DNA of 64,000 nucleotides from a virus, in IMG/VR virus record IMGVR_UViG_3300045988_115635, positions 32,001 through 96,000 of that record, one strand, 5' to 3'. Shown here piece after piece: positions 1-64,000 of this stretch. How positions within the stretch are numbered: the first letter of the stretch is position 1; every line of letters starts with the position of its first letter. Both the position numbers and the translations under genes were made by a program. The notes below the pieces were generated by a model, which was not told the DNA's origin, did no database searches, and saw only the letters and a list, made by a program, of their open reading frames with translations.

Positions 1-161
1 TAAAGCATTGATGAAGATATATTGCTAATCTCCATAATGTCTTTACCTGCTCTTGCTTCATCTAATTTAGCCGTTAGATTAAGAGTGTTTTCTATTGGCT
101 GGGTTATTGTTTCTTTATATGCTTTAATGATTTGTTCTTGTGCTACTGGTGCAAAATCCAT
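1..161 (-). CDS. hypothetical protein, 3' end cut by window start (N-terminal 53 aa visible)
   Basis: The reverse complement of 159-161 is ATG, preceded by AGGGAGGG. The frame stays open to position 1 and translates MDFAPVAQEQIIKAYKETITQPIENTLNLTAKLDEARAGKDIMEISNISSSML. Not in the ORF track because it is shorter than 60 aa; it overlaps the stop of the next gene by 19 nt. Confidence 0.3.
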   Translation of the reverse strand, partial: MDFAPVAQEQIIKAYKETITQPIENTLNLTAKLDEARAGKDIMEISNISSSML

Positions 162-946
162 GCTGGTATCTTCCCTCCCTCTTCCCTGCAAAATGCTCTA
201 CAAGGGCATTTCTTATAGGTAGAATCTCCAAATTTGCATTCATAGCCAATACCATCAACAGAACCACGATCTAAAGCTGCTTTTACCGTCTCCCAGCGTC
301 TTAGAGTAGGTCCCATGTCTATTGGCTTGATGATAAATTCTTTCATCTTGTGTGGTCGGTCTTTTGATATATATAAAGCAATACCAAAAGGTAGATTTTT
401 AAGCATTAAATACATTGATACTTGCATAATGTGCGCTGTATCTGGTTTAGATAATGACTTAAACAAAGGCGCGGTTTTGGTCTTAATTTCAATAGGTACT
501 TCTTTTTCAAAACCAGGAAACTTTAGAATACTGTCGATACTGCCAGCGATTCTATGCTCTTTGTCTATTACCTTGCATTCATTACTAATAAGAGTTGGAA
601 AACCATCGTAATTATTAAAGTCTGCGAACCACGCTTGAATCATTGCATGTAAAGCGTGACCGATCTTAAAAGTAATTTGCAACTCTGTATCATGCTTATT
701 TATAAACTGTTTGTCATATTTGCCGCTCTTTTCAAAATATAAGCGTCTCATGCACATTAAGCACTCATTAGAGGGGTGCAAGTTAACACGATCAATAGGC
801 TTGAATCTATCCTCTACCGTATAGTCTCCAACGTTAGGTACTAGCGTTAGGTATTTTTCTATATAAGGTATTAGCTTTGGGTATCCTTCATCGTTCGTTT
901 TCTGTTCGGTTATTCCAAACAATTCAGACCCATTTTTAATAATCAA
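143..946 (-). CDS. Cas4/RecB-family PD-(D/E)XK exonuclease with C-terminal Cys cluster (putative Fe-S)
   Basis: RecB-nuclease motifs are present: GSIDSIL (motif II, Asp), IEIKTK (E-x-K) and QVSMY (Q-x-x-x-Y). The C-terminus carries CKFGDSTYKKCPCRAFC (four Cys) and there is a further Cys pair near the N-terminus. Confidence 0.6.
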   Translation of the reverse strand: MIIKNGSELFGITEQKTNDEGYPKLIPYIEKYLTLVPNVGDYTVEDRFKPIDRVNLHPSNECLMCMRRLYFEKSGKYDKQFINKHDTELQITFKIGHALHAMIQAWFADFNNYDGFPTLISNECKVIDKEHRIAGSIDSILKFPGFEKEVPIEIKTKTAPLFKSLSKPDTAHIMQVSMYLMLKNLPFGIALYISKDRPHKMKEFIIKPIDMGPTLRRWETVKAALDRGSVDGIGYECKFGDSTYKKCPCRAFCREEGGKIPAWILHQ

Positions 947-955
947 AATAGAACC

Positions 956-1396
956 TCACTCAAAATTATTCCATGATAGAAAATCTTCCATGTCATAAAC
1001 CACAACTTTGTCGCTCCAACTGTTGTGTACTATCTCTATACACTCACCTACAGACTTTTTAGTAACTGTGTAAGACTTTCTTGTTTTGCTTGCGCTGATT
1101 TCTTCTGTCATTGTGTAGGCTGAAACTACAATTAGTTTTGATAACTCATCACCATCTATACAAATAGCCATCATTGGTGATTTGTTTTCATTTAACGCCC
1201 AAGTGCTTACCTTGTACCACATATCGCCTGTGAGAGCGTATTTATTGCTTTGGGTGTACTTACAGTCGCAAATAAAATTTTTGGTCTTTACATCGCCTTT
1301 AAAACCCGTCATACGCCCCGAATACTTAACTGGCTTACCGTTTAATCTTTCAGCTACTTCACTTTCCCAGGCTTGCCAATTATTCACGGTACTCAC
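956..1396 (-). CDS. hypothetical protein, possible small PD-(D/E)XK-like nuclease
   Basis: The weak motif GDVKTKNFICDCK (D...D-x-K) is present. The gene lies between RecA and the Cas4-like nuclease and overlaps the recA stop by 17 nt. Confidence 0.2.
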   Translation of the reverse strand: MSTVNNWQAWESEVAERLNGKPVKYSGRMTGFKGDVKTKNFICDCKYTQSNKYALTGDMWYKVSTWALNENKSPMMAICIDGDELSKLIVVSAYTMTEEISASKTRKSYTVTKKSVGECIEIVHNSWSDKVVVYDMEDFLSWNNFE

Positions 1397-2543
1397 CTTC
1401 GCCTGGTTTTGCGTTCTTCAAGTGATTTTCACTTTCTTCAATAACAATAGCCATAGTTTCCTCATGGACCTTTTGAGCAAATTCAGGATTATCTCGTAAG
1501 AGTTCTAGCATCTTGTTTCTGCCTTGTGCTTTTACGAACCCTTCTTGACCTTCTTCGCCGTAGTAGAACCAAGCACCTTTTTGAACGATAGTTTTATATC
1601 CGATAGCTAAGGTTAATAAACTGTCTGCACTGTCTACGCCAAAAGGATAATCTTCGGTTTCTACGAAATAGAACCAATAAGCAGCTTCACGGTATGGCTC
1701 TGCTAATTTGTTTTTACGATTCTTGCAAATTACACGATTGCCCACTTTAATTCTTTCGCCGTGAATATCTGCATATTTAGTATCATCTGCTGCACCTGAT
1801 GCTCTAATCTCTGTAATGGTCTTACAAGCGTGCTTTAGACCTTCACCGCCTGAAATAGTCAAACCACCATGCAAAGACTTCATATTAATGCGTGCTTGAC
1901 CAATGTATAAAACAACTGGTAATACAACGTCTTTGCCTGCTCGCTTTTTATTAGCGATACGGGTGAGTTCGGCGTTTACACGGTTAACCATTCGAGTAAT
2001 AACAACAGATGAACCTGCTACCTGAACAGCGTTAGCGTCTCCACCCTTGCCATTTTTACCGTCAATCTCTACGCCACGGGCAACAGCGCCCAAACTATCT
2101 ACAACAATAAAGTCAAAAATACCTTCTTCAATAATCGCGCAAAGGCTATTTACAGCATTTTCAACTGTATCTGGCGTTGATACCCATACTCGGTTGTTGT
2201 TGGGGTTTTCATAGTCAAAATTGATACCGTCAAATTTTTCTAGCCATTGAGGTGTAACAGAACCTTCAATGTCTACGATGCATGCCATAGCGTTGGGGTC
2301 GAAGGTTAACAGTCTACCAATAGCAGAATACGTTAAAGCAGACTTACCAGACGAATAAGTACCCATGATCATGTGTTGGTGTCCACGCATCCACCCACCG
2401 CCTAAAGCAACGTCTAAGGTATCTGCGCCCGTAGAAATAACACCTTGTGAATAGTCAATCTGCTCCACAGGAGAAAAGAAAGACCCCTCGAGAAAATCAT
2501 GCCTAATTTTGTCTATACCTTTTGATTTGTCTTTTAAGTCCAT
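1380..2543 (-). CDS. recA: RecA-family recombinase
   Basis: STGADTLDVALGGGWMRGHQHMIMGTYSSGKS matches the RecA N-terminal and Walker A region. IVVDSLGAV matches Walker B. IGQARINMKSLHGGLTISGGEGLKHACKTITEIR is like RecA loop L2. Confidence 0.75.
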   Translation of the reverse strand: MDLKDKSKGIDKIRHDFLEGSFFSPVEQIDYSQGVISTGADTLDVALGGGWMRGHQHMIMGTYSSGKSALTYSAIGRLLTFDPNAMACIVDIEGSVTPQWLEKFDGINFDYENPNNNRVWVSTPDTVENAVNSLCAIIEEGIFDFIVVDSLGAVARGVEIDGKNGKGGDANAVQVAGSSVVITRMVNRVNAELTRIANKKRAGKDVVLPVVLYIGQARINMKSLHGGLTISGGEGLKHACKTITEIRASGAADDTKYADIHGERIKVGNRVICKNRKNKLAEPYREAAYWFYFVETEDYPFGVDSADSLLTLAIGYKTIVQKGAWFYYGEEGQEGFVKAQGRNKMLELLRDNPEFAQKVHEETMAIVIEESENHLKNAKPGEGEYRE

Positions 2544-2557
2544 ATCTTTACCTCCAT

Positions 2558-5500
2558 TTACTCTGTCTTAATTGGCATAAAGTGTTCAAGAATATAATTA
2601 TCTTCATCATTTCTAAGTTGCTTTTTCAACTCAAAAATAAAATATGATTCATTTTTTAAGTACATGCGTATTTTTTCGAATATGTCAGTAAACGCTACAA
2701 CTTCAAGTTCGAACCCCTCACTTTCGCACTTAATAAAAGCCATAGGTTTACCCTTTTTTGTGGTGATACGTCTAAAACTCGTAACCATAGCAAGCGTAGC
2801 GAACTTTTCTGTATAGTCCACAAAGTTAATCGCGTTACCATTCTTTAGCGCGTCTTTGTATGGTTTCACAATTTCTAATACCTCTGCGTACGGGTCATAA
2901 GTAATAGGCATACCTATTAAGTCTTTTTCGTTTTCAATTATTTCTTTTTTAGCGTAAGCAGGTTGTTCTTCCGTAAACCTTTCTTGGAGCGATTCTCCGA
3001 AAAGGTTTCGAGCAGTGTCGTTAGCTTCATACCTAAAAAGTAGGTCCTTAGAATTTGGATACCACTCACGGAAAAACCCTGCCATTATTAATGATTTCAT
3101 AACGCCAGAATTAGCACCTGATCTTGTTACAAAATCATCAAAATCTGTATAAGGAGCGTTTTCAGCAATCTTTACTACTGCTTTATCACCTACGCCGCGC
3201 AATGAACCAATGCCAATAGCAATAGTTTCATCATCTAAAATAACCCAATCATCAGCTATGTTTGTCACAGTAGGCATAACAATTTTAATACCGTTATCTC
3301 TAGCTTCACGCATGTACCTTGGTAAATCTTCCGATGGTACTGTTTGAAAGCATGAACAATAAAACTCAATAGGGTAGTTATATTTCATCCATGCCGTCCA
3401 AAAAGCTAAGACAGCATAAGCGTATGAATGAGCCTTATTAAAGGAGTAAGAACCAGAAGCCTTGATTTGATTAAAAATTGTTTCTGCTTGCTGTACTGAT
3501 ATACCGCTGTGGTCAACACAACCTTGAACAAATTTAGGCTCTTCTTTTTCCATCTCCTTTAGCTTCTTTTTGCCAATAATGGCTCTCATGTGGTCTGCTT
3601 CTAATGGAGTATAACCAGCCAAAGCACGGCAAATACTCATAGCTTGTTCTTGGTAAACAATTACGCCATAAGTCTCTTTTAGAATAGGCTCTAATTGTGG
3701 TACTACGTATTCAACAGGTTCGCGCCCTGTTTTACGATTGATAAATACTTGCAACATACCAGCCAAAATAACACCTGGTCGATACAACGCTAAAATTGTT
3801 GATAGGTCCATAATGTTATGAGGTAATAATTGCATCGCACATTGTGTAATGTTCTTACCTGATAATTGGAATACGCCTAAAGTATTTCCTGTCTTAAATA
3901 GGTTCCACACACCCTCTTGTGCATCATCTTCAGTAAGCGAATAAAAATCAATGTCCACACCATGACGCTCCTTTACCATTCTTTGGGCGTTGGTTAGCGA
4001 ACTTAAATTTCGCAAACCTAAGAAGTCTGCTTTTAAGAAACCTAAACTTTCAATAGCTACTTTATCGAACTGTGAAACAATATCACCTGTTTTAAGTGAC
4101 AGCCTGGTAGGCATTGCGTTAGATAACTCAATAGGAGAAATAACATAACCACAAGCATGTTGTCCCCATTGTCTAGGAACACCAATCAGGCTAGAAGTGT
4201 GCTTAAACACAGTAGGAAAACGTCCCATCATGCTTTCTAGGTACGTTCTATCCTTATCTTCTAGCAAGTCTAAATGATCATGCCATTCTTTAGGATTCTT
4301 TAGGTTTCTATCAAATACATCAAGAATCTTAGAAACATTTAGTGATTCTTGGTAAGGTATTCTGTAGTAGCGTGCTAGGTCCTGAAAAGCGTTTTTAATC
4401 TTAAAGGTTCCAACTGTACCAACAGCGCAAACATGATCTTTGCCGTACTTTTCATTACAATATTCAACAACATCATGACGTTCTTTATCAGGAAAATCTA
4501 AGTCAATGTCTGGTAAAGAATCAAGCCTGCCCTCATTCAAAAATCGCTGAAAAATAAGACCCTTCCCCATTGGGTCGACCTCTGTAATGTCAGTTGCATA
4601 GCAAAGAATAGAAGCGGTACATGAACCACGTCCAGGACCTACCAGCATATGTTCTTTTGCATATTTATTGTAGTCAGACACTAAAAGAAAATAATCAGCT
4701 AGACCATTATCAAAAATAATGGGCCATTCATTTTCTGTCATTTCTTTAGCATAAGGTACAACTTTTTTAAGGTCCCCGCCCTTGTATTGAATTGTGCCAA
4801 TTTCTTCACCATCAAAGACTTCACAGCCGCCAACTTTTCTAAACAATCCCTTAGCACACAAGTATTTAAGATAGTCGGTACTATCCTTGCCTGCGTCTAT
4901 CCACTTTTGCGGTAAAGGGTATTTAGGTACTTTATGAGATTTATCAAAGTCATAAGGTACTACACGGCTTAATATGCTATCTACCCCATCGAAACAACGT
5001 TCTACATCACCAAGGTATTCAAGGCGTTTTCTTACGTCTTGTTCGTCCATCATGTAATAATCTGCTCGCATACGCATATGATCTTCGTCATAGTGTTTAT
5101 GCATATTGCAGCCAAGCATGATATTTTGAAGTTCGCTATCTTCACGCCTTACGTAATGAGAATCAATAGCATAAATAGTTTTTAAGTCGTGCTTTTTAGC
5201 AAAGTTCATCAACCAAAGATTTACCTTGCGTTGTTCAGGCTCGTTGTTAGTATGAATTTCTACTACAAAATCATCGAAAATAGGCTTTAGCATATCCAAG
5301 AAATATAAAGCCATGTTTTCATCATCATTTTTAGCAGCTACAGACAAAGGACCTGCCAAACAAGCAGAACCACACACTACGCCTTTTCTTCTTGTTCCTA
5401 AATCTTCAACGTAAGTATTGGTGTAAGCGTCTTTACCTTCTTCATGTAGCCATGACTTAGAAGATATATCCCAAACGTTATGTAGACCTTCTTCAGTAGT

Positions 5501-5767
5501 TGCCCAAAGAGTTAAATGGAAACCCTTGCGCGATGAATTGTGATATTTACCATCGCGCAAATATAACTCTGTTCCAAGAATAGGAATTAAGCCGCGCTTT
5601 TTAGCTTCCGTGTATATGTAGTAGTGACCTACACAATGCCCGTGGTCTGTTACAGCAACGTATTTGCTACCAATTTCTAACGCCCTATCGCAAATATCAG
5701 ATGGACTAGCTAGACCATCTAAGAAGCTGTAATAGCTGTGACAGTGTAAATTAGCAAATTCATGCAT
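2558..5767 (-). CDS. dnaE: DNA polymerase III alpha subunit (DnaE-type, PHP domain N-terminus)
   Basis: The protein is 1069 aa. The N-terminal PHP signature is LHCHSYYSFLDGLASP...VAVTDHG. The overall size and architecture match a C-family replicative polymerase. Confidence 0.85.
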   Translation of the reverse strand: MHEFANLHCHSYYSFLDGLASPSDICDRALEIGSKYVAVTDHGHCVGHYYIYTEAKKRGLIPILGTELYLRDGKYHNSSRKGFHLTLWATTEEGLHNVWDISSKSWLHEEGKDAYTNTYVEDLGTRRKGVVCGSACLAGPLSVAAKNDDENMALYFLDMLKPIFDDFVVEIHTNNEPEQRKVNLWLMNFAKKHDLKTIYAIDSHYVRREDSELQNIMLGCNMHKHYDEDHMRMRADYYMMDEQDVRKRLEYLGDVERCFDGVDSILSRVVPYDFDKSHKVPKYPLPQKWIDAGKDSTDYLKYLCAKGLFRKVGGCEVFDGEEIGTIQYKGGDLKKVVPYAKEMTENEWPIIFDNGLADYFLLVSDYNKYAKEHMLVGPGRGSCTASILCYATDITEVDPMGKGLIFQRFLNEGRLDSLPDIDLDFPDKERHDVVEYCNEKYGKDHVCAVGTVGTFKIKNAFQDLARYYRIPYQESLNVSKILDVFDRNLKNPKEWHDHLDLLEDKDRTYLESMMGRFPTVFKHTSSLIGVPRQWGQHACGYVISPIELSNAMPTRLSLKTGDIVSQFDKVAIESLGFLKADFLGLRNLSSLTNAQRMVKERHGVDIDFYSLTEDDAQEGVWNLFKTGNTLGVFQLSGKNITQCAMQLLPHNIMDLSTILALYRPGVILAGMLQVFINRKTGREPVEYVVPQLEPILKETYGVIVYQEQAMSICRALAGYTPLEADHMRAIIGKKKLKEMEKEEPKFVQGCVDHSGISVQQAETIFNQIKASGSYSFNKAHSYAYAVLAFWTAWMKYNYPIEFYCSCFQTVPSEDLPRYMREARDNGIKIVMPTVTNIADDWVILDDETIAIGIGSLRGVGDKAVVKIAENAPYTDFDDFVTRSGANSGVMKSLIMAGFFREWYPNSKDLLFRYEANDTARNLFGESLQERFTEEQPAYAKKEIIENEKDLIGMPITYDPYAEVLEIVKPYKDALKNGNAINFVDYTEKFATLAMVTSFRRITTKKGKPMAFIKCESEGFELEVVAFTDIFEKIRMYLKNESYFIFELKKQLRNDEDNYILEHFMPIKTE

Positions 5768-5783
5768 CGTTTTACCTCAAAAT

Positions 5784-5817
5784 CTCAATTAATTTATTGA
5801 GATAGAACATTTGTTCG
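5784..5817 (-). promoter_or_regulatory. copy 1 of conserved intergenic dyad motif (CTCAAT-N6-ATTGAG + GAACA-N3-TGTTC), upstream of dnaE
   Basis: The plus strand reads ctcaattaatttattgagatagaacatttgttcg. It lies between the terminator at 5824-5860 and the dnaE RBS (GAGG) and ATG. Confidence 0.5.
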
Positions 5818-5823
5818 TTTTTA

Positions 5824-5860
5824 TAAAAAGATAGGGTAAGCACCCGTGAAGGTGCTTACC
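5824..5860 (-). terminator. rho-independent terminator after SSB gene
   Basis: A perfect 10-bp stem GGTAAGCACC/GGTGCTTACC (5835-5844 and 5851-5860) with loop CGTGAA is followed on the minus strand by a U-run (plus-strand aaaaa at 5824-5829). Confidence 0.7.
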
Positions 5861-5862
5861 GC

Positions 5863-7074
5863 TTAATCAAAAGGGATGTCGTTGTCATACACTCCACTCT
5901 GTACGTCCTGCCAAGGAATTGTATAAGGTGCTTGTGATGGAGTTGGTACGGCTGTAGGAATCTGCTGTACTTGCTGTACTGGCTGCGTAGGAACATCTTG
6001 AACAGGAGCAGCCTGAACGGGTTGAGCAGCAATAGTTTGAGCAGGTTGAGCCACTACTTGTGTAACTGGCTGTGCTACCTGCGTAACAGGTTGAGCAGGA
6101 ATGCCTTGCATAGGAACAGGCTGCTGTACTGGCTGTGCCTGCTGTACTGGCTGAACAGGTTGAGCAGCCTGCTGCAAAGCCTGCGTAGCACTCGCTACCG
6201 TTGCGTTAGGCTTATAACCTACATTTTCATTTGCATAACCCTCTACTTGAATACCGCAAGAATTATATGCCTGGGGTGTACCCATACTTGCCACTAAATC
6301 AGCAAGGGTTCTGGTCATATATGGCTTATAAGGCGTGTTATCGGTTTCGCCTGTCTGAAAATTCAAACGATTAAAACGATAGGTGCGTTCATCAATGCGC
6401 TGAATTTCCCAGTCATAGTAAGTAATGGAATCAAAATAAGTTGGGTCCTGGTCGTTGAGGATAGACCAGAAGTTACCATAAGCCTGGTTAACCATTACAA
6501 CCTCTGGGATCATTTCACCATCTTTTTCAATCATCTTGTCTTTGATTGATTTTACCTGCTTATCAGGGATACCCATGCTATTTACAGTAGTTTCATATTC
6601 AGCTTCACGAACAACAGCATAACCATACAAACGGGGTGAAGGATTATTCTTAGCCATGTACTTACGCCCGTTGTATTCTTTTTCAACTTCTTGCTCACAA
6701 AGAGGGCAAGAATAAGGCTGCTGATTCTCTGGGTCGTTCAAACACCATACAGAACGATTAGCACCCTTTACAAAGTGAAAATCACCGCCAGCAGTTCCTT
6801 CTTTTACGTCTACAATATCAGCGTCAGAAAAAGGCTTGCCACATACAGGGCAAACAATAGGCTTACCCTCTGCTATACCTTTATCCCATTCCATCTTTGG
6901 AATTTCGATATTGCAATTACAGCCTACTGATGCGTGATTTACTACTACACAATCAACCATTGGAGTTAAGAAGCGCAAAATTGCACTTTCTCCCTTTTTC
7001 AGACTAAACCAACCAAAACCACCATTGCCTTTGGTGTTCTGTTCCTTAGACAAACGCGCTGCAACATTCAACAT
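5863..7074 (-). CDS. T4 gp32-like ssDNA-binding protein with Zn-binding module, long Q/P/V-rich linker and SSB-like C-terminal tip
   Basis: N-terminal KGESAILRFLTP...VVVNH...C..C resembles the gp32 motif GQAVIRFLP...VNH plus Cys ligands. Residues ~298-375 form a (QPV)n low-complexity region. The extreme C-terminus is DNDIPFD, compared with the bacterial SSB tip DDDIPF. Confidence 0.55.
   Translation of the reverse strand: MLNVAARLSKEQNTKGNGGFGWFSLKKGESAILRFLTPMVDCVVVNHASVGCNCNIEIPKMEWDKGIAEGKPIVCPVCGKPFSDADIVDVKEGTAGGDFHFVKGANRSVWCLNDPENQQPYSCPLCEQEVEKEYNGRKYMAKNNPSPRLYGYAVVREAEYETTVNSMGIPDKQVKSIKDKMIEKDGEMIPEVVMVNQAYGNFWSILNDQDPTYFDSITYYDWEIQRIDERTYRFNRLNFQTGETDNTPYKPYMTRTLADLVASMGTPQAYNSCGIQVEGYANENVGYKPNATVASATQALQQAAQPVQPVQQAQPVQQPVPMQGIPAQPVTQVAQPVTQVVAQPAQTIAAQPVQAAPVQDVPTQPVQQVQQIPTAVPTPSQAPYTIPWQDVQSGVYDNDIPFD
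5950..6185 (-). repeat. imperfect tandem 9-12 bp coding repeats (encode QPVQ-type linker of SSB)
   Basis: A periodic ctg(c/t)tgtactggctg / caggttgagcagc pattern is visible in the sequence. It lies inside the SSB CDS; this is not a CRISPR array. Confidence 0.6.
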
Positions 7075-7760
7075 GTTTTCTCCTTACTCTTTTTAAACAA
7101 TTCCATTAGAACGTGTGCCATATAACGTTCAATCTTTACGCCTTTTTGAAATGTAAAAACGTCAAATTCAACAGCATACCCGTTTTTAACTGATTTTCGA
7201 ATACCTGCTTTAATTTCCATTTTCATATTTCTAATATAAGCAGCATCTAATAGGTATTTAACCCAAGTATCTACCTCACTTTCGTCCGTTTCCTCCATGA
7301 TAATATCTGGCTCTTTGTAATAAGCACATCGAGTAATTATTTCAGGTTCTGCCAATACAGGATTAGTTGTTTTTACTGTTTTAACAGATACAACCTCATT
7401 ATTTGTTTTAGCGTCATATTCGGCGCGTTTTACTGGGTCTGATAAAACCTCATAGGCTTTAAAAATCTCTAAGAATGTTTCTTCATTGCCGCCGTGGTCA
7501 GGGTGATTTTCTATCAAGGCTTCTTTTGCTGCCTTTTTAATCTCCTGCTCTGTAGCGTGAGAATCTACTTCTAAGATTTTGTACAGACCGTCAACATCTA
7601 AACAAGGTTTGTATAGTCGAACTATATCTTTATCAGACGAAAAGAAAACTTTTCCACCTGTCAAAGAAAGAACTAATCCATCTGGCACAGGGTTATTTGC
7701 TACCCTTTTCCTTATTGGCGTTTTCTTCTTTCTTTTCGGTTTCGACTTTAGAACAACCAT
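7068..7760 (-). CDS. DnaJ (J-domain) protein with basic N-terminus
   Basis: The J-domain YKILEVDSHATEQEIKKAAKEALIENHPDHGG...AYEVLSDPVKRAEYD includes the HPD tripeptide. The N-terminus is MVVLKSKPKRKKKTPIRKR (basic). Confidence 0.7.
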   Translation of the reverse strand: MVVLKSKPKRKKKTPIRKRVANNPVPDGLVLSLTGGKVFFSSDKDIVRLYKPCLDVDGLYKILEVDSHATEQEIKKAAKEALIENHPDHGGNEETFLEIFKAYEVLSDPVKRAEYDAKTNNEVVSVKTVKTTNPVLAEPEIITRCAYYKEPDIIMEETDESEVDTWVKYLLDAAYIRNMKMEIKAGIRKSVKNGYAVEFDVFTFQKGVKIERYMAHVLMELFKKSKEKTC

Positions 7761-7821
7761 TTTCCTTTTCTGATACTTTCAAATTTTTGGTTTTTACTGC
7801 ATTAAACTTTTTGAATGCCAT
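7693..7821 (-). CDS. possible small ORF (42 aa, Lys/Glu-rich) overlapping start of J-domain gene
   Basis: A strong Shine-Dalgarno AAAGGAGGT sits 6 nt before the ATG at 7821. The translation is MAFKKFNAVKTKNLKVSEKENGCSKVETEKKEENANKEKGSK. It is in a different frame from the 7068..7760 ORF. Confidence 0.2.
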   Translation of the reverse strand: MAFKKFNAVKTKNLKVSEKENGCSKVETEKKEENANKEKGSK

Positions 7822-7862
7822 TGTGTTACCTCCTTTAAAACAATAGTACCACTTTTCAAACA

Positions 7863-7896
7863 ATAATTAAGAAAATAATTAAGAAAATAATTTTAA
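7863..7896. repeat. tandem direct repeat, 12-mer aataattaagaa x2.8
   Basis: The unit occurs at 7863-7874 and 7875-7886, with a partial third copy. It overlaps the primase stop codon and the intergenic region upstream of the J-domain gene. Confidence 0.6.
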
Positions 7897-8789
7897 TAGC
7901 ACCAAGAAGGTATTACGCCCTTTTTGTAGATAGCTTCGATGCATTCTTCTTTAGTCTTTGCCGCTGGGTCGTCTCTCGTAGGCTGAACTACGAACACCTT
8001 ACAATGAGGCTCTAACATTGATATTGCTTTTTTAGTACCATGATAACCCGCTGGGTCTGGGTCATAAAAAATAAGCACATTATCAAAGTTAGCACGTATT
8101 AGCCTTGCTTGGCCCTCTGATAATTGACAGCCAAAAGTAGCTACAGCGTTATGTATTCCGTATTGGTCTAGTTTAATCGCTGATAATGGCGCTTCTACTA
8201 GCACGCATGAATCAGAATCTACATTATCTAAACCAAACAAAATATACTCTCGTGGTAAATCAGGCGAATGTAGCCACTTAGGAATAGTTGCGTTATTTAC
8301 ACCTCTAGCAGTCCACCCAATAAGTTCACCTTTGAAGTAAATAGGAACCACAACACGATTCATTTCTTGCGAGTAGCCTAATTTCCACTTTTTAATAGTT
8401 TCATCATTGAAGCCACGATCATACCAGTATTGATGCTTGTTATTGAGCCAATTAGTAATATCTCGCTCTAATGGGGTAACTTGTTTAATCTCTCTCGTAC
8501 CGCTAGACATAATTTTTAGCAGTTCTTCTTTAGTAACTTCACCATAAATAAGATTTATAGCTTGTGACTTGCTACACTGCTTTTTACTCATTACTAAAGA
8601 GATTAAAGACCCTGAAAAACCACAAGCGAAACAATGATGTTTGAGTGTTTTCAAGTTTAAGGACCAGGAGGGTTTTCTGTCTCCGTGCTTGTGGTTTTCA
8701 GGGCAAGGACAGCTTGCCCATAATTCATCTTTTTCAATACGTGAATTTTTGAGGTCAAGCAGTTCTATTATTTTATCAGCAGTTACCAT
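7893..8789 (-). CDS. dnaG: DNA primase (DnaG-like: zinc-binding + TOPRIM)
   Basis: The N-terminal zinc finger is CPCPENHKH...CFACGFSG. The TOPRIM-like region is VLVEAPLSAIKLDQYG...YDPDPAG. The gene overlaps the dnaB stop by 7 nt. Confidence 0.7.
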   Translation of the reverse strand: MVTADKIIELLDLKNSRIEKDELWASCPCPENHKHGDRKPSWSLNLKTLKHHCFACGFSGSLISLVMSKKQCSKSQAINLIYGEVTKEELLKIMSSGTREIKQVTPLERDITNWLNNKHQYWYDRGFNDETIKKWKLGYSQEMNRVVVPIYFKGELIGWTARGVNNATIPKWLHSPDLPREYILFGLDNVDSDSCVLVEAPLSAIKLDQYGIHNAVATFGCQLSEGQARLIRANFDNVLIFYDPDPAGYHGTKKAISMLEPHCKVFVVQPTRDDPAAKTKEECIEAIYKKGVIPSWCY

Positions 8790-10084
8790 CTTTCTACCCG
8801 CTTTGGTATGCCGTTTTCGTCTTTAATAAGATCAATTAAAGCCTGACGCTTTAGTTCCCAGCGCAATTTATAACCCATATTCCCGTAACGCCTTGTTTTC
8901 AGGGTTACTAATTTCATAATAGATATTTTGCTTTCTTCTTCTGTATTACCTAACGCCCAAATAACATCAGCTAACTGTTCTACTACAGATGAATGAGCAA
9001 TATCTTGCGCTGTACCTATGCCGTCTTTAGCATTTTTAACACCTTCACGTGTCATTTGATGTAGTAACAACATAGGCGTTTTTACATTATCAGCGGGTGA
9101 AGCTATCAAGTTTTTAATTGTATAAATACAATCAGCAGTTTGTTCGTAAAGGCTTTGAATTTTGGGGTTTTTAGTTACGAACTGCAACTGGTCAACAATA
9201 ATAAAGTTACACCCGTTCATTTTGGCGTTTTGAACCAAATCTGACGGGGTACGTTCCTTCATTGAGGGCTGATCAATTACTAACCTACCTGGTAACTGTC
9301 CTATCTCGTCTCTGGCTCTGTCTAATGCCTGAATATACCTAGGCATTTCCACGCCTTTTAAAAACTGGTCTACAGGAACAACAACATCGTTTCTGTTAAC
9401 CCATAACAACTCTGTACGCCTGCCAATATCGAACGGGTCAAGTTCGAGTGTCGCAAAATATACGTTCCAACCTCTCTCGGCTGCTCTAAGAGCCGTTAAA
9501 GCTGCAAACCACGTTTTACCCTTACCAGTAGGAGCAACCAGTACAGCAAGCTCTCCTGGCTTTATACCGCCTGTTTCAACGTTTAATTCATCAAAGGGGT
9601 ATGGCGCGCCATTTTCATTTATTTTTGCATTAGCAAGCTTTTTGTATACGTCCATATTTTCGCCGTATACAATTTTTTGCTGCCTTGGAGTTACGTTATC
9701 CACTATTGCAGATAAGCTATCACGTAACAACTTAGCTTTATAGCAAGAATCAATATCAGCATCAATCAGACCAGAACGCACGACTTCCGTCATTTGCATA
9801 AAAGTGTATTGGTCCTTTAATTTTTTAGATAAATAAGCGGGTGCTGCCCCCTCTGCATTTGCTATTAAAACATCGTAGTCGCTAAATTTATTCCTTAGAA
9901 TATCAACTGTCGGTGCAGACTTCATAGCTGAATAATTAAGCCAGTAGTCTATAGCAAAGTCATAAATTTCACCCATCTTTTCATCAGCAAAATGGGTTTT
10001 GTCTATTCCCTCTTGATAAAAGACCATTAAAGCATCGGCGTTGGTAACAGCTTTAACAATCTCTGTTTCTACGTCTAATGCCAT
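8783..10084 (-). CDS. dnaB: replicative DNA helicase (DnaB family)
   Basis: A Walker A motif AVLVAPTGKGKTWFA is embedded in a RecA-like C-terminal domain. The protein is 433 aa and sits between the primase and the loader. Confidence 0.75.
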   Translation of the reverse strand: MALDVETEIVKAVTNADALMVFYQEGIDKTHFADEKMGEIYDFAIDYWLNYSAMKSAPTVDILRNKFSDYDVLIANAEGAAPAYLSKKLKDQYTFMQMTEVVRSGLIDADIDSCYKAKLLRDSLSAIVDNVTPRQQKIVYGENMDVYKKLANAKINENGAPYPFDELNVETGGIKPGELAVLVAPTGKGKTWFAALTALRAAERGWNVYFATLELDPFDIGRRTELLWVNRNDVVVPVDQFLKGVEMPRYIQALDRARDEIGQLPGRLVIDQPSMKERTPSDLVQNAKMNGCNFIIVDQLQFVTKNPKIQSLYEQTADCIYTIKNLIASPADNVKTPMLLLHQMTREGVKNAKDGIGTAQDIAHSSVVEQLADVIWALGNTEEESKISIMKLVTLKTRRYGNMGYKLRWELKRQALIDLIKDENGIPKRVERW

Positions 10085-10897
10085 TTAATAAATCCTCTTT
10101 AGCTTACGTTTTGCATTTGCTTGATGCCTATAGTCAGACCCGCTTACAGATACTAAGTCACATGTTTCTGTTAACAATGATACGAAATAACTACCATATA
10201 CTTTTTCAACACCTGATGGACAGTCGAGGTTAGTTGTAAAGATAGTTGCTCGTGACTGTTGTGTTCTAACCCTTAAAAGATTTTCGATCTGCTTTTTGGC
10301 GTATTTATTGCCTTTGTCAGAATCTAATTCTTTGCCAAGATCATCAATCACTAAGATTCTTGCACTACTGATTTTAGTTTTATGCCAGTCCGCGAACTCT
10401 GGGTCGTTCCAGCCTTTTTTAGTATCATCAATCAAACTTTTAGAAGTTGTTAGATAACATTCGATACCACGTAAAACTACTTGCTTTAAGAACAAAGCAG
10501 AAAGCATCGTTTTACCAGTACCAGCAGGACCAAATAAAATAAACCCTTTACCTGTCATCATATTTTCTTGGAGGTTTTGCAACCACGTAAGCACATAGTT
10601 TTTGGCGTTTACGTCTCCTACAAAATCCTCCCAGGTTAAGCGTTGGTAAGTGATACCAATACCAGCGTTAAGGTAGTGTTTGTAGCGTTGTAGTTGGTCT
10701 TTACAATTACAAATGTATTGCTTGCCATCTACCTCTAATATGCCGTCTACGCCCTCTCCTTGGTTCTTAAAACAAGTAGGGCAATACTCCAAGTAATCGG
10801 ACCCAAGATCAGGATAAAATTTATAAAGTTTATCAGCATCTTGTTGTGACAATGCAACATCGACTAATGGAGAATCTTCTAAACGTTCTACAGCCAT
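10085..10897 (-). CDS. helicase loader / DnaC-IstB-like AAA+ ATPase with N-terminal zinc module
   Basis: Walker A is FGPAGTGKT and Walker B is LVIDDLGKE. N-terminal zinc module CPTCF...CNCK. The gene lies immediately upstream of dnaB. Confidence 0.65.
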   Translation of the reverse strand: MAVERLEDSPLVDVALSQQDADKLYKFYPDLGSDYLEYCPTCFKNQGEGVDGILEVDGKQYICNCKDQLQRYKHYLNAGIGITYQRLTWEDFVGDVNAKNYVLTWLQNLQENMMTGKGFILFGPAGTGKTMLSALFLKQVVLRGIECYLTTSKSLIDDTKKGWNDPEFADWHKTKISSARILVIDDLGKELDSDKGNKYAKKQIENLLRVRTQQSRATIFTTNLDCPSGVEKVYGSYFVSLLTETCDLVSVSGSDYRHQANAKRKLKRIY

Positions 10898-11250
10898 ATA
10901 TCTTGGTCCACCTCTTTAGTATTAGATTCAGCCAAAGCAGAATCGGTTAACCACCTGAATTTTTTAGAAAATAATTCTTTGCCAATAGGCTTGTTTTTAA
11001 ACCTGCCACCCCATTCACCATAGATGTAAGAAACAATCTTAATAGCATCATCTTTGCCGTAGTCTCTTACAAAGCATTCAACACTGCGCATTGCAGGCGC
11101 GGTAAACATGCTTTTCTGATTCATGGGATCGATACTAAAAAGAGACATATAACAATTCCTAAAATTGTCATACACCTCTTTAATATCAGGGTTATTTTCG
11201 TAAATGTTATGTGCCGTCCCTGGTATATTTTTTAAGTCCATAGTTATCAC
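10888..11250 (-). CDS. hypothetical protein
   Basis: A 120-aa ORF in the co-oriented gene string with no recognisable motif. Confidence 0.4.
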   Translation of the reverse strand: MITMDLKNIPGTAHNIYENNPDIKEVYDNFRNCYMSLFSIDPMNQKSMFTAPAMRSVECFVRDYGKDDAIKIVSYIYGEWGGRFKNKPIGKELFSKKFRWLTDSALAESNTKEVDQDIWL

Positions 11251-11704
11251 AGATTCCGTTTATTACTCTAGCTGCTTCTATAGGGTCATTTATAGGTAAG
11301 ACAGCTTCAATGTTTTTATTCTCAATATCTTCACCATCAAGGCTAAAGACTATATTAAAGCTATATCGACTTAATATAGTCTCAATTTCGGTTTCGAGAA
11401 TCTTTTTCAATGATTCATCTTGAACCTCGTCAATAAATTCAATTGGTAAATCCCTTGACACAATCAACTTTAAGGGTTGGTACATTTGCGCCATTCCTTT
11501 TACTGATTCGTTGGTAAGCATTAAATCAAATAAAAGTTGATTGATAGAGAGATTCAAAAGTTCGTCATTACCAAACTCAAAGTTTGGCATGCGTCTAAAT
11601 ATCTCAAAGGAGGTATGGTGATAATCTATGCAATTACTAAGCACCTTTGAAAACTTTCGTTTTTCTGCAAGGCTACCACCATATAGACCAATGTTTAATA
11701 TCAT
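11207..11704 (-). CDS. hypothetical protein
   Basis: A 165-aa ORF with no recognisable motif. Confidence 0.4.
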   Translation of the reverse strand: MILNIGLYGGSLAEKRKFSKVLSNCIDYHHTSFEIFRRMPNFEFGNDELLNLSINQLLFDLMLTNESVKGMAQMYQPLKLIVSRDLPIEFIDEVQDESLKKILETEIETILSRYSFNIVFSLDGEDIENKNIEAVLPINDPIEAARVINGICDNYGLKKYTRDGT

Positions 11705-11982
11705 CGTGCCATTGCCGCCTGTTGTTTTGCTATAGCCTGATCAGAAATGTTTTGTGCAATACGATCAATTTCTTCATCACAAACTTTTTCGCAATCATGA
11801 TTCATTTGATGCATTACTTGCGTCAATAATTCCTGTGTTGGATACCCTGGTCCGATTTGAGACTTCATAGAAACATCTTTCTTAACCCATGAACCATCGG
11901 GTGCTTGAATTGAAAAGCCTACCTGAACGGTAGCGTCAACACGATAAACACCCTGTTGTTGCAATGTATCAGCGGTACTCAT
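11701..11982 (-). CDS. hypothetical protein
   Basis: A 93-aa ORF with 4-nt overlaps to both neighbours. Confidence 0.4.
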   Translation of the reverse strand: MSTADTLQQQGVYRVDATVQVGFSIQAPDGSWVKKDVSMKSQIGPGYPTQELLTQVMHQMNHDCEKVCDEEIDRIAQNISDQAIAKQQAAMAR

Positions 11983-12509
11983 TGGCTTACCTCTATCATC
12001 ATAAATTTCTGTCCGTCTTCACCGTCATATTCCATAAGCCCATTAGCTGAACTTTCGGAATACTCGTCAATAAGCATATTAGCTTCAAAGTCTTTTCGAT
12101 GGATAGTAATAGTACCATCTTCATTTACGTTCATTGGTGCTTCAAAGGTATAAGCAGATGATTCATAAGTAGGGTGCATTGTAACGTTTACACTCTGCAA
12201 ATCATCATCAAAATCTAATTCAAAAGATGGATATTCGTAATACTTATTGTCGTAGTCGCTATATTCATAGACGTTATAGGTATTACCAGAAATAAACTGC
12301 TTAGCCTTAGCCTGCGGTTGGGGGTCTAAGAAGAGTAAAGAAACAATTACTAACGCTAGAATAAATGCAATACAGACTGCGGCAACTGCACAGCCAAAGA
12401 TCAGTGTGTTTCTGTCTTTGGCTGCAAATTTCTTTAGTTGCTCACCCATTTTAATCACCCATAGGCTCAAAGCTATTGAGTTCCCTATTTGCGTAACGAC
12501 CTTCTTCAT
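11979..12509 (-). CDS. membrane-anchored protein (single N-terminal TM, acidic Tyr-rich ectodomain)
   Basis: The hydrophobic segment is LIFGCAVAAVCIAFILALVIVSLLFL. The acidic region EYSDYDNKYYEYPSFELDFDDD follows. Confidence 0.45.
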   Translation of the reverse strand: MKKVVTQIGNSIALSLWVIKMGEQLKKFAAKDRNTLIFGCAVAAVCIAFILALVIVSLLFLDPQPQAKAKQFISGNTYNVYEYSDYDNKYYEYPSFELDFDDDLQSVNVTMHPTYESSAYTFEAPMNVNEDGTITIHRKDFEANMLIDEYSESSANGLMEYDGEDGQKFMMIEVSQ

Positions 12510-13035
12510 TCTTAGTCATTTTGCGCAAAACAAGCTTATAGCTTGCAGGCTTTACTGTCATAACATCTTCCGAACAAACAAGGTCGGTAGGAACAAGGTC
12601 ATTAAGACCAACAATAGCCTTTTCGATCTTAGATTCATCAATGATGCGAGGTACAGGGTTTACCTTAGTAACACTCTTGAATGCTTCCCAAGCTTTACCC
12701 TTTTTGTCATTAATATCTTCGCCGTAGTAAGCGTACAAAGCGTTTAACAGATTATCTTCTGTAATTTCGCGCTGTTCACCACGTGCTACTTCACGCTGAA
12801 TTTTCTGCTGGTTATCAAAACCATAGATCGAAGCAGTAGTTTCGCCCGTTTCGTCAATGAGTGAGTTAATAGTAGATTTAATAGCAGAAAGATTCTTGTC
12901 AATTTCTTTCTTTTGCTTGTTAAGATCATCGTAAAGACGAACCAAAGCTTCAGCGCGTTCTGGTTTGTAAAGGTCCTCTTTTGAATAGTCCTTTACTGCT
13001 AAGATTTGTTCAGAAACCTTTTGAATGTCAGCCAT
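12451..13035 (-). CDS. hypothetical coiled-coil protein
   Basis: A 194-aa ORF with K/E-rich heptad-like segments. Its RBS is AAGGAGATGAAAGGTGG. A degenerate copy of the intergenic motif lies upstream. Confidence 0.45.
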   Translation of the reverse strand: MADIQKVSEQILAVKDYSKEDLYKPERAEALVRLYDDLNKQKKEIDKNLSAIKSTINSLIDETGETTASIYGFDNQQKIQREVARGEQREITEDNLLNALYAYYGEDINDKKGKAWEAFKSVTKVNPVPRIIDESKIEKAIVGLNDLVPTDLVCSEDVMTVKPASYKLVLRKMTKNEEGRYANRELNSFEPMGD

Positions 13036-13103
13036 TGTAAGCCACCTTTCATCTCCTTGCTTTTGATAATTTAATGATAGCTTAGTGCGCTAAAAGTGTA
13101 AAG

Positions 13104-13125
13104 AAATAATTGAGATAATTATTTA
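13104..13125 (-). promoter_or_regulatory. degenerate copy of intergenic motif (aaataattgagataattattta)
   Basis: It shares the core AATAATTGAGATA with the five full copies. It lies upstream of gene 12451..13035. Confidence 0.3.
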
Positions 13126-13136
13126 AATAATTTTAT

Positions 13137-13499
13137 CTACTGAATTACCTTCCAACTTTCGCCCATGTCGGTTGATTTGTTAATAAATGTATCAGAAGGA
13201 AAATTTGCTACCGCAAAATCGACTAATTTGTTTACCTCTGCTTCATTGTCTCCAAAGAACTCAAAGCCAATAGCAGGTAATTTGTCGGTTTCTTTCATAA
13301 GTTCTAGTAGCTGCAAACCGTTGTAGTTTCCACCGTTAGGGGTAATAGCGAACCAGCCTACTTTATCGGCTAACTCTATAATCTTGGGGTCCTGTGTCCA
13401 ACTGTAATTTGTTCGCATTCCTTTGTTAGTTGGTGCAAGCCATACATTTACCCTAGCAGCTACAATTTTCATGATATTTTTCTCCCCATTAAAAGCCAA
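13137..13499 (-). CDS. hypothetical protein, translationally coupled to SNF2 helicase
   Basis: A 120-aa ORF whose start overlaps the helicase stop by 11 nt. Confidence 0.45.
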   Translation of the reverse strand: MAFNGEKNIMKIVAARVNVWLAPTNKGMRTNYSWTQDPKIIELADKVGWFAITPNGGNYNGLQLLELMKETDKLPAIGFEFFGDNEAEVNKLVDFAVANFPSDTFINKSTDMGESWKVIQ

Positions 13500-15267
13500 G
13501 TATGTAATCTATATTCTTCATTGTATCGTTTTCACCTGCGATCTCATACTCACCAATTCCCATATCTTGCGCTAAGGCTCGTCTACCTGCCATAGTATCT
13601 TCAATGCGTTCTTCTATCGTTTCTCGCGTAACAAAACGATAAATTGTTACGTGATTATGCTGTGAACTAATACGATGGATACGGTCTGATCTTTGGTTGT
13701 ATGCAGAATAGGTCGAAGGGGTATCATAATGAATCAAGTACCTACCTTCTGGTAAGTCTATTCCTTCTTTTCCTGCGTCACTCATTAAGATTAAGTTGTA
13801 ATTTTTATCATGCCTAAAAGCATCACCGATAACTTTTCTTTCTTTTGCACTTTGCTCACCTGTATATAGCAGTGGTTTATATTGCTTTAGATGATTAGCT
13901 AGGGGAATTAAGCAGTTATTAGTGTGTTGAGCAAAGATAATAAGCTTTTCACCTCCACCGATTATCTGGTCCACTAATTCTTCTGCTTTTTGCAATTTTT
14001 CACTATTCTTACTATCTACTAAATCTTTAGCGTATTTTTGAACAATTTGGTGTATATGTTCTAGCTGATCTTTATAAAAGAATATACCGCCGTTATACTG
14101 CCAAATGTCATCGTTGAGTAAAACCTCTGGCATTCGACAGATACGCTCTAACATAAGCATAAATAGCGTTCGCTGCTTAGTATCTGTTTTCTGCTCACGG
14201 TCAAAAGCGCTTACTTCTTTGCCGTAATTTTCTATTTCGTTGTATAGCTTTCGCTCTATTGGTGATAAGTCTAACTCAATAACAATTTCCTGCTTTTCAG
14301 GAAACTCTTTAGCGATTTCAGGGTTTGTTTTCTCGGCAATAAAGGTTTTACCCGCGCTCATTAAGCCCATAATGTCTAAATTTTGAAAACCAAGATAACG
14401 ATTGAACATATCTTTTTCGCCATCGTTATAGGTAAATAGATGTTCAAAATCTTTAACTCTACCGTAAATATCAGGCTCTATAATTCGCCATTCATTATAA
14501 AAATCTTCAGGACCACGTTCTAACGGGGTAGCAGTTAAACCTATCTTGTATTTAACGTCTAGCTTTTTATTAAACTCAATAAATTTCTTATGGCGTGAAC
14601 TTTTCCTATTTTTAAGTCGCTGAACTTCATCGTAAACGATACAAAGCTTTTTACCTTCTAACGCCTTTATGATGTAATGCCAATCTTTAGTGTTTGCTCG
14701 GTCGTAGTTAATAACCCAAATATCACTAGTATCTGTTTGATACCATGCCTGGCGTTTAGATAATGGCTTGTTTCTATCTACTGTTCCTGCTGTTAGCTTT
14801 GTAGCAGTTTCTAACCATGAAACCCACTGCTCAATCAAAGGAGCAGGGCAAAAAACTAAGACTTTATTTATATTTCCTCTATCAAATTCACGGGTGAAAA
14901 ATACTGTGCCTAAACACGTTTTACCAGTGCCACATGAACAAATAAACATGGCGTTATTTTTGCCATCTAAAGCATGTAAACCACGTTTTTGAAAAGCTTT
15001 TAAATCAAAAGGTAAAGTAAGAGATTCGCTCTCAATATTCGATTCGTTTCTTACTTTTTGGAATAACTTTGCAGCATCTTCAGTAAACCCAACGTTTGAT
15101 ACTTTAGACAATCCTTCACAAAGTTCTGTGATGCGATCTGAATTCTTTAGAACGTTGGTTCTACTTACTATAGATGCGTCTTTAAAAGGCTCTAGTACAG
15201 ATTGATCCTCTGCAATTACTTCAAATTGATCTTCGAAATAAGGTGATAGTGCGATGGTAGTATTCAT
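13489..15267 (-). CDS. SNF2/RAD54-family DEAD/DEAH-box helicase
   Basis: Helicase motifs are present: motif I CSCGTGKT, motif II IVYDEVQRLKN, motif III LTATP and motif VI QRSDRIHRISSQ. Confidence 0.75.
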   Translation of the reverse strand: MNTTIALSPYFEDQFEVIAEDQSVLEPFKDASIVSRTNVLKNSDRITELCEGLSKVSNVGFTEDAAKLFQKVRNESNIESESLTLPFDLKAFQKRGLHALDGKNNAMFICSCGTGKTCLGTVFFTREFDRGNINKVLVFCPAPLIEQWVSWLETATKLTAGTVDRNKPLSKRQAWYQTDTSDIWVINYDRANTKDWHYIIKALEGKKLCIVYDEVQRLKNRKSSRHKKFIEFNKKLDVKYKIGLTATPLERGPEDFYNEWRIIEPDIYGRVKDFEHLFTYNDGEKDMFNRYLGFQNLDIMGLMSAGKTFIAEKTNPEIAKEFPEKQEIVIELDLSPIERKLYNEIENYGKEVSAFDREQKTDTKQRTLFMLMLERICRMPEVLLNDDIWQYNGGIFFYKDQLEHIHQIVQKYAKDLVDSKNSEKLQKAEELVDQIIGGGEKLIIFAQHTNNCLIPLANHLKQYKPLLYTGEQSAKERKVIGDAFRHDKNYNLILMSDAGKEGIDLPEGRYLIHYDTPSTYSAYNQRSDRIHRISSQHNHVTIYRFVTRETIEERIEDTMAGRRALAQDMGIGEYEIAGENDTMKNIDYILGF

Positions 15268-15327
15268 ATTTTCTCCTTGCTCTGAAACACACTATACCAC
15301 CTTTTAGCTTCATTTTTGTTTTACATT

Positions 15328-15366
15328 CTCAATAAATTTATTGAGATAGAACAAATGTACGTGTTC
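15328..15366 (-). promoter_or_regulatory. copy 2 of conserved intergenic dyad motif, upstream of SNF2 helicase
   Basis: The plus strand reads ctcaataaatttattgagatagaacaaatgtacgtgttc. Downstream on the minus strand lies TGGTATAGT, an extended -10-like element. Confidence 0.5.
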
Positions 15367-15381
15367 AATTATTTTATTGAC

Positions 15382-15411
15382 AAAAAAAAGGAGGTATTCA
15401 TAACGAATACC
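15382..15411 (-). terminator. rho-independent terminator after tail-fiber genes
   Basis: A 7-bp stem GGTATTC/GAATACC with a 5-nt loop is followed on the minus strand by U8 (plus-strand a8 at 15382-15389). Confidence 0.6.
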
Positions 15412-15474
15412 CCCTATCAGCGCACCCACATCATTAGAGCAAGGAGATGATGAGTGAATACATACATTATAACA

Positions 15475-17352
15475 TTAGTAATAGCTATACATATAGTTAA
15501 TTGTCTTAGATGAATTACCCCCAACAGGTGATTTGTAATTGATAACGATTTGACCATTTGATAAATCGACCGTGCTAGGGAAAGTAATTGATATATCTCT
15601 ATCAATAGCAGTTGTAATACCCTGCTGCGCAACATCAGAACCAGGGAAATAACCATTTACGGTAACGCTGTTAATAAATACAGATGGTGCTACCGAACTG
15701 TCATAACTTGATTCACCTTCATAGAATACATAAGCGTCAATATCTACTGTTCGAGATTGCAAGCCGATAACATTTAACTGATCTTCAATTCTATTTCCAT
15801 CTGGTCCAACGTAATAAACATCAGAATACGATGGAATAGCCGTGAATTGAACTTCATCTTCTACGGTAGTAGAAGCAGAAATAACGCCTGTGTTGTTATC
15901 AGTTGTTTCTGTGCCCTTCCAATGGATAAGCAAAGATTTAACATCGCCTAAAGCTTCAAAGTCAGTTAACGACCATTCTGGCGTTTGCAAGTATGCACTC
16001 ATATAAGGGTCGTCTAGCTTCTTAATGTCACCTGTCGACAAACTAAAATGAGGGTTAAGTTTGATATAAGCAGATTCGAAAAATACCGATGCTCCAAATA
16101 CCTTGTTTGATGAATACATTTCCGCGCCGTCAGAACTACCCCCAACATCAGAATAGTAAAAGTAACCAGCATCAATAGCAGTTACAGCAGCAAGGCTACT
16201 TGTGATATTAAGTGTCGCTTGTTGCTGATTTACCTTAACGGTCAAAACACCATTACCAGTAGCTTTGTAATCTATTGAGCAGGTTTGACCAACAGTCATT
16301 TCAAATGCCGTTGTATTACTAATGGTCCATTCTGCGTCCATCGAGTTACCACTACGGGTATCATAGTTAATATCACCAATAGTAAAGGTAGCGTAAAACT
16401 CATTGGTATAACCTACATAATCGCTTGCGCCTAAGCGGTTAATTTTTAAATCTTCAATGTATGGGTCTAAACACATACCAGAACTATCAATAGCAGAAAC
16501 GGTATACGTTTTTGAAGAATCATAATTATCTAACTGATAAGAGGTAAGGCGTGTCTTAGCAATCATTACCCCATCTTCATAGATGTAATAAACGAATACG
16601 CCATTACCGCCTGTTGCTTCTGTCCAAGTAGCATAACCAACAATAGAAGCACTAAAGTCACTTTCGCCATCTTCTGTATTCCATGTCAGATCATCAGGTG
16701 TACCAATCTGAAAATCAGGTTTAGGGACAATAGCAAAAGCTTGTAACCATTCCTGGGGGTTGTTTGATAATACTCTAGCTTTAAGGGTATTAGTCTGCCT
16801 TGGTAGCGTCATTCTTGTATAGGTCTTATTTGGTAAGTCATACCACTGATACCACTTATTACCACCATCGGGGCTAAACTCCCAAAGAAGGTTTGAGTAT
16901 CTAAAGCGTGCATTATCGAACCACGCTTCGCCTTCCCCATCATCGGAATATAGATTAAACGATAAACCTACACTGTCTGTAGTGTCGTCATTCTTACCCC
17001 AGCTACGCCCCTTTTCAACCGATTCAGGGTACTTGTTATAGCTTTGCCTTACGTGGTATTCAGGACCAGTAGAACCCATCTCATCAAGTACCGCGAACAT
17101 ATTAGCCCAAGTGGTAGCTCTAGGGTCGGTTGTAGTAGCAGGTACAGATGTTCCTTTACCTGCTCGGTCGAAAAATCTTTTTATTTCGTTAACAGTAATG
17201 CTTTTGCCAATTCCGTTTTCGATTGAAGGGTCAAAGATATTGTAGGTATATTCTCCTAATTCCCTAGCACCATATCTAACCATTCTCACAGAACCCTGGG
17301 CGGATTTACCGCCTTCAAAACAATTACCGATTCTTAATGTTGGGTCTGGCAT
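15475..17352 (-). CDS. tail fiber / receptor-binding protein (putative)
   Basis: A 625-aa G/S/T/Y/N-rich, beta-rich protein. It is the last gene of the late operon, before the terminator. Confidence 0.4.
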   Translation of the reverse strand: MPDPTLRIGNCFEGGKSAQGSVRMVRYGARELGEYTYNIFDPSIENGIGKSITVNEIKRFFDRAGKGTSVPATTTDPRATTWANMFAVLDEMGSTGPEYHVRQSYNKYPESVEKGRSWGKNDDTTDSVGLSFNLYSDDGEGEAWFDNARFRYSNLLWEFSPDGGNKWYQWYDLPNKTYTRMTLPRQTNTLKARVLSNNPQEWLQAFAIVPKPDFQIGTPDDLTWNTEDGESDFSASIVGYATWTEATGGNGVFVYYIYEDGVMIAKTRLTSYQLDNYDSSKTYTVSAIDSSGMCLDPYIEDLKINRLGASDYVGYTNEFYATFTIGDINYDTRSGNSMDAEWTISNTTAFEMTVGQTCSIDYKATGNGVLTVKVNQQQATLNITSSLAAVTAIDAGYFYYSDVGGSSDGAEMYSSNKVFGASVFFESAYIKLNPHFSLSTGDIKKLDDPYMSAYLQTPEWSLTDFEALGDVKSLLIHWKGTETTDNNTGVISASTTVEDEVQFTAIPSYSDVYYVGPDGNRIEDQLNVIGLQSRTVDIDAYVFYEGESSYDSSVAPSVFINSVTVNGYFPGSDVAQQGITTAIDRDISITFPSTVDLSNGQIVINYKSPVGGNSSKTINYMYSYY

Positions 17353-18798
17353 TTATAACGTCCTCCATTCACCACGAACGCGAACATAAACACCTTCGGT
17401 TTCGTGCCACTTACCATCTTTGTAAATATAGGTTAAGCCTTGATGCCACCTGTTTTCATTAGGAACATCATAACGCCAAATAATACCGCCGTAATACTCC
17501 ACACTACAGGTAGTATTTTCACCGTCAGAATTATAAATAAGTCTGTTTTTAGTATCGTAGGCTTTCAGAGTAAACACTTGAATAGTTCTAGGTCGCTGCC
17601 TGCCTAACGTAACCTCAACATACTTTTCTCCATTTACTCCACTGTCTATAGCATCGCTTGCATTCCATGACTTAACAAGTCCGTCTAAGTCTCCTACTAA
17701 TTCAAAGCGAGACAATGGATAAGAGCCATCGAACCAACCAGAATAGTAAAACTTAACTGTCTCACCCGCACAAAGAACTTCATTTCTTGTGCCACGCCTG
17801 CCAACGCAATAAAGTTCTTCAGGAGCAACAGACGGAATTTCAAAGTAATGGATAGAATTAGACCACGTTACAGCCTTTGAGAAAGCCTGTCCGTCCCAAG
17901 TTCTAACACCAAAGTATAATTTGTCGTCTGTTTGAATATCGAACGCCAGAGAGGGGTCTACGTCCGCCGTAAGGGTATCTATTCCGTTGACAGACTGCAA
18001 TAAAGTAGCGTATTGAGCAACATTATCACCTACGGTTGCTCCACTCGGTACACTGTCACCTCTGTATACGAATATGTCATACCTACTTGCGCCATTACAC
18101 CTGTCCCAAGAAACGGTAACTCTTTGGTCTGATGCACGAATAATTTCAATTTCTGTTGGTGATGCTGTTACCTGCGAAGGTGAAGCAGGTCTAGGGTATA
18201 CGCCAATCCAACCACCCGCTAATTCTTCAAGATTTCTATTATTTAAGAAACAACCATCATTAGGGCATGCTCTCCATGCATAAGTACCAATATGTTCATC
18301 AGCGTTCCAAGGTCTCCAATAACCTTGTGCGCCTTGCCAGTTGTTAATATCCTGTGCATTAGCGGCATAAATGCCACCGCCGCCTAAACCAGTAATAGGC
18401 GGTCTGGTAATGCAAGGAATTATATGTAATTGACCATCATCAGTACCTATTGATACTGTGCCATTAAAGACAGTAAACCAACCTTTCCAAGCAGAACCAT
18501 CATAGAGCGAATCTCCATACTGCCAGTAAAAATCACCGCCACCATAGTATGAACCACTCCACTGATGACCCCAAAACCTACGGGTGGTCTTAATGTCTGC
18601 ATACTGATATGTGCCGTTTACTTTGCACTCATGAGCAATCCTAAACGAAAAATAAGAAGAATAGTTTTTAAGTCTCAATCTAATCTGCAAAGTTACTTTT
18701 ACACTGCTTGCAGTACGATTAGACGAACTTAGAGAGTATTCATAAAAAGTCTTAGGACTGCCATTTGATTGCGTAGCACCTGATAAAGGTATTGTCAT
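17353..18798 (-). CDS. tail fiber-associated protein with fibronectin type III-like segment
   Basis: PASPSQVTASPTEIEIIRASDQRVTVSWDRCNGASRYDIFVYR has an FN3-like pattern. The protein is G/W/Y-rich. Confidence 0.4.
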   Translation of the reverse strand: MTIPLSGATQSNGSPKTFYEYSLSSSNRTASSVKVTLQIRLRLKNYSSYFSFRIAHECKVNGTYQYADIKTTRRFWGHQWSGSYYGGGDFYWQYGDSLYDGSAWKGWFTVFNGTVSIGTDDGQLHIIPCITRPPITGLGGGGIYAANAQDINNWQGAQGYWRPWNADEHIGTYAWRACPNDGCFLNNRNLEELAGGWIGVYPRPASPSQVTASPTEIEIIRASDQRVTVSWDRCNGASRYDIFVYRGDSVPSGATVGDNVAQYATLLQSVNGIDTLTADVDPSLAFDIQTDDKLYFGVRTWDGQAFSKAVTWSNSIHYFEIPSVAPEELYCVGRRGTRNEVLCAGETVKFYYSGWFDGSYPLSRFELVGDLDGLVKSWNASDAIDSGVNGEKYVEVTLGRQRPRTIQVFTLKAYDTKNRLIYNSDGENTTCSVEYYGGIIWRYDVPNENRWHQGLTYIYKDGKWHETEGVYVRVRGEWRTL

Positions 18799-18808
18799 AA
18801 AACATCAC

Positions 18809-19402
18809 CTAGTCGATGTACTTTACGTATAAGTCACCATCACGTAATTCAGATGGTAAAGATGCTAAATCAGGGTCAGCCGTACCATAGAAAATTCTGT
18901 ACATGTCTGTAATATCAGCCATCACATGAGTATGCACCTTAGCAGCAGCAGGTAGTGTCACGTCAGTTTTACCATCAATAAAAGTGTCCGCTGCGCCATC
19001 AATATGAATAGTAAAGCCTTTAAGAGAATCAGACGTTACAGCATGATCAGAATTTGGGACCCATTCGGGGGTAGGGTGGTAGTGTTGACTAGTAACGTAT
19101 CTAGTCATACCACCTTCTTTGTGATCATCTGCTCTTTGCTGCAAATAATCATCAACAAAAAATGTTGTATCGGTTGGTACAGTAGAAACAACAATATCAT
19201 CGCCATCTTTATCTACGCCTACTGTGATATTGGTATTTCCACCATTTGATACTAATTTAGCCTTTTCTATTTTATCGAAAATAGCACCTGATACAGAAAG
19301 CCTAAAATCGGCTACTTCTTGCGTGCTATCAGCTTCACCCTCCTGGGGGGTTGAAAACCCCCAGTCTCTATCCGCGCTAATTGTCTCTAAAACGTAAGCC
19401 AT
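18809..19402 (-). CDS. hypothetical tail/baseplate protein
   Basis: A 197-aa ORF located in the fiber cluster. Confidence 0.35.
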   Translation of the reverse strand: MAYVLETISADRDWGFSTPQEGEADSTQEVADFRLSVSGAIFDKIEKAKLVSNGGNTNITVGVDKDGDDIVVSTVPTDTTFFVDDYLQQRADDHKEGGMTRYVTSQHYHPTPEWVPNSDHAVTSDSLKGFTIHIDGAADTFIDGKTDVTLPAAAKVHTHVMADITDMYRIFYGTADPDLASLPSELRDGDLYVKYID

Positions 19403-19414
19403 TCTAGCTCTCCT

Positions 19415-22400
19415 TTAGTAAGTGCCATTGTTATAAGTTCTAGTGTTGTAAATGTTGTCTATATTCTCGCACTCTGTACCGTCAATCCATACCTCCATGT
19501 TTCGACCACGCTTATTTTCAGCGTCAATTTGCGTAGGAGTTTGATATATTGACCTTTCACCTTGTGCGCTCCACTGAATCAAAACAAAAGACTTTACACC
19601 TTCATTAAAATCAGCGTGAGTGATAAATGAATTCAAAAAGCCGTCTGGTTCTTGAATCACTACATATAATTGCTGCTCGTAGGTGTAAACGCTCAAACGC
19701 CTTGTTTCATCTTGATAGTCAAGAATATAGCGTTCTGAAGCCGTACCACGCTGCCCCTCTGGTACTTTGTCTAAGTCAGTATCAGGCGTGTATTCAAATG
19801 TAATAAAGCCTGCACCCGCATCAATTCTGAATGCTGTACTCATTTCTAACCATGCATCAGCATTAGCAATATGCGCACCCTTGCCCGTCTCATAAGTAAT
19901 AGAGCCTGACGGGTCGTGTTCTGTCATTTCGTAACAAGGCAACTCTACAGGCTTAAATACAGCGTGATAATCTCTCATTGGCTCACGTGATTCATTTGCA
20001 TAGCCAAAATAGAAGTAATAAGCACCAACAAAAGCATTGATGTCATAGTCATAATATCCATCAGCACTAGCACCTTCAGGAATATCATCTTGAATTCTGA
20101 ACCATACTTCCATATTGTCGGTAATGTCACAGTCAATTTCTTGACACTGTACGCCGTTGTAGTAAATACACCTAAAGTCTTTTAAGTCTTCACGAACCAT
20201 TGGCGTTGATTGATTTCGTAAAGTGTCAAAATCAATGTTAGGGACAAACACCGTGGTACCAGCAGGGACAAAACCATCAATAGGAATTCTCACACGGTAG
20301 TCATAAGCATTTGACCACCACATACCGCCTACTTGTGGTGTGAAGGTATTGCCGATTGTTACCCACTTGCCACCTTCAACTTCATATTTAGTATTAAATA
20401 CTTCTTCTTCTGAAAGGTCCAAACATTGTAAATACCAAGTTCTAGGCTCAACGCTGAAAACATCAACCTGAATAGATGCAATAGATTGTGAGCGTACTAA
20501 CTTGCTTTCAGATGATATGCCACTATCTCCACTAGAAAGATTTGCATGCAATACCGTACCAGAAACGCCAAATTCGGTAGATTCTACCTCCGAATTCATT
20601 GCGCCCCATTCCTGAATCATGTCTGACGGATAGTCAAACACTTCTCTAGGCTCGCGTTGATTTACAGCAAAGTCGAAAGTCTTAAAAGCAATAACACTAT
20701 TGAGGTTAATGAACTCTAATGAGTTCATTAATTCCATAGTTGGGACCATGCGCTCGTCATTGGTAAGTTCGAAACCTGTATTTTTCTCTACTACAGATTC
20801 ATCAGCCACAAATGCCACGAATTCGCTATCTGGTTCAATAATCGCACGAACACCTGAAATACCAAAAGAAATGTCTTTTATAGCTACAACATAGGCAAGA
20901 TCATTTGATCTCATATTTTGCTGTATCTTGTATTCGTGTTGACCCTCTTCGTAAAACCTCATATTTAACACTGTGCCACTTACTGGGGGTCTAGCACTAG
21001 AAGGTAACTGGTTTTCATAACGCATGCTATCGCCCAGAATAGAAGCAATAGCACCATTGTCAGTAAAACGCCAAGAATCAGGCGTTACCAAAATAGGCAA
21101 ATATAGCGGGTTATTTGTCTGTGAAATAGTATCAGCAATAGTTCTTTTTTGTTCTATTTGCTGATAGATATTAGAAGTGCCAATAGTGTCATATACGCCT
21201 AAATTATTTTCATAAATAGGCGTATCTTGTGTAGACAATAACTGTCTGTACAATTCCATTGAATACGTGCTTGCAGGCTGATTATCAAAGTAGTGTTTAA
21301 TTTCGTAAGGATAATCTCGCTCAAAAACACTAATATCATCGTCAATTACTGTATATGGAATTGAGCTTAATGTTGTGAATTCAAGTTTAATAAACTTTAC
21401 CTTACGCAAGGGCAAGGAATACTTAACACTTTGCAGCGTATAAACACTTGGATATGGTTTCCAACTTGCAGTTGCAGGGTCACTATCTTCAGTAGAATAA
21501 ACATTCATCTGACAGCCGCCCCATACAGCACTTATTGTCATATTGTTTACTCTTTGAGCGTTTCCGTCACCATCTCGCAAGTCAAAGATTAAGTATTCAA
21601 CGGATTCTTGAAGCGTGTTAGGCTGTGAACACCAAAAAGTAGAAGAATCTGCATCTAACAAGCATTCTTCATTACGCTCATAAAATTCAGTCTCTACTTT
21701 ATTACCGAACGGGTCCTCAAATGTTGCGTCTACATAATCCTCTTTTCTTTTGATGTCATAATGCAAAGCAAAATTGCTCATATCAATAGAATATGGAAAA
21801 TCTTGCTCTTTTAATGCACCGTCTGACAGTGTTTTGTAGTAAGGAACGTCCAAGCGGTTAAAAACAAGTCTAAAGCCATATGCTTGCGCCAAATTAAATT
21901 TAAAAGAAACGCTAAACATGTCACCCGTAGTGCTTGCGCCGCTCCAGGTTCTGCAAGTATAAGAAAGCTGTGTGCCATATTCATTTGTGATTCTTTCCCA
22001 GGTTTCCTCTGTGTCAGACAAAAGAACGTAAGGAATAATCTCAACAGGCTTCTTAGAAATGTCGAAAGTAAGCTTGTTTACAGGAATACCCTTATCAAGC
22101 CTTACTTCAAACCATTCTGTAGGCTTATCATCGGGGTATGCTTCATCGCTAGACCACATTCGCGAACTTCTAGCCTGCTCATTAAACTTTTCGTTTACTA
22201 GCGGGGTGTAGTCAATAGGATAGGACCAATCAGCCATACCGTCTGACCCAAAATAAGAAGCAGAATACAGTTTAGAAGAAACATCAGAAACAGCGTTTGC
22301 AGCCTTTTGTAAGTCGGTTCTATTATCCATGTCGAGATAATAGAAAGCACCTGAATGTCTTACGTCAAAATTTCCGATGTGTTCACTTGATGCCGAAACA

Positions 22401-23287
22401 TCATTAATCAAATACGTAAAGTCAAAAGCTTCTTCTTGATGATTTACCAAAGACTGCGTAGGTGCTTCACGTCTTTCATTTGGTGATACCCACAAATTAA
22501 GATCATCGTCTACGTCATATTCCCAGTCTGGTCTACCAGTTACATAACGCTTTACCTGCCAAAGGTTAGAAGATGATTCTACCCCTCTCGGTTCTACCGT
22601 TACATCTTCTTTGGTTTCAAGAATAAGCTTATCGAAAAATTCATCACGCTGTACGACAGTCATTATCGCGTCTTGCGGTCTGATATTTTTGGTTACTTTA
22701 TTGATGTTATAACGGTCTGCTTCAGTAACTTCAGCATCATCTACTACAACAATGTATTCGTTGTAATTTGCTTGTTCGTAGTAACCAGGCGTTAAAGCTG
22801 CCTGGTCCCCATCAGCCACATTTACGCCCTCGTAAAATTTCCAAGCTTCTAATACATTGCAAGGTTTAGCACACGCGCTTTCTGCTGCTAATTGGATACC
22901 GTAAGCGGTACCACCATACTGAAAAGCAAGCATGTATTTATAAATACGCGCCCTATACATTGAGTCTTTTGCTTCTACCTCATCCATCTGCTCACCCGTG
23001 AGCAAATTAGACTTAGGGTTATAAGAATAGCTTTCAGATTCTAAACGTCTAAAGCCAAAAGCGCGCCCGTATAATTCGTCTAAGTCCCCATAGTGAGTTT
23101 CTTCAAGGTTAGTTTGTAGACGTTTGAGCATGAGTTGGTTTCTAGCAGCACCAGCCCCAGCACCGCCACAGACAGCGTCCATGATTCTCACCATGTGACT
23201 TGATCTGTCTTTACTATATATTTCTTCTGGTAAGCCTGATAAATAGACTTCCCTGTTAGTTGGTCTTAGCTTGTTTACGCTACCCAT
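19415..23287 (-). CDS. large baseplate / tail fiber structural protein (1290 aa)
   Basis: Its size and position downstream of the baseplate J-like gene suggest this role. No catalytic motif was recognised. Confidence 0.4.
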   Translation of the reverse strand: MGSVNKLRPTNREVYLSGLPEEIYSKDRSSHMVRIMDAVCGGAGAGAARNQLMLKRLQTNLEETHYGDLDELYGRAFGFRRLESESYSYNPKSNLLTGEQMDEVEAKDSMYRARIYKYMLAFQYGGTAYGIQLAAESACAKPCNVLEAWKFYEGVNVADGDQAALTPGYYEQANYNEYIVVVDDAEVTEADRYNINKVTKNIRPQDAIMTVVQRDEFFDKLILETKEDVTVEPRGVESSSNLWQVKRYVTGRPDWEYDVDDDLNLWVSPNERREAPTQSLVNHQEEAFDFTYLINDVSASSEHIGNFDVRHSGAFYYLDMDNRTDLQKAANAVSDVSSKLYSASYFGSDGMADWSYPIDYTPLVNEKFNEQARSSRMWSSDEAYPDDKPTEWFEVRLDKGIPVNKLTFDISKKPVEIIPYVLLSDTEETWERITNEYGTQLSYTCRTWSGASTTGDMFSVSFKFNLAQAYGFRLVFNRLDVPYYKTLSDGALKEQDFPYSIDMSNFALHYDIKRKEDYVDATFEDPFGNKVETEFYERNEECLLDADSSTFWCSQPNTLQESVEYLIFDLRDGDGNAQRVNNMTISAVWGGCQMNVYSTEDSDPATASWKPYPSVYTLQSVKYSLPLRKVKFIKLEFTTLSSIPYTVIDDDISVFERDYPYEIKHYFDNQPASTYSMELYRQLLSTQDTPIYENNLGVYDTIGTSNIYQQIEQKRTIADTISQTNNPLYLPILVTPDSWRFTDNGAIASILGDSMRYENQLPSSARPPVSGTVLNMRFYEEGQHEYKIQQNMRSNDLAYVVAIKDISFGISGVRAIIEPDSEFVAFVADESVVEKNTGFELTNDERMVPTMELMNSLEFINLNSVIAFKTFDFAVNQREPREVFDYPSDMIQEWGAMNSEVESTEFGVSGTVLHANLSSGDSGISSESKLVRSQSIASIQVDVFSVEPRTWYLQCLDLSEEEVFNTKYEVEGGKWVTIGNTFTPQVGGMWWSNAYDYRVRIPIDGFVPAGTTVFVPNIDFDTLRNQSTPMVREDLKDFRCIYYNGVQCQEIDCDITDNMEVWFRIQDDIPEGASADGYYDYDINAFVGAYYFYFGYANESREPMRDYHAVFKPVELPCYEMTEHDPSGSITYETGKGAHIANADAWLEMSTAFRIDAGAGFITFEYTPDTDLDKVPEGQRGTASERYILDYQDETRRLSVYTYEQQLYVVIQEPDGFLNSFITHADFNEGVKSFVLIQWSAQGERSIYQTPTQIDAENKRGRNMEVWIDGTECENIDNIYNTRTYNNGTY

Positions 23288-23290
23288 CTA

Positions 23291-25282
23291 CTACCACCCT
23301 TGCTGTGTACGTCCGTAGAATTGTACGTATTGAACGTCAAAGCACTCATCGCTTCTTAATTTAAAGTCATTAGTAAATTGAGCCGTTTGAGTTTCACCAT
23401 CTCGTGCATACTCAACAATACCGAAAGCACCGAAAGAACCTGCTCCTTGTGCAATGCTACCAGCAGCATCAGATTCTTTAGATACTCTTACGTTATCAAC
23501 ACCTGCAACGTTAGCCGCTACAGTCTCAATGTCTGAAAATTGGATTGTATAGCCAAAAGGTAAGGCGTTCGCCCAAGTAATAATAGCTTCTTCTACTGCT
23601 TGCATAATAGAATCGCGTGTATAGACGCTAAACATTAAAGTAAGGTAAATGCCAAACCTTCTACGCTTTACCTCGTGTACCAATGTATTAGCGGTAACAA
23701 CAGATTGTTTGTCTACGAGTTCCTGAACTTCTTCTGGTACTGTGTTATAAACGAACGGGATATTCAAAGGCGTTTCGTTAGTCAAACTGATATTAGTACC
23801 ATCAGGCGTGAAGGTATTCTTTTCACCTGAATAGCTACCGATAAGTTCTACAGCGTCCATCGCTCGTGAACTTCCGTCTCGCTTTTCGTAGCCAGAATCA
23901 TAAAGCATCTTAAAATGTTTACCTTCTTGCAAAATAATATCAGCACCAACATTTATCATGCCGTTATAGCTTTCTAGTACGGGCTGATAAGAAAGCGGGA
24001 TATATAAGTTATTTTCAGTTGGCAAACTTCCATCATCATGCGTCCAATTGCTTTTGTTTGCAGCAGTAATACGCTTGTTAAAGTCAATAAACTGTAAGTC
24101 AGATACTGTCTGCCCTGATTGACCATCGACAAATACCTCTACGGTCTTAATACCTCCACGATTGATATTTGATAAATAGTCATATTCGATTGTAATAAAA
24201 TCACCGATGTTCGCTGCTTTATAGGTGTAAGTAACTAATACGGTTTGACCTACATAGTCAGTAGGAAAATCAGAATCAACGGATATTTTATTTCCTGATA
24301 CTGTGTAGCCATCGGTAATAGGAACAACGCCGTCATTAGAAGTAATGCTAGAAACGCTTAAAACGTTATTTTTAGACAATTCATAAGAATTACCTCTAGC
24401 AATAGGTCCGATTAATTCTGTCGTTGATACGTCATGAAAACTAATTGATGCGTTATCAGCATCAACGTTATATTCACCTCTCGTAAAGAGTTCGTCAGTA
24501 TCAGCGTTTCGAACCCAAAAGCGGTTTGTCGTGTCTAGCATTTCAGCAACTTCATCGGTGCTAAATGTAGCCGTGTAGTTAGATTGTACGTTTACAGTTT
24601 CAGACCAGGTGCTTTCTTGCCCTACTACTGACGCTCTACTATTTGCAGTGTGAGCCAAAGCCAAACCTAAATACTGGTCCTCTGTACCAAACTCACCTCT
24701 AAAGACCGTATTTACAAATCTTTGTCTTAGTTCTTCATCGGTTTCAACGTCTCTGCCGCCTGTCATTGGTAGAGAGTTAGTAACGGAAAAATAACCTTGA
24801 TAAGAAACGGTATAAGTGACAGTATTAGCCGCTACATTTGCAGCACTACCCGCCAAAGTTGCCACTACTGGTATTTCCACCTTAGTAACACCTTTAGCCA
24901 TTTCCTGATATGAGGTAGTTTGAAAATATACTGCGTCTTGTGTAGAAGTAGCAGGCTTATAAAATTGGCTGCCATATGCGATTGTCTGAATACTATCAGC
25001 GTTATCTCTCGTAATAGTGATAGTACCTGACGCGCTTTGTGCCTGCTGCCTTGCAAAACCAAACATGCCCACAAAAGAATCTAATTCTTCACCTGAATAT
25101 GCGTCAATCGAATACAAGGTATCAGTTGTGTTTTGGTCTGCTACAAGCGTTGCTAATTCTGACGCAAAAGCAGTAATCATTTTGCGAATAGGAGTACCAA
25201 GTTGCGTAGATAACTGCGGGTCTGTAATTGCAAGCTGATTTATGATTGATTGCTCAAATTGTGCCTGTGTCGTACTAGCCAT
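23291..25282 (-). CDS. baseplate J-like protein (putative)
   Basis: A 663-aa protein immediately after the gp25/W-like gene, matching the conserved W-J order in myovirus baseplates. The call is positional. Confidence 0.4.
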   Translation of the reverse strand: MASTTQAQFEQSIINQLAITDPQLSTQLGTPIRKMITAFASELATLVADQNTTDTLYSIDAYSGEELDSFVGMFGFARQQAQSASGTITITRDNADSIQTIAYGSQFYKPATSTQDAVYFQTTSYQEMAKGVTKVEIPVVATLAGSAANVAANTVTYTVSYQGYFSVTNSLPMTGGRDVETDEELRQRFVNTVFRGEFGTEDQYLGLALAHTANSRASVVGQESTWSETVNVQSNYTATFSTDEVAEMLDTTNRFWVRNADTDELFTRGEYNVDADNASISFHDVSTTELIGPIARGNSYELSKNNVLSVSSITSNDGVVPITDGYTVSGNKISVDSDFPTDYVGQTVLVTYTYKAANIGDFITIEYDYLSNINRGGIKTVEVFVDGQSGQTVSDLQFIDFNKRITAANKSNWTHDDGSLPTENNLYIPLSYQPVLESYNGMINVGADIILQEGKHFKMLYDSGYEKRDGSSRAMDAVELIGSYSGEKNTFTPDGTNISLTNETPLNIPFVYNTVPEEVQELVDKQSVVTANTLVHEVKRRRFGIYLTLMFSVYTRDSIMQAVEEAIITWANALPFGYTIQFSDIETVAANVAGVDNVRVSKESDAAGSIAQGAGSFGAFGIVEYARDGETQTAQFTNDFKLRSDECFDVQYVQFYGRTQQGW

Positions 25283-25296
25283 GTATGATCTCCTAC

Positions 25297-25734
25297 TTAA
25301 ATAGTCTGTTCTACGGTTACTTCTGTATCAGCAGCCGTACTTAGACTAACAATAACTCTAACGTCTGTTTCGGTTTGACTTACGTTTATGCTTGAAATAG
25401 AAGTTACAATGTCGTAATCGGTCCAACATTGCAAAAATTCCTCATTGCTCATTGATTGCTTATCTTGTGCAATTCTTTCGTTTTGAGCAGCAATGTAGTT
25501 ATTTACAACTCGCGTAACTTCAGTACGTATAGCCATTAAGTTATCTTCAAAAGCAGGTGCGCCAATATAAGTCCAAAGATCAGCACCGAATTTAGGATAT
25601 ACGGGGTCGGTTCCTAATGGTTCTAATAGCCACAAAGCTAATTCTTGCTTTATTCGCTCTGTGCCTTCCACCATAACGATTTTCCCGTCTCCACCCACGG
25701 AAATATCACCATCTATAACACGCATGCATTTCAT
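25297..25734 (-). CDS. baseplate wedge protein gp25 / GpW family
   Basis: A 145-aa protein with a core IVMVEGTERIKQELALWLLEPLGTDPVYPKFGADL resembling the GPW/gp25 signature. Confidence 0.55.
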   Translation of the reverse strand: MKCMRVIDGDISVGGDGKIVMVEGTERIKQELALWLLEPLGTDPVYPKFGADLWTYIGAPAFEDNLMAIRTEVTRVVNNYIAAQNERIAQDKQSMSNEEFLQCWTDYDIVTSISSINVSQTETDVRVIVSLSTAADTEVTVEQTI

Positions 25735-25805
25735 GTATTGCCCTGCTTTCTTTCGTCTGGTTTTATTTTAGCAGCAGGGCAAATATAAAGACACTTAGAA
25801 CAAGG

Positions 25806-27704
25806 CTATGATTCTCTTGATATTGAGTATAGAAATAGTTCGCTTGCTAACTCTCCAAACATACTTTCTTTTTCAATATCCATAGCCATATAAACATGTC
25901 TGTCTTTAATCATAATAGGTGCTTGTACTTCGATATTAATAGCACCGTCACTGCTCTGTGTTTGATCATAACCTGTAGCTATCGTATTGTTTAATGCTGT
26001 AGCGTACCCTGTAACACCAAGGTCAATATAAAAGGACCTATCATGATCTTCAATATAGCCTGCTTTTACCGTGAGAGAGTAAATATACTCTCGTGTCTCT
26101 GTAGCGCTTTCTCCAAATAAATCTAAAAATGGATATGTTCTAGTGCTAGTAGTATCATCGACTAAATAGCCACATCGACCAATTAAGCAAAGATAACGCC
26201 CACCATCATTTACTATATTTGTAACTGCGTTTATAGTATCGTCTGTCATATTAGACACCATAAACAAGCAAGTAGCAGCGTTACGATTATATTTTTCTTC
26301 TAGGCTCAAATCATCATCAAATAAGATGCGTAGCCTATGGCTAGTTTTATCAACAATTAGTGATGCCATTGAGTACCATGATTCCATATAGTCAATGTTT
26401 GCTTCGCTTTGCCAGTGACTAGCGTTTAATGATTGCATGGACAAAACTAAGCCATCATAGTCGCTGTTATTTACATTAGTAATTCTATATTTATCCATTG
26501 CGCGCCAAAGTTCTTCTGTAACTTCATCAGATAAAACTTTGTAATCATCATAATCACCAACAATAACTTGATTTGCTCCATATTTAGCAAGGATAGAAAA
26601 CATGCCATAAGGCTGTGTAATATCTGGTACAGATAAATCAAAAATAGGCTTACATTGCTCACCTAAGCGGCAACAGATAGCTACGCATGCTTCAAAACTT
26701 CTTAATTCACTTTGGGGGTCTGCACTGTGTTGATAAGCAATAGGCATACCAGCATAAGACCAGCCATAGCCGCCGAAACTAGAATCAATACCACTTCTTG
26801 CATACCCTAAGCCGTCAGAATCTACTAGACAATATGCATAATCAGGAACGATAGCTATTAAGCCTGTAATGCCTATCTTATCCTTGATAGCTTGACACAA
26901 TAAACGTTGTTCTTGTGATAAAAATTCACGCCATAATAAATAATTATCATCAATGCCGTTTACTATATAATTATCGCTAGGCATGATTCTATTTTGAGAA
27001 TAAAAGTTTTTATCAGCTATAGGATTTCTGTCATATGCAAGACCAGCTAGACCGATACCATCTAAGCAATAGCTTGTGATGTCGCTACCATACTTCAATC
27101 TAAGTTCATCTATTAAAGCTACGATAGCGTCTTTTGCTCCACTTGCAGACCACTTACGCGAACGTACACCTGTGTTGGTCTGTTGCTGGTAGGTAGCAAA
27201 ATCATCATTGGTTGTGTCGCTCCAAATTTCAGATGATAAAGCTACGGTAACAGCAACATTGTTGTTTCTAAATCTGTCTAATAGCTGCTTTAAAATTGGT
27301 TGACTTTTAAGACCGTAATTTTCACAAATATCACTGTCCCAGTAAACAAAACCATTATCAGCTACTGTTAATAAGACCTCATCAAAACCAGCAGATACAA
27401 TATCATCTACTACTGCTCGCTCTTTGCCTATACAACGCGATGCGTTAAGCCTGATAACGTAACGCATTACATTGATATTTCCATTTGTGACTTTATTCCA
27501 TAAACGCCACTTGTTAGAAGCTACCTTAGAGATAAGCCAAACTTCATTTACCTTTGGAGGGGTTTCCGTATTGGATAAGTCAAAATTTATAGTAAGCGTA
27601 CCTGCTTGTGTTTTGCAGGTGATGCCGTTTGAACCTACATTTACGATTTGTACGACCTGCATTTGGTCGCCGCTAAGACCTCTATCCATTGTTATTTCTC
27701 CCAA
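25806..27704 (-). CDS. tail-associated putative glycoside hydrolase-like (TIM-barrel, GHL-type) protein
   Basis: AVVDDIVSAGFDEVLLTVADNGFVYWDS is reminiscent of GH-like 10/114 family cores. The call is tentative. Confidence 0.3.
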   Translation of the reverse strand: MGEITMDRGLSGDQMQVVQIVNVGSNGITCKTQAGTLTINFDLSNTETPPKVNEVWLISKVASNKWRLWNKVTNGNINVMRYVIRLNASRCIGKERAVVDDIVSAGFDEVLLTVADNGFVYWDSDICENYGLKSQPILKQLLDRFRNNNVAVTVALSSEIWSDTTNDDFATYQQQTNTGVRSRKWSASGAKDAIVALIDELRLKYGSDITSYCLDGIGLAGLAYDRNPIADKNFYSQNRIMPSDNYIVNGIDDNYLLWREFLSQEQRLLCQAIKDKIGITGLIAIVPDYAYCLVDSDGLGYARSGIDSSFGGYGWSYAGMPIAYQHSADPQSELRSFEACVAICCRLGEQCKPIFDLSVPDITQPYGMFSILAKYGANQVIVGDYDDYKVLSDEVTEELWRAMDKYRITNVNNSDYDGLVLSMQSLNASHWQSEANIDYMESWYSMASLIVDKTSHRLRILFDDDLSLEEKYNRNAATCLFMVSNMTDDTINAVTNIVNDGGRYLCLIGRCGYLVDDTTSTRTYPFLDLFGESATETREYIYSLTVKAGYIEDHDRSFYIDLGVTGYATALNNTIATGYDQTQSSDGAINIEVQAPIMIKDRHVYMAMDIEKESMFGELASELFLYSISRES

Positions 27705-29107
27705 GAAACCATACCAGGAAAACGTGTATCCCCTGCTTTACATTGAGGGCATAAAAGGCTTACAGACGTTGAATAGCCACCTGCACCTGGTCCGCCGCTA
27801 TGTTGAACACCTGTTACATAACCAGACAAACCTAAACTTTTGACCTTAATTCTCATGCCGGGCCATATATTAGGCATCCATGTTATCTGAATTGTCATTT
27901 TGTACTGATTTGCCCAGTTTGTCATAAATTCATACAAGGCATAAAGAAACGGCAAAATATATTGAGGATTGCTCTCTGAACCACCTGCGTTTTCTCCACC
28001 TGCTGCTGTGTCTCCACTTGGTGATTCAATTACGTGTTGTAATTGCTTCTTAGCAGGTCTAGCACCATAGCGTCTATATAGCTCTCTAGGAGTAAATCTC
28101 CACTCTTCACCCTCGGGAATGTTAATAAGTTTCTTTAATAAAGCACTAGGTTCATCAGAAATGCTATCTTCACCAATTTCAGATAAAGCAGACGAAGCAG
28201 AAGCAGCTAGGTTACTTTCAATAGATACAACGCCTTGTGTCAACGCCCATTGCATATCTGATGTTTGCCCACTACTGCCTAAATACTGTCCGCCTACGTT
28301 TACACCTGCGCAAAATTGATGTGAAACGAATGTATCTTCTGATTGAGTAATCTTTAAGTCTATAAGTTCAATATCATCTAATAGCAAACAAGGAGTATTA
28401 CCAGATACGCCCCAGTAATCAGGATACCAAGCCATAAAGCTACCATCTGGACCAGCCATAACGGTACGCATAGAAGAATTAAAAATATCTTTGATTGTAT
28501 TCCACACGGGTTCATCGTTTGCTAAAGCGCGTTCACCTACTAAAACCTGTGAAGCCGCACTATTCATCACATTACCGAAAGAAGATGCAAAGAACCAAGC
28601 CGTAGAAGCTAGTGAGCCTGAACTTGATGATGTATCAGTACCGCCTTGTGCTTGTGCTTCTTCTACACTTGTAGCATCACCGCCGTACTGAATATCAGTA
28701 ATGCCATCTTTCGACTGAACAAATCTAGGGGTTATAAACATAAAACTGTCATTGTCAGTAGTGTTTACTGATAGACAATTTTCATTAGCTAAGTCTTTTA
28801 AGTCTCCTAGTTTGCCACTGTCTGATAGGGTAAATTCCCAAGCAATACCCCAGCCAAAATAATGGATATATTTCAAAAATTTATCATTGCCGTTGTTTGC
28901 CCAATTTTGAGCAGTCTCTTTCTTAACACGACCAGAATAGCCAAGGTTTACGGTAATACCATTATCTTTTTCGACCTTGCCAACAAACTCACGTACAGCG
29001 TTTTTAAAAGCACCCTGTAAGCCGTCTTGCCCCTCGCCTGTAGTCGTGCTTGTGTCTACGCCAGCATATTTATCATCGTCTGTAGGAACAAAGTATTTTC
29101 CTAACAT
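27692..29107 (-). CDS. baseplate / tail hub protein (hypothetical)
   Basis: A 471-aa protein located between the lysin array and the GH-like protein. Confidence 0.35.
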   Translation of the reverse strand: MLGKYFVPTDDDKYAGVDTSTTTGEGQDGLQGAFKNAVREFVGKVEKDNGITVNLGYSGRVKKETAQNWANNGNDKFLKYIHYFGWGIAWEFTLSDSGKLGDLKDLANENCLSVNTTDNDSFMFITPRFVQSKDGITDIQYGGDATSVEEAQAQGGTDTSSSSGSLASTAWFFASSFGNVMNSAASQVLVGERALANDEPVWNTIKDIFNSSMRTVMAGPDGSFMAWYPDYWGVSGNTPCLLLDDIELIDLKITQSEDTFVSHQFCAGVNVGGQYLGSSGQTSDMQWALTQGVVSIESNLAASASSALSEIGEDSISDEPSALLKKLINIPEGEEWRFTPRELYRRYGARPAKKQLQHVIESPSGDTAAGGENAGGSESNPQYILPFLYALYEFMTNWANQYKMTIQITWMPNIWPGMRIKVKSLGLSGYVTGVQHSGGPGAGGYSTSVSLLCPQCKAGDTRFPGMVSWEK

Positions 29108-30240
29108 TAAGAACCTCCAAATTGTGAGAATGCCGCCTGTGCATAAGCAACACGCTGTTCCATTCTTGGAATAGAAGCGCGTGTATATACTCGTTCAAAG
29201 GCTTCTGTTGCCCAAGGAATATCGGTTAATGCTTTGAATTGGTCAAAGGTCATTTTTTCAGCAATCCACGCTTGCGCGCCACTAGGATAGGTATATACGC
29301 CGTGTCCTGTATAAGCATCAAATTGGCTAGGTGCTTCTTGTACAAAGTATAGTAGCTGTGATTGAATATCTGTCCAATCTGCACCTCTTTGTGATGCGAA
29401 CTGACAAAGCGAATTGAAACGGTCTGAACCAACTTCCCATTGAAGTAAGCCACGACCAGGACCGCCGCCGCTCTGACACTTTGCAGGGTCAACACCTGAT
29501 TCTTGTTGCATATTGCCAATAACGCCAGCAGCAGCTTGTTTTGTAAAACCTTGCGACAAACAAAAATTCCAAACGATTTCTGCGTTGGTATTTCCTGAAA
29601 AATCAGCAGCACCCGCAACACCTGAAGCAGCAGTACCGATTTTCGGTCCTGATGTTTGAAGCATTTCGTAAATATTGTTAACAAGGTCTGCACCCTGTGT
29701 ATCTTCAAGCCTTACTTGGTACATATCAGTTGCCCACTGAATAACTTCATCGGGTATTTGACCAATAGATATTTTATTTGCGGGCCAATTAGCTACTGCC
29801 TGTAAAAGTCTTACGCCTTTTTTCCAATAGCCACCATCTTGGCTTGTATTATCTTGCTGCGAGAATACTAACCAATAAGAATCTTCTAGGTTGGGGTCCC
29901 AGTACAGCCTTTGAAGCCTAAATAGAACATCTCTGCCTGTGATAGTAACCTCGCCTGCATTCAAATTAAAGTAAGGTACTGTTTGAATATATCCTGCCAA
30001 CACTTGATATTTTTCGCTTTTTGTCAACCAAATAGCTATTTTATCCATAGGCGAGAATACACCCATGTACTTGTTCTTTTCATTTTTCAAAGTAATAGAA
30101 AAGTCTGAACTATCATCTGTTTTAAGGTTAATTGAAAAACGAACAATATCATCTGATACGTCATAGGCTTTAGTAGAACCATTGCTAACTGTGCCTATTT
30201 GAGCGTGAATCATTGGCGTATATGTAAGTATCTTAGTCAT
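29107..30240 (-). CDS. tail-associated lysin paralog A: conserved N-domain + lysozyme-like C-domain
   Basis: The first ~215 aa are paralogous to 31056..32132 and 32129..33217 (N-terminal MTKILTYTPMI..., ~215-aa conserved domain). A G/T-rich linker follows. The C-domain GNMQQESGVDP...GRGLLQWE...ADWTDIQSQ resembles a phage tail lysozyme type. Confidence 0.45.
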   Translation of the reverse strand: MTKILTYTPMIHAQIGTVSNGSTKAYDVSDDIVRFSINLKTDDSSDFSITLKNEKNKYMGVFSPMDKIAIWLTKSEKYQVLAGYIQTVPYFNLNAGEVTITGRDVLFRLQRLYWDPNLEDSYWLVFSQQDNTSQDGGYWKKGVRLLQAVANWPANKISIGQIPDEVIQWATDMYQVRLEDTQGADLVNNIYEMLQTSGPKIGTAASGVAGAADFSGNTNAEIVWNFCLSQGFTKQAAAGVIGNMQQESGVDPAKCQSGGGPGRGLLQWEVGSDRFNSLCQFASQRGADWTDIQSQLLYFVQEAPSQFDAYTGHGVYTYPSGAQAWIAEKMTFDQFKALTDIPWATEAFERVYTRASIPRMEQRVAYAQAAFSQFGGS

Positions 30241-30253
30241 GCTTATATTTTAG

Positions 30254-31015
30254 CTAGAACTGTTTCCATACGCTAATAAAATAGCACCAAGAACCTTGTG
30301 CTCTTAATTCTTGTTCGCTCCATACTCTCGTATTTTCATGTGATGCTGGGTCATTGATTCTTAAATTACCGTCAGAATCTAACCACATTAAAACTAAGTG
30401 ACCGCCGTAATAAACTGCTCCAAATTGACCAGCCACGCTACACCATACAGTGTGCCCCGCCTTAGCTTCATTTATTGCAAAATCTAGGTCCCACATTTGA
30501 TTTGAAGCCTGTAGCCCTAAAGAATTTCTAGCAAAATCAGCAAAAGCAAGCATATAGTTTAAACCGCCATAGGTACAGCTATCTCCTACAGTATCCCTTA
30601 GCCTTAAAGGTGTAAACTCTTCGCGTGTCCAATACTCAAAAGACATTGCAGCGGTAGTTAATCCGCAACCATTTGAACCTATCGTGTTGCCATGTGCGTA
30701 ACTAACGCCGCTCCATCTCTCATCACCTTGATAATATGCTGGCATGTATCTAGGGTCGTGTTGGTCGTGCCATTCTTCCATTGCCTTTTGATAGGTAGGC
30801 TCAATACATGAATAAGTATCGTTCATAAACGCTGCTAGACTATCAGCAATAGGCTCTAAAGTAGGTCTAGCTAAAGTAGCCTTTTGTTGGTCTAAAGTTA
30901 ATTTTCTATCATCGACAGATGTATTCACGATTGCCGAAAACAGAATAATAGCGGTAATAAATAAGACCAGAAATAGATAAAGAATCTTCTTTAATATGTT
31001 GATAAACTTCTTCAC
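30254..31015 (-). CDS. membrane-anchored putative cysteine peptidase (C39-like / papain-fold)
   Basis: The N-terminal TM is LYLFLVLFITAIILFSAIV. A Cys motif GSNGCGLTTAAMSF and a distal His (GGHLVLMWLDSDGN) are present. Confidence 0.4.
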   Translation of the reverse strand: MKKFINILKKILYLFLVLFITAIILFSAIVNTSVDDRKLTLDQQKATLARPTLEPIADSLAAFMNDTYSCIEPTYQKAMEEWHDQHDPRYMPAYYQGDERWSGVSYAHGNTIGSNGCGLTTAAMSFEYWTREEFTPLRLRDTVGDSCTYGGLNYMLAFADFARNSLGLQASNQMWDLDFAINEAKAGHTVWCSVAGQFGAVYYGGHLVLMWLDSDGNLRINDPASHENTRVWSEQELRAQGSWCYFISVWKQF

Positions 31016-31055
31016 CTATTTAATGTTAGGCTTATATATTTTTACCGCTACCTAC

Positions 31056-32132
31056 TTAAACACCCGTAAATCTAAAGTAGTGCGTCCAACCGCCTGAAAT
31101 GTTTACTACAGAAACCTCTGTTCCTGTCTGGTCACCTGCTTGCGGGTTTCCTCGTGAAGAGTGAGCACCCGCTGTTTGTCCGCCACCTATGTACCATTCT
31201 GTGTGTCCACTTCTCCACATAATATCCCCACGTTGCAAGGAGTTAACATCGTTGTTATAGGGGTATTTGGTCCAACCACACCCAGGTAATTGAGAATCCA
31301 TAGAGTAGGTTGTAAAAGCGTAAGAGCCTAATTGATCTTGTGTCCAACCATTGTTGAGCAGCGAGTAATAGACAAGTGACGAACAGTCATAGTCAGGATT
31401 GCCTGTACGATTTGCCTGTGAATAGCCATGAGAATCATCATTGCATATGTTGATTGCCCACTGTACAGCCGCTTCAACTGCTTCTGATGATGCTGTACCT
31501 GTAAAGCCTGTCGTTCCTGTTGTACCAATTTGAGGACCAGACGTTTTTAGCATTTCATAAATCTGATTTACTAAATCCGCGCCTTGTGTATCCTCTAATT
31601 TTGTTTGATACATTTGCACGGCCCACTCAACAACATCTTCTGGCATTTGACCAATAGATATTTTGTTGGGGTCCCAATTTGCTACTGTTGTTAAAACATT
31701 TACACCCGAACGCCAGTATTCCTCATTGCTAGTCCACAGTGAAGAATCATTCATCAGTAATAATTGTGATGATACTAAACCGCTATCCCAGTAAAGAGCG
31801 TTTAATCTGTATAGGGTGCATTTGCCCTGTATGTTAAAGTCGCTGCCATATAAGGACCAAAAATCACATGTAGTTATATAGCCTGCAAATACAGGTGTTT
31901 CATCTGACTTTACTAGACTAATTACAATTCTATCCATAGGCGTGAAAACGCCATTATATTTTGACTTCTTATTTTGAAGTGAGATTGAAAAGGTTGAGCA
32001 AGCATCAGTGTTTAGGTTAATCCTAAAGTTCGTAATATCATCTGAAAGATCATAGACTTTATCGTTTCCGTCTGACTGTCTACAAGCAACCTTTGCTTTT
32101 ATCATAGGTGTATATGTAAGAATCTTTGTCAT
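31056..32132 (-). CDS. tail-associated lysin paralog B: conserved N-domain + NlpC/P60-like cysteine peptidase
   Basis: The N-domain is shared with the other two paralogs. The C-domain carries the catalytic-Cys context PDYDCSSLVYYSL and His in GHTEWYIGGG. Confidence 0.55.
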   Translation of the reverse strand: MTKILTYTPMIKAKVACRQSDGNDKVYDLSDDITNFRINLNTDACSTFSISLQNKKSKYNGVFTPMDRIVISLVKSDETPVFAGYITTCDFWSLYGSDFNIQGKCTLYRLNALYWDSGLVSSQLLLMNDSSLWTSNEEYWRSGVNVLTTVANWDPNKISIGQMPEDVVEWAVQMYQTKLEDTQGADLVNQIYEMLKTSGPQIGTTGTTGFTGTASSEAVEAAVQWAINICNDDSHGYSQANRTGNPDYDCSSLVYYSLLNNGWTQDQLGSYAFTTYSMDSQLPGCGWTKYPYNNDVNSLQRGDIMWRSGHTEWYIGGGQTAGAHSSRGNPQAGDQTGTEVSVVNISGGWTHYFRFTGV

Positions 32133-33217
32133 GGTAATAGACCTGGCTTACATGGATAGTTTTGATCAAAAATAACGCCGCCATGCCAACCCCACCCCGT
32201 ACCTTGCGGTACTCGCTTATTACCAGCGTTGACCCAATCCATCAACGCCCATTCTTTTACATAGCCGATATTATCCATGACGGTATTGTTGCCTACATAA
32301 ATACCAACGTGTCCGTACACATTGTCGGGGTTTCCTCCACTATTCCAACCATAGCCATAGACACAACAACCAGGAATAACTTTAGTCCAATCAGTAGACG
32401 CTCCGTATTGCCTTGCTGCTTCTCTTGCGCTTGCTGGTCGAGCGTTAGAAACGCCTGCTTTTTCAAATACGTCAGATACCCATTTTTGGCAATAACCACC
32501 TTGCGCGGTAATGCCGTACTTTTCAGAATTTTTAGCTACCTCAATAATTTTCTTTTGTGCTTCTGAAACATCACCGTTAAAAACATCACCTGACGTTTGC
32601 CCTGTATTGCCTACATTTGGTCCTGACGTTTGGAGCATTTGATAAATCTCATTTACTAAGTCTGCTCCTTGGGTATCAGCTAAACGCACGTTGTACATCT
32701 GCATTGCCCACTGAATTACCTCTGTAGGTAATTGACCTATAGATATTTTATCAGCAGACCAATTACATACAGCAGATAAGATATTTACCGCTGCTCTCCA
32801 ATAGCCGCCATCTTGGTCGGTAGATTCCGCGCTTTGAAAAGTAACTAACTCTCTACTAGACAATAAGCCACTATCCCAATAAAGAGACTGCAAGCGATAT
32901 AAAACGTCTTTGCCTGTAATGGTTACAGGACCGCTATATAAAGTAAAGGTAGGGCAAGTAGTGATATAACCAGAAAATACTTGATATTTCTCACTTTTAG
33001 TTAACCAAATTACTATAGCGTCCATAGGCGTGAAAACACCGTTGTATTTATTGTCATTGTTTTGAAGCGTGATTGAAAAAGTCGAGCAGCCATCTGTATT
33101 AAGAGATACAGAAAAATTGGTAATATCATCTGAAAGATCATAGTATTTGTAGCCCGTTTGCTGTCTTGCCCTTACGGTAGCATGAACCATAGGGGTATAG
33201 GTTAAGATTTTCGTCAT
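32129..33217 (-). CDS. tail-associated lysin paralog C: conserved N-domain + CHAP domain peptidase
   Basis: The N-domain is shared with the other two paralogs. The C-domain carries Cys in GGYCQKWVSDVF and His in GHVGIYVGNN, a CHAP-like arrangement. Confidence 0.55.
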   Translation of the reverse strand: MTKILTYTPMVHATVRARQQTGYKYYDLSDDITNFSVSLNTDGCSTFSITLQNNDNKYNGVFTPMDAIVIWLTKSEKYQVFSGYITTCPTFTLYSGPVTITGKDVLYRLQSLYWDSGLLSSRELVTFQSAESTDQDGGYWRAAVNILSAVCNWSADKISIGQLPTEVIQWAMQMYNVRLADTQGADLVNEIYQMLQTSGPNVGNTGQTSGDVFNGDVSEAQKKIIEVAKNSEKYGITAQGGYCQKWVSDVFEKAGVSNARPASAREAARQYGASTDWTKVIPGCCVYGYGWNSGGNPDNVYGHVGIYVGNNTVMDNIGYVKEWALMDWVNAGNKRVPQGTGWGWHGGVIFDQNYPCKPGLLP

Positions 33218-33720
33218 AACAAATCTCCCCTAAAGGCTGCATCACCTTGGGCAACAATATCTTCAGTATCTACTTTGTTTGCGGGAATATCAGAAACGCC
33301 ACCTGTTACGGTACTTTCGTTTCCTGCCTCCCCTGTCTCGTCTTTTAGAATTACGCATCTATAAGAATTCTGATAAGCAGAATCACTATATTTAATATCA
33401 ACAGGAAAAGAAGTGATAGCAATAGTGAATACTTTGCTAATTACAGGAATAGACAAAACCATATGTGAAGGTTTTGCCATTGAAGTAAGGTATTTATGAT
33501 ATTCAGCTATCCACTCTGAAAAACTTAAATAATCATCACGTGATAAAAACGCCAAGCCTAATGTAATATCGGTTTTTCTTACATTTCTAGGGTAAGCAGT
33601 TTGATTTTGGCGTGCTTGTGATTGACTGGTCATATTTAATACCAATCCATAGCTAAAATCTTCTACAATCACGCTTTTGCTTTTACCGTTGTATGTAAGA
33701 GTACCGTTATATAAAGGCAT
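33214..33720 (-). CDS. hypothetical tail protein
   Basis: A 168-aa ORF located between the tape-measure-distal gene and the lysin array. Confidence 0.4.
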   Translation of the reverse strand: MPLYNGTLTYNGKSKSVIVEDFSYGLVLNMTSQSQARQNQTAYPRNVRKTDITLGLAFLSRDDYLSFSEWIAEYHKYLTSMAKPSHMVLSIPVISKVFTIAITSFPVDIKYSDSAYQNSYRCVILKDETGEAGNESTVTGGVSDIPANKVDTEDIVAQGDAAFRGDLL

Positions 33721-33722
33721 GA

Positions 33723-34466
33723 CTAACTTCTTTTCATGTTATTCACTGTTGAGTTGGCAACGTCAGAAATAACACTTCCTGCTTGCTGCCAAATGGCATT
33801 TACGATTGATGAAGTACCGCCGTCAGAACTTACTTGAACAGTACCATCATCTTCAGTAGTATCCGCTGCTTCATTTTCTTCAATAGCTTGCAATTGATCA
33901 TATAAACTTACGCCGTAAGCATCGTATGAACCAGAATTTTCTACTACCTGCTTTAATGCTTGTAAGGTATTTTCCCAGTTATCTTGATCAGGGGTGTTAT
34001 AGATGTTTCTAGTCCAACCTACACCATCTTGAATAGCGTTTAGTGCATCTGTAGTAGCTGCTTCTTGGATAGTTGAAAAACCAGTGTCTACAAACATAGT
34101 AAGCTGATATGAAATAGCTGAAACCCTTGGGTTGTAGGACAGATTAGAAACATTCTTTAAAAATACTTTGCCGTCCCAGCCTAAGATAGGAAAATAAAAA
34201 CGAACGCTTTCGTTATTGGCTACGTGATAATCCATGATAGATTGCATCTGACGTTCGAATTCTTTCATACGGTCGTATCGTGTTGCATTAGTAAGACCTT
34301 TTGAAGATAAATACCCTGTAATAGTCAAGTCTCCAATGTTGCGAGAAAGAATCTGAACAACCGTACCACCATAAGTCTCAATCTTGTTAGTATTTAACTC
34401 ATAAGACCATTTAGCGGTAGACGGGTCTATATCAAATAAATATCCTCCTAAAGAAGCCGTAGCCAT
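33723..34466 (-). CDS. distal tail / baseplate hub-associated protein (putative)
   Basis: A 247-aa protein immediately downstream of the tape measure gene. Confidence 0.4.
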   Translation of the reverse strand: MATASLGGYLFDIDPSTAKWSYELNTNKIETYGGTVVQILSRNIGDLTITGYLSSKGLTNATRYDRMKEFERQMQSIMDYHVANNESVRFYFPILGWDGKVFLKNVSNLSYNPRVSAISYQLTMFVDTGFSTIQEAATTDALNAIQDGVGWTRNIYNTPDQDNWENTLQALKQVVENSGSYDAYGVSLYDQLQAIEENEAADTTEDDGTVQVSSDGGTSSIVNAIWQQAGSVISDVANSTVNNMKRS

Positions 34467-36655
34467 TATAATTCACCGTCCGATTGTAGCTGCTCTTTAC
34501 CGTCCATAGCTTTGAGATAGAACATCTTAGAAGCATCTTCAGAAAATTGAATTTCGTACTTAGTCTTTTCGCCCTCTTCATTTCTGGTTGCATTACTGAA
34601 CCAGTCCTGATCTTTGGTATCCCAAGTGAAGTCATTTTCGAGCCATGAAGATGCGGTTTGAGGATTGCCCCAAATATCTTTTCCGTAAGTATTGTAGGAC
34701 CACGAAACATCATTGAACATTTCGTTAATGTCCTCATTAGTCATTGTGTTAATCTGATCTTCTGACACCTCGCCAGACAAAGCCATAGACTGTAAAAATA
34801 CAGCTTTTTCATCTTCTGATAATTCGTCATAGCTTTTACCCAAAATGCTTTGAAGTACAGCAGAACCACGTTCACCGTTCATATCAAGACCAGATACATA
34901 GTTGCTCATGCCACTACGATAAATAGCACCGCTATCGGTAGTTACCATACTGCCCTCTGTGCTACCACCTAATGACTTAGCAGTATCTAATAATTGAGTA
35001 GTGTTTACAGGGTTTGCTGCTTCTACCGCTGCTCGGTTTACGTCATTTACTAATGGGTCGGATAAAAAGTCGAACAAATCTTCTGGGCTATCCTGGCTTA
35101 CAGGAATAGCTTCACCGCCATAAAATACCTTAGACAATTCTTGCATAATAGAATTGTGGTTACGGTAAATGTTCTGATCTTCATTCCATAGACGAACGAA
35201 TTCGTCTTTGTCACCATTTAATACAGCTTGAATTAAAGGACCTGCTGCTGTGCCTTGGTTTGAATAATAATCAGCATATTCACCGATTGCATAAGCGTAG
35301 GCTTGACCAGTATCCATGCCGTTGTTCTGCGCTTGCAACAATGCATTTTGAAAATAAACATCGTTTTGAGCATACTTAGCTACGCTATTAGCAACCTTTG
35401 AAGAATCTCCTGTTTCATCTCCAAAATAGCGCGTAAAATCTACTGCAATATCTTGACCAGTAAGAACAGAACCTGTTTGCTGTTCAAAGGTATTACTAAA
35501 GGTTTGATATTGCTGCTGTACAGCAGACATAGAAGCACCTGTATTTTCTGCTACCTCTGCCAAAGAATCTAACTTTTCGTTAAGGTCGTCTACGGTAAGA
35601 CCACCGCGAACAACACTATCAATATACATTTGGGTTGCGTCTTTTACTGACAAACCTCTATTTTGATTTGCGCTTACAACCCAGTCATAACCCTGTGTAT
35701 AAGAATCGCTACCATAGGTAGCACCGCCACTCATTAAGCCGCTTTGAATTTGCTGAATTTCATTCTCGCTTAGGCTTGTTGTGAATTCGGTTAATTTAGA
35801 TTGCAAACCTTGTTCAATGCCTACATTCAAGTTGCTACCGCTACCAGTAGCTTCAAGCGATGCAGAACGCAAGTTCTGAAACATATCAACGCCGCTACCA
35901 AATAGGTTAATACCAGCAGCCCCAGCACCTAAAGCAGCACCGATAGGACCTAAAAAGCTTAATGCCCCGCCTGCTTTTGATAAAATGCCACCAAGTGAAG
36001 AAATACCTCGTGTACCTTGCATGCTTAACGTATCAATTACAGCTGATGCCGTTTGAACATAGTCTGTTACATTGTTGGCTCCACTTTGGAAAGATTGAGC
36101 AGCAGAAGGTGTAGCAGCGTCATATGATTGCACCAATTTATCAAAAGAATCTTGCTGCGAGGTTGCAGATGATTGACGTACAACACTGTCGTACATCTTG
36201 TTGTAAAAGTTATCATCGCGTTCTTGCAGCTGTTTAGCTTGTTCTTGCCTATCTTCATCAAGCTTGCTTAAAAATTCTTCTACCTTTTGATTTCTTTGTT
36301 CTTGCTCTTCAATAATCTTCTTTTGAAGTTCGGAAAAAGATTCGCTTACCTTTTTAGATTCCTCTGTTTGCTCTTTAATAGATTCGCTAAGTTCAGGAGA
36401 ATCTACGGTAATAGTTGCACCCGTGCCATTACTGTCGGTGCTCACCTGTCCGCCGTTATCTTTAATTTCATCTATATAGTCTCTAAATACACCAATTTGC
36501 TTGGTCATTTTAGAGACTTCTTCAACTAGAGAATTTGCAGCTTCAGAAACGACATCTTTGGAAGCGTCTGCGCGTTGAACCAATTCACCCATACGCTGCG
36601 CAACATCAGAACTTGACGTTACTTGTTTTCTCACAGTGTTATCATCGGTAGGCAT
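34466..36655 (-). CDS. tail tape measure protein
   Basis: A 729-aa protein with Q/S/A/E-rich helical composition. It sits directly after the chaperone pair, which carries a frameshift site. Confidence 0.6.
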   Translation of the reverse strand: MPTDDNTVRKQVTSSSDVAQRMGELVQRADASKDVVSEAANSLVEEVSKMTKQIGVFRDYIDEIKDNGGQVSTDSNGTGATITVDSPELSESIKEQTEESKKVSESFSELQKKIIEEQEQRNQKVEEFLSKLDEDRQEQAKQLQERDDNFYNKMYDSVVRQSSATSQQDSFDKLVQSYDAATPSAAQSFQSGANNVTDYVQTASAVIDTLSMQGTRGISSLGGILSKAGGALSFLGPIGAALGAGAAGINLFGSGVDMFQNLRSASLEATGSGSNLNVGIEQGLQSKLTEFTTSLSENEIQQIQSGLMSGGATYGSDSYTQGYDWVVSANQNRGLSVKDATQMYIDSVVRGGLTVDDLNEKLDSLAEVAENTGASMSAVQQQYQTFSNTFEQQTGSVLTGQDIAVDFTRYFGDETGDSSKVANSVAKYAQNDVYFQNALLQAQNNGMDTGQAYAYAIGEYADYYSNQGTAAGPLIQAVLNGDKDEFVRLWNEDQNIYRNHNSIMQELSKVFYGGEAIPVSQDSPEDLFDFLSDPLVNDVNRAAVEAANPVNTTQLLDTAKSLGGSTEGSMVTTDSGAIYRSGMSNYVSGLDMNGERGSAVLQSILGKSYDELSEDEKAVFLQSMALSGEVSEDQINTMTNEDINEMFNDVSWSYNTYGKDIWGNPQTASSWLENDFTWDTKDQDWFSNATRNEEGEKTKYEIQFSEDASKMFYLKAMDGKEQLQSDGEL

Positions 36656-36987
36656 TACAGACCTTCTTCTTCCATCATCTGAATAAGACCTTCCATTGTG
36701 TCAGCGGTGATTTCTACGTCATTTCTCTTATCTATTTTACGCAATTCCCTTTGTTGCGTAATATATCTAAATGCTTCTGGCTTGGTAAACGCCAACCAAA
36801 AGTCTTTGTTATCCTCTAGCTTCTTTCTCTCACGTTTTGTTTCTACTTCATTTGCTATAAACAAACATGTAGACTGAACGTAATTTAAGTCTCCCTGTAA
36901 TATACCCGCTAATTTTGCCCGTTGAATCAGGGATAAAACGTATTTCACATTTTGCGGTAACTCTGAATAATCTTCACAGTCTATCAA
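36655..36987 (-). CDS. tail assembly chaperone, -1 frame extension (T-like part of G/GT pair)
   Basis: It is in the -1 frame relative to 36996..37391 and is reachable by the A AAA AAA slip. Confidence 0.5.
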   Translation of the reverse strand: MIDCEDYSELPQNVKYVLSLIQRAKLAGILQGDLNYVQSTCLFIANEVETKRERKKLEDNKDFWLAFTKPEAFRYITQQRELRKIDKRNDVEITADTMEGLIQMMEEEGL

Positions 36988-36995
36988 CAGGCTAT

Positions 36996-37006
36996 TTATT
37001 TTTTTA
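36996..37006 (-). other. candidate programmed -1 ribosomal frameshift site (slippery A_AAA_AAA then TAA)
   Basis: The minus strand reads AGC TTA AAA AAA TAA ATA GCC TGT TGA. A -1 slip gives KKINSLLIDCED, which is in frame with ORF 36655..36987. Confidence 0.55.
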
Positions 37007-37391
37007 AGCTAGAAGCAATCTCACCAGCCGTTTTCACCATCTTGGTATATTCATCATAAATGTCTCTTACTACAGATGCGTACCAATCTTTAATTACTTG
37101 CGCCTTTTCATAAATCAAATCAACATCGGGTGATAATGCCTTTACCAAAGGCATTCCATCAACCGCTTCTATTGCAGCAGCAACAAAATACATTTGCATA
37201 GCAGCTAACTCACTTCGAGTACCTACATACTCTTTTGCTAGTTGCCCTACTCTTAATTCTTCACCTTGCGTAAGCGTCTTAATTAAGATTTTATGCCCTG
37301 CAATTTCAATAGTCCTTTGAAGCTTTCCAACGTAGAGCAGCCCTGAAAAGGGCTGCTTATACTCATCGGGAAAAACATCTTCTTTGTTCAT
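36996..37391 (-). CDS. tail assembly chaperone (G-like)
   Basis: A 131-aa protein immediately upstream of the tape measure gene. It ends ...SSLKK* at the slippery heptamer and is preceded by motif copy 3. Confidence 0.5.
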   Translation of the reverse strand: MNKEDVFPDEYKQPFSGLLYVGKLQRTIEIAGHKILIKTLTQGEELRVGQLAKEYVGTRSELAAMQMYFVAAAIEAVDGMPLVKALSPDVDLIYEKAQVIKDWYASVVRDIYDEYTKMVKTAGEIASSLKK

Positions 37392-37413
37392 TTATTCCCT
37401 CTCTCTTTTAATT

Positions 37414-37446
37414 CTCAATAAAATAATTGAGATAGAACAAATGTTC
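37414..37446 (-). promoter_or_regulatory. copy 3 of conserved intergenic dyad motif, upstream of chaperone/tape-measure genes
   Basis: The plus strand reads ctcaataaaataattgagatagaacaaatgttc. It lies about 25 nt upstream of the chaperone ATG. Confidence 0.5.
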
Positions 37447-37471
37447 TACTAATTATTATTGAGTTGGTTGC

Positions 37472-38047
37472 TTAATAAGCCAAACCTCTAGCGGTATCTC
37501 GGTCAGCAACCGTCAAATACTGAACACTTCTGTCAGTATATTTTATAGTAATATCTACCGTCATTTCCATTGTTCGGCTCTCAAAAGTCTCATTTTGAGA
37601 AACATTAGTAACAACAGCGTTGTTGTAGGTAATAACACGCCACTGATTATCAGTTTCACCGCTACCAGCGCGTTCGAACTTCTTTACAGAGATTCTATTA
37701 CCAGCTTTTCGCTGCTGCTCAAACACTTCATAAAGATTTACTAGGTTATTCGCATTAGTCGAACCACCAAGTACAGAAGTGTTTTCAAGTGCCGTAGCAA
37801 TAGCTTCTTTACCCCAAAGCTGCCATACGGTACATACCAACGTACCAGAAGATTGAACAACAGGGGGAACAATTTCTTCAGGACACATTGAGCCTACTGG
37901 AATAATATCAACAGGCTGTGTTAGAGCCGTGCCAGGGGTTTCGTTGGCTCTAGCCATAAATTTAATTGGAGCAGTAGAACCACCTTCATCACCGATAGCG
38001 ATATAGGTATTACCACCACCTGCAACACGTACTTTAGAATCAGGCAT
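37472..38047 (-). CDS. tail tube protein (putative)
   Basis: A 191-aa protein directly downstream of the sheath gene. Confidence 0.5.
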   Translation of the reverse strand: MPDSKVRVAGGGNTYIAIGDEGGSTAPIKFMARANETPGTALTQPVDIIPVGSMCPEEIVPPVVQSSGTLVCTVWQLWGKEAIATALENTSVLGGSTNANNLVNLYEVFEQQRKAGNRISVKKFERAGSGETDNQWRVITYNNAVVTNVSQNETFESRTMEMTVDITIKYTDRSVQYLTVADRDTARGLAY

Positions 38048-38060
38048 TTCTTACTACCTC

Positions 38061-39995
38061 CTAAGCGGTTACAGACGTACTGTTGATAGAGAAAGAAATG
38101 TAGATACGATTAATGCCATACATAGGCGTGTAACCCAAAGAGATGTTGATTTGTGTTGGGTCGGTCGTATCCTGCTCAACAGACGGGTCTGTATATTCTG
38201 ATAGATAACCAGCGTTTTGCATTTGAGACAAAAGCGTATCGGTACTTGATTTAATATCAAGCAGTACCTGTGCAGATGCCACAGAACCGATAAAGCCTGT
38301 CTGGAATGCCCTGCGCAAAGATTTTATAATATAAAGCTTGCAAAGCTGAATGTTAAGTTCACGCTTAATAACAGATGATGTAGAAGTCGTAATGCCCTGA
38401 ATTACAGTCATTTGGCTATTCATCTGGTCGATGTATAACAAGCCGTTGTTTACCTGATTTGACTTAATGGTAGTCGTATAAGATTCGTTAGGACCATACA
38501 AGCCTAATACAGTCTTATGCGTCAATGGCGTGTACTGTGGTAGCGAACTTGCCAAACCAGCAATAGCAGCAGCACCGTAGAAACCAGCAATAGGCTCAAC
38601 AACGCTAGTAATACGATTTCTAAAATGGAATGTAGAAGGTGATACCAAAACACAATCTTCACTAGCGATACCCTGTGCATAAGAGATCATCTGATCAGAA
38701 GAAATAGTACCTTCCGTACCATCAGCACCTAAGAAAGCAATGCGTTCATCAGCATTCTCTTTCATAGCGCGAACGTGAGATTGAGCAGCATTCCAAACTT
38801 CTTGTGAACCATCAACAGGAACAACAATATCAATACCTGTTACCTTGGTGAGTTCATCGAATGCTTGTTCGAAACTCTGCAAAGTATAGGTTGGTGCTGA
38901 ATCATCATATACTGTAGATTCACAAGCACAAGCATAGAAGTCACCCAAGCCACAAAGTGAAGCAATATAAATAGCAAGCGACAAAGGAGACTGGATATTA
39001 CCTGCTGCGTCCCAGGGTACGCCGTAGGTATCAATACAAGCGTTGTAGCTTTCGAAATACTTAGCAGTTGTATAATCTTCGCCCTTGTAGTTATAAGAAA
39101 CAATAACTCTATCACCGCTCTTAATTCCACAATAGGAATAAGCGCAATAGAAGTAATTACCCTTAGAATCATCAAAAGCAGGAATGCGTGAAGATGCCGT
39201 TCTAGCAATTCTGCCAGTCTGATAATCTACAACAAAGTCCACACCTTCAATGTAGCCACCTTCTACACTACCAGAACCTGTACCATCTGGGGTATCACCA
39301 TATGCGTGACCATCGGTAGCAGAAGATACAATCTTTACGGTAGAAGTAGTACCATCAGCAGCCTTGGAAACATAAGGGTGTGCAAGGGTATAAGATGCTT
39401 CACCCACAAGCTGGATTGGTTCTGCGGTAGTCCAATCAAAGGAAATGGAAAGCTGTGTACCATTTTCTAACCTGCCGCCTACTTTAGCGTAGAACATACC
39501 AGTATTGTAGTTAATCTCGTAGTCCGTACCCTCGGTGTATTTGGTTTCTGCACTGTCCTTTACCTCAACGGTACCTGCAATCAGATAACCGTTGATAGGC
39601 TGATTTTCTGCGTCATACAGAATAGAAAAGCTAGAAACAGCGGAATAATAAGTATACTGCTTGTTTGAAACAGTCTGCTTTTCAGTTGAAGTAGTTGTTA
39701 AGTTTCGTGCGATTGATGCTTTTTGGTCTGCACCCTGCGTGATAGTATAGTCAACTCCATTGACAAACTGCGTACCGCTGGTCGAACCAGTAACAGTATA
39801 ACTATCATCAATTACGCCACTGTTATTGAGCTGTACTGCCGTAACATTATCAAGTGTTACTTGCTGTGTAGCAGTTCTGTAACCAATTGCAGGACCCACA
39901 AAAGCGACAACAGCATTGCCACCCATTACCGTATTTAATTGAGGACCTTCAACTTCCTCCGTATAAATACCAGGCAACACATAATCTGTAGGCAT
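38061..39995 (-). CDS. tail sheath protein
   Basis: A 644-aa protein with an N-terminal LPGIYTEEVEG motif, as in the sheath family. It is followed by the tube gene. Confidence 0.6.
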   Translation of the reverse strand: MPTDYVLPGIYTEEVEGPQLNTVMGGNAVVAFVGPAIGYRTATQQVTLDNVTAVQLNNSGVIDDSYTVTGSTSGTQFVNGVDYTITQGADQKASIARNLTTTSTEKQTVSNKQYTYYSAVSSFSILYDAENQPINGYLIAGTVEVKDSAETKYTEGTDYEINYNTGMFYAKVGGRLENGTQLSISFDWTTAEPIQLVGEASYTLAHPYVSKAADGTTSTVKIVSSATDGHAYGDTPDGTGSGSVEGGYIEGVDFVVDYQTGRIARTASSRIPAFDDSKGNYFYCAYSYCGIKSGDRVIVSYNYKGEDYTTAKYFESYNACIDTYGVPWDAAGNIQSPLSLAIYIASLCGLGDFYACACESTVYDDSAPTYTLQSFEQAFDELTKVTGIDIVVPVDGSQEVWNAAQSHVRAMKENADERIAFLGADGTEGTISSDQMISYAQGIASEDCVLVSPSTFHFRNRITSVVEPIAGFYGAAAIAGLASSLPQYTPLTHKTVLGLYGPNESYTTTIKSNQVNNGLLYIDQMNSQMTVIQGITTSTSSVIKRELNIQLCKLYIIKSLRRAFQTGFIGSVASAQVLLDIKSSTDTLLSQMQNAGYLSEYTDPSVEQDTTDPTQINISLGYTPMYGINRIYISFSINSTSVTA

Positions 39996-40065
39996 TGCGC
40001 GCTCCTTTTCTTAATGTACATTACTTTTTTAATTGTAATTTATATATATTTTGTTCGCTATTTAC

Positions 40066-40767
40066 TTACGCCCCTGGCGTTATGTAAGTAACGCTGCTTT
40101 CATCGTCATTACCTTTAATAATGTATTCGAGCTTGTCAGTATCAACCAATACAGACAGCTTGATTTTCTCAATAAATTCTGGTTTAAATGGGTTGATATA
40201 GTAGAATTCACCGCGAACATCAAAGCTAAATTGCTTAAATACTGTTACTTGATCAGCGTCCCATGGAGTACCCAAAGAATCATTACTTGCAGTATTTCGC
40301 ATTGTTTTAGTATTCGGTGCAATGTTGATATAGGGGTTTGAAACAAGAGTTTTCTTAAAGGTATCATCGACCTCTAAAATAGCGATGATAGCGTCTGCTA
40401 ACAGAGCTGATTCAACGGGTGATAATGCATATACATCAATAGTTATTCTGCCTGTGTATACATAACAAGCCATATCAACATATGTACCAGGATTATTTTT
40501 ATCTTCGATTTGAAACCACTCATTAGGTGCGAATGGCTGCCAACCATCATTAGAATATCCAACGCGAATATAAGGGTATGCCTGTTCAGCTATTGGATAA
40601 TCTGTTTCTACTTTTAAGTTTTCGTAGCCGTGAATAGCTACTGCTTCTTCTGACTGCAAAGCATGCCTAACGCTTGCTACAGCAGCGGTTAAGCACGAAT
40701 AATAATACCCAACATGCTTAGGTTCTTGCCAAACAATTACGTCTGACTGATAATCTGCGTCACTCAT
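40066..40767 (-). CDS. neck / tail completion protein (hypothetical)
   Basis: A 233-aa ORF located between the capsid and sheath genes. Confidence 0.35.
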   Translation of the reverse strand: MSDADYQSDVIVWQEPKHVGYYYSCLTAAVASVRHALQSEEAVAIHGYENLKVETDYPIAEQAYPYIRVGYSNDGWQPFAPNEWFQIEDKNNPGTYVDMACYVYTGRITIDVYALSPVESALLADAIIAILEVDDTFKKTLVSNPYINIAPNTKTMRNTASNDSLGTPWDADQVTVFKQFSFDVRGEFYYINPFKPEFIEKIKLSVLVDTDKLEYIIKGNDDESSVTYITPGA

Positions 40768-41323
40768 TTATCCACTCTATCATTCCGCCAACATAGGCAT
40801 AATCTATATCTTCTTGGTGTTTATCTATTGATTCATCAATAGCTTCAGAAATAAATTCTACAGGTTTGTGACCTGGGTGCACCCAGCTTCTAGCCTGCTT
40901 ATATTCAGGCATGAGTTCACCATCTTGATTTCTTATCCAATAGGTTTTCTTACCACTTCTAAATTGATTGATATTGGTTACTTTTCTAAAGATAAGCACG
41001 CCATCAATCATCATCGGTATTGTTTTGCCGTAGAGTGCTTTCATACTAAAAGATTGAAAGCCGTTTTCTTGATAGATTAAGTAGTGGTAATCTTCATTGA
41101 TTCCTACGCCTGCTTCACCTGCTTCATAGTCAGGCGATGGATAAAAAGCAGAAGTGCCACCTTTAAACGTCTTAAAGATAGCACTACCCTTTTCTGCTGC
41201 TATATTGCAAGCGTCTTTACTTATTTCGTCTAAGACTTGATTAGCTAAGTGAGTGCCAGTTAATGGCATATCACTATACACGTCTTCTACTACTTTTTCG
41301 TCCATAAAAACCTCTAGGGCCAT
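40760..41323 (-). CDS. neck protein (hypothetical)
   Basis: A 187-aa ORF with overlapping gene junctions on both sides. Confidence 0.35.
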   Translation of the reverse strand: MALEVFMDEKVVEDVYSDMPLTGTHLANQVLDEISKDACNIAAEKGSAIFKTFKGGTSAFYPSPDYEAGEAGVGINEDYHYLIYQENGFQSFSMKALYGKTIPMMIDGVLIFRKVTNINQFRSGKKTYWIRNQDGELMPEYKQARSWVHPGHKPVEFISEAIDESIDKHQEDIDYAYVGGMIEWINE

Positions 41324-42030
41324 TGTGGTTTAGATTGCCATTTATTCCCGTTTTGATTATCTGAATTCATGAGGTATTGAGGGTCGCATACATTGTCACG
41401 TGATTCGGTTAAATCAAAATCAACACCCCAAAATTCTTTTGAATACCTTTTATCAGTAGGGAAAAGTAGCTTACCTTGACCTTGCTGCGAGATAATCATT
41501 CTTTGAAAGTTGGTAGTCATTTCAACATTATTGCTAGAAGTGACACCTTGTAGCGTTTTACATTGAACGCCGCCTTCTAGCTGAAAGATTCTACCAATTA
41601 AAGTAACTTTATCTCCTACCATATCCAAAACTTCAGCAAATACATCACCGTCATGGTAGATAGGCTCACAAGCTGCTTTTATGGTTACGTCAAACTTTTG
41701 GCTAACACCGTCTTTGCTAACCACAGTATCATCGCTTGTGTTTTCAAGTACAACTACTCTTTTTAACTCTACAGGTCTATAGCCACCTTCAAATGTAGTG
41801 CCAAAACAATTAGGACAGTTCGAAGGTCTTTTTGATTGATGAGATACCTCGTCCCAGCAAGCAGAACAATGTTCTACTAAACCATCTTTATAATCTTGAA
41901 TAGTCCAAATACGCCTTACCATAAAGGTAGAACCACAAAGACGCATAGCGTCCATAACAGATTTTCTCGTGTATAGGGTTTCTCGTGATACTTTACCAGC
42001 GTCCCAGAACCCAACTCTACCCATGCTCAT
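41314..42030 (-). CDS. neck protein with CxxC...CxxC zinc ribbon (hypothetical)
   Basis: The motif HCSACWDEV...CPNCFG is present. Confidence 0.35.
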   Translation of the reverse strand: MSMGRVGFWDAGKVSRETLYTRKSVMDAMRLCGSTFMVRRIWTIQDYKDGLVEHCSACWDEVSHQSKRPSNCPNCFGTTFEGGYRPVELKRVVVLENTSDDTVVSKDGVSQKFDVTIKAACEPIYHDGDVFAEVLDMVGDKVTLIGRIFQLEGGVQCKTLQGVTSSNNVEMTTNFQRMIISQQGQGKLLFPTDKRYSKEFWGVDFDLTESRDNVCDPQYLMNSDNQNGNKWQSKPQWP

Positions 42031-42032
42031 TG

Positions 42033-42608
42033 TTATCTACTCCACCAAGGCATTGCTTTTTCGTAATGCTGATAAAATGGGTAGCCTAAATTCGCCCAAG
42101 GGGTAGAAGCCCAGTCAATAAGCACCTGGTTGCTTGAAGCTGCGAGCATATCTTGAAGAATGCTTGATAACTTCTTACCCATATCTTTAAGTTGCCCCAT
42201 ATAGTCATTAAGTACCGTCTGCCACCTATTGAGGTAGTCTCTACGCACTACGTCAGGAGCACCAACTCGTGAAGTATCAGGAATTTCTACATAACCAATA
42301 ATATATTCACGAATAACTTCAATTTTTAAGCCAATTTCAAAAGCCTGTTCAAAAACAGGGACGGTAAAAGGGTATGAGTTTTCATCCCAGTTAGCACCTG
42401 GGTGTAGGCAATAAGTCATTACAGTACCTATTGCCGCTGGTACTAACACAGAAACAGTATCAATAGAATATGGCGTTGTTTCTTCTAAAAATGGTCCAAA
42501 TTCGTCATTGTCGAATTGCACGTTGAAATAAGAACAAACGTTTTTTACAGCGTTTTGCGCTGGTTCTGGCAATTCATCGAATGTTGGGTGTGTAGGCTGA
42601 ATTTCCAT
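42033..42608 (-). CDS. head-tail connector protein (hypothetical)
   Basis: A 191-aa protein; the call is positional only. Confidence 0.35.
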   Translation of the reverse strand: MEIQPTHPTFDELPEPAQNAVKNVCSYFNVQFDNDEFGPFLEETTPYSIDTVSVLVPAAIGTVMTYCLHPGANWDENSYPFTVPVFEQAFEIGLKIEVIREYIIGYVEIPDTSRVGAPDVVRRDYLNRWQTVLNDYMGQLKDMGKKLSSILQDMLAASSNQVLIDWASTPWANLGYPFYQHYEKAMPWWSR

Positions 42609-42629
42609 ATTACCGCCCCTAGATTTTAT

Positions 42630-43148
42630 TTACTCATTGTCGTATTCAGGAATTTCCTCGGTGAGTTCTTCTAAAGGAGAAACAGATTCTTTAACTTCTT
42701 CTTTTTCTTCTTTTCCCTCGGTCTTTTCCTCGGTCTTTTCCTCGGTCTTCTTTACCCACTTACCGTCTACTTTTTCGTAGTCGTCAGGGTTTTCCTTCTT
42801 GTGTCTACCACAGAAATGAATCTTATCTTCATCGCCATTTGCAACACTTACAACAGCATTGCAAACCTCACCGTTTTTCTTAACTGCTGGACAGTGCACG
42901 ACAGTCATTACTTCTTCTTCATCATCTTCCGCAACGTCAATTACCTCAACGTTAGGAATAGCAACCTTTTTCTTTTTAGGAGCGTCAACTACCTCAACTT
43001 TGCCCTGTGCAATAAGAGTTTTAATAGTTTCGTCTTCCTCGGTCGCGTTAACAATGGTTACTGTTTCGCCTGGTCCGATTTGTTTATGGTTTGCGCCATT
43101 GTTATAAGAAAAATTCTGATAGGTGTTTGTTAGATTTTTAAGAAACAT
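42630..43148 (-). CDS. hypothetical Zn-ribbon protein with KTEE repeats and acidic tail
   Basis: HCPAVKKNGEVCN...HFCGRH and TEEKTEEKTEGKEEKEE are present. A strong RBS AAAAGGAGA precedes the ATG. It has its own upstream motif copy 4. Confidence 0.45.
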   Translation of the reverse strand: MFLKNLTNTYQNFSYNNGANHKQIGPGETVTIVNATEEDETIKTLIAQGKVEVVDAPKKKKVAIPNVEVIDVAEDDEEEVMTVVHCPAVKKNGEVCNAVVSVANGDEDKIHFCGRHKKENPDDYEKVDGKWVKKTEEKTEEKTEGKEEKEEVKESVSPLEELTEEIPEYDNE

Positions 43149-43223
43149 TATGTATCTCCTTTTGTTTGGTACGTCATAAGAAAATAATAACCCAAACAGC
43201 TAATAAACGCACCTATTCGCAAC

Positions 43224-43256
43224 CTCAATAAAATAATTGAGATAGAACAAATGTTT
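43224..43256 (-). promoter_or_regulatory. copy 4 of conserved intergenic dyad motif
   Basis: The plus strand reads ctcaataaaataattgagatagaacaaatgtttg. It sits between the capsid terminator and gene 42630..43148. Confidence 0.5.
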
Positions 43257-43267
43257 GTATTTAGGCA

Positions 43268-43299
43268 TAAAAAAAGACGGGTGGTAAAAACCACCCGCC
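43268..43299 (-). terminator. rho-independent terminator after major capsid gene
   Basis: A stem CGGGTGG/CCACCCG (extendable with G-C) with loop taaaaa is followed on the minus strand by U7-8 (plus-strand a-run at 43268-43275). Confidence 0.7.
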
Positions 43300-43314
43300 T
43301 AAGAAAGTTAATCT

Positions 43315-44280
43315 TTAGTTACCCTGAAGATCCACACGAACAATACCGTAGGAGTTAGCAACAATAAGATTGATAAGCTCGGAATATACCCAACCAATGG
43401 TGAAGTTTTCAGCCTTTGGATTATCTACGCCGTCAAGCTGCTTCAGAATTGGCATCCAACCGATGTACTCTGGCTCTGGAATCATGTAAATCTTATCCAA
43501 AGGACAAATTACAGAAGTCATGATGGAGAACTTGCCCATCTTAGTAATAGGCTTACCGTCCATAACATCATCGAGGAATTTAACACCAGTGGTATCAATC
43601 TTCCATGTGTACAGGTCGTTAGCCGTAGCAGGATTCATGATAACTCGGTGAGATTCAAGACGATTCTGAATAGCGATCTTTTCAGCGTTATAGAAAGCCG
43701 TAGGAGAAATATCACCAGTAACGGTAGATACATGAGAGGTAAGACCAGCAGTATCAGGAGAAGATGAGGTGATCTTAGATACAGCAGCATCGAAGCAGCT
43801 AAACAGATAGCCGTCTTCCTGCTCCATAATACGCTGTTCAGCTTCGCCCTTAGCATAGTCAACCATGTTAATAGCCAACTTGTAAATATCCTCTTCAGAG
43901 ATTACAGGGAAAGCAGCAATACGAATTACATCATAGCGTACACGGTTGCCTTCATACTGCGAGATTTTAACCTCATTGTCATGCGGTTGCAGCTTATAAG
44001 CAGCACCAAACTCGGTGGTAATATCGTAGAAAAGACCTGCGCCCTGTGGTAGAGGGTCTTCCATAAGAACAGAGCGAACGATGCCTTCATAGCGCAAACG
44101 GATAATGATAGGACCTACAACGCCCTGTGCAACCTTAGTAGATGCAAGTCTAGGGTCGTGCTTATTTTCAGACAAAATACGATTCAAAGATGCCTGTCGC
44201 TTTTTAGGAGAAGATGGATTTTTACCCAACTCAGCGACAATTTCAGCAGAAGTCTTAGGCATTGCCATAGTTAAACGCAC
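43315..44280 (-). CDS. major capsid protein (putative)
   Basis: A 321-aa protein immediately after the scaffold and decoration-like genes. It is followed by a strong terminator, the typical layout of a highly expressed head gene. Confidence 0.5.
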   Translation of the reverse strand: MRLTMAMPKTSAEIVAELGKNPSSPKKRQASLNRILSENKHDPRLASTKVAQGVVGPIIIRLRYEGIVRSVLMEDPLPQGAGLFYDITTEFGAAYKLQPHDNEVKISQYEGNRVRYDVIRIAAFPVISEEDIYKLAINMVDYAKGEAEQRIMEQEDGYLFSCFDAAVSKITSSSPDTAGLTSHVSTVTGDISPTAFYNAEKIAIQNRLESHRVIMNPATANDLYTWKIDTTGVKFLDDVMDGKPITKMGKFSIMTSVICPLDKIYMIPEPEYIGWMPILKQLDGVDNPKAENFTIGWVYSELINLIVANSYGIVRVDLQGN

Positions 44281-44288
44281 CTTCCTTC

Positions 44289-44798
44289 CTAAATAGCAAA
44301 GGTAACAAAGAGGGTGGTACCCTCCATACCAAGTAATTCACAAATAGTATTAGCGGTCTTAGTCTGTGCATCGGTTTCGAGAGTAAGCAAACCCTTAGCA
44401 GTAGACTTCAAATAAACATGTTTGCCTGCTTCAAGATTAGTAATCTGTGCAGTCCAACCAGCAGAAGTATCATATGCAGGGGCATAGATAGCGAACTGTG
44501 CATCAGCACCGCCACGCCATACACCCATGAGGTTATCACCGTTTACGCGAACCTCGTCAATACCAAGGGTAGGAGCACAGAAAGAATCTGCAAGACCATA
44601 AGGAGCCTTAGTACCGTCACACAAAGTAACAACTCCATTGCCCAAGTAAGACATAACGCAACCAGGGTAAATATCACCACTAGCAGCGGTAAATTCGGTA
44701 TCGAGGGTCATTGGCTGGCAAGTTGCCTGGGTCTTAGCAAACAAAGGCTTAATAGTTCTGTGCTGGTCGACATTACCAGGGGTTACCATAATAGCCAT
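44289..44798 (-). CDS. head decoration-like protein (gpD-like position), paralog of 49432..50352
   Basis: It lies between the scaffold and capsid genes. Its N-terminal KPLFAKTQAT...GNGVVTLCDGTKAPYGL aligns with KPIFTKTQATF...ENGVTLSTGEEAPLGL in the 306-aa paralog. Confidence 0.4.
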   Translation of the reverse strand: MAIMVTPGNVDQHRTIKPLFAKTQATCQPMTLDTEFTAASGDIYPGCVMSYLGNGVVTLCDGTKAPYGLADSFCAPTLGIDEVRVNGDNLMGVWRGGADAQFAIYAPAYDTSAGWTAQITNLEAGKHVYLKSTAKGLLTLETDAQTKTANTICELLGMEGTTLFVTFAI

Positions 44799-44816
44799 AT
44801 AGACACACTCCTTTCT

Positions 44817-45809
44817 TTAGAACAAAGCACCGTAATTAGGTGCGGTAGATTTTTCAACATTAGCATGCTTTACTGGCATATGCTTTGCTGGCTTAATACC
44901 AGCTACCTTTTGAGCAGAACCACAAGCACGAAGCTTTTTAGCTACAAGCTTCATTTCCTTTGCAGAATACTTGTTCATGTATTCGTTGCACTTTGCAGCT
45001 TCACGAACAGTTGCAGGAATAACACCCGCTGCCTTTTCAGCCTTTACCATTTCGAGAGCAGCAACGAACTTTTGCTGTGCTGCTTCTACAGTCGAAGGGG
45101 GCTTTACGCCTTCGCCGTTATCCTTGGTGGTATCGTCTGGGGTGATAGATTCCTCTACCAAATCATCAGATACAGCAACCTCGGTTGCAGTGTCCTTCTG
45201 CGGCAAATCACCGTGGTCTGGGGTATCCTTTACCAAGTCGTCAGAAATAGATTCTTCTGCTTTCTTGGTACGCTTTGCCTTGCGAGAAAGTTTACGCTTT
45301 GCAGCCTTGCGCTTTGCAACTGCTTCAATAGTATCCTCTACAGCTTCTTCAATTACTTCTTCAAGCTGCTCCTGGGGTACATCAACGTCTTCTGGGATAG
45401 TTTCCATTACAGCTTCAGTAGCTTCTTCTGCTACTTCTTCTGCTACCTCGTCAACGTCTTTTCCTTCGGTATCTACATCAACGATCTCATCAAGTTCTTC
45501 ACCATGATCTTCCTGTGCAATCTTAAAGGCTTTAATCTTAATGCGTCTTGCCAAACGCTTTGCAGCCTTTTCGTCTTGCTTAGGTTCAGGCGCGGGTTCA
45601 GTTGGTGCATCAGCTGGTTCATCAACTGGCTTTTCTACTACATCATTAGTAGTATCGTCCTGATTTTCTTCCTGTGAAGTTTTGAGAGTTTTTGCGATAC
45701 GGGTCTTAGGAGTAATGTTAGCCTTGCGAGACTTCAAAGAAGAAACATAAGACTGCAACATCTTCTTGCGCTGCTCTGCCGTCAGCTTACCCATAAACGC
45801 TCCTTTCAC
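44817..45809 (-). CDS. scaffolding protein (putative)
   Basis: A 330-aa, highly acidic E/A/K-rich, low-complexity helical protein immediately upstream of the decoration and capsid genes. Confidence 0.5.
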   Translation of the reverse strand: MKGAFMGKLTAEQRKKMLQSYVSSLKSRKANITPKTRIAKTLKTSQEENQDDTTNDVVEKPVDEPADAPTEPAPEPKQDEKAAKRLARRIKIKAFKIAQEDHGEELDEIVDVDTEGKDVDEVAEEVAEEATEAVMETIPEDVDVPQEQLEEVIEEAVEDTIEAVAKRKAAKRKLSRKAKRTKKAEESISDDLVKDTPDHGDLPQKDTATEVAVSDDLVEESITPDDTTKDNGEGVKPPSTVEAAQQKFVAALEMVKAEKAAGVIPATVREAAKCNEYMNKYSAKEMKLVAKKLRACGSAQKVAGIKPAKHMPVKHANVEKSTAPNYGALF

Positions 45810-45832
45810 TTCATTAAAAAAAATGACTTATT

Positions 45833-45850
45833 TTGTATATTTCTATACAA
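45833..45850. promoter_or_regulatory. perfect palindrome TTGTATA-N4-TATACAA upstream of scaffold gene
   Basis: The plus strand reads ttgtatatttctatacaa. It lies between the terminator-like hairpin and the scaffold RBS AAAGGAGCG. Confidence 0.3.
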
Positions 45851-45887
45851 GAATTATTTTTACATAAATTTTTTAACGCGCAACATA

Positions 45888-45926
45888 GAAAAACACACCC
45901 TGCGTTTATACAAAGGTGTGTTTTCC
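45888..45926 (-). terminator. terminator-like hairpin after 710-aa gene
   Basis: A 10-bp stem AAAACACACC/GGTGTGTTTT with a 15-nt loop. The U-rich 3' side is partly contributed by the stem itself. Confidence 0.35.
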
Positions 45927-45967
45927 AAATGCTCTCTCTTTGATTTATTTTAGCTTAATAAACTAAT

Positions 45968-48100
45968 TTAGTCTATATAATCTAAAGCTTCTTTTTGTGC
46001 TTGTTCTAAAGTATCACAAGAACCGTCTGCTACAACCTTACCTGCTAGGCTCTGGCTCATATCTGCTACTTCCCAGTGATACTTACCTGGTACGTAGTAA
46101 TCATAGTCGATTTCAATTTCAAACGGCTCAACAAAAGCTGCCCAAACACCGCTTTGTTCTTCCCAGTCAACTTGCGCATGCTTCTTAGTCTTTGAAGCAA
46201 TTCTGCTCATGTTATGATTCAACCATTCATCAGTCTTTTGCTTGCAGTATTCTACTGCTGCTTGATAAGAAGCAAAGCCGTCCTGGGGGTTATTGTATTT
46301 CTGCAACATTTCAGCATAAGAAAGAGTGTTTCTTTCCTGAATTGGCAATGCTTCTGTATCTACAGTTTTTACCTTGCAAATAGTAGTATGCTCATGCTGA
46401 TTATCCATAATTCCATCGAACCACGAATAACAACCAATATATTCGCCAGTAGAACCAAAGCTTCTATCATTAGACCAGCCAGTAAACATTACATAAACGT
46501 TAGAAAGTTCACCAACGTCTTTATATGCACCTGTTCCGTCTTCATCGTCAATCCATTCACCTTGATATTGTGCTTCTTTAGCAGCAGTAGTTACGCGAGT
46601 TAAAGGAGTAGGAGCCATAGCAGCTACAGCATCAAAGTTAAGTTTTTCAAATACAGATGCTTGCTTCATTGCGTATTGCATGTTAGGGAATAAGCCAAAG
46701 TCAATAATTTTTCCCTGGTTAGAGCAAACAACCAATCTAGGCTTACTTCCAAGGTCGATTTGGGAAACAGTGATCGAAGCTTTTTTGTCTTTAGTATCGC
46801 CCTCGTAGTAAGCATAGAATGGGTTGCTTTCGTCATGACGTGAAACGCTTGGTGCTAAATTTGCGTCTGCTTTCTTGCTATGAGATTTTTTTTTACACTG
46901 AAAGTCGATCTTTCGTGCAACCTTTCGAGATACCTTCTTAGTAATGCGTCTTCTATAAGCATTTCTGCGTGAAGCTGCATACTCATTAGCATCTTCATTC
47001 TCAACAAATCGAGACAAATCACCGATATTGCTATAAACATCATCGGTAAATTCTTCGATAAACATATTTAAGATTTCGCTGCTATCTACATAGTCTTTAG
47101 CGTAGTCATAAATATCATCAGTATAAATAAGACCGTTATCAATCTCATCATTGATGTATTCATAAACATCATCTTCGGTTTCAAAAGGACCGTCAGATTC
47201 GAGGTCACGCACAATATCATTTGCAAGGTCGTAAGCAGAAGCAGCAACCTTAGAAAGCGCGTTAGCTTTCTTCTTTAAGCTACTTTCTCTTTTCATTTCT
47301 TCCTCCGTAACTTCGGCTTGCCCATCTTCAAAATCTTGCTTTTCTGAAGGGTCTATATACTCCAACCACTTTTGTAGTTCACCCACATGTGCTTTTTCTT
47401 CATTCTTGATTTCGTCAAGACCAGCTTTTATAGATTCATCTTCAATAGCTGCGATTGCATTTTCGTAGCCTTGAATTGCATCTTGCTCATCAATAATCAA
47501 ATCACGAATGATATTTTGAGGTGTAGAAACATCTTCTAATGCTGAAAACTTTTCATTTTCGATACCTTGTGATTCCAAAATATCGTAAACAGCATCGTAT
47601 AAGTCATAATCAAGTGCTTCTTTTACTAACTCCCACCAACGATCAGAATAATCATCTAAAGCCTGCTGATGGTCGTAGTCATAAAGAACTTCACGCTTTA
47701 GCCAATCTACTACAGCGTTAGCCACAGACTGGTCTACCGTGTAAGCTACTTTCTTGTTGGCTTTCTTTGGCAATTTTCCACTTCCTGAAATATCCTGAAG
47801 TTCTTTTCCGTATTCTGGTAGGGTGATAGTTTCTTTTGCCGCCCCTCTACCCATGCATAAAGGTAATTTACCGTCTGCTTCAATCTTCTTACAGAATTCT
47901 CTAGCAGCCTTTTCATCGGCAAAAGTAGAGCATCTTACCGCTTCATTTGGCTTGTCTTTTTCAAAGACACCCGCCCAAATTTGATCACCCGTTTTATCAA
48001 TAGAATAGTTGTAGTTTTCACCGCATGAGGTGAAAATTTTGGGCATCTCTTCTTTCCACCTCAATGCGATCTTACCTACAACGCCTTTTTCTAATCCCAT
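45968..48100 (-). CDS. large acidic virion-associated protein (hypothetical; candidate internal/ejected head protein)
   Basis: A 710-aa protein with D/E/Y-rich segments. It lies in the head module between portal and scaffold. Confidence 0.35.
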   Translation of the reverse strand: MGLEKGVVGKIALRWKEEMPKIFTSCGENYNYSIDKTGDQIWAGVFEKDKPNEAVRCSTFADEKAAREFCKKIEADGKLPLCMGRGAAKETITLPEYGKELQDISGSGKLPKKANKKVAYTVDQSVANAVVDWLKREVLYDYDHQQALDDYSDRWWELVKEALDYDLYDAVYDILESQGIENEKFSALEDVSTPQNIIRDLIIDEQDAIQGYENAIAAIEDESIKAGLDEIKNEEKAHVGELQKWLEYIDPSEKQDFEDGQAEVTEEEMKRESSLKKKANALSKVAASAYDLANDIVRDLESDGPFETEDDVYEYINDEIDNGLIYTDDIYDYAKDYVDSSEILNMFIEEFTDDVYSNIGDLSRFVENEDANEYAASRRNAYRRRITKKVSRKVARKIDFQCKKKSHSKKADANLAPSVSRHDESNPFYAYYEGDTKDKKASITVSQIDLGSKPRLVVCSNQGKIIDFGLFPNMQYAMKQASVFEKLNFDAVAAMAPTPLTRVTTAAKEAQYQGEWIDDEDGTGAYKDVGELSNVYVMFTGWSNDRSFGSTGEYIGCYSWFDGIMDNQHEHTTICKVKTVDTEALPIQERNTLSYAEMLQKYNNPQDGFASYQAAVEYCKQKTDEWLNHNMSRIASKTKKHAQVDWEEQSGVWAAFVEPFEIEIDYDYYVPGKYHWEVADMSQSLAGKVVADGSCDTLEQAQKEALDYID

Positions 48101-48112
48101 AAAATCACGACC

Positions 48113-49420
48113 TTATTTAAGGTTCTTTTCTATCAATGCGATAACCCTCATTGTGTCAATCTTTCGTGCAAGGCGGTTATGCATTGCAACCCTATAAGCA
48201 AAGCCATTATCAATGTTATAACCCTCAAAGGTGAGGTCACGACCGAAAGATTCATAGTTAAAGTAGCTTTGAAGCGTGTCTGGGTCGAGATTCTCAACAC
48301 CGCCAAAGGCTTCTACTACAGCATAACCCAAATCCTGTTCGTCATTTACATCTTCATAGTATTCAACATCATCAATCTCATTAGCAGCCTGTTCAAAACC
48401 AAGATCATCAATCAAAGTCTGAATAAAGTCTTTGTCATAGCCGCTATTTTCAAAATCAGAAATGTACTCGTTTACCTCATGGGGGTCCATGTACTCAATA
48501 TCAGCACCAGCACCAAAGGTTGTATCAGCAATCATTACTTCTTCGTAAAACTCGCCGTCTGGTCCTTCTTGTGCTCTTTCAATAGCTGCGTCAATATCAC
48601 TGTCAGAAGTAGGCAATGTTACCCACTCACCATTTGTTGGGTCTTCTACCGCTCCAATAAAGATTTCCCAGTCGTCTCCATAAGCAATCTTGCGATTTGC
48701 CCAACGCTTTAGACGTGCTTCACGGTTAAGTCGCAAAGCATTAGAAGGCTTAAAAGTCTTAGCTTCTTTCTTGTAAGAATCAAAAGCCTTACGGTCTAAA
48801 ATCTTGCCTACAGCAAGCATAGCGGTCTTAGAACCCATAGAAGCAAGATGATGCATAACTTCATCATTGAGCTTTGCCTTTAGCTTACGCTCTGCAATAC
48901 GGGTAGCTATCCACTCTGCCTTCTTTACTTCACTTTCATCTTTTCCAAGATCATCTTCTGCCGCCTGATCAAGATCCTTAATTTCAACAGCGGTATCAAA
49001 TGAATCATTATCTTGTGAAATATGCATTGGATTTTCAGGATGTGGCTCACCATGCATAGGCCCATGTGGCCCTTTTTCTCCATGAGGGCCTTTTTTGCAG
49101 TCACAAGCTTTGCGTGAAGCCATTTTCATAGTTTCTTCTCCATTGTGAAGCTTTTCTGCATACGCTAATGCCTCATCAAAAGTGTCAAATTCTTTCCATT
49201 CAAGTGCTCCATAACCTGTCACCCGATAATTGTGTCCTGGTTTTGAGGAATAGGTAAGCTCTTGAATAAATAACTTATCTCCATTTGGACTTGTAAAATA
49301 CCAATCCTTATGAAGCTCACCATCAACATCTTTCTCTACATATTCAAGCCAATCTGGATATGTGTCAGCAAAACGATCCATAGCAGCGTGCATTCTGCTT
49401 ACTTTTCTATTTAACTTCAT
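48113..49420 (-). CDS. hypothetical head-module protein
   Basis: A 435-aa protein with acidic segments. Confidence 0.35.
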   Translation of the reverse strand: MKLNRKVSRMHAAMDRFADTYPDWLEYVEKDVDGELHKDWYFTSPNGDKLFIQELTYSSKPGHNYRVTGYGALEWKEFDTFDEALAYAEKLHNGEETMKMASRKACDCKKGPHGEKGPHGPMHGEPHPENPMHISQDNDSFDTAVEIKDLDQAAEDDLGKDESEVKKAEWIATRIAERKLKAKLNDEVMHHLASMGSKTAMLAVGKILDRKAFDSYKKEAKTFKPSNALRLNREARLKRWANRKIAYGDDWEIFIGAVEDPTNGEWVTLPTSDSDIDAAIERAQEGPDGEFYEEVMIADTTFGAGADIEYMDPHEVNEYISDFENSGYDKDFIQTLIDDLGFEQAANEIDDVEYYEDVNDEQDLGYAVVEAFGGVENLDPDTLQSYFNYESFGRDLTFEGYNIDNGFAYRVAMHNRLARKIDTMRVIALIEKNLK

Positions 49421-49431
49421 ATCTCAATCCC

Positions 49432-50352
49432 CTACTCACCAAAAGTACAACCGCTAAAGTCGAACGTGTAGTTGTTACCATTAGTTTCAGTATCAGCATC
49501 AGACTGATTCTTATACAGGGTTACTTGTGCGGTTGGAGCAGATTCAGATGTTACCCAAATAATAACAATAGCACCTGCGCCGTCTCCCGTTTGACCAAAT
49601 ACTAATTGTTTATCTTCACCGCCCAAGGTGTGACGTGATAAAACAGCACCGTCTGTAGCTTCCATCTTAAATGGTACGTAATAGCCTGTTCTATCCTCTT
49701 CGTGAGAAGAAAAATCGGTCCAATCAGCAATATGGTTAATAGTACCAGTGAAAGAAACAGTAGTACCTTCTTGCTGTGCCTGAATACCAGTAGTCAAAGT
49801 TGATAACTGCTTGCCTGCAAATTCTTCATCAGTAAAGGTTGGTACGGTTACAGTCATAGTTTCTAATACTGGTTCAGGGTCCTGTCCTACAGCGTTGCTT
49901 GGTAAACCTCCTACAACGATTGTTGCAGGCTTTACTTCTAACAACTGACAAACAGCTTCGCCTTCACCGCTACCGATGGTAAGCATACCGCTTTCGTCAG
50001 ATTCAAGAATTACTACCGTGCCAGAAGCTAAAGTAGTCTTTGCAGCGTCCCAGTCAGCAGAAGCATTAATAACTTCACGCTGAACCTCAACCATAGCACC
50101 GCCGCCAAAGGCAAGAACTCCTACAGTTGGTACTTCAAACACATCATAGTTTCTATAGGTTGCAATAAGTCCTAAAGGGGCTTCTTCGCCTGTAGAAAGC
50201 GTTACGCCGTTTTCACCCATGCAAGCAACCATACCAGGCTGAAAGTTTGCGCTTTCGTCTACCTTAAAGTCTCTAAAGGTCGCTTGAGTTTTGGTAAAAA
50301 TCGGCTTTAACGGTCGTACTGTTGGTACGCCATTATTTGAAATAACAGCCAT
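49432..50352 (-). CDS. decoration-like protein, long paralog of 44289..44798
   Basis: It shares an N-terminal ~70-aa segment with the 169-aa protein. The C-terminal half is G/T/E-rich. Confidence 0.4.
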   Translation of the reverse strand: MAVISNNGVPTVRPLKPIFTKTQATFRDFKVDESANFQPGMVACMGENGVTLSTGEEAPLGLIATYRNYDVFEVPTVGVLAFGGGAMVEVQREVINASADWDAAKTTLASGTVVILESDESGMLTIGSGEGEAVCQLLEVKPATIVVGGLPSNAVGQDPEPVLETMTVTVPTFTDEEFAGKQLSTLTTGIQAQQEGTTVSFTGTINHIADWTDFSSHEEDRTGYYVPFKMEATDGAVLSRHTLGGEDKQLVFGQTGDGAGAIVIIWVTSESAPTAQVTLYKNQSDADTETNGNNYTFDFSGCTFGE

Positions 50353-50353
50353 T

Positions 50354-52624
50354 TTACAACTCCTTTAATCCACTTAATTTTAATAAGTTTGCGAGCGATG
50401 CAGACCTTACGCAAACTCTGTTTGCAGCGATTTTGTAATCAATATCTTCTGCATATCCAAATTGAGAAAGATCATCAAAATCAATCGAAGAATCTAACTC
50501 AAATGAACACTTGTAATTGGCGCGTTTTTCTTCTTCATCTTCTTTGCCTTCATTTGCATCTTCCTGAACATCTTCAATATCTTCTTCTTCAGAAAGATCA
50601 TCACGCAAATTATTATTTTCTTGCGCCTTTTCAGTATCAACATCACCAAAACCAGGGGCGTATTCTACGTATTCGCAAACATCGCAATACTGACCGTCAA
50701 AGTCTGGACTGCCACAAATAGGGCAAACTCTGTCGGTATCTTGCATATCAACTTCTTCTGGAATACGTCTCTTATTTACCATGTTATCGGCTGCTTTGTT
50801 AATTTCGTTCATGGTGTTTATGTAATTGATATTATCAGCAACTTCAGCAGCTAGTCGCTCGTCAAGATTGAGTTCGTCATAGAGAAATGATGCAAAATCT
50901 TCCCTGCCACCGTTAGACTTTAAGTAAGCTTCATTTTCTTCAAAAAGGATATAGTGTGGTCCACTAGGGACGTTAATAGTAAATGTATTATCGTTTAAAT
51001 ATCCAATAAGTTCGCAATCCTCGCCGCTTACTGAAAAATCAGAATCAACGAATGCATAGAAGCTAAAGCCAAAATCATAACCTTCATACGATGCGTTAGA
51101 GGTAAGTTCTACGTCATAACATTTCGTACCGTCATACATTTCTTGGTCGGTAACGGTATACTTTGTGTTTTGTACAAGTCCGTCAAATGAGGTTTGCAAA
51201 ATTTCATGAGGTTTAATTAGGTCTACCCATTGAGACTGTTTTTCAAGTCTCTTTGTTCTAGTCATACCTGTTGTAGCAACCTTTGAAAAATCAATTTCTA
51301 ATGCATCTTCAACGTATTCTTGCCATTCTTTATAACAATCATTTACAGCCTGTGAAACCTCTGCAAAGGTCGTGTAATCATCTAAGTCTAATTCATAGGT
51401 ATTATCTTTATAATCATTATCAGTAGAATCATGACCAGATACCCTTACTTTGCAGTAACTAGGAATATCTTCATCATAAAGAATATCGGCTTGCTCACTT
51501 TCTAAGTCGAGTTCGTCCCATTCAATGTAGAAAGTTTCCCAGCTATCAGGTGCATAACTGTAATGAATATCAGGGTTATTAGGAGCATTTGATTCTACGT
51601 AATCTCCTAATTCACCTGTCTGCTCATAAGCAGGCTTCAAGTCAGAATCATCTGGATATTGTTCATCATAAACATCTTCATTTACTATATCGAGAGGACC
51701 GTAATCTTCGTCATATTCGCATTCATCAACAACAGCAACATATTTCTTAGCAGGTGCTTTAAGCGGTCCTGCTTCGTAATAAAGTTCATCATCATGGTAA
51801 CGATCAGCGTAATTCCAAAAATCTTTGATACATTCTTTAGCTTCGTCAAGTGTTTCAAAGTAATCATCGTAGCCTTCTTGGCTAGAAGTAAAGGTTTCTT
51901 CTTCTTTTTCCGTACCGTTGTACTCAATAGTAGAAGGATAAAAGGTAACGGTAAAAACAGTATCTTGATCTTCTTGGGCGTGTTTCTTATTAGCTAACCT
52001 GGACACTTTAGCTTCTTTCTCTACAACTTTTGCGGTCGGGTCTGCTGGGTCATATACCCAAGATTCTTCGAAAAATTGTATGCCGTTGCAAATCTCGTAA
52101 GCATATTCACCATCGTATTTTTCGCTACCTTTTGTTTTGATATGGTTGCAAAAATCCGCTGGGCTTTCTGCAACATTGCCACAAACTGAACAGGTAGTGC
52201 TTTGGCAATTAAGCCCCATAGAAACAGTATCAATTTCACCACTACGGATATAGCCACAAAGTTTAGGAAACGTTTCCTCGTCCATCTCCATAAGAATTTC
52301 TATCCATTTATCGTTTGGGTCTTCTTTGTGATAGCAAGCATCAATAATAAAACCTCTAGCGCGGTCTAAATTACTGTTCTTGTGGTTTACATAAACAGGA
52401 TCGCCGATAAAGGTCTTGTAAGCAGTCTTTAATTCGTCACCTGGCAACATATCCAAGTTAAGATTAGGAACATCAGCAGTACATGCTCGCACAGATACGT
52501 AAAGAAAGCCGTTGCCCCTATCATCGTAATTAAAAGAGCCTAAAGACTTTTTAGCGGCAACTTTGCCTAAAGTCTGTTCAGAACTTACAGCTACAACTTT
52601 TGCATTGCTAACTTTAACGAACAT
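50354..52624 (-). CDS. large head-module protein with Zn-ribbons and long acidic region (possible prohead protease/internal protein; function unknown)
   Basis: A 756-aa protein containing CSVCGNV...CNH and CPICGSPDFDGQYCDVC. A D/E/Y-rich central region runs from about 300 to 450. Confidence 0.35.
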   Translation of the reverse strand: MFVKVSNAKVVAVSSEQTLGKVAAKKSLGSFNYDDRGNGFLYVSVRACTADVPNLNLDMLPGDELKTAYKTFIGDPVYVNHKNSNLDRARGFIIDACYHKEDPNDKWIEILMEMDEETFPKLCGYIRSGEIDTVSMGLNCQSTTCSVCGNVAESPADFCNHIKTKGSEKYDGEYAYEICNGIQFFEESWVYDPADPTAKVVEKEAKVSRLANKKHAQEDQDTVFTVTFYPSTIEYNGTEKEEETFTSSQEGYDDYFETLDEAKECIKDFWNYADRYHDDELYYEAGPLKAPAKKYVAVVDECEYDEDYGPLDIVNEDVYDEQYPDDSDLKPAYEQTGELGDYVESNAPNNPDIHYSYAPDSWETFYIEWDELDLESEQADILYDEDIPSYCKVRVSGHDSTDNDYKDNTYELDLDDYTTFAEVSQAVNDCYKEWQEYVEDALEIDFSKVATTGMTRTKRLEKQSQWVDLIKPHEILQTSFDGLVQNTKYTVTDQEMYDGTKCYDVELTSNASYEGYDFGFSFYAFVDSDFSVSGEDCELIGYLNDNTFTINVPSGPHYILFEENEAYLKSNGGREDFASFLYDELNLDERLAAEVADNINYINTMNEINKAADNMVNKRRIPEEVDMQDTDRVCPICGSPDFDGQYCDVCEYVEYAPGFGDVDTEKAQENNNLRDDLSEEEDIEDVQEDANEGKEDEEEKRANYKCSFELDSSIDFDDLSQFGYAEDIDYKIAANRVCVRSASLANLLKLSGLKEL

Positions 52625-53219
52625 GCCTACCTCTTTTGCTATCTCTTATTGAGATAATTGTACAAACAATTAAAGATATTTCTGTAAATATAATAAAGGT
52701 CATTTTTAAAATAAGAAACAGGGAAAGTTCTTTTGTCCCTATTAAGCCGCCGCTAATTAGCGAAATGATAGCTAATAAGATAATAGAGGTAGCAACAATA
52801 TGAAGATCATCGACTATTGAGTAACGTATGCCCATTACTAAAAGCCCTGCGAAAACAATAAAAGCAGACGGCATAACAATACTATGAGGTGTAAAAGTCA
52901 TGAAAGCACCAATCATAGACGACATAAAAACAAATACCGTCAATAGCATCATATCAACTGTTTTCCAACTTTTATTTGTTGCGCCTTTAAATAAAAGCAC
53001 GCCAGAAAAGCCGTATATAAATAAGCTAGTTAAACGTGCAAAAGGGTTGTAGTCTCCAAAAATACCAACTACACCCGATGATGATGCCATACATAGCAAA
53101 GCAGCCGAAATATAACACATTCGGTTATCATCACACTTTTTGTAGCTTATGATTGATGCGATTAAGAAAAAGGAAAAGAATACGACAAAAGACAAATATA
53201 TATAAAAATTATTATCCAT
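52614..53219 (-). CDS. integral membrane protein (about 6 TM), AT-rich gene
   Basis: Six hydrophobic segments are present. The local GC is clearly lower than in the flanking genes. It overlaps the start of the 756-aa gene by 11 nt. Confidence 0.45.
   Translation of the reverse strand: MDNNFYIYLSFVVFFSFFLIASIISYKKCDDNRMCYISAALLCMASSSGVVGIFGDYNPFARLTSLFIYGFSGVLLFKGATNKSWKTVDMMLLTVFVFMSSMIGAFMTFTPHSIVMPSAFIVFAGLLVMGIRYSIVDDLHIVATSIILLAIISLISGGLIGTKELSLFLILKMTFIIFTEISLIVCTIISIRDSKRGRHVR
52639..52656. promoter_or_regulatory. inverted repeat TATCTC-N5-GAGATA related to intergenic motif core, at 3' end of membrane-protein gene / upstream of 756-aa gene
   Basis: The plus strand reads ctatctcttattgagataa. 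It lies immediately upstream of the RBS AAAGAGGTA of gene 50354..52624. Confidence 0.3.
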
Positions 53220-53587
53220 TATGGTTTCCTCCCCTCGCTCTTATCGTCCCCCTTTTTATTAGTAATGGAAAATTTGTTTTCGAGAGAATTTATGATTTGC
53301 TCCAATATCATAGGAGCAATTATAGCCGATGAAAAAGCGGTCCAAATTGACTGATCTACAATCACGCCAACTGCACCGCCTAATATCAAAGATGATAAGA
53401 AACCAAGATGAATGTACTTAGTACCATCTTCTTTCTTTTCGATGCTTAAAGGCATTTCTAAACAGCCGTCATTTACACAAAGGTCTCTGACAAATGCCCC
53501 GAAAGCACCTGCTAAAAATAAGAAGCAAGCCTGTTCGAAGCTATTTATCTCACTCATGTGTACAAGTGAGTTTATAAGCTCGTCCAA
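53219..53587 (-). CDS. holin-like small membrane protein
   Basis: A 122-aa protein with 2-3 TM segments (LGFLSSLILGGAVGVIV, AFSSAIIAPMIL) and a charged C-terminus KKGDDKSEGRKP. Confidence 0.4.
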   Translation of the reverse strand: MDELINSLVHMSEINSFEQACFLFLAGAFGAFVRDLCVNDGCLEMPLSIEKKEDGTKYIHLGFLSSLILGGAVGVIVDQSIWTAFSSAIIAPMILEQIINSLENKFSITNKKGDDKSEGRKP

Positions 53588-53602
53588 TGCTTGCCTCCTC
53601 TT

Positions 53603-54589
53603 TTAATAAAGGGAGGTGTCTTCTCCCTTAAATCTGTCATGATTCCTTGCAAGATGTCCTAATGCTTCATCTTGCAAGGCTTTTTGTTCTTGCAATGAGA
53701 AAATTCTTGTCGCGCTTTTATTGTATCCATGTTTATTTTTTGTCGCTATCGACAAAGCAGTGCGATGTTCACCATCAGTAACGCACTTAATTTCATCAAA
53801 ATCAATTTCTTCTAAGTTATCGGCAATTTCTTTTTGCATGCTTTCGGGTACGCAAGTTTCAAGAAAATCTACCGCTTCAAGTCTTTCATCTTCATCTAGC
53901 GAATACAACCTTGCTACGGTCGCGTTAAATGCGAGTTCCTTAAAACAATCTGGACAAAGATCATTCATTACATCGCGTTCGCCAAACTTGCCACAGTTTG
54001 AGCAGAACCCTCTATCACTAAAAATTTGCATTGATGCCACCCTATCACCGAAAAATTCTTTACGTGCACGCGCCTTACTTTCTATAAGCGTTGCATATGC
54101 GTGACTACACATACGACCTGTCCACCCGTCTCTACTGCCAAAGCCTGGGTTTCCGTCATGGTATTTTGCCCATTCGCAATCACACAAATAGCCTTGAATC
54201 CACCCGCCGTAGTTAGGTGATTTTGTCCACCCTCTACGTGCAAGAACTACATCGTAAGGACCACCCTTAGATACAGGGAATTTATCAGCTACTTGTGCAC
54301 TCATAACAGTAGCGTCTACTTCATCGCTATCATCTCTTTGTATAACTACACCGCCCGTAGCTACAATAGCTTCTGCTTTTGCTTTTACGTCTGCCCAAGC
54401 AGCGCGTTTTTCGATTGATGATGTTTTATCAAAAGCAACATCAACAACAGACAAAGAGCACTTAGTTATACGATCATCAGGTCGATCATATAAGCATTTT
54501 CCTAGTTTTACTTTTTCAGCTTTGCCGTCATGGTCAATGGTTTGTACGCACTGACCATTTTGGCAAAACATACAGTCACAATTATTCAT
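53603..54589 (-). CDS. SWIM zinc-finger protein, translationally coupled to portal
   Basis: A CxCxnCxH motif is present: YLCDCEWAKYH...GRMCSHAYA. Additional motifs are CxxC (CSNCG) and CPDCF. Its start overlaps the portal stop by 8 nt. Confidence 0.45.
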   Translation of the reverse strand: MNNCDCMFCQNGQCVQTIDHDGKAEKVKLGKCLYDRPDDRITKCSLSVVDVAFDKTSSIEKRAAWADVKAKAEAIVATGGVVIQRDDSDEVDATVMSAQVADKFPVSKGGPYDVVLARRGWTKSPNYGGWIQGYLCDCEWAKYHDGNPGFGSRDGWTGRMCSHAYATLIESKARARKEFFGDRVASMQIFSDRGFCSNCGKFGERDVMNDLCPDCFKELAFNATVARLYSLDEDERLEAVDFLETCVPESMQKEIADNLEEIDFDEIKCVTDGEHRTALSIATKNKHGYNKSATRIFSLQEQKALQDEALGHLARNHDRFKGEDTSLY

Positions 54590-56525
54590 CTTTAGACCTT
54601 ATGCTATTCATACGTTTGCTAAAGTTTGCAACTCTCGTAACAACCATGCCTACATGTTTTTGGTTCCTTAAATCACTGTAGACGTTTTCCTCGGTTACGC
54701 TACCAGCCTTTGGCATATCCTCGCGTCTTTCGTCTGATTCCTCTGGTCTTGCCCCGTCTCCATATTCGTCAGAGTTTTCGTCAGAGTTTTCATCAATATC
54801 ATCAATATCTTCTATATCTGTAGAAGGTTCTTCTTTATCATCAGTCTTAGGAACGATAGCATCAATCAATTCTTTATCGTTTAGCGGTGGTATGCCATCT
54901 TTGATGAATTTAGCAGTATCAGGCGGGACAGGAATACCTTGCTGAATACAAGATTCATAAATAGCCTTGTGTTCTTTAGCCTTCTGAATTTCAGAGTTAA
55001 TTTTTTCTTGTGATGCCTGCTCTGCCGTTGATTGATAATCAATATCAGTACCAGTAAACAAATTCTGACGTGCAACAGGAATACCAGCCTTGTAAAGTTG
55101 CATAAGAAAATCGCGGGTTTTCTCGGTGGTATTAAAGTTAATGGTTTGCATCTTCAATTCGGGGTATAGAAGCTTTGGTACTTCTTTAATTACAAAGCCA
55201 CCTTCACCATCATTAGCACTTTCGTCCCAAACTTCACGCCATTCATTTTTGTCAATCTTTACGCCACCTTTAATATCGTAGTCATAAATTTGATGTGCTT
55301 CTGCAACGAAAGCAGCCCTACGATTATAAAGTTCACATAAACATTTTTGATAACTTCTAAGCATCTGTGATGCTAGTTCAAACTCCATAGCAGACGTTGC
55401 GTAAGGACCACTTGCGGGTTTGAGGATAGAACTAGACAAACCCCATGCCATAAACAAACGATCATCATACATATCAATATCGTTCTTAAAGTTTGCCATT
55501 TTATCCCCGCGGATAACCTCTTGAACATTTACGAACTGATTAGTAATCAATGCTCTAAAGTCAGAACTTAATGCTTGGTCTAATGTTGATCTGAAACTAG
55601 AAATAGCTGCTGGGGTAGGAATGTAAGGTGTACCATCTGCTAAGTTTCCGCCTAAGCTAAACAAAAGCAAAGGTGCATACATTCTATCAGCTGTAGCAAG
55701 CATAGCTGATTGAAGTCTATCCTCTAGTCTAAGGGTATTCCAAGCACGCAAAGCAACGGGTGTACCGTGTAAGTCCCTTACGCTGTCTTTATTGGCTAAA
55801 TGAATGCATCTATCGGGTGATAAGATAATATCTTGACCGCTTCTAATGAGGTCTGCGAACTCTTTGTTTTCGTCTCTAAAGATTTTACCTGCTAAGTCGT
55901 TGCTTGATGCTACTTTTCTAGCGTCTTCACTAGGTACATACTTCAAAAGGTTTTGAGAGGTAAAAGGAATGCTAATAATTTGCATATCTCTGGGGTCGAT
56001 TAGTTCTTCTTCTGTCCAAAGACCTAACTCATCGTCCCAGATGCCATTACAGAAAACCTCGCCGTATTTCCAATACTCACGACCAACATCAATCAAGTAA
56101 TTTTCGTAATCTAGGTCGTCAAAGAAGATTTCACTAAAGAATTCTTCCACATCTTTGTTTTTGCACTCTAAATAAGCACCCGCAACAGGATAGCGTGAGT
56201 AAACCTCCAAACAAGCACGCATAACGGGATTGGTTTTCATAATAACGTCAATACCGTCTAATAAATTGCGCCTTGATTCTTCATCATTATCAATATCAAG
56301 ATAATTGTTGTATCCGTAGCCGCGCGAACCGATTCTTTTTTGCATTGCAGGGTCAAAAACCCTAGGAACAGCATATTGAGAGCCACTATCGGTAAAAGAT
56401 GAATCTTTTTCAAAGCCGCCGCTTGCCAAAGGCTTTGCAGCTTCTACTTTTATTCTCAAACTATCAGCAGTACGCATATTTTTAGTATGCTGTGGTAATC
56501 TTACGCTTGCTTGCTTATTTGCCAT
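54582..56525 (-). CDS. portal protein (putative)
   Basis: A 647-aa protein with an acidic C-terminus, located at the head of the head-morphogenesis gene string. The call is positional and by size. Confidence 0.45.
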   Translation of the reverse strand: MANKQASVRLPQHTKNMRTADSLRIKVEAAKPLASGGFEKDSSFTDSGSQYAVPRVFDPAMQKRIGSRGYGYNNYLDIDNDEESRRNLLDGIDVIMKTNPVMRACLEVYSRYPVAGAYLECKNKDVEEFFSEIFFDDLDYENYLIDVGREYWKYGEVFCNGIWDDELGLWTEEELIDPRDMQIISIPFTSQNLLKYVPSEDARKVASSNDLAGKIFRDENKEFADLIRSGQDIILSPDRCIHLANKDSVRDLHGTPVALRAWNTLRLEDRLQSAMLATADRMYAPLLLFSLGGNLADGTPYIPTPAAISSFRSTLDQALSSDFRALITNQFVNVQEVIRGDKMANFKNDIDMYDDRLFMAWGLSSSILKPASGPYATSAMEFELASQMLRSYQKCLCELYNRRAAFVAEAHQIYDYDIKGGVKIDKNEWREVWDESANDGEGGFVIKEVPKLLYPELKMQTINFNTTEKTRDFLMQLYKAGIPVARQNLFTGTDIDYQSTAEQASQEKINSEIQKAKEHKAIYESCIQQGIPVPPDTAKFIKDGIPPLNDKELIDAIVPKTDDKEEPSTDIEDIDDIDENSDENSDEYGDGARPEESDERREDMPKAGSVTEENVYSDLRNQKHVGMVVTRVANFSKRMNSIRSKDE

Positions 56526-58899
56526 CTACTACACACCCAATTTCTCTGTAGCTGCTATTGGTACTCATGATATAAGGCTTATCTTCATAAGTTATTGTTG
56601 AGTTGGTCATAACAACTGTCGAATCTTCTAGTCTTAACGTATTCTTTCCCTCAATTATACATTCCTCAATGGAAAAATCTTCACACTGATAGATGTACAC
56701 GCCTGTGTCTACTGCTTCGAAAGCATAGTAGAGTGTATTTGATAATTCTGATGTACTACCTTGCTGGTCTATTGCGCCAATTCTAAAAGCATTGGACTTA
56801 GAAGACAAAGCAGTCTCCATAAATACAACTGTGCCAAAATCAGGTTTGCCAATAGTCCAATCTATAGCCGCTATGCCGTTAACATAGATTCTGTACTTGT
56901 AGTAAGTACCATCATCTGTCCAAGGAGCACCATCTGTAGAAGGCTGAAAAGCCAAAATAGCCTTTGTAGGGTCCTCGGGGGACTTTTGCACTGTTAAAAG
57001 TACAGGTGCCTTAATATGAGGAGGTTGATATTGGTATTCAACCGTTATAGGGTTGTTTTCCCAGTCGTTTACGGCAACTATGCTAAAGGTTGTATTGGCA
57101 ATTTCGTACCAATCAGCAGCATACGTGTAATTTGTTTGCCCTGATACGTAATTTACTGTCCAAACATCGCTGTTTACACTATTTGTGATTCTAAATGAGG
57201 TCGGTATAGCAGAATCAGTAACAGGAATTGACCAACTTAACACTAATTTTGTTACATCTTGGTCGTTATAGTTGTTATCCTGCTCCGATCTAAACCAAGA
57301 AAACGGTAAAGCAGGGCTTTCTAGCGTTAAAATTGAAGAATAATCAGAATAAAAGCCAGAAAGCGAACTATAAACCCTTGCACGAACCTTATATTCTATA
57401 TATTGAGCGGTTAAAGCACCGTTAAATGACACCCAAGTATTACCATCAGTAGAATATTCGAGCAAAACGGTAGAAGAATAACGGTTATTCGAACTATTTT
57501 TAGCCGCTGCGGTCAAACTATCAGCATGGCGCGTACCTGTAGGAGTGTTTGGAGCATACAAAGTACCATATGCAACCATATTTGAGGTATTAGAAGAACC
57601 ACCGCTACCGTAAGCCTGAATATAAACTGTTGCCGTTGTGCCTTTGATGTTTGAGGGCCATTGTAAGTTGTAAGTTAAGTTTGTACTTGCGCCTGAAACA
57701 TTAGTAATAGTGCTTACAAGGCTATTATTTGCATAAATTCTAAAGCCTGTCCTAGGTTTTGATGCCGTAGGAGCATAGCAAGAGAATGTAACGGTAAAGC
57801 TAGTATCAGTTACGTTTGATAACGAACAATTATAGGCTGGTTCAGGTGCTACCGCGCCGTTTGATAACGTTACTTTTAATACCGATGATGCAAAACCATC
57901 TAGTGTGTAGTTTGCAGTGCAAAAATCAGACTTATTTGTTCTGTTCCAAGCAGTATATGAGGAAACCTGGACTAATGAAAAAGTTTTAGTAGTATAGCCG
58001 CCTGTCTCACTCCACAAGCTTTGATTTGTGTAGCTTGTTACACCTGGGTTTAGCCTTGCTATCTGTGTAGCGTCAGTAGTTACAGGCTTACCATCTGTAC
58101 CAACAGTTACTGTACCTTCATAGATATAGGTATAGTAATCTGTCATTGCGTTGTTATTGGTCCAAGAAAAGCTTGCGCCAAATGTTGTTGATTCTTTTGC
58201 AGTAAAGCCGCTCGGGTCTGTAGGTGCTTGCAAAAGTAGGGTAGTACCTGATCTTTGTGAAGCACCCGATGCAGATACTGTTAAAACTCGCCTTGATATT
58301 ACCGATGCGTTTTTAGAGCCTGTATTAGTCCAAGGGTTAGCCGTTACGCTAGATGCCTGCGCCGCCCAACCAGGTGTAGCAGTATCGCTTGTAATTAGAG
58401 CGCGTTCAATATCAGTTCTATTTACTAACGCTTGCGCCGTGCTATTGGTGCTATAGCCTAAGCTTTCTTGATAGCCATTACTTGACGTATAAGAGGTAAT
58501 AGTAGGTGCTGCTGGCGTTGTATAGGTTGCATTCCACGAAATAGAAGCACTGTTTGAAGCACTTGAAGTACCATTCCATGACTGCGTAGCAGTATAGTAG
58601 CAAGTAGCACTACCAGACGCATAGCCTACATTAAGAGTAAAGCTAACATCTTTGTTGTAATCTTGCCCTGAATTCCACTGTTCACCAATATCAACAGATG
58701 CTGAACCGCCCCTGCTGGTAGACACACTAAAATAAACATGGTGATTTGATGCCCACCATGCATTTTGTATGCCCATACTATGACACCTGATAGTGATATT
58801 TACTTGCGAGCCGCTACGCCAATTTACCCAACCTTCAAAGCGAACTTGCGAGTAATATGTTTTAAGGGTCTGCCACCCCGTAGAAAAACTAGTCGCCAT
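56515..58899 (-). CDS. S/T/N-rich beta-rich protein (794 aa), candidate fiber/adhesin or distal part of split depolymerase
   Basis: A low-complexity S/T/N/G composition typical of beta-sandwich or beta-helix carbohydrate-binding proteins. Its ATG overlaps the upstream ORF stop (+1 frame) with RBS AAGGG. Confidence 0.4.
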   Translation of the reverse strand: MATSFSTGWQTLKTYYSQVRFEGWVNWRSGSQVNITIRCHSMGIQNAWWASNHHVYFSVSTSRGGSASVDIGEQWNSGQDYNKDVSFTLNVGYASGSATCYYTATQSWNGTSSASNSASISWNATYTTPAAPTITSYTSSNGYQESLGYSTNSTAQALVNRTDIERALITSDTATPGWAAQASSVTANPWTNTGSKNASVISRRVLTVSASGASQRSGTTLLLQAPTDPSGFTAKESTTFGASFSWTNNNAMTDYYTYIYEGTVTVGTDGKPVTTDATQIARLNPGVTSYTNQSLWSETGGYTTKTFSLVQVSSYTAWNRTNKSDFCTANYTLDGFASSVLKVTLSNGAVAPEPAYNCSLSNVTDTSFTVTFSCYAPTASKPRTGFRIYANNSLVSTITNVSGASTNLTYNLQWPSNIKGTTATVYIQAYGSGGSSNTSNMVAYGTLYAPNTPTGTRHADSLTAAAKNSSNNRYSSTVLLEYSTDGNTWVSFNGALTAQYIEYKVRARVYSSLSGFYSDYSSILTLESPALPFSWFRSEQDNNYNDQDVTKLVLSWSIPVTDSAIPTSFRITNSVNSDVWTVNYVSGQTNYTYAADWYEIANTTFSIVAVNDWENNPITVEYQYQPPHIKAPVLLTVQKSPEDPTKAILAFQPSTDGAPWTDDGTYYKYRIYVNGIAAIDWTIGKPDFGTVVFMETALSSKSNAFRIGAIDQQGSTSELSNTLYYAFEAVDTGVYIYQCEDFSIEECIIEGKNTLRLEDSTVVMTNSTITYEDKPYIMSTNSSYREIGCVVDGK

Positions 58900-59365
58900 A
58901 ATTACCCTTAATTGTCAAACGATAGATACCAGAACGTGAATTAGATACTGATAGCAAAGCAGAATTTACGCCTGGTTTTTGTTTTAGTACGGTATGTTCT
59001 TTACTTTCGCCCTCTAGTGATACATTTCCGTCAATAGTGATTGAACTAACGATATACACACCAATAGGGACGTTTACAATACCGCCACCGAAAGATTCAA
59101 CGTAATCTATTGCAGATTGAATAGCCAAAGTATCATCGTTAATACCGTCTCCTTTGGCTCCAAAATCCGAAACTGACGCATAGCGCAAATCAGCATCGTA
59201 AGAAGATACGGAAATGGGGAATGATGATAAATCGGTATCTATTGCAACCTGCAAGTATTCTTCATATGAAATTACTAAAGAAGCATTTGCCGCTATAGAT
59301 TTATCACCTATCAAAATTCGATAGGGTGCTAGGTTTGTTATTTCCATAAATCTAAGCATTTGCAC
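58889..59365 (-). CDS. pectate-lyase-fold (right-handed beta-helix) N-terminal fragment protein
   Basis: The signature VSDFGAKGDGINDDTLAIQSAIDYV is present in a 158-aa ORF that ends after only a few predicted rungs. Confidence 0.45.
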   Translation of the reverse strand: MQMLRFMEITNLAPYRILIGDKSIAANASLVISYEEYLQVAIDTDLSSFPISVSSYDADLRYASVSDFGAKGDGINDDTLAIQSAIDYVESFGGGIVNVPIGVYIVSSITIDGNVSLEGESKEHTVLKQKPGVNSALLSVSNSRSGIYRLTIKGNYGD

Positions 59366-59416
59366 AACTCCTTTTCCTTTGCCTAAAATTGTAGCAATGA
59401 AAAGCGTTCAACGCAT

Positions 59417-59785
59417 TTGTTAGGAATGATAATGCTTACATTAAAGATAAAAGATATTTTTAGTAATCGAACAGAGCAGACCTACGGGTTAATGTATAAA
59501 GATGAATACGAAAAAGACTGCTGTGCTTTATTCTCTTTCAAAGAACCTAAAGTTCTTAATTTTCATACTGCTAATTGCAAATTTCCTATTTTGGTTGTTT
59601 ATTTGCGTGATGATTTGTCTATAGATTCCTGGTATTTAATGTATCCAAATGAATCAGGCTTTAAGTCTATAAAACCTTGCAAGTTTGCCGTTGAAATGGA
59701 ATTTGATAAACATAAACTCATTGAGTTAAAACAGTCAGTAATGACTAGATTTGACTTAAAAGATAAAACGATTTCTTTTTACTAA
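59417..59785 (+). CDS. hypothetical protein, only plus-strand gene; AT-rich moron candidate
   Basis: A non-overlapped 122-aa ORF (probable start at ATG 59426 or 59432, with an upstream AGGAA). Its GC is about 30 percent. It ends 3 nt before motif copy 5. Confidence 0.4.
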   Translation: MLGMIMLTLKIKDIFSNRTEQTYGLMYKDEYEKDCCALFSFKEPKVLNFHTANCKFPILVVYLRDDLSIDSWYLMYPNESGFKSIKPCKFAVEMEFDKHKLIELKQSVMTRFDLKDKTISFY

Positions 59786-59788
59786 AAT

Positions 59789-59822
59789 CTCAATAAAATA
59801 ATTGAGAACGAACATTTGTTCG
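59789..59822 (-). promoter_or_regulatory. copy 5 of conserved intergenic dyad motif
   Basis: The plus strand reads ctcaataaaataattgagaacgaacatttgttcg. It lies directly after the terminator at 59833-59864. Confidence 0.45.
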
Positions 59823-59832
59823 TGTTTTAGGC

Positions 59833-59864
59833 AAAATAAAAAGCACCCCGTAAAGAGGTGCTTT
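59833..59864 (-). terminator. rho-independent terminator after 3-TM protein gene
   Basis: A stem AAAGCACC/GGTGCTTT with a 9-nt loop. The minus strand then reads TTTTTATTTT. Confidence 0.6.
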
Positions 59865-59883
59865 CTAGTCTCATGGAGTTTTA

Positions 59884-60273
59884 TTACTCTGCTTTCTTTA
59901 CCTCTACGCCATCTTCTTGGTCGGTAGTTTCAGCAGGTGTTTCAGTTGGGGTTTCAGTTTCAGTGTCATTTTCAGAAGTGAAATAAAACCACTTATCAAG
60001 GCTTTCACTGGTAACACCGATAGACTTAAACAAGTTGTAAGCAACCTGTACGCCACCTACAACAGCAGTAATCCAAGTAAGCAGTGTTTCAGGCGTTGGT
60101 ACGCCATTTACGCAAGCGGTAAATACACCTGCAAGCAAAGAAACAACAATTGCGATAACCCAATTGGTCAATTTAGACCAAGAAGAACGCTTAACAAGCT
60201 GAACTACGTATGGCAAGAACAATGAAAAGAAAACAGCAGCCACAGGCTGAATCCATGCTTCCCAATTCTCCAT
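59884..60273 (-). CDS. small 3-TM membrane protein with acidic T/E/P-rich C-terminus (holin-like topology)
   Basis: TM segments are VAAVFFSLFLPYVVQLV, WVIAIVVSLLAGVFTAC and WITAVVGGVQVAY. The C-terminus is ETETPTETPAETTDQEDG. Confidence 0.4.
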   Translation of the reverse strand: MENWEAWIQPVAAVFFSLFLPYVVQLVKRSSWSKLTNWVIAIVVSLLAGVFTACVNGVPTPETLLTWITAVVGGVQVAYNLFKSIGVTSESLDKWFYFTSENDTETETPTETPAETTDQEDGVEVKKAE

Positions 60274-60319
60274 ATCAAAACTTCCTTTCTATAGGGTGTT
60301 TTAATTATAAACTGTGTTT

Positions 60320-62317
60320 TTAGTATCTGCTACCTGATGTCCACTCTTGCGTAGAACCACCAAAAGATTGTACTAGACCCATTTCACGCTCAAATTGAGC
60401 CGATCTATCCTGATAAAAGCGTTCTAAGTCATTAGTCTCTAAAGCGGTTTGTTGACCTAAATAGCCTCCTTGTGCTGCTCCTACTATTGGCAATAAATTA
60501 CCAGTCATAAACGCATCAATTTGTTCACTTAATAACCTTACACATACCGTAGATACGCAATCCGCCATGTCGTTATGAGTTACAGGTCCATTGTCTGGGT
60601 GGTCTACCTTTTTCCCATTTTTCAAGATTAAGAACTTTAGTTCTTTTTCAAGCATGCATACTCTGCCTAAGCCTAAAATATCATCTTTAACAAATGGAGC
60701 ATGTAGCCAACCTTGATTTAGAGCCTGCTTAAATCTCTCCCAACGTTTACTATTGCTTTTCTCTGTAGCAGTTTCTTCAGTAACAATTACTGAATTGTTC
60801 ATAAAGGAGCCGCGCAATTTTTCACGATTCAAAAAGTCAATAAACGCGCCGCTATTCCACTGGTCGAATGTAATTTTAGTCACGTTAAAGACCTTCAAAA
60901 TAGACTTTAACCATTCAAAAACTACTACATAGTCAATATGCCTTGACCCGTCTTCACTAGGCTCAAAGTCTTTAGCCTGGAATATCTTTTGAACATCAAT
61001 AAATGCGTGATAATAACCATCATCGCAAAGTTGTTTGTGTCCAATGCTGCAACAAAAGTTGTCGTTTGTTCGACCAGCGTCACAATGCATTGTGTACTGT
61101 ACGTCAAGTCTACCTGTCTTATGAGGTACGTTTAGATTATTCTCCATAGACGGGAACGCATAAAACATTTCATCTACTTTGTGAGAATTCAAGAAAGCGT
61201 TTTCAGACTTAGCAAATTGAGCATAGTATTCTACTTTTGACTTTTCAGGGTCGCGTTCAATTTCTGCTCTAAACGATTCGTCTTGATCAGGTGAAGTTAA
61301 CAAAGGCGTTCTAATCGCTGGTAAGTATTGACCGTCTGTGAACAACTCCCAAGATGGTGCTTGAATGCAAAACATTTCAGGGTTTTTAGCCATACCATCA
61401 GGGGTAGTTTCAAAAGCATCACAATACAGTTCGTAAAACTTGCCAATCTCTGATACAGGGGTTGAGGGTACGATGATCATGCCGTCTTTGCCAAACTGAC
61501 GCAAAGAAGGTGTTAGTGCTTTATAAATCTCACTTGAAGATGCTTTTAATCCATCATCTAAACCATAAGCGAATTCGTCAAACATTTGTAAGAACGATGC
61601 TCTACCACGTGCAGCGTCAGGGTTAGCAGCTTTAGGCTCAATTTGAATAGTTGACCTAGTTTTAATGTTTTTACGTCTGCCTGCTTCAATCTGCTTTTGA
61701 AGTTCTTTCTCATTAAAAACTTTGTCAGATGCCGTTTCTAGCTTAATAGCAGTTTCTGATAAGGCGTTTACATAAGGGTCGAACCATGAACACGAAATAA
61801 TGGTATTGAGCACGTCAAGGTATAAAGCACTTTTAGCCTGTGAGTAGGTAGTAGCAAGAATATCTACGTAGAGGTCCTTACCCTCTGCAATACCGTATTC
61901 TTTTTGGGGGTTTCCTAACGTGAGCATTTGAGCCACTTTGTACCCTGCAATGTGAGCAGATGTAAAACCTTTTGAACCACGTCTACCAAGTACGAATACA
62001 CTTTCGCGGAAATGCTTGTAATTTCTCTTTTTCAACCATTCTATACGGTCGAAAATATCAAGCGGTATTCTAATAAGTCCGTTGTTCCTTGTGCTTTCTC
62101 TCCACGATTCAATTACCGCAAAGTCGTATGAAGTCATTTGATCTAATTCAAGAAAAATCAACTTCATTAAGGTTTTTTGCCTTGGGTATAAAGGTGCCCA
62201 CTGCAAAGATGGCGTATACATCTCATAAAAATCACAGATAGGCGGTAAATTCTTCAAAGAGATTTGAGGAGCAGCGAGCGAGGAAAAAACATCAATACCG
62301 TGTTTAATCTCACCCAT
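60320..62317 (-). CDS. terminase large subunit (putative)
   Basis: A 665-aa protein with a deviant P-loop VLGRRGSKGFT typical of terminase ATPases. The C-terminal half carries acidic and His residues (DGYYHAFIDV). The gene sits at the head of the late region. Confidence 0.5.
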   Translation of the reverse strand: MGEIKHGIDVFSSLAAPQISLKNLPPICDFYEMYTPSLQWAPLYPRQKTLMKLIFLELDQMTSYDFAVIESWRESTRNNGLIRIPLDIFDRIEWLKKRNYKHFRESVFVLGRRGSKGFTSAHIAGYKVAQMLTLGNPQKEYGIAEGKDLYVDILATTYSQAKSALYLDVLNTIISCSWFDPYVNALSETAIKLETASDKVFNEKELQKQIEAGRRKNIKTRSTIQIEPKAANPDAARGRASFLQMFDEFAYGLDDGLKASSSEIYKALTPSLRQFGKDGMIIVPSTPVSEIGKFYELYCDAFETTPDGMAKNPEMFCIQAPSWELFTDGQYLPAIRTPLLTSPDQDESFRAEIERDPEKSKVEYYAQFAKSENAFLNSHKVDEMFYAFPSMENNLNVPHKTGRLDVQYTMHCDAGRTNDNFCCSIGHKQLCDDGYYHAFIDVQKIFQAKDFEPSEDGSRHIDYVVVFEWLKSILKVFNVTKITFDQWNSGAFIDFLNREKLRGSFMNNSVIVTEETATEKSNSKRWERFKQALNQGWLHAPFVKDDILGLGRVCMLEKELKFLILKNGKKVDHPDNGPVTHNDMADCVSTVCVRLLSEQIDAFMTGNLLPIVGAAQGGYLGQQTALETNDLERFYQDRSAQFEREMGLVQSFGGSTQEWTSGSRY

Positions 62318-62320
62318 GTT

Positions 62321-62755
62321 TTACCCCTGTAGTAAGTCCGTGTTATATCCTTGTTGTTTCAAGTCTTTAGAACTCATGTGTTGTGCGTCCCAGATTTTAC
62401 GCTCAATGTCTATAGCAGCGTCAAGAACTGCTTGCTGCCTTTTGTCTAAGCGTGAAGTAATTGATACCTCTGGAATAAGCTGATTATTCCTTAATGCTTC
62501 AGCGTTTGGCTTAATATAACCATCAAAACCAAGTTCGAATAATCGAGTAGCAGCAAAATCTAACATTTCTTGCCAGACTTTATTCATCTCTTCTTTAGAA
62601 TCATAAATCTTAGTACCGTCTCCAAAGCGTCTGGCAAACTCACCGAAAAAGCCACCTTGCCCCATGATTCTATAATCATCGCCTGGTTTTCCGTATAAAG
62701 CGTACTGGTCGTCTAAGTTAATGCCTACATTATGGCTATTTTCAAAATCTGGCAT
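62321..62755 (-). CDS. hypothetical protein (position of small terminase subunit)
   Basis: A 144-aa protein immediately upstream of the large terminase gene with a 4-nt gap. The call is positional only. Confidence 0.25.
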   Translation of the reverse strand: MPDFENSHNVGINLDDQYALYGKPGDDYRIMGQGGFFGEFARRFGDGTKIYDSKEEMNKVWQEMLDFAATRLFELGFDGYIKPNAEALRNNQLIPEVSITSRLDKRQQAVLDAAIDIERKIWDAQHMSSKDLKQQGYNTDLLQG

Positions 62756-63006
62756 TATTCCTCATTTTCGTTTTCGGTTTCATTTTCATCATGAGAGAGC
62801 AAGTATCTTTCGGTCCAATCATGTATTTCTGCGTCCCTGCTTACATATGATAGACAATTGCCTAGATTAGGCTCATCTATAATTTCGGGAATATCTGTTT
62901 CGGTTTCACATAGGGCAAAACAGACCGCAAAATTATTTATTGAATCAATTCGCCTGCCGTGAAAACACGAAAAGCAAGATTGTTTTCTATTACTTACTTT
63001 TTTCAA
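62755..63006 (-). CDS. small Cys-rich acidic protein
   Basis: CFSCFHGRR...CFALCE is followed by an acidic tail ENETENENEE. The gene has a TTG start with RBS AAGAGGGAAG. Confidence 0.35.
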   Translation of the reverse strand: MKKVSNRKQSCFSCFHGRRIDSINNFAVCFALCETETDIPEIIDEPNLGNCLSYVSRDAEIHDWTERYLLSHDENETENENEE

Positions 63007-63012
63007 ATCTTC

Positions 63013-63054
63013 CCTCTTTACAAAATAACCCCGATTTGATTCTTCGGGGTTATT
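63013..63054 (-). terminator. rho-independent terminator after gene 63082..63939
   Basis: A perfect 10-bp stem AATAACCCCG/CGGGGTTATT (63024-63033 and 63045-63054) with an 11-nt loop. The minus strand then reads TTTTGTAAAG. Confidence 0.6.
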
Positions 63055-63081
63055 ATCTCACCAAACTATAAAAAATGAAAA

Positions 63082-63939
63082 TTAGTCATCAACCAGGATA
63101 GCATCGCAATTCTTACAACGGCTTTCATGGTGTGCTTTAAGAATTACGTACCCTGCAAGTATTTGTAATTTTCTTACGCTGCTTGACTTGATTTCACTGA
63201 TGAAACAAGCAGATGATAAAAGACTTGCTAGTTCATCTACTGTGCCTTCTTCAGCAAAATCACTGTAAACTCTATATTCATCAAAACATGTCACAGTAAC
63301 GTATTTAATACGTGTAGGTAATCCGTGCTCTTCACAAACATGAATGATACGTTTACGCATCATTCTGATTTCATCGTATGAAACTTCAGTAAAGGTATAA
63401 GCCAGTCCATCTAATGATTCGTATGCATTATCAATCTTTTCATTGATAACACGCATAATATCATCGTAAGCCAAGTCTCTAATGCTTAATGCAGACAGAT
63501 AGTTATTAAACTCAATGATTGCACAACTATCTTCATTAAAGAGAATTGGAGAAACTTCAGGTGCCTGGAATTTCTTTTTGAGTACGAAACGAATACCGCC
63601 GTTGTACCAAGTATCATGAATCTGATAACGCTTACCAGGAATGAGAATATCAATTTGAGTGTAGCCCAAAGAATCATCGGTATTCATGATGAAAGAATTA
63701 CCGCCAAGAACTTCAAGTAATTCTTTTAAGCAGTCTACTAGTTCAATCTTATCTTTATCTTGTGCTCTAAAATCAACTACGTAATCTGACGGCTTGCCTG
63801 TACCGTCTGCATAGTCAGAAAGATTTCGAACGCAAAGAATTACTTTATGATCTCCTAGCTTTTTAAGCCAGTAGTTGATATTTTCGCATCTAAAGTCGAT
63901 GCCCAAACGCTCCAAGTAAGGAACAGGAATTTTAAGCAA
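63082..63939 (-). CDS. hypothetical protein; N-terminus may lie beyond window end
   Basis: The frame stays open from 63939 to position 64000 with no stop. The reported start is TTG. The C-terminus contains CKNCDAILVDD. Confidence 0.35.
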   Translation of the reverse strand: MLKIPVPYLERLGIDFRCENINYWLKKLGDHKVILCVRNLSDYADGTGKPSDYVVDFRAQDKDKIELVDCLKELLEVLGGNSFIMNTDDSLGYTQIDILIPGKRYQIHDTWYNGGIRFVLKKKFQAPEVSPILFNEDSCAIIEFNNYLSALSIRDLAYDDIMRVINEKIDNAYESLDGLAYTFTEVSYDEIRMMRKRIIHVCEEHGLPTRIKYVTVTCFDEYRVYSDFAEEGTVDELASLLSSACFISEIKSSSVRKLQILAGYVILKAHHESRCKNCDAILVDD

Positions 63940-64000
63940 AGCACCTACTTTATCAAGGCAATTATTGTAGCCAACAAATTCACCGTCAACATAGAACTCA

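Follow-up and report, generated by a model that had tools for sequence, protein, structure and literature searches.

A 33-base motif that recurs through a viral DNA stretch of 64,000 nucleotides (positions 32,001 to 96,000 of IMG/VR record IMGVR_UViG_3300045988_115635, hereafter the window) is most likely a docking site for regulatory proteins and not a promoter. Its anatomy suggests that it may well be a dispersed composite operator, that is, a protein-binding site on double-stranded DNA built from two adjacent palindromes. On the coding (minus) strand the order is a 12-bp box (GAACA-N2-TGTTC), 3 nt, and an 18-bp dyad (CTCAAT-W6-ATTGAG), with the centres of box and dyad 18 bp apart. The motif exceeds chance: with up to three mismatches the 33-mer is found three times, against 0.00 in 100 shuffles, and GAAC-N4-GTTC-N3-CTCAAT with up to two mismatches is found seven times, against 0.55 expected. 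A first-pass annotation had listed five full copies with two inverted repeats. All five are present, intergenic and on the coding strand, and both repeats exist, but the GAACA-N3-TGTTC variant it allowed is never seen, the spacing always being N2. What it missed is that the first palindrome fits the Gram-positive SOS/LexA box consensus and that the second is a family-wide element.

Copy 1 (minus strand 5816-5784) reads GAACAAATGTTC-TAT-CTCAATAAATTAATTGAG. Its box (5805-5816) is an SOS-box-like 12-bp palindrome (CGAACAAATGTTCT with flanks), and its dyad (5784-5801) is followed after 16 nt by the start codon of dnaE (gene 2558-5767). Copy 2 (minus strand 15360-15328) reads GTACATTTGTTC-TAT-CTCAATAAATTTATTGAG, with one mismatch (GTACA) in the box (15349-15360) and a gene-proximal dyad at 15328-15345. 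A second, inverted dyad, GTCAATAAAATAATTGAA (15364-15381, minus strand), lies 3 nt away on the far side of the box, so the whole site is symmetric (dyad-3-box-3-dyad). Downstream, an extended -10, TGGTATAGT, stands at 15299-15291, 31 nt from the gene-proximal dyad, and the SNF2 gene starts at 15267. Copy 3 (minus strand 37446-37414) reads GAACATTTGTTC-TAT-CTCAATTATTTTATTGAG (box 37435-37446, dyad 37414-37431) and ends 22 nt ahead of the start of gene 36996-37391, an ortholog of the tail assembly chaperone of Eggerthella phage LE2-3. Copy 4 (minus strand 43256-43224) reads AAACATTTGTTC-TAT-CTCAATTATTTTATTGAG, its box (43245-43256) having one mismatch (AAACA). The dyad (43224-43241) comes after the major capsid gene (43315-44280) and has behind it GGTGCG (43213-43208), 18 nt and TATTAT (43189-43184). 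Copy 5 (minus strand 59821-59789) reads GAACAAATGTTC-GTT-CTCAATTATTTTATTGAG. With its flanks the box (59810-59821) forms a full 14-bp palindrome, CGAACAAATGTTCG, and other strains have a further dyad in tandem behind the one at 59789-59806.

Terminator-like hairpins directly upstream of four copies were confirmed by a terminator scan on the minus strand, at 5860-5835 (with a T-run), 15415-15389, 43300-43275 and 59867-59837; the scan found none upstream of copy 3. The motif itself was rejected as an intrinsic terminator, because the scan calls the hairpins upstream and not the motif, whose stems are AT-rich (-4 to -6 kcal/mol). The statement that every full copy precedes a gene start by about 12-80 nt fails at copy 5, where the next minus-strand start is 423 nt away and the next feature is not a co-oriented gene but the convergent plus-strand DUF192 gene (59417-59785), whose 3' end adjoins the dyad (59789-59806).

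In other strains of the phage, represented by human-gut metagenome contigs of 104-109 kb, the number of sites rises to nine. An 81-kb composite was assembled from the window and the sequence that flanks it in two other strains, and a motif search of it finds all nine sites intergenic and co-oriented with the genes. Every box at these sites (9/9) sits 3 nt from a dyad, six being exact and three carrying one mismatch (copy 2, copy 4 and one other), and each exact dyad belongs to a box-containing site. Six further one-mismatch boxes lie in ORFs, which is chance level (shuffle mean 2.7). Copy 2 and site B have the arrangement dyad-box-dyad, one strain has dyad-box-dyad-box-dyad with a 36-bp period, and dyads stand in tandem at sites C, H and I; a site with a single dyad invariably has it on the gene-facing side of the box (6/6). 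One site precedes the dnaE-recA operon, and others precede early-region genes outside the window, so the earlier proposal, in which the motif times the replication, structural and tail modules, covers too little.

The pattern of constraint was read from 43 motif instances in 15 distinct sequences (the window and 14 related contigs). The half-sites are invariant, while the adjoining intergenic DNA varies. The N2 at the centre of the box is free (A, T or G), and the centre of the dyad is restricted to A/T, as wAwwTw, with a symmetric invariant A and T. Free centres between invariant arms are a pattern typical of sites bound by dimers. This invariance also bears on a reading in which the motif has no regulatory role and is instead an extragenic palindrome of the REP/BIME kind, or a sequence that marks boundaries or serves recombination, spreading or promoting module exchange. 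Such a repeat would be extragenic, palindromic, behind terminators and at module boundaries, as the motif is; copy number does differ by strain (a 36-bp unit at site B), and at one and the same site the AT spacer is found in opposite orientations in different strains, as expected from recombination between palindromic copies. A mere repeat, however, would hardly keep its arms unchanged amid variable surroundings, the weak, AT-rich hairpins are unlike those of REPs, and the conservation between distant relatives described below argues further against it. We regard this reading as improbable.

A second possibility is that the element acts as RNA, as two small leader hairpins recognised by an RNase, an RNA-binding protein or a factor that acts in antitermination or in the control of translation. 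The 33-mer does fold as two hairpins (-6.6 to -8.6 kcal/mol, z about -3.5 against shuffles), a start codon lies within 30 nt of many copies, and one base pair has switched from A-U to G-C between lineages. This switch, however, is one lineage-wide event (14 A-U against 14 G-C) and not repeated compensation; the outer pairs break asymmetrically, being unpaired in 10/28 and 5/28 sequences, and pairing is not restored in imperfect copies. The first hairpin has only four pairs, an A/U-restricted loop has no obvious rationale in RNA, and four sites have the motif ahead of the gene's nearest promoter. No Rfam family matches the motif. A role as RNA is thus very unlikely.

The dyad has a wider distribution than the box. 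Among related phages, it is kept without the box in distant relatives of 53-63% GC, including LE2-3, as CGAT-W6-ATCG, whereas the box is limited to the lineage of the window phage and is absent from the relatives with Actinobacterial hosts (LE2-3). LE2-3 (63% GC) has 15 exact sites of this form, and further dyads occur in L011-L015, L033, L034, L035 and L036. All fit one definition, C(A/G)AT-wAwwTw-AT(T/C)G, usually followed by AG and near gene starts; in LE2-3 the AG is retained at 13/15 sites. Four sites are orthologous between LE2-3 and the window phage (before a 378-aa gene, before a 185-aa gene, after the capsid gene and before DnaE), the dyads of copies 1 and 4 corresponding to those at 100847 and 57047 of LE2-3, and the pre-DnaE dyad is also kept in L033, L034 and L036. 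Places are thus preserved across 42-67% protein identity and a 24-point difference in GC, and AT-only dyads persist within ORFs of the 63% GC genome despite rare codons; neither would be expected of a non-regulatory repeat. The dyads of the two lineages differ only at positions 4 and 15, with A/T in one and G/C in the other; the change is symmetric and holds for every copy (14 versus 14), as expected if a trans-acting dimer had changed its specificity.

The strongest competitor of the composite operator is the reading that the motif is itself a phage-specific promoter, used by a phage polymerase, or by host RNA polymerase that a phage sigma factor or activator has diverted to it, with the start at or just past the AT-rich centre of the dyad and the box in place of a -35 element. 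Much of the placement would suit this. The order terminator, motif, gene holds at 6/9 sites, every site is co-oriented with the genes with the dyad gene-proximal, and TAnnnT occurs on the coding strand in every spacer variant of the window phage. Between its terminator and its ATG, dnaE has no recognisable promoter, only copy 1 and then 16 nt; this arrangement counts against the operator, being explained more simply by a self-contained promoter. Nor would a purely symmetric operator need the gene-side polarity of the dyad (6/6) or the retained 3' AG. Some copies stand close to sigma70-like promoters, and a tandem layout with such promoters, as a class of their own, would be ordinary for phages.

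Several features are nevertheless difficult to reconcile with a promoter. Both halves are perfect palindromes, used in symmetric and tandem arrays, and the spacer is found in both orientations at one site among strains, which together speak against a single-unit phage promoter with an asymmetric core and fixed orientation. TAnnnT is missing from both strands in 9/15 LE2-3 dyads (spacers TATTTA or TAAATA). The 18 bp from box to spacer, centre to centre, misfits -35/-10 geometry, and a consensus sigma70 scan finds no such pair (16-18 nt apart) inside the 33-mer on the coding strand, which bears out the earlier remark that this is not a plain sigma70 promoter; nearby it calls just two, TTGTCA-18-TACATT, which runs across the additional dyad at copy 2, and, at copy 3, a pair on the other strand. 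In L033 a dyad arm and the ribosome-binding site share sequence 8 nt ahead of the ATG, so that a transcript starting within or after the dyad would lose that site. The conserved LE2-3 copy at 51183 lies inside the gene that it would need to drive, 12 nt past the start codon, and a search of about 91 kb turned up no gene for a sigma factor or RNA polymerase. A promoter is therefore less likely than a composite operator and, taken by itself, unlikely. The first-pass annotation had listed promoter, operator and regulator-binding site as candidates; operator or regulator site fits the anatomy, while the promoter and sigma-factor part is weak.

The position of the sites relative to sigma70-like promoters is variable. 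At some sites the motif lies about 30-34 nt upstream of a -10 hexamer and at others downstream of such a promoter: at four sites about 70 nt separate the box centre from the inferred -10 downstream of it, at two the box falls in the leader, and three have no recognisable promoter nearby. At sites B and I the motif has a good sigma70-like promoter upstream and the ribosome-binding site downstream. In LE2-3, dyads start 1-2 nt after -10-like hexamers at 30753 (TGATACAAT), 97651 (TAACAT) and 8895 (CAACAT).

A model of the composite operator can be proposed on this basis. The 18-bp dyad CTCAAT-wAwwTw-ATTGAG is the low-GC form of an element common to the whole LE2-3-like family, and a conserved regulator encoded by the phage would bind it as a dimer. 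For the box, the predicted partner is a winged-helix dimer of LexA type, which could be host LexA or a phage protein of the same specificity. Binding might control at least nine transcription units, blocking RNA polymerase where the site is in the leader or beside the ribosome-binding site (sites B, I, G and E) and modulating a promoter about 30 nt downstream where the site is upstream (sites A, D, F and H). Searches of the small proteins against Pfam, PHROGs, NCBIfam and PDB sequences returned no candidate regulator.

The box fits GAAC-N4-GTTC, the SOS box of Bacillus subtilis and Clostridium (PMC4234289), a motif that is well defined among gut Firmicutes (PMC3998124). SOS regulators of Bacteroidetes use GGA-N5-TCC or CTAA-N5-TTAG instead (PMC8565304). 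Likeness to the Gram-positive LexA ("Cheo") box lies in sequence and intergenic location, several sites having the fuller CGAACAAATGTTCG. Unlike ordinary LexA boxes, each box here comes with a phage-specific dyad, always 3 nt away, and the nine sites belong to an apparently virulent 107-kb phage, with LexA binding putative. No immunity repressor or lysogeny gene was found in about 91 of the about 107 kb, and no integrase, prophage copy, phage relative or motif in 185,579 species-representative GTDB genomes; nothing thus points to a temperate lifestyle, the usual setting of LexA control. That host LexA truly binds the nine boxes, so that the phage is wired to the SOS repressor beside its own regulator, is doubtful. 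If it did, replication, structural and early units of a large, apparently virulent gut myovirus would be under the host SOS repressor, and phage gene expression would depend on host DNA damage, with relevance to the effects of antibiotics and inflammation on gut phage activity. Since the phage recA lies in the dnaE operon behind one site, cleavage of LexA set off by phage replication could serve as a replication-coupled timer for later genes. Alternatively, hundreds of replicated sites could titrate LexA and turn on the host SOS response.

A precedent is phage GIL01, whose P3 control region combines LexA dinBoxes with a gp6 palindrome, GaCACAnnTGTGaC (PMC6182141, PMC4551915); the palindrome that accompanies LexA boxes at its late promoter is of 5-N2-5 form and is bound by a phage LexA homologue (PMC6182141). 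In both phages a LexA-type site stands beside a phage-specific palindrome, and the 5-N2-5 layout of the site of gp6, a phage-encoded homologue of the LexA DNA-binding domain, is that of the box here. GIL01, however, is a 15-kb temperate tectivirus with three promoters, whereas the window phage has at least nine dispersed sites in a myovirus-like genome, and its second palindrome is 18 bp with an AT spacer. No gp6, gp7 or LexA homologue was detected in the window phage. If a phage protein does bind the box, GIL01 gp6 would be joined by a second phage protein that copies the specificity of LexA.

Dispersed repressor sites are known from cluster A mycobacteriophages (stoperators), P1 (C1 operators) and phiC31 (conserved inverted repeats). 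In each, a short sequence is repeated many times across the genome, chiefly in narrow gaps between genes and co-oriented with transcription, and it is found both at promoters and within transcribed regions. Genome-wide spread and co-orientation are alike in the window phage, but in the known systems the phages are temperate and the repressor has been identified, stoperators and P1 operators each consist of one asymmetric site, and the element here is a two-palindrome composite. Phage-specific promoters (e.g. T7-type 23-mers, T4 late TATAAATA and SPO1 sigma-dependent promoters) share with it a conserved sequence recurring past terminators, ahead of genes and in one orientation; they are asymmetric, lie at a fixed distance from the start point, form no symmetric arrays and do not tolerate inversion of the core.

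The phage is common in human-gut metagenomes, with one of its proteins found in 102 assembly-collection blocks, often on near-complete contigs of 104-109 kb, and regulation has been described for neither the phage nor its family. The 33-mer offers a testable handle with two separable halves, the dyad shared with culturable Eggerthella phages and the box matching the SOS box. Whichever protein binds, the two lineages, set apart by the symmetric A/T versus G/C change, offer a natural experiment on how a regulator and its sites evolve together.

Two places in the window that had been taken for degenerate copies are not members. The one at 52639-52656 is a separate small palindrome, TATCTC-N6-GAGATA, at an ORF end. 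The one at 13104-13125 shares only TATCTCAATTATTT, without box and 3' arm, and lies immediately upstream of the -35 in a sigma70-like promoter, TTTACA-N17-TATCAT (13102-13074); at the corresponding place LE2-3 has TCTTAAC direct repeats.

The window contains five full copies of a 33-nt motif, at 5784-5816, 15328-15360, 37414-37446, 43224-43256 and 59789-59821 (copies 1 to 5, also called sites G, F, E, D and C). They are read on the minus strand because nearly all long ORFs of the window lie there, and all five occupy gaps between minus-strand genes. On that strand each copy consists of a 12-bp palindrome, GAACA-N2-TGTTC (the box), followed after 3 nt (TAT or GTT) by an 18-bp palindrome, CTCAAT-W6-ATTGAG (the dyad). 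The plus-strand consensus is matched at 37414 (no mismatches), 43224 (one) and 15328 (three), with zero matches expected from 100 shuffles. The pattern GAAC-N4-GTTC-N3-CTCAAT occurs seven times in the window against 0.55 expected, and these matches include all five copies on the minus strand; the full copies reported by the first-pass annotation are thus real. The terminators it placed upstream of four copies are also present, as terminator-like hairpins with a T-run ending 10-20 nt upstream. Other details need correction. The centre of the box, given earlier as two or three nucleotides, is always 2 nt, and copy 5, said to precede a gene start, points instead at the 3' end of a DUF192 gene (59417-59785) that runs towards it. 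The two supposed degenerate copies are missing the box and one arm, and match the motif at only 9-14 bases: the sequence at 13104-13125 is immediately 5' of the -35 hexamer of a sigma70-like promoter (13102-13074), and that at 52639-52656 is a separate palindrome with 6-bp arms, TATCTC-N6-GAGATA. The latter overlaps the end of the ORF at 52614-53219 and lies 14 nt before the start of the gene at 50354-52624.

The window encodes DnaE, an SNF2 helicase and a capsid protein, and has a GC content of 38-39% with a GC3 of 0.30-0.40. Among annotated phages, the one most closely related to it is Eggerthella phage LE2-3 (MW679026, 111,961 bp), which has a syntenic homologue for nearly every window gene and a DnaE with 67% identity. 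LE2-3 has 63% GC and a GC3 of 0.90, yet the two capsid proteins are 87% identical; the LE2-3 group as a whole (L001-L003 and L010-L015 compared) has 62-63% GC in full synteny with the window. Such a difference in GC, despite synteny and closely similar capsids, implies that base composition has shifted greatly inside a single phage family, presumably through a host shift. The DUF192 protein (Pfam E = 2.3e-9) is encoded by the only clear opposite-strand (plus) gene of the window, whose position and orientation are kept in LE2-3 (LE23_64). Unchanged window proteins are found on many human-gut contigs of 104-109 kb in ENA and Logan, and the window therefore belongs to a common gut phage of about 107 kb. 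These contigs supplied 20-kb stretches from several strains, extending about 8.7 kb past each window end, and one additional stretch extends 10 kb further. Megablast of a 10-kb window piece against GenBank phages gave no match, and a capsid protein search of GTDB genomes gave no relative. The capsid search of IMG/VR and JGI/ENA metagenome contigs returned mostly the LE2-3-like group (62-63% GC); two short, more distant contigs from it (56% and 51% GC) are without the dyad.

Joining the window and both flanks yields an 81-kb composite with nine sites: the five window copies and sites A, B, H and I outside it. All nine are intergenic. Six of the boxes are exact and three carry one mismatch; each lies 3 nt from a dyad, and every exact dyad in the composite is at a box-containing site. 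The six other one-mismatch boxes are all in ORFs, at shuffle level (mean 2.7), and the next 10 kb, with small early genes, have no site. At each of the six sites with just one dyad, that dyad lies on the gene-proximal side of its box. Copy 2 has a second dyad at 15364-15381, on the opposite side of the box and again 3 nt off; this dyad-box-dyad arrangement recurs at site B, and strain L021 has dyad-box-dyad-box-dyad with a 36-bp period. Strains differ at site B by one entire 36-bp box-plus-dyad unit (L021:6919-7010 vs L019:6953-7010). Additional dyads, in tandem or decayed, are present at sites C, H and I. In the 43 instances compared (15 distinct sequences), ten box-arm and twelve dyad-arm positions are essentially invariant. 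The two central box positions are A, T or G; the six central dyad positions are A/T only, the second always A and the fifth always T. Within a given site these six nucleotides may be inverted between strains (TATTTT/AAAATA or TAATTT/AAATTA; sites A, C and I, L019-L030). An exact scan for TGTTC-N3-CTCAAT-N6-ATTGAG in IMG/VR gave six matches, all by chance in unrelated contexts, and the full 22-base pattern has zero matches in GTDB genomes.

Of the motif sought in related phages, the dyad belongs to the whole family and the box does not. The 33-mer is absent from LE2-3, as is any intergenic GAAC-N4-GTTC; LE2-3 does contain 15 exact copies of CGAT-W6-ATCG, and just three more of CGAT-N6-ATCG with other spacers in a genome of 63% GC. 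Four of the 15 are orthologous to sites described here, namely those before the 378-aa gene, before the 185-aa gene, downstream of the capsid gene and before dnaE. More distant relatives were found through the protein encoded upstream of dnaE. The dyad CGATAAAATAATCGAG is retained 3' of this gene in L033 and L034 (63% GC, 50% identity) and likewise in L036 (53% GC, 42% identity); L035 (40% GC, 57% identity) has CAATAAAATAATTG three times in tandem, and L031/L032 (45% GC, 34% identity) have neither the dyad nor a comparable repeat. The two dyad forms differ solely and symmetrically at positions 4 and 15 (A/T vs G/C), and the form is uniform per lineage (14 vs 14 distinct sequences).

This evidence bears on two alternative readings. 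Were the motif an RNA element, the symmetric change might count as covariation, but it is a single event; the outermost pairs are disrupted in an asymmetric way, folding is predicted to give only weak hairpins (-4 to -8.6 kcal/mol) and Rfam has no match. Changes in copy number are what a selfish or recombination repeat would produce; the invariant arms, the orthologous conservation across deep divergence and the AT-only copies retained inside GC-rich genes do not fit such a repeat. Several LE2-3 dyads indeed lie inside ORFs, in one or two frames permitted by the sequence, and one of them, 12 nt past a start codon, is kept in five related contigs. In-ORF dyads (LE2-3 24337, 51183 and 79193; L035:1330-1404) always encode D/N-K-I-I-E, the sole stop-free frame for dyads with an AAAATA spacer; at L035:1330-1404 three tandem dyads lie within a DnaJ-domain gene. 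In three relatives a GIY-YIG homing-endonuclease gene stands between the pre-dnaE dyad and dnaE (L033:1794-2429, L034:9745-10380 and L036:1773-2429), its start codon 8 nt 3' of the dyad.

The 3' flank of the LE2-3 dyads is conserved, with A next in 15 of 15 and then G in all but two. Conservation is far lower in the mirror-image 5' flank, and the dyad site is therefore polar along the direction of transcription. A search for a second conserved element beside these dyads turned up nothing beyond this AG on the 3' side and a weak T on the 5' side. The sequence G9-10CACGG occurs three times in LE2-3 (17335, 57018 and 100874); two copies are at most 30 nt from dyads (post-capsid and pre-dnaE), and the spacing is not fixed.

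Promoter positions around the sites were read by eye. At sites A, D, F and H a terminator comes first, then the motif and, after about 30-34 nt, a -10-like hexamer. This hexamer either carries a TG extension (TGTTACAAT, TGGTATAGT) or is preceded at 18 nt by a conserved GGTGCG; in LE2-3 the layout downstream of the orthologous dyad at 27444 is the same. The centre of the dyad would then fall near -52 and that of the box near -70. At site B the motif lies downstream of a good promoter, with TATAAT 15 nt upstream, and at site I downstream of TTTACA-N17-TAGTAT or TAATAT, 30 nt upstream. No promoter was seen by eye at sites G, E and C (copies 1, 3 and 5). In LE2-3 the dyads at 30753, 97651 and 8895 begin 1-2 nt past a -10-like hexamer.

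If the motif were itself a self-contained phage promoter, its polarity, its association with terminators and the absence of another promoter ahead of dnaE would all be explained. Both halves, however, are palindromic and form arrays, a TAnnnT hexamer is missing from 9 of 15 LE2-3 dyads, and in L033 the dyad overlaps the ribosome-binding site. From the earlier list of promoter, operator or regulator-binding site, the palindromes and arrays favour the operator, whereas the spacers that invert between strains, and a copy inside the very gene whose transcription it would need to start, speak against a promoter core.

The feature is genuine, far from random and kept across the phage family. The reading favoured as a whole, to which we give an even chance, is a composite operator, because the palindromes, joint, arrays, concerted change and positions fit two dimeric proteins side by side. 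Both palindromes of the motif are perfect, their centres being either unconstrained or AT-only, and the joint between box and dyad is always 3 nt. Arrays are symmetric and tandem, the lineages differ by a concerted symmetric base change, and the positions of the motif, judged by eye, would overlap start points or leaders. From sequence, these properties look like those expected of adjacent sites for two dimeric DNA-binding proteins and unlike those of a promoter core. In the mechanism we infer, the dyad would be the target of a conserved phage regulator and the box that of a LexA-type protein, either host LexA or phage-encoded; that the box binder is host LexA itself is judged less likely than not. 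To our knowledge, the dyad fits none of the ArgR, Fur, Zur, NrdR and IHF sites. In sequence the box equals the SOS box of B. subtilis and clostridia (PMC4234289). This GAAC-N4-GTTC type is well characterised in gut Firmicutes (PMC3998124), and the SOS motifs of Bacteroidetes are different (PMC8565304). Among arrangements already described, the P3 region of phage GIL01 comes nearest: LexA boxes there act together with a 5-N2-5 palindrome, whose binder gp6 is a phage-encoded homologue of the DNA-binding domain of LexA (PMC6182141). As dispersed phage regulatory sites the copies are of a known kind; what sets them apart is their composite architecture and SOS-box half.

About 30 small proteins were scanned against Pfam, PHROGs and NCBIfam, and three were compared with PDB sequences; no repressor, sigma factor or LexA-like domain was found. 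The small proteins of the window are all acidic. P0009, a basic 140-aa protein, is encoded outside the window (L025:17846-18268), immediately 3' of the largest array (site H). A word-indexed search found no relative below 99% identity; exhaustive HMMER gave relatives at E = 6.6e-9 to 7e-4, three of which bear NUMOD1 or I-HmuI-type helix-turn-helix modules. P0009 is thus distantly related to tandem DNA-binding modules of these types, without a nuclease domain; its single-sequence AlphaFold model (pLDDT 43) is uninformative. LE2-3 has no homologue, and P0009 therefore cannot be the dyad binder of the entire family. It is confined to this phage lineage and is a candidate binder of the lineage-specific half of the site, adjacency being its sole link to the motif. 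The Cys-rich 185-aa protein encoded after site B, with LE23_55 as its LE2-3 ortholog, is a further candidate.

Other elements were noted in these phages. GGTGCG-18 nt-TAnnAT follows the dyad at two orthologous site pairs (window 43184-43213, L019:4410-4445 and LE2-3 near 27470-27500); GGTGCG is retained in both GC classes and may be an unusual -35-like element. A second regulatory class, common to low-GC and high-GC phages, has two or three direct repeats of TCTTAAyTwTT, then a TTTACA -35, 17 nt and a -10 (window 13074-13136 and 7761-7892; L025:18780-18830; LE2-3 92643-92700 and 97606-97650). The sequence TTCTATGTTGCGCG is identical in the window (45875-45890, minus strand) and LE2-3 (near 54368), immediately 3' of a terminator and upstream of the gene preceding the capsid genes. 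On the plus strand at about 15437-15500, a strong ribosome-binding site and ATG (AGCAAGGAGATGATG), kept at the same position in LE2-3, open a 17-codon ORF antisense to the end of the gene at 15475-17352. Just upstream of site A, at L019:4285-4365, a hairpin and a long T-run lie no more than about 60 nt downstream of an extended -10 (TGCTATAAT); this element may represent a small RNA or else an attenuated leader.
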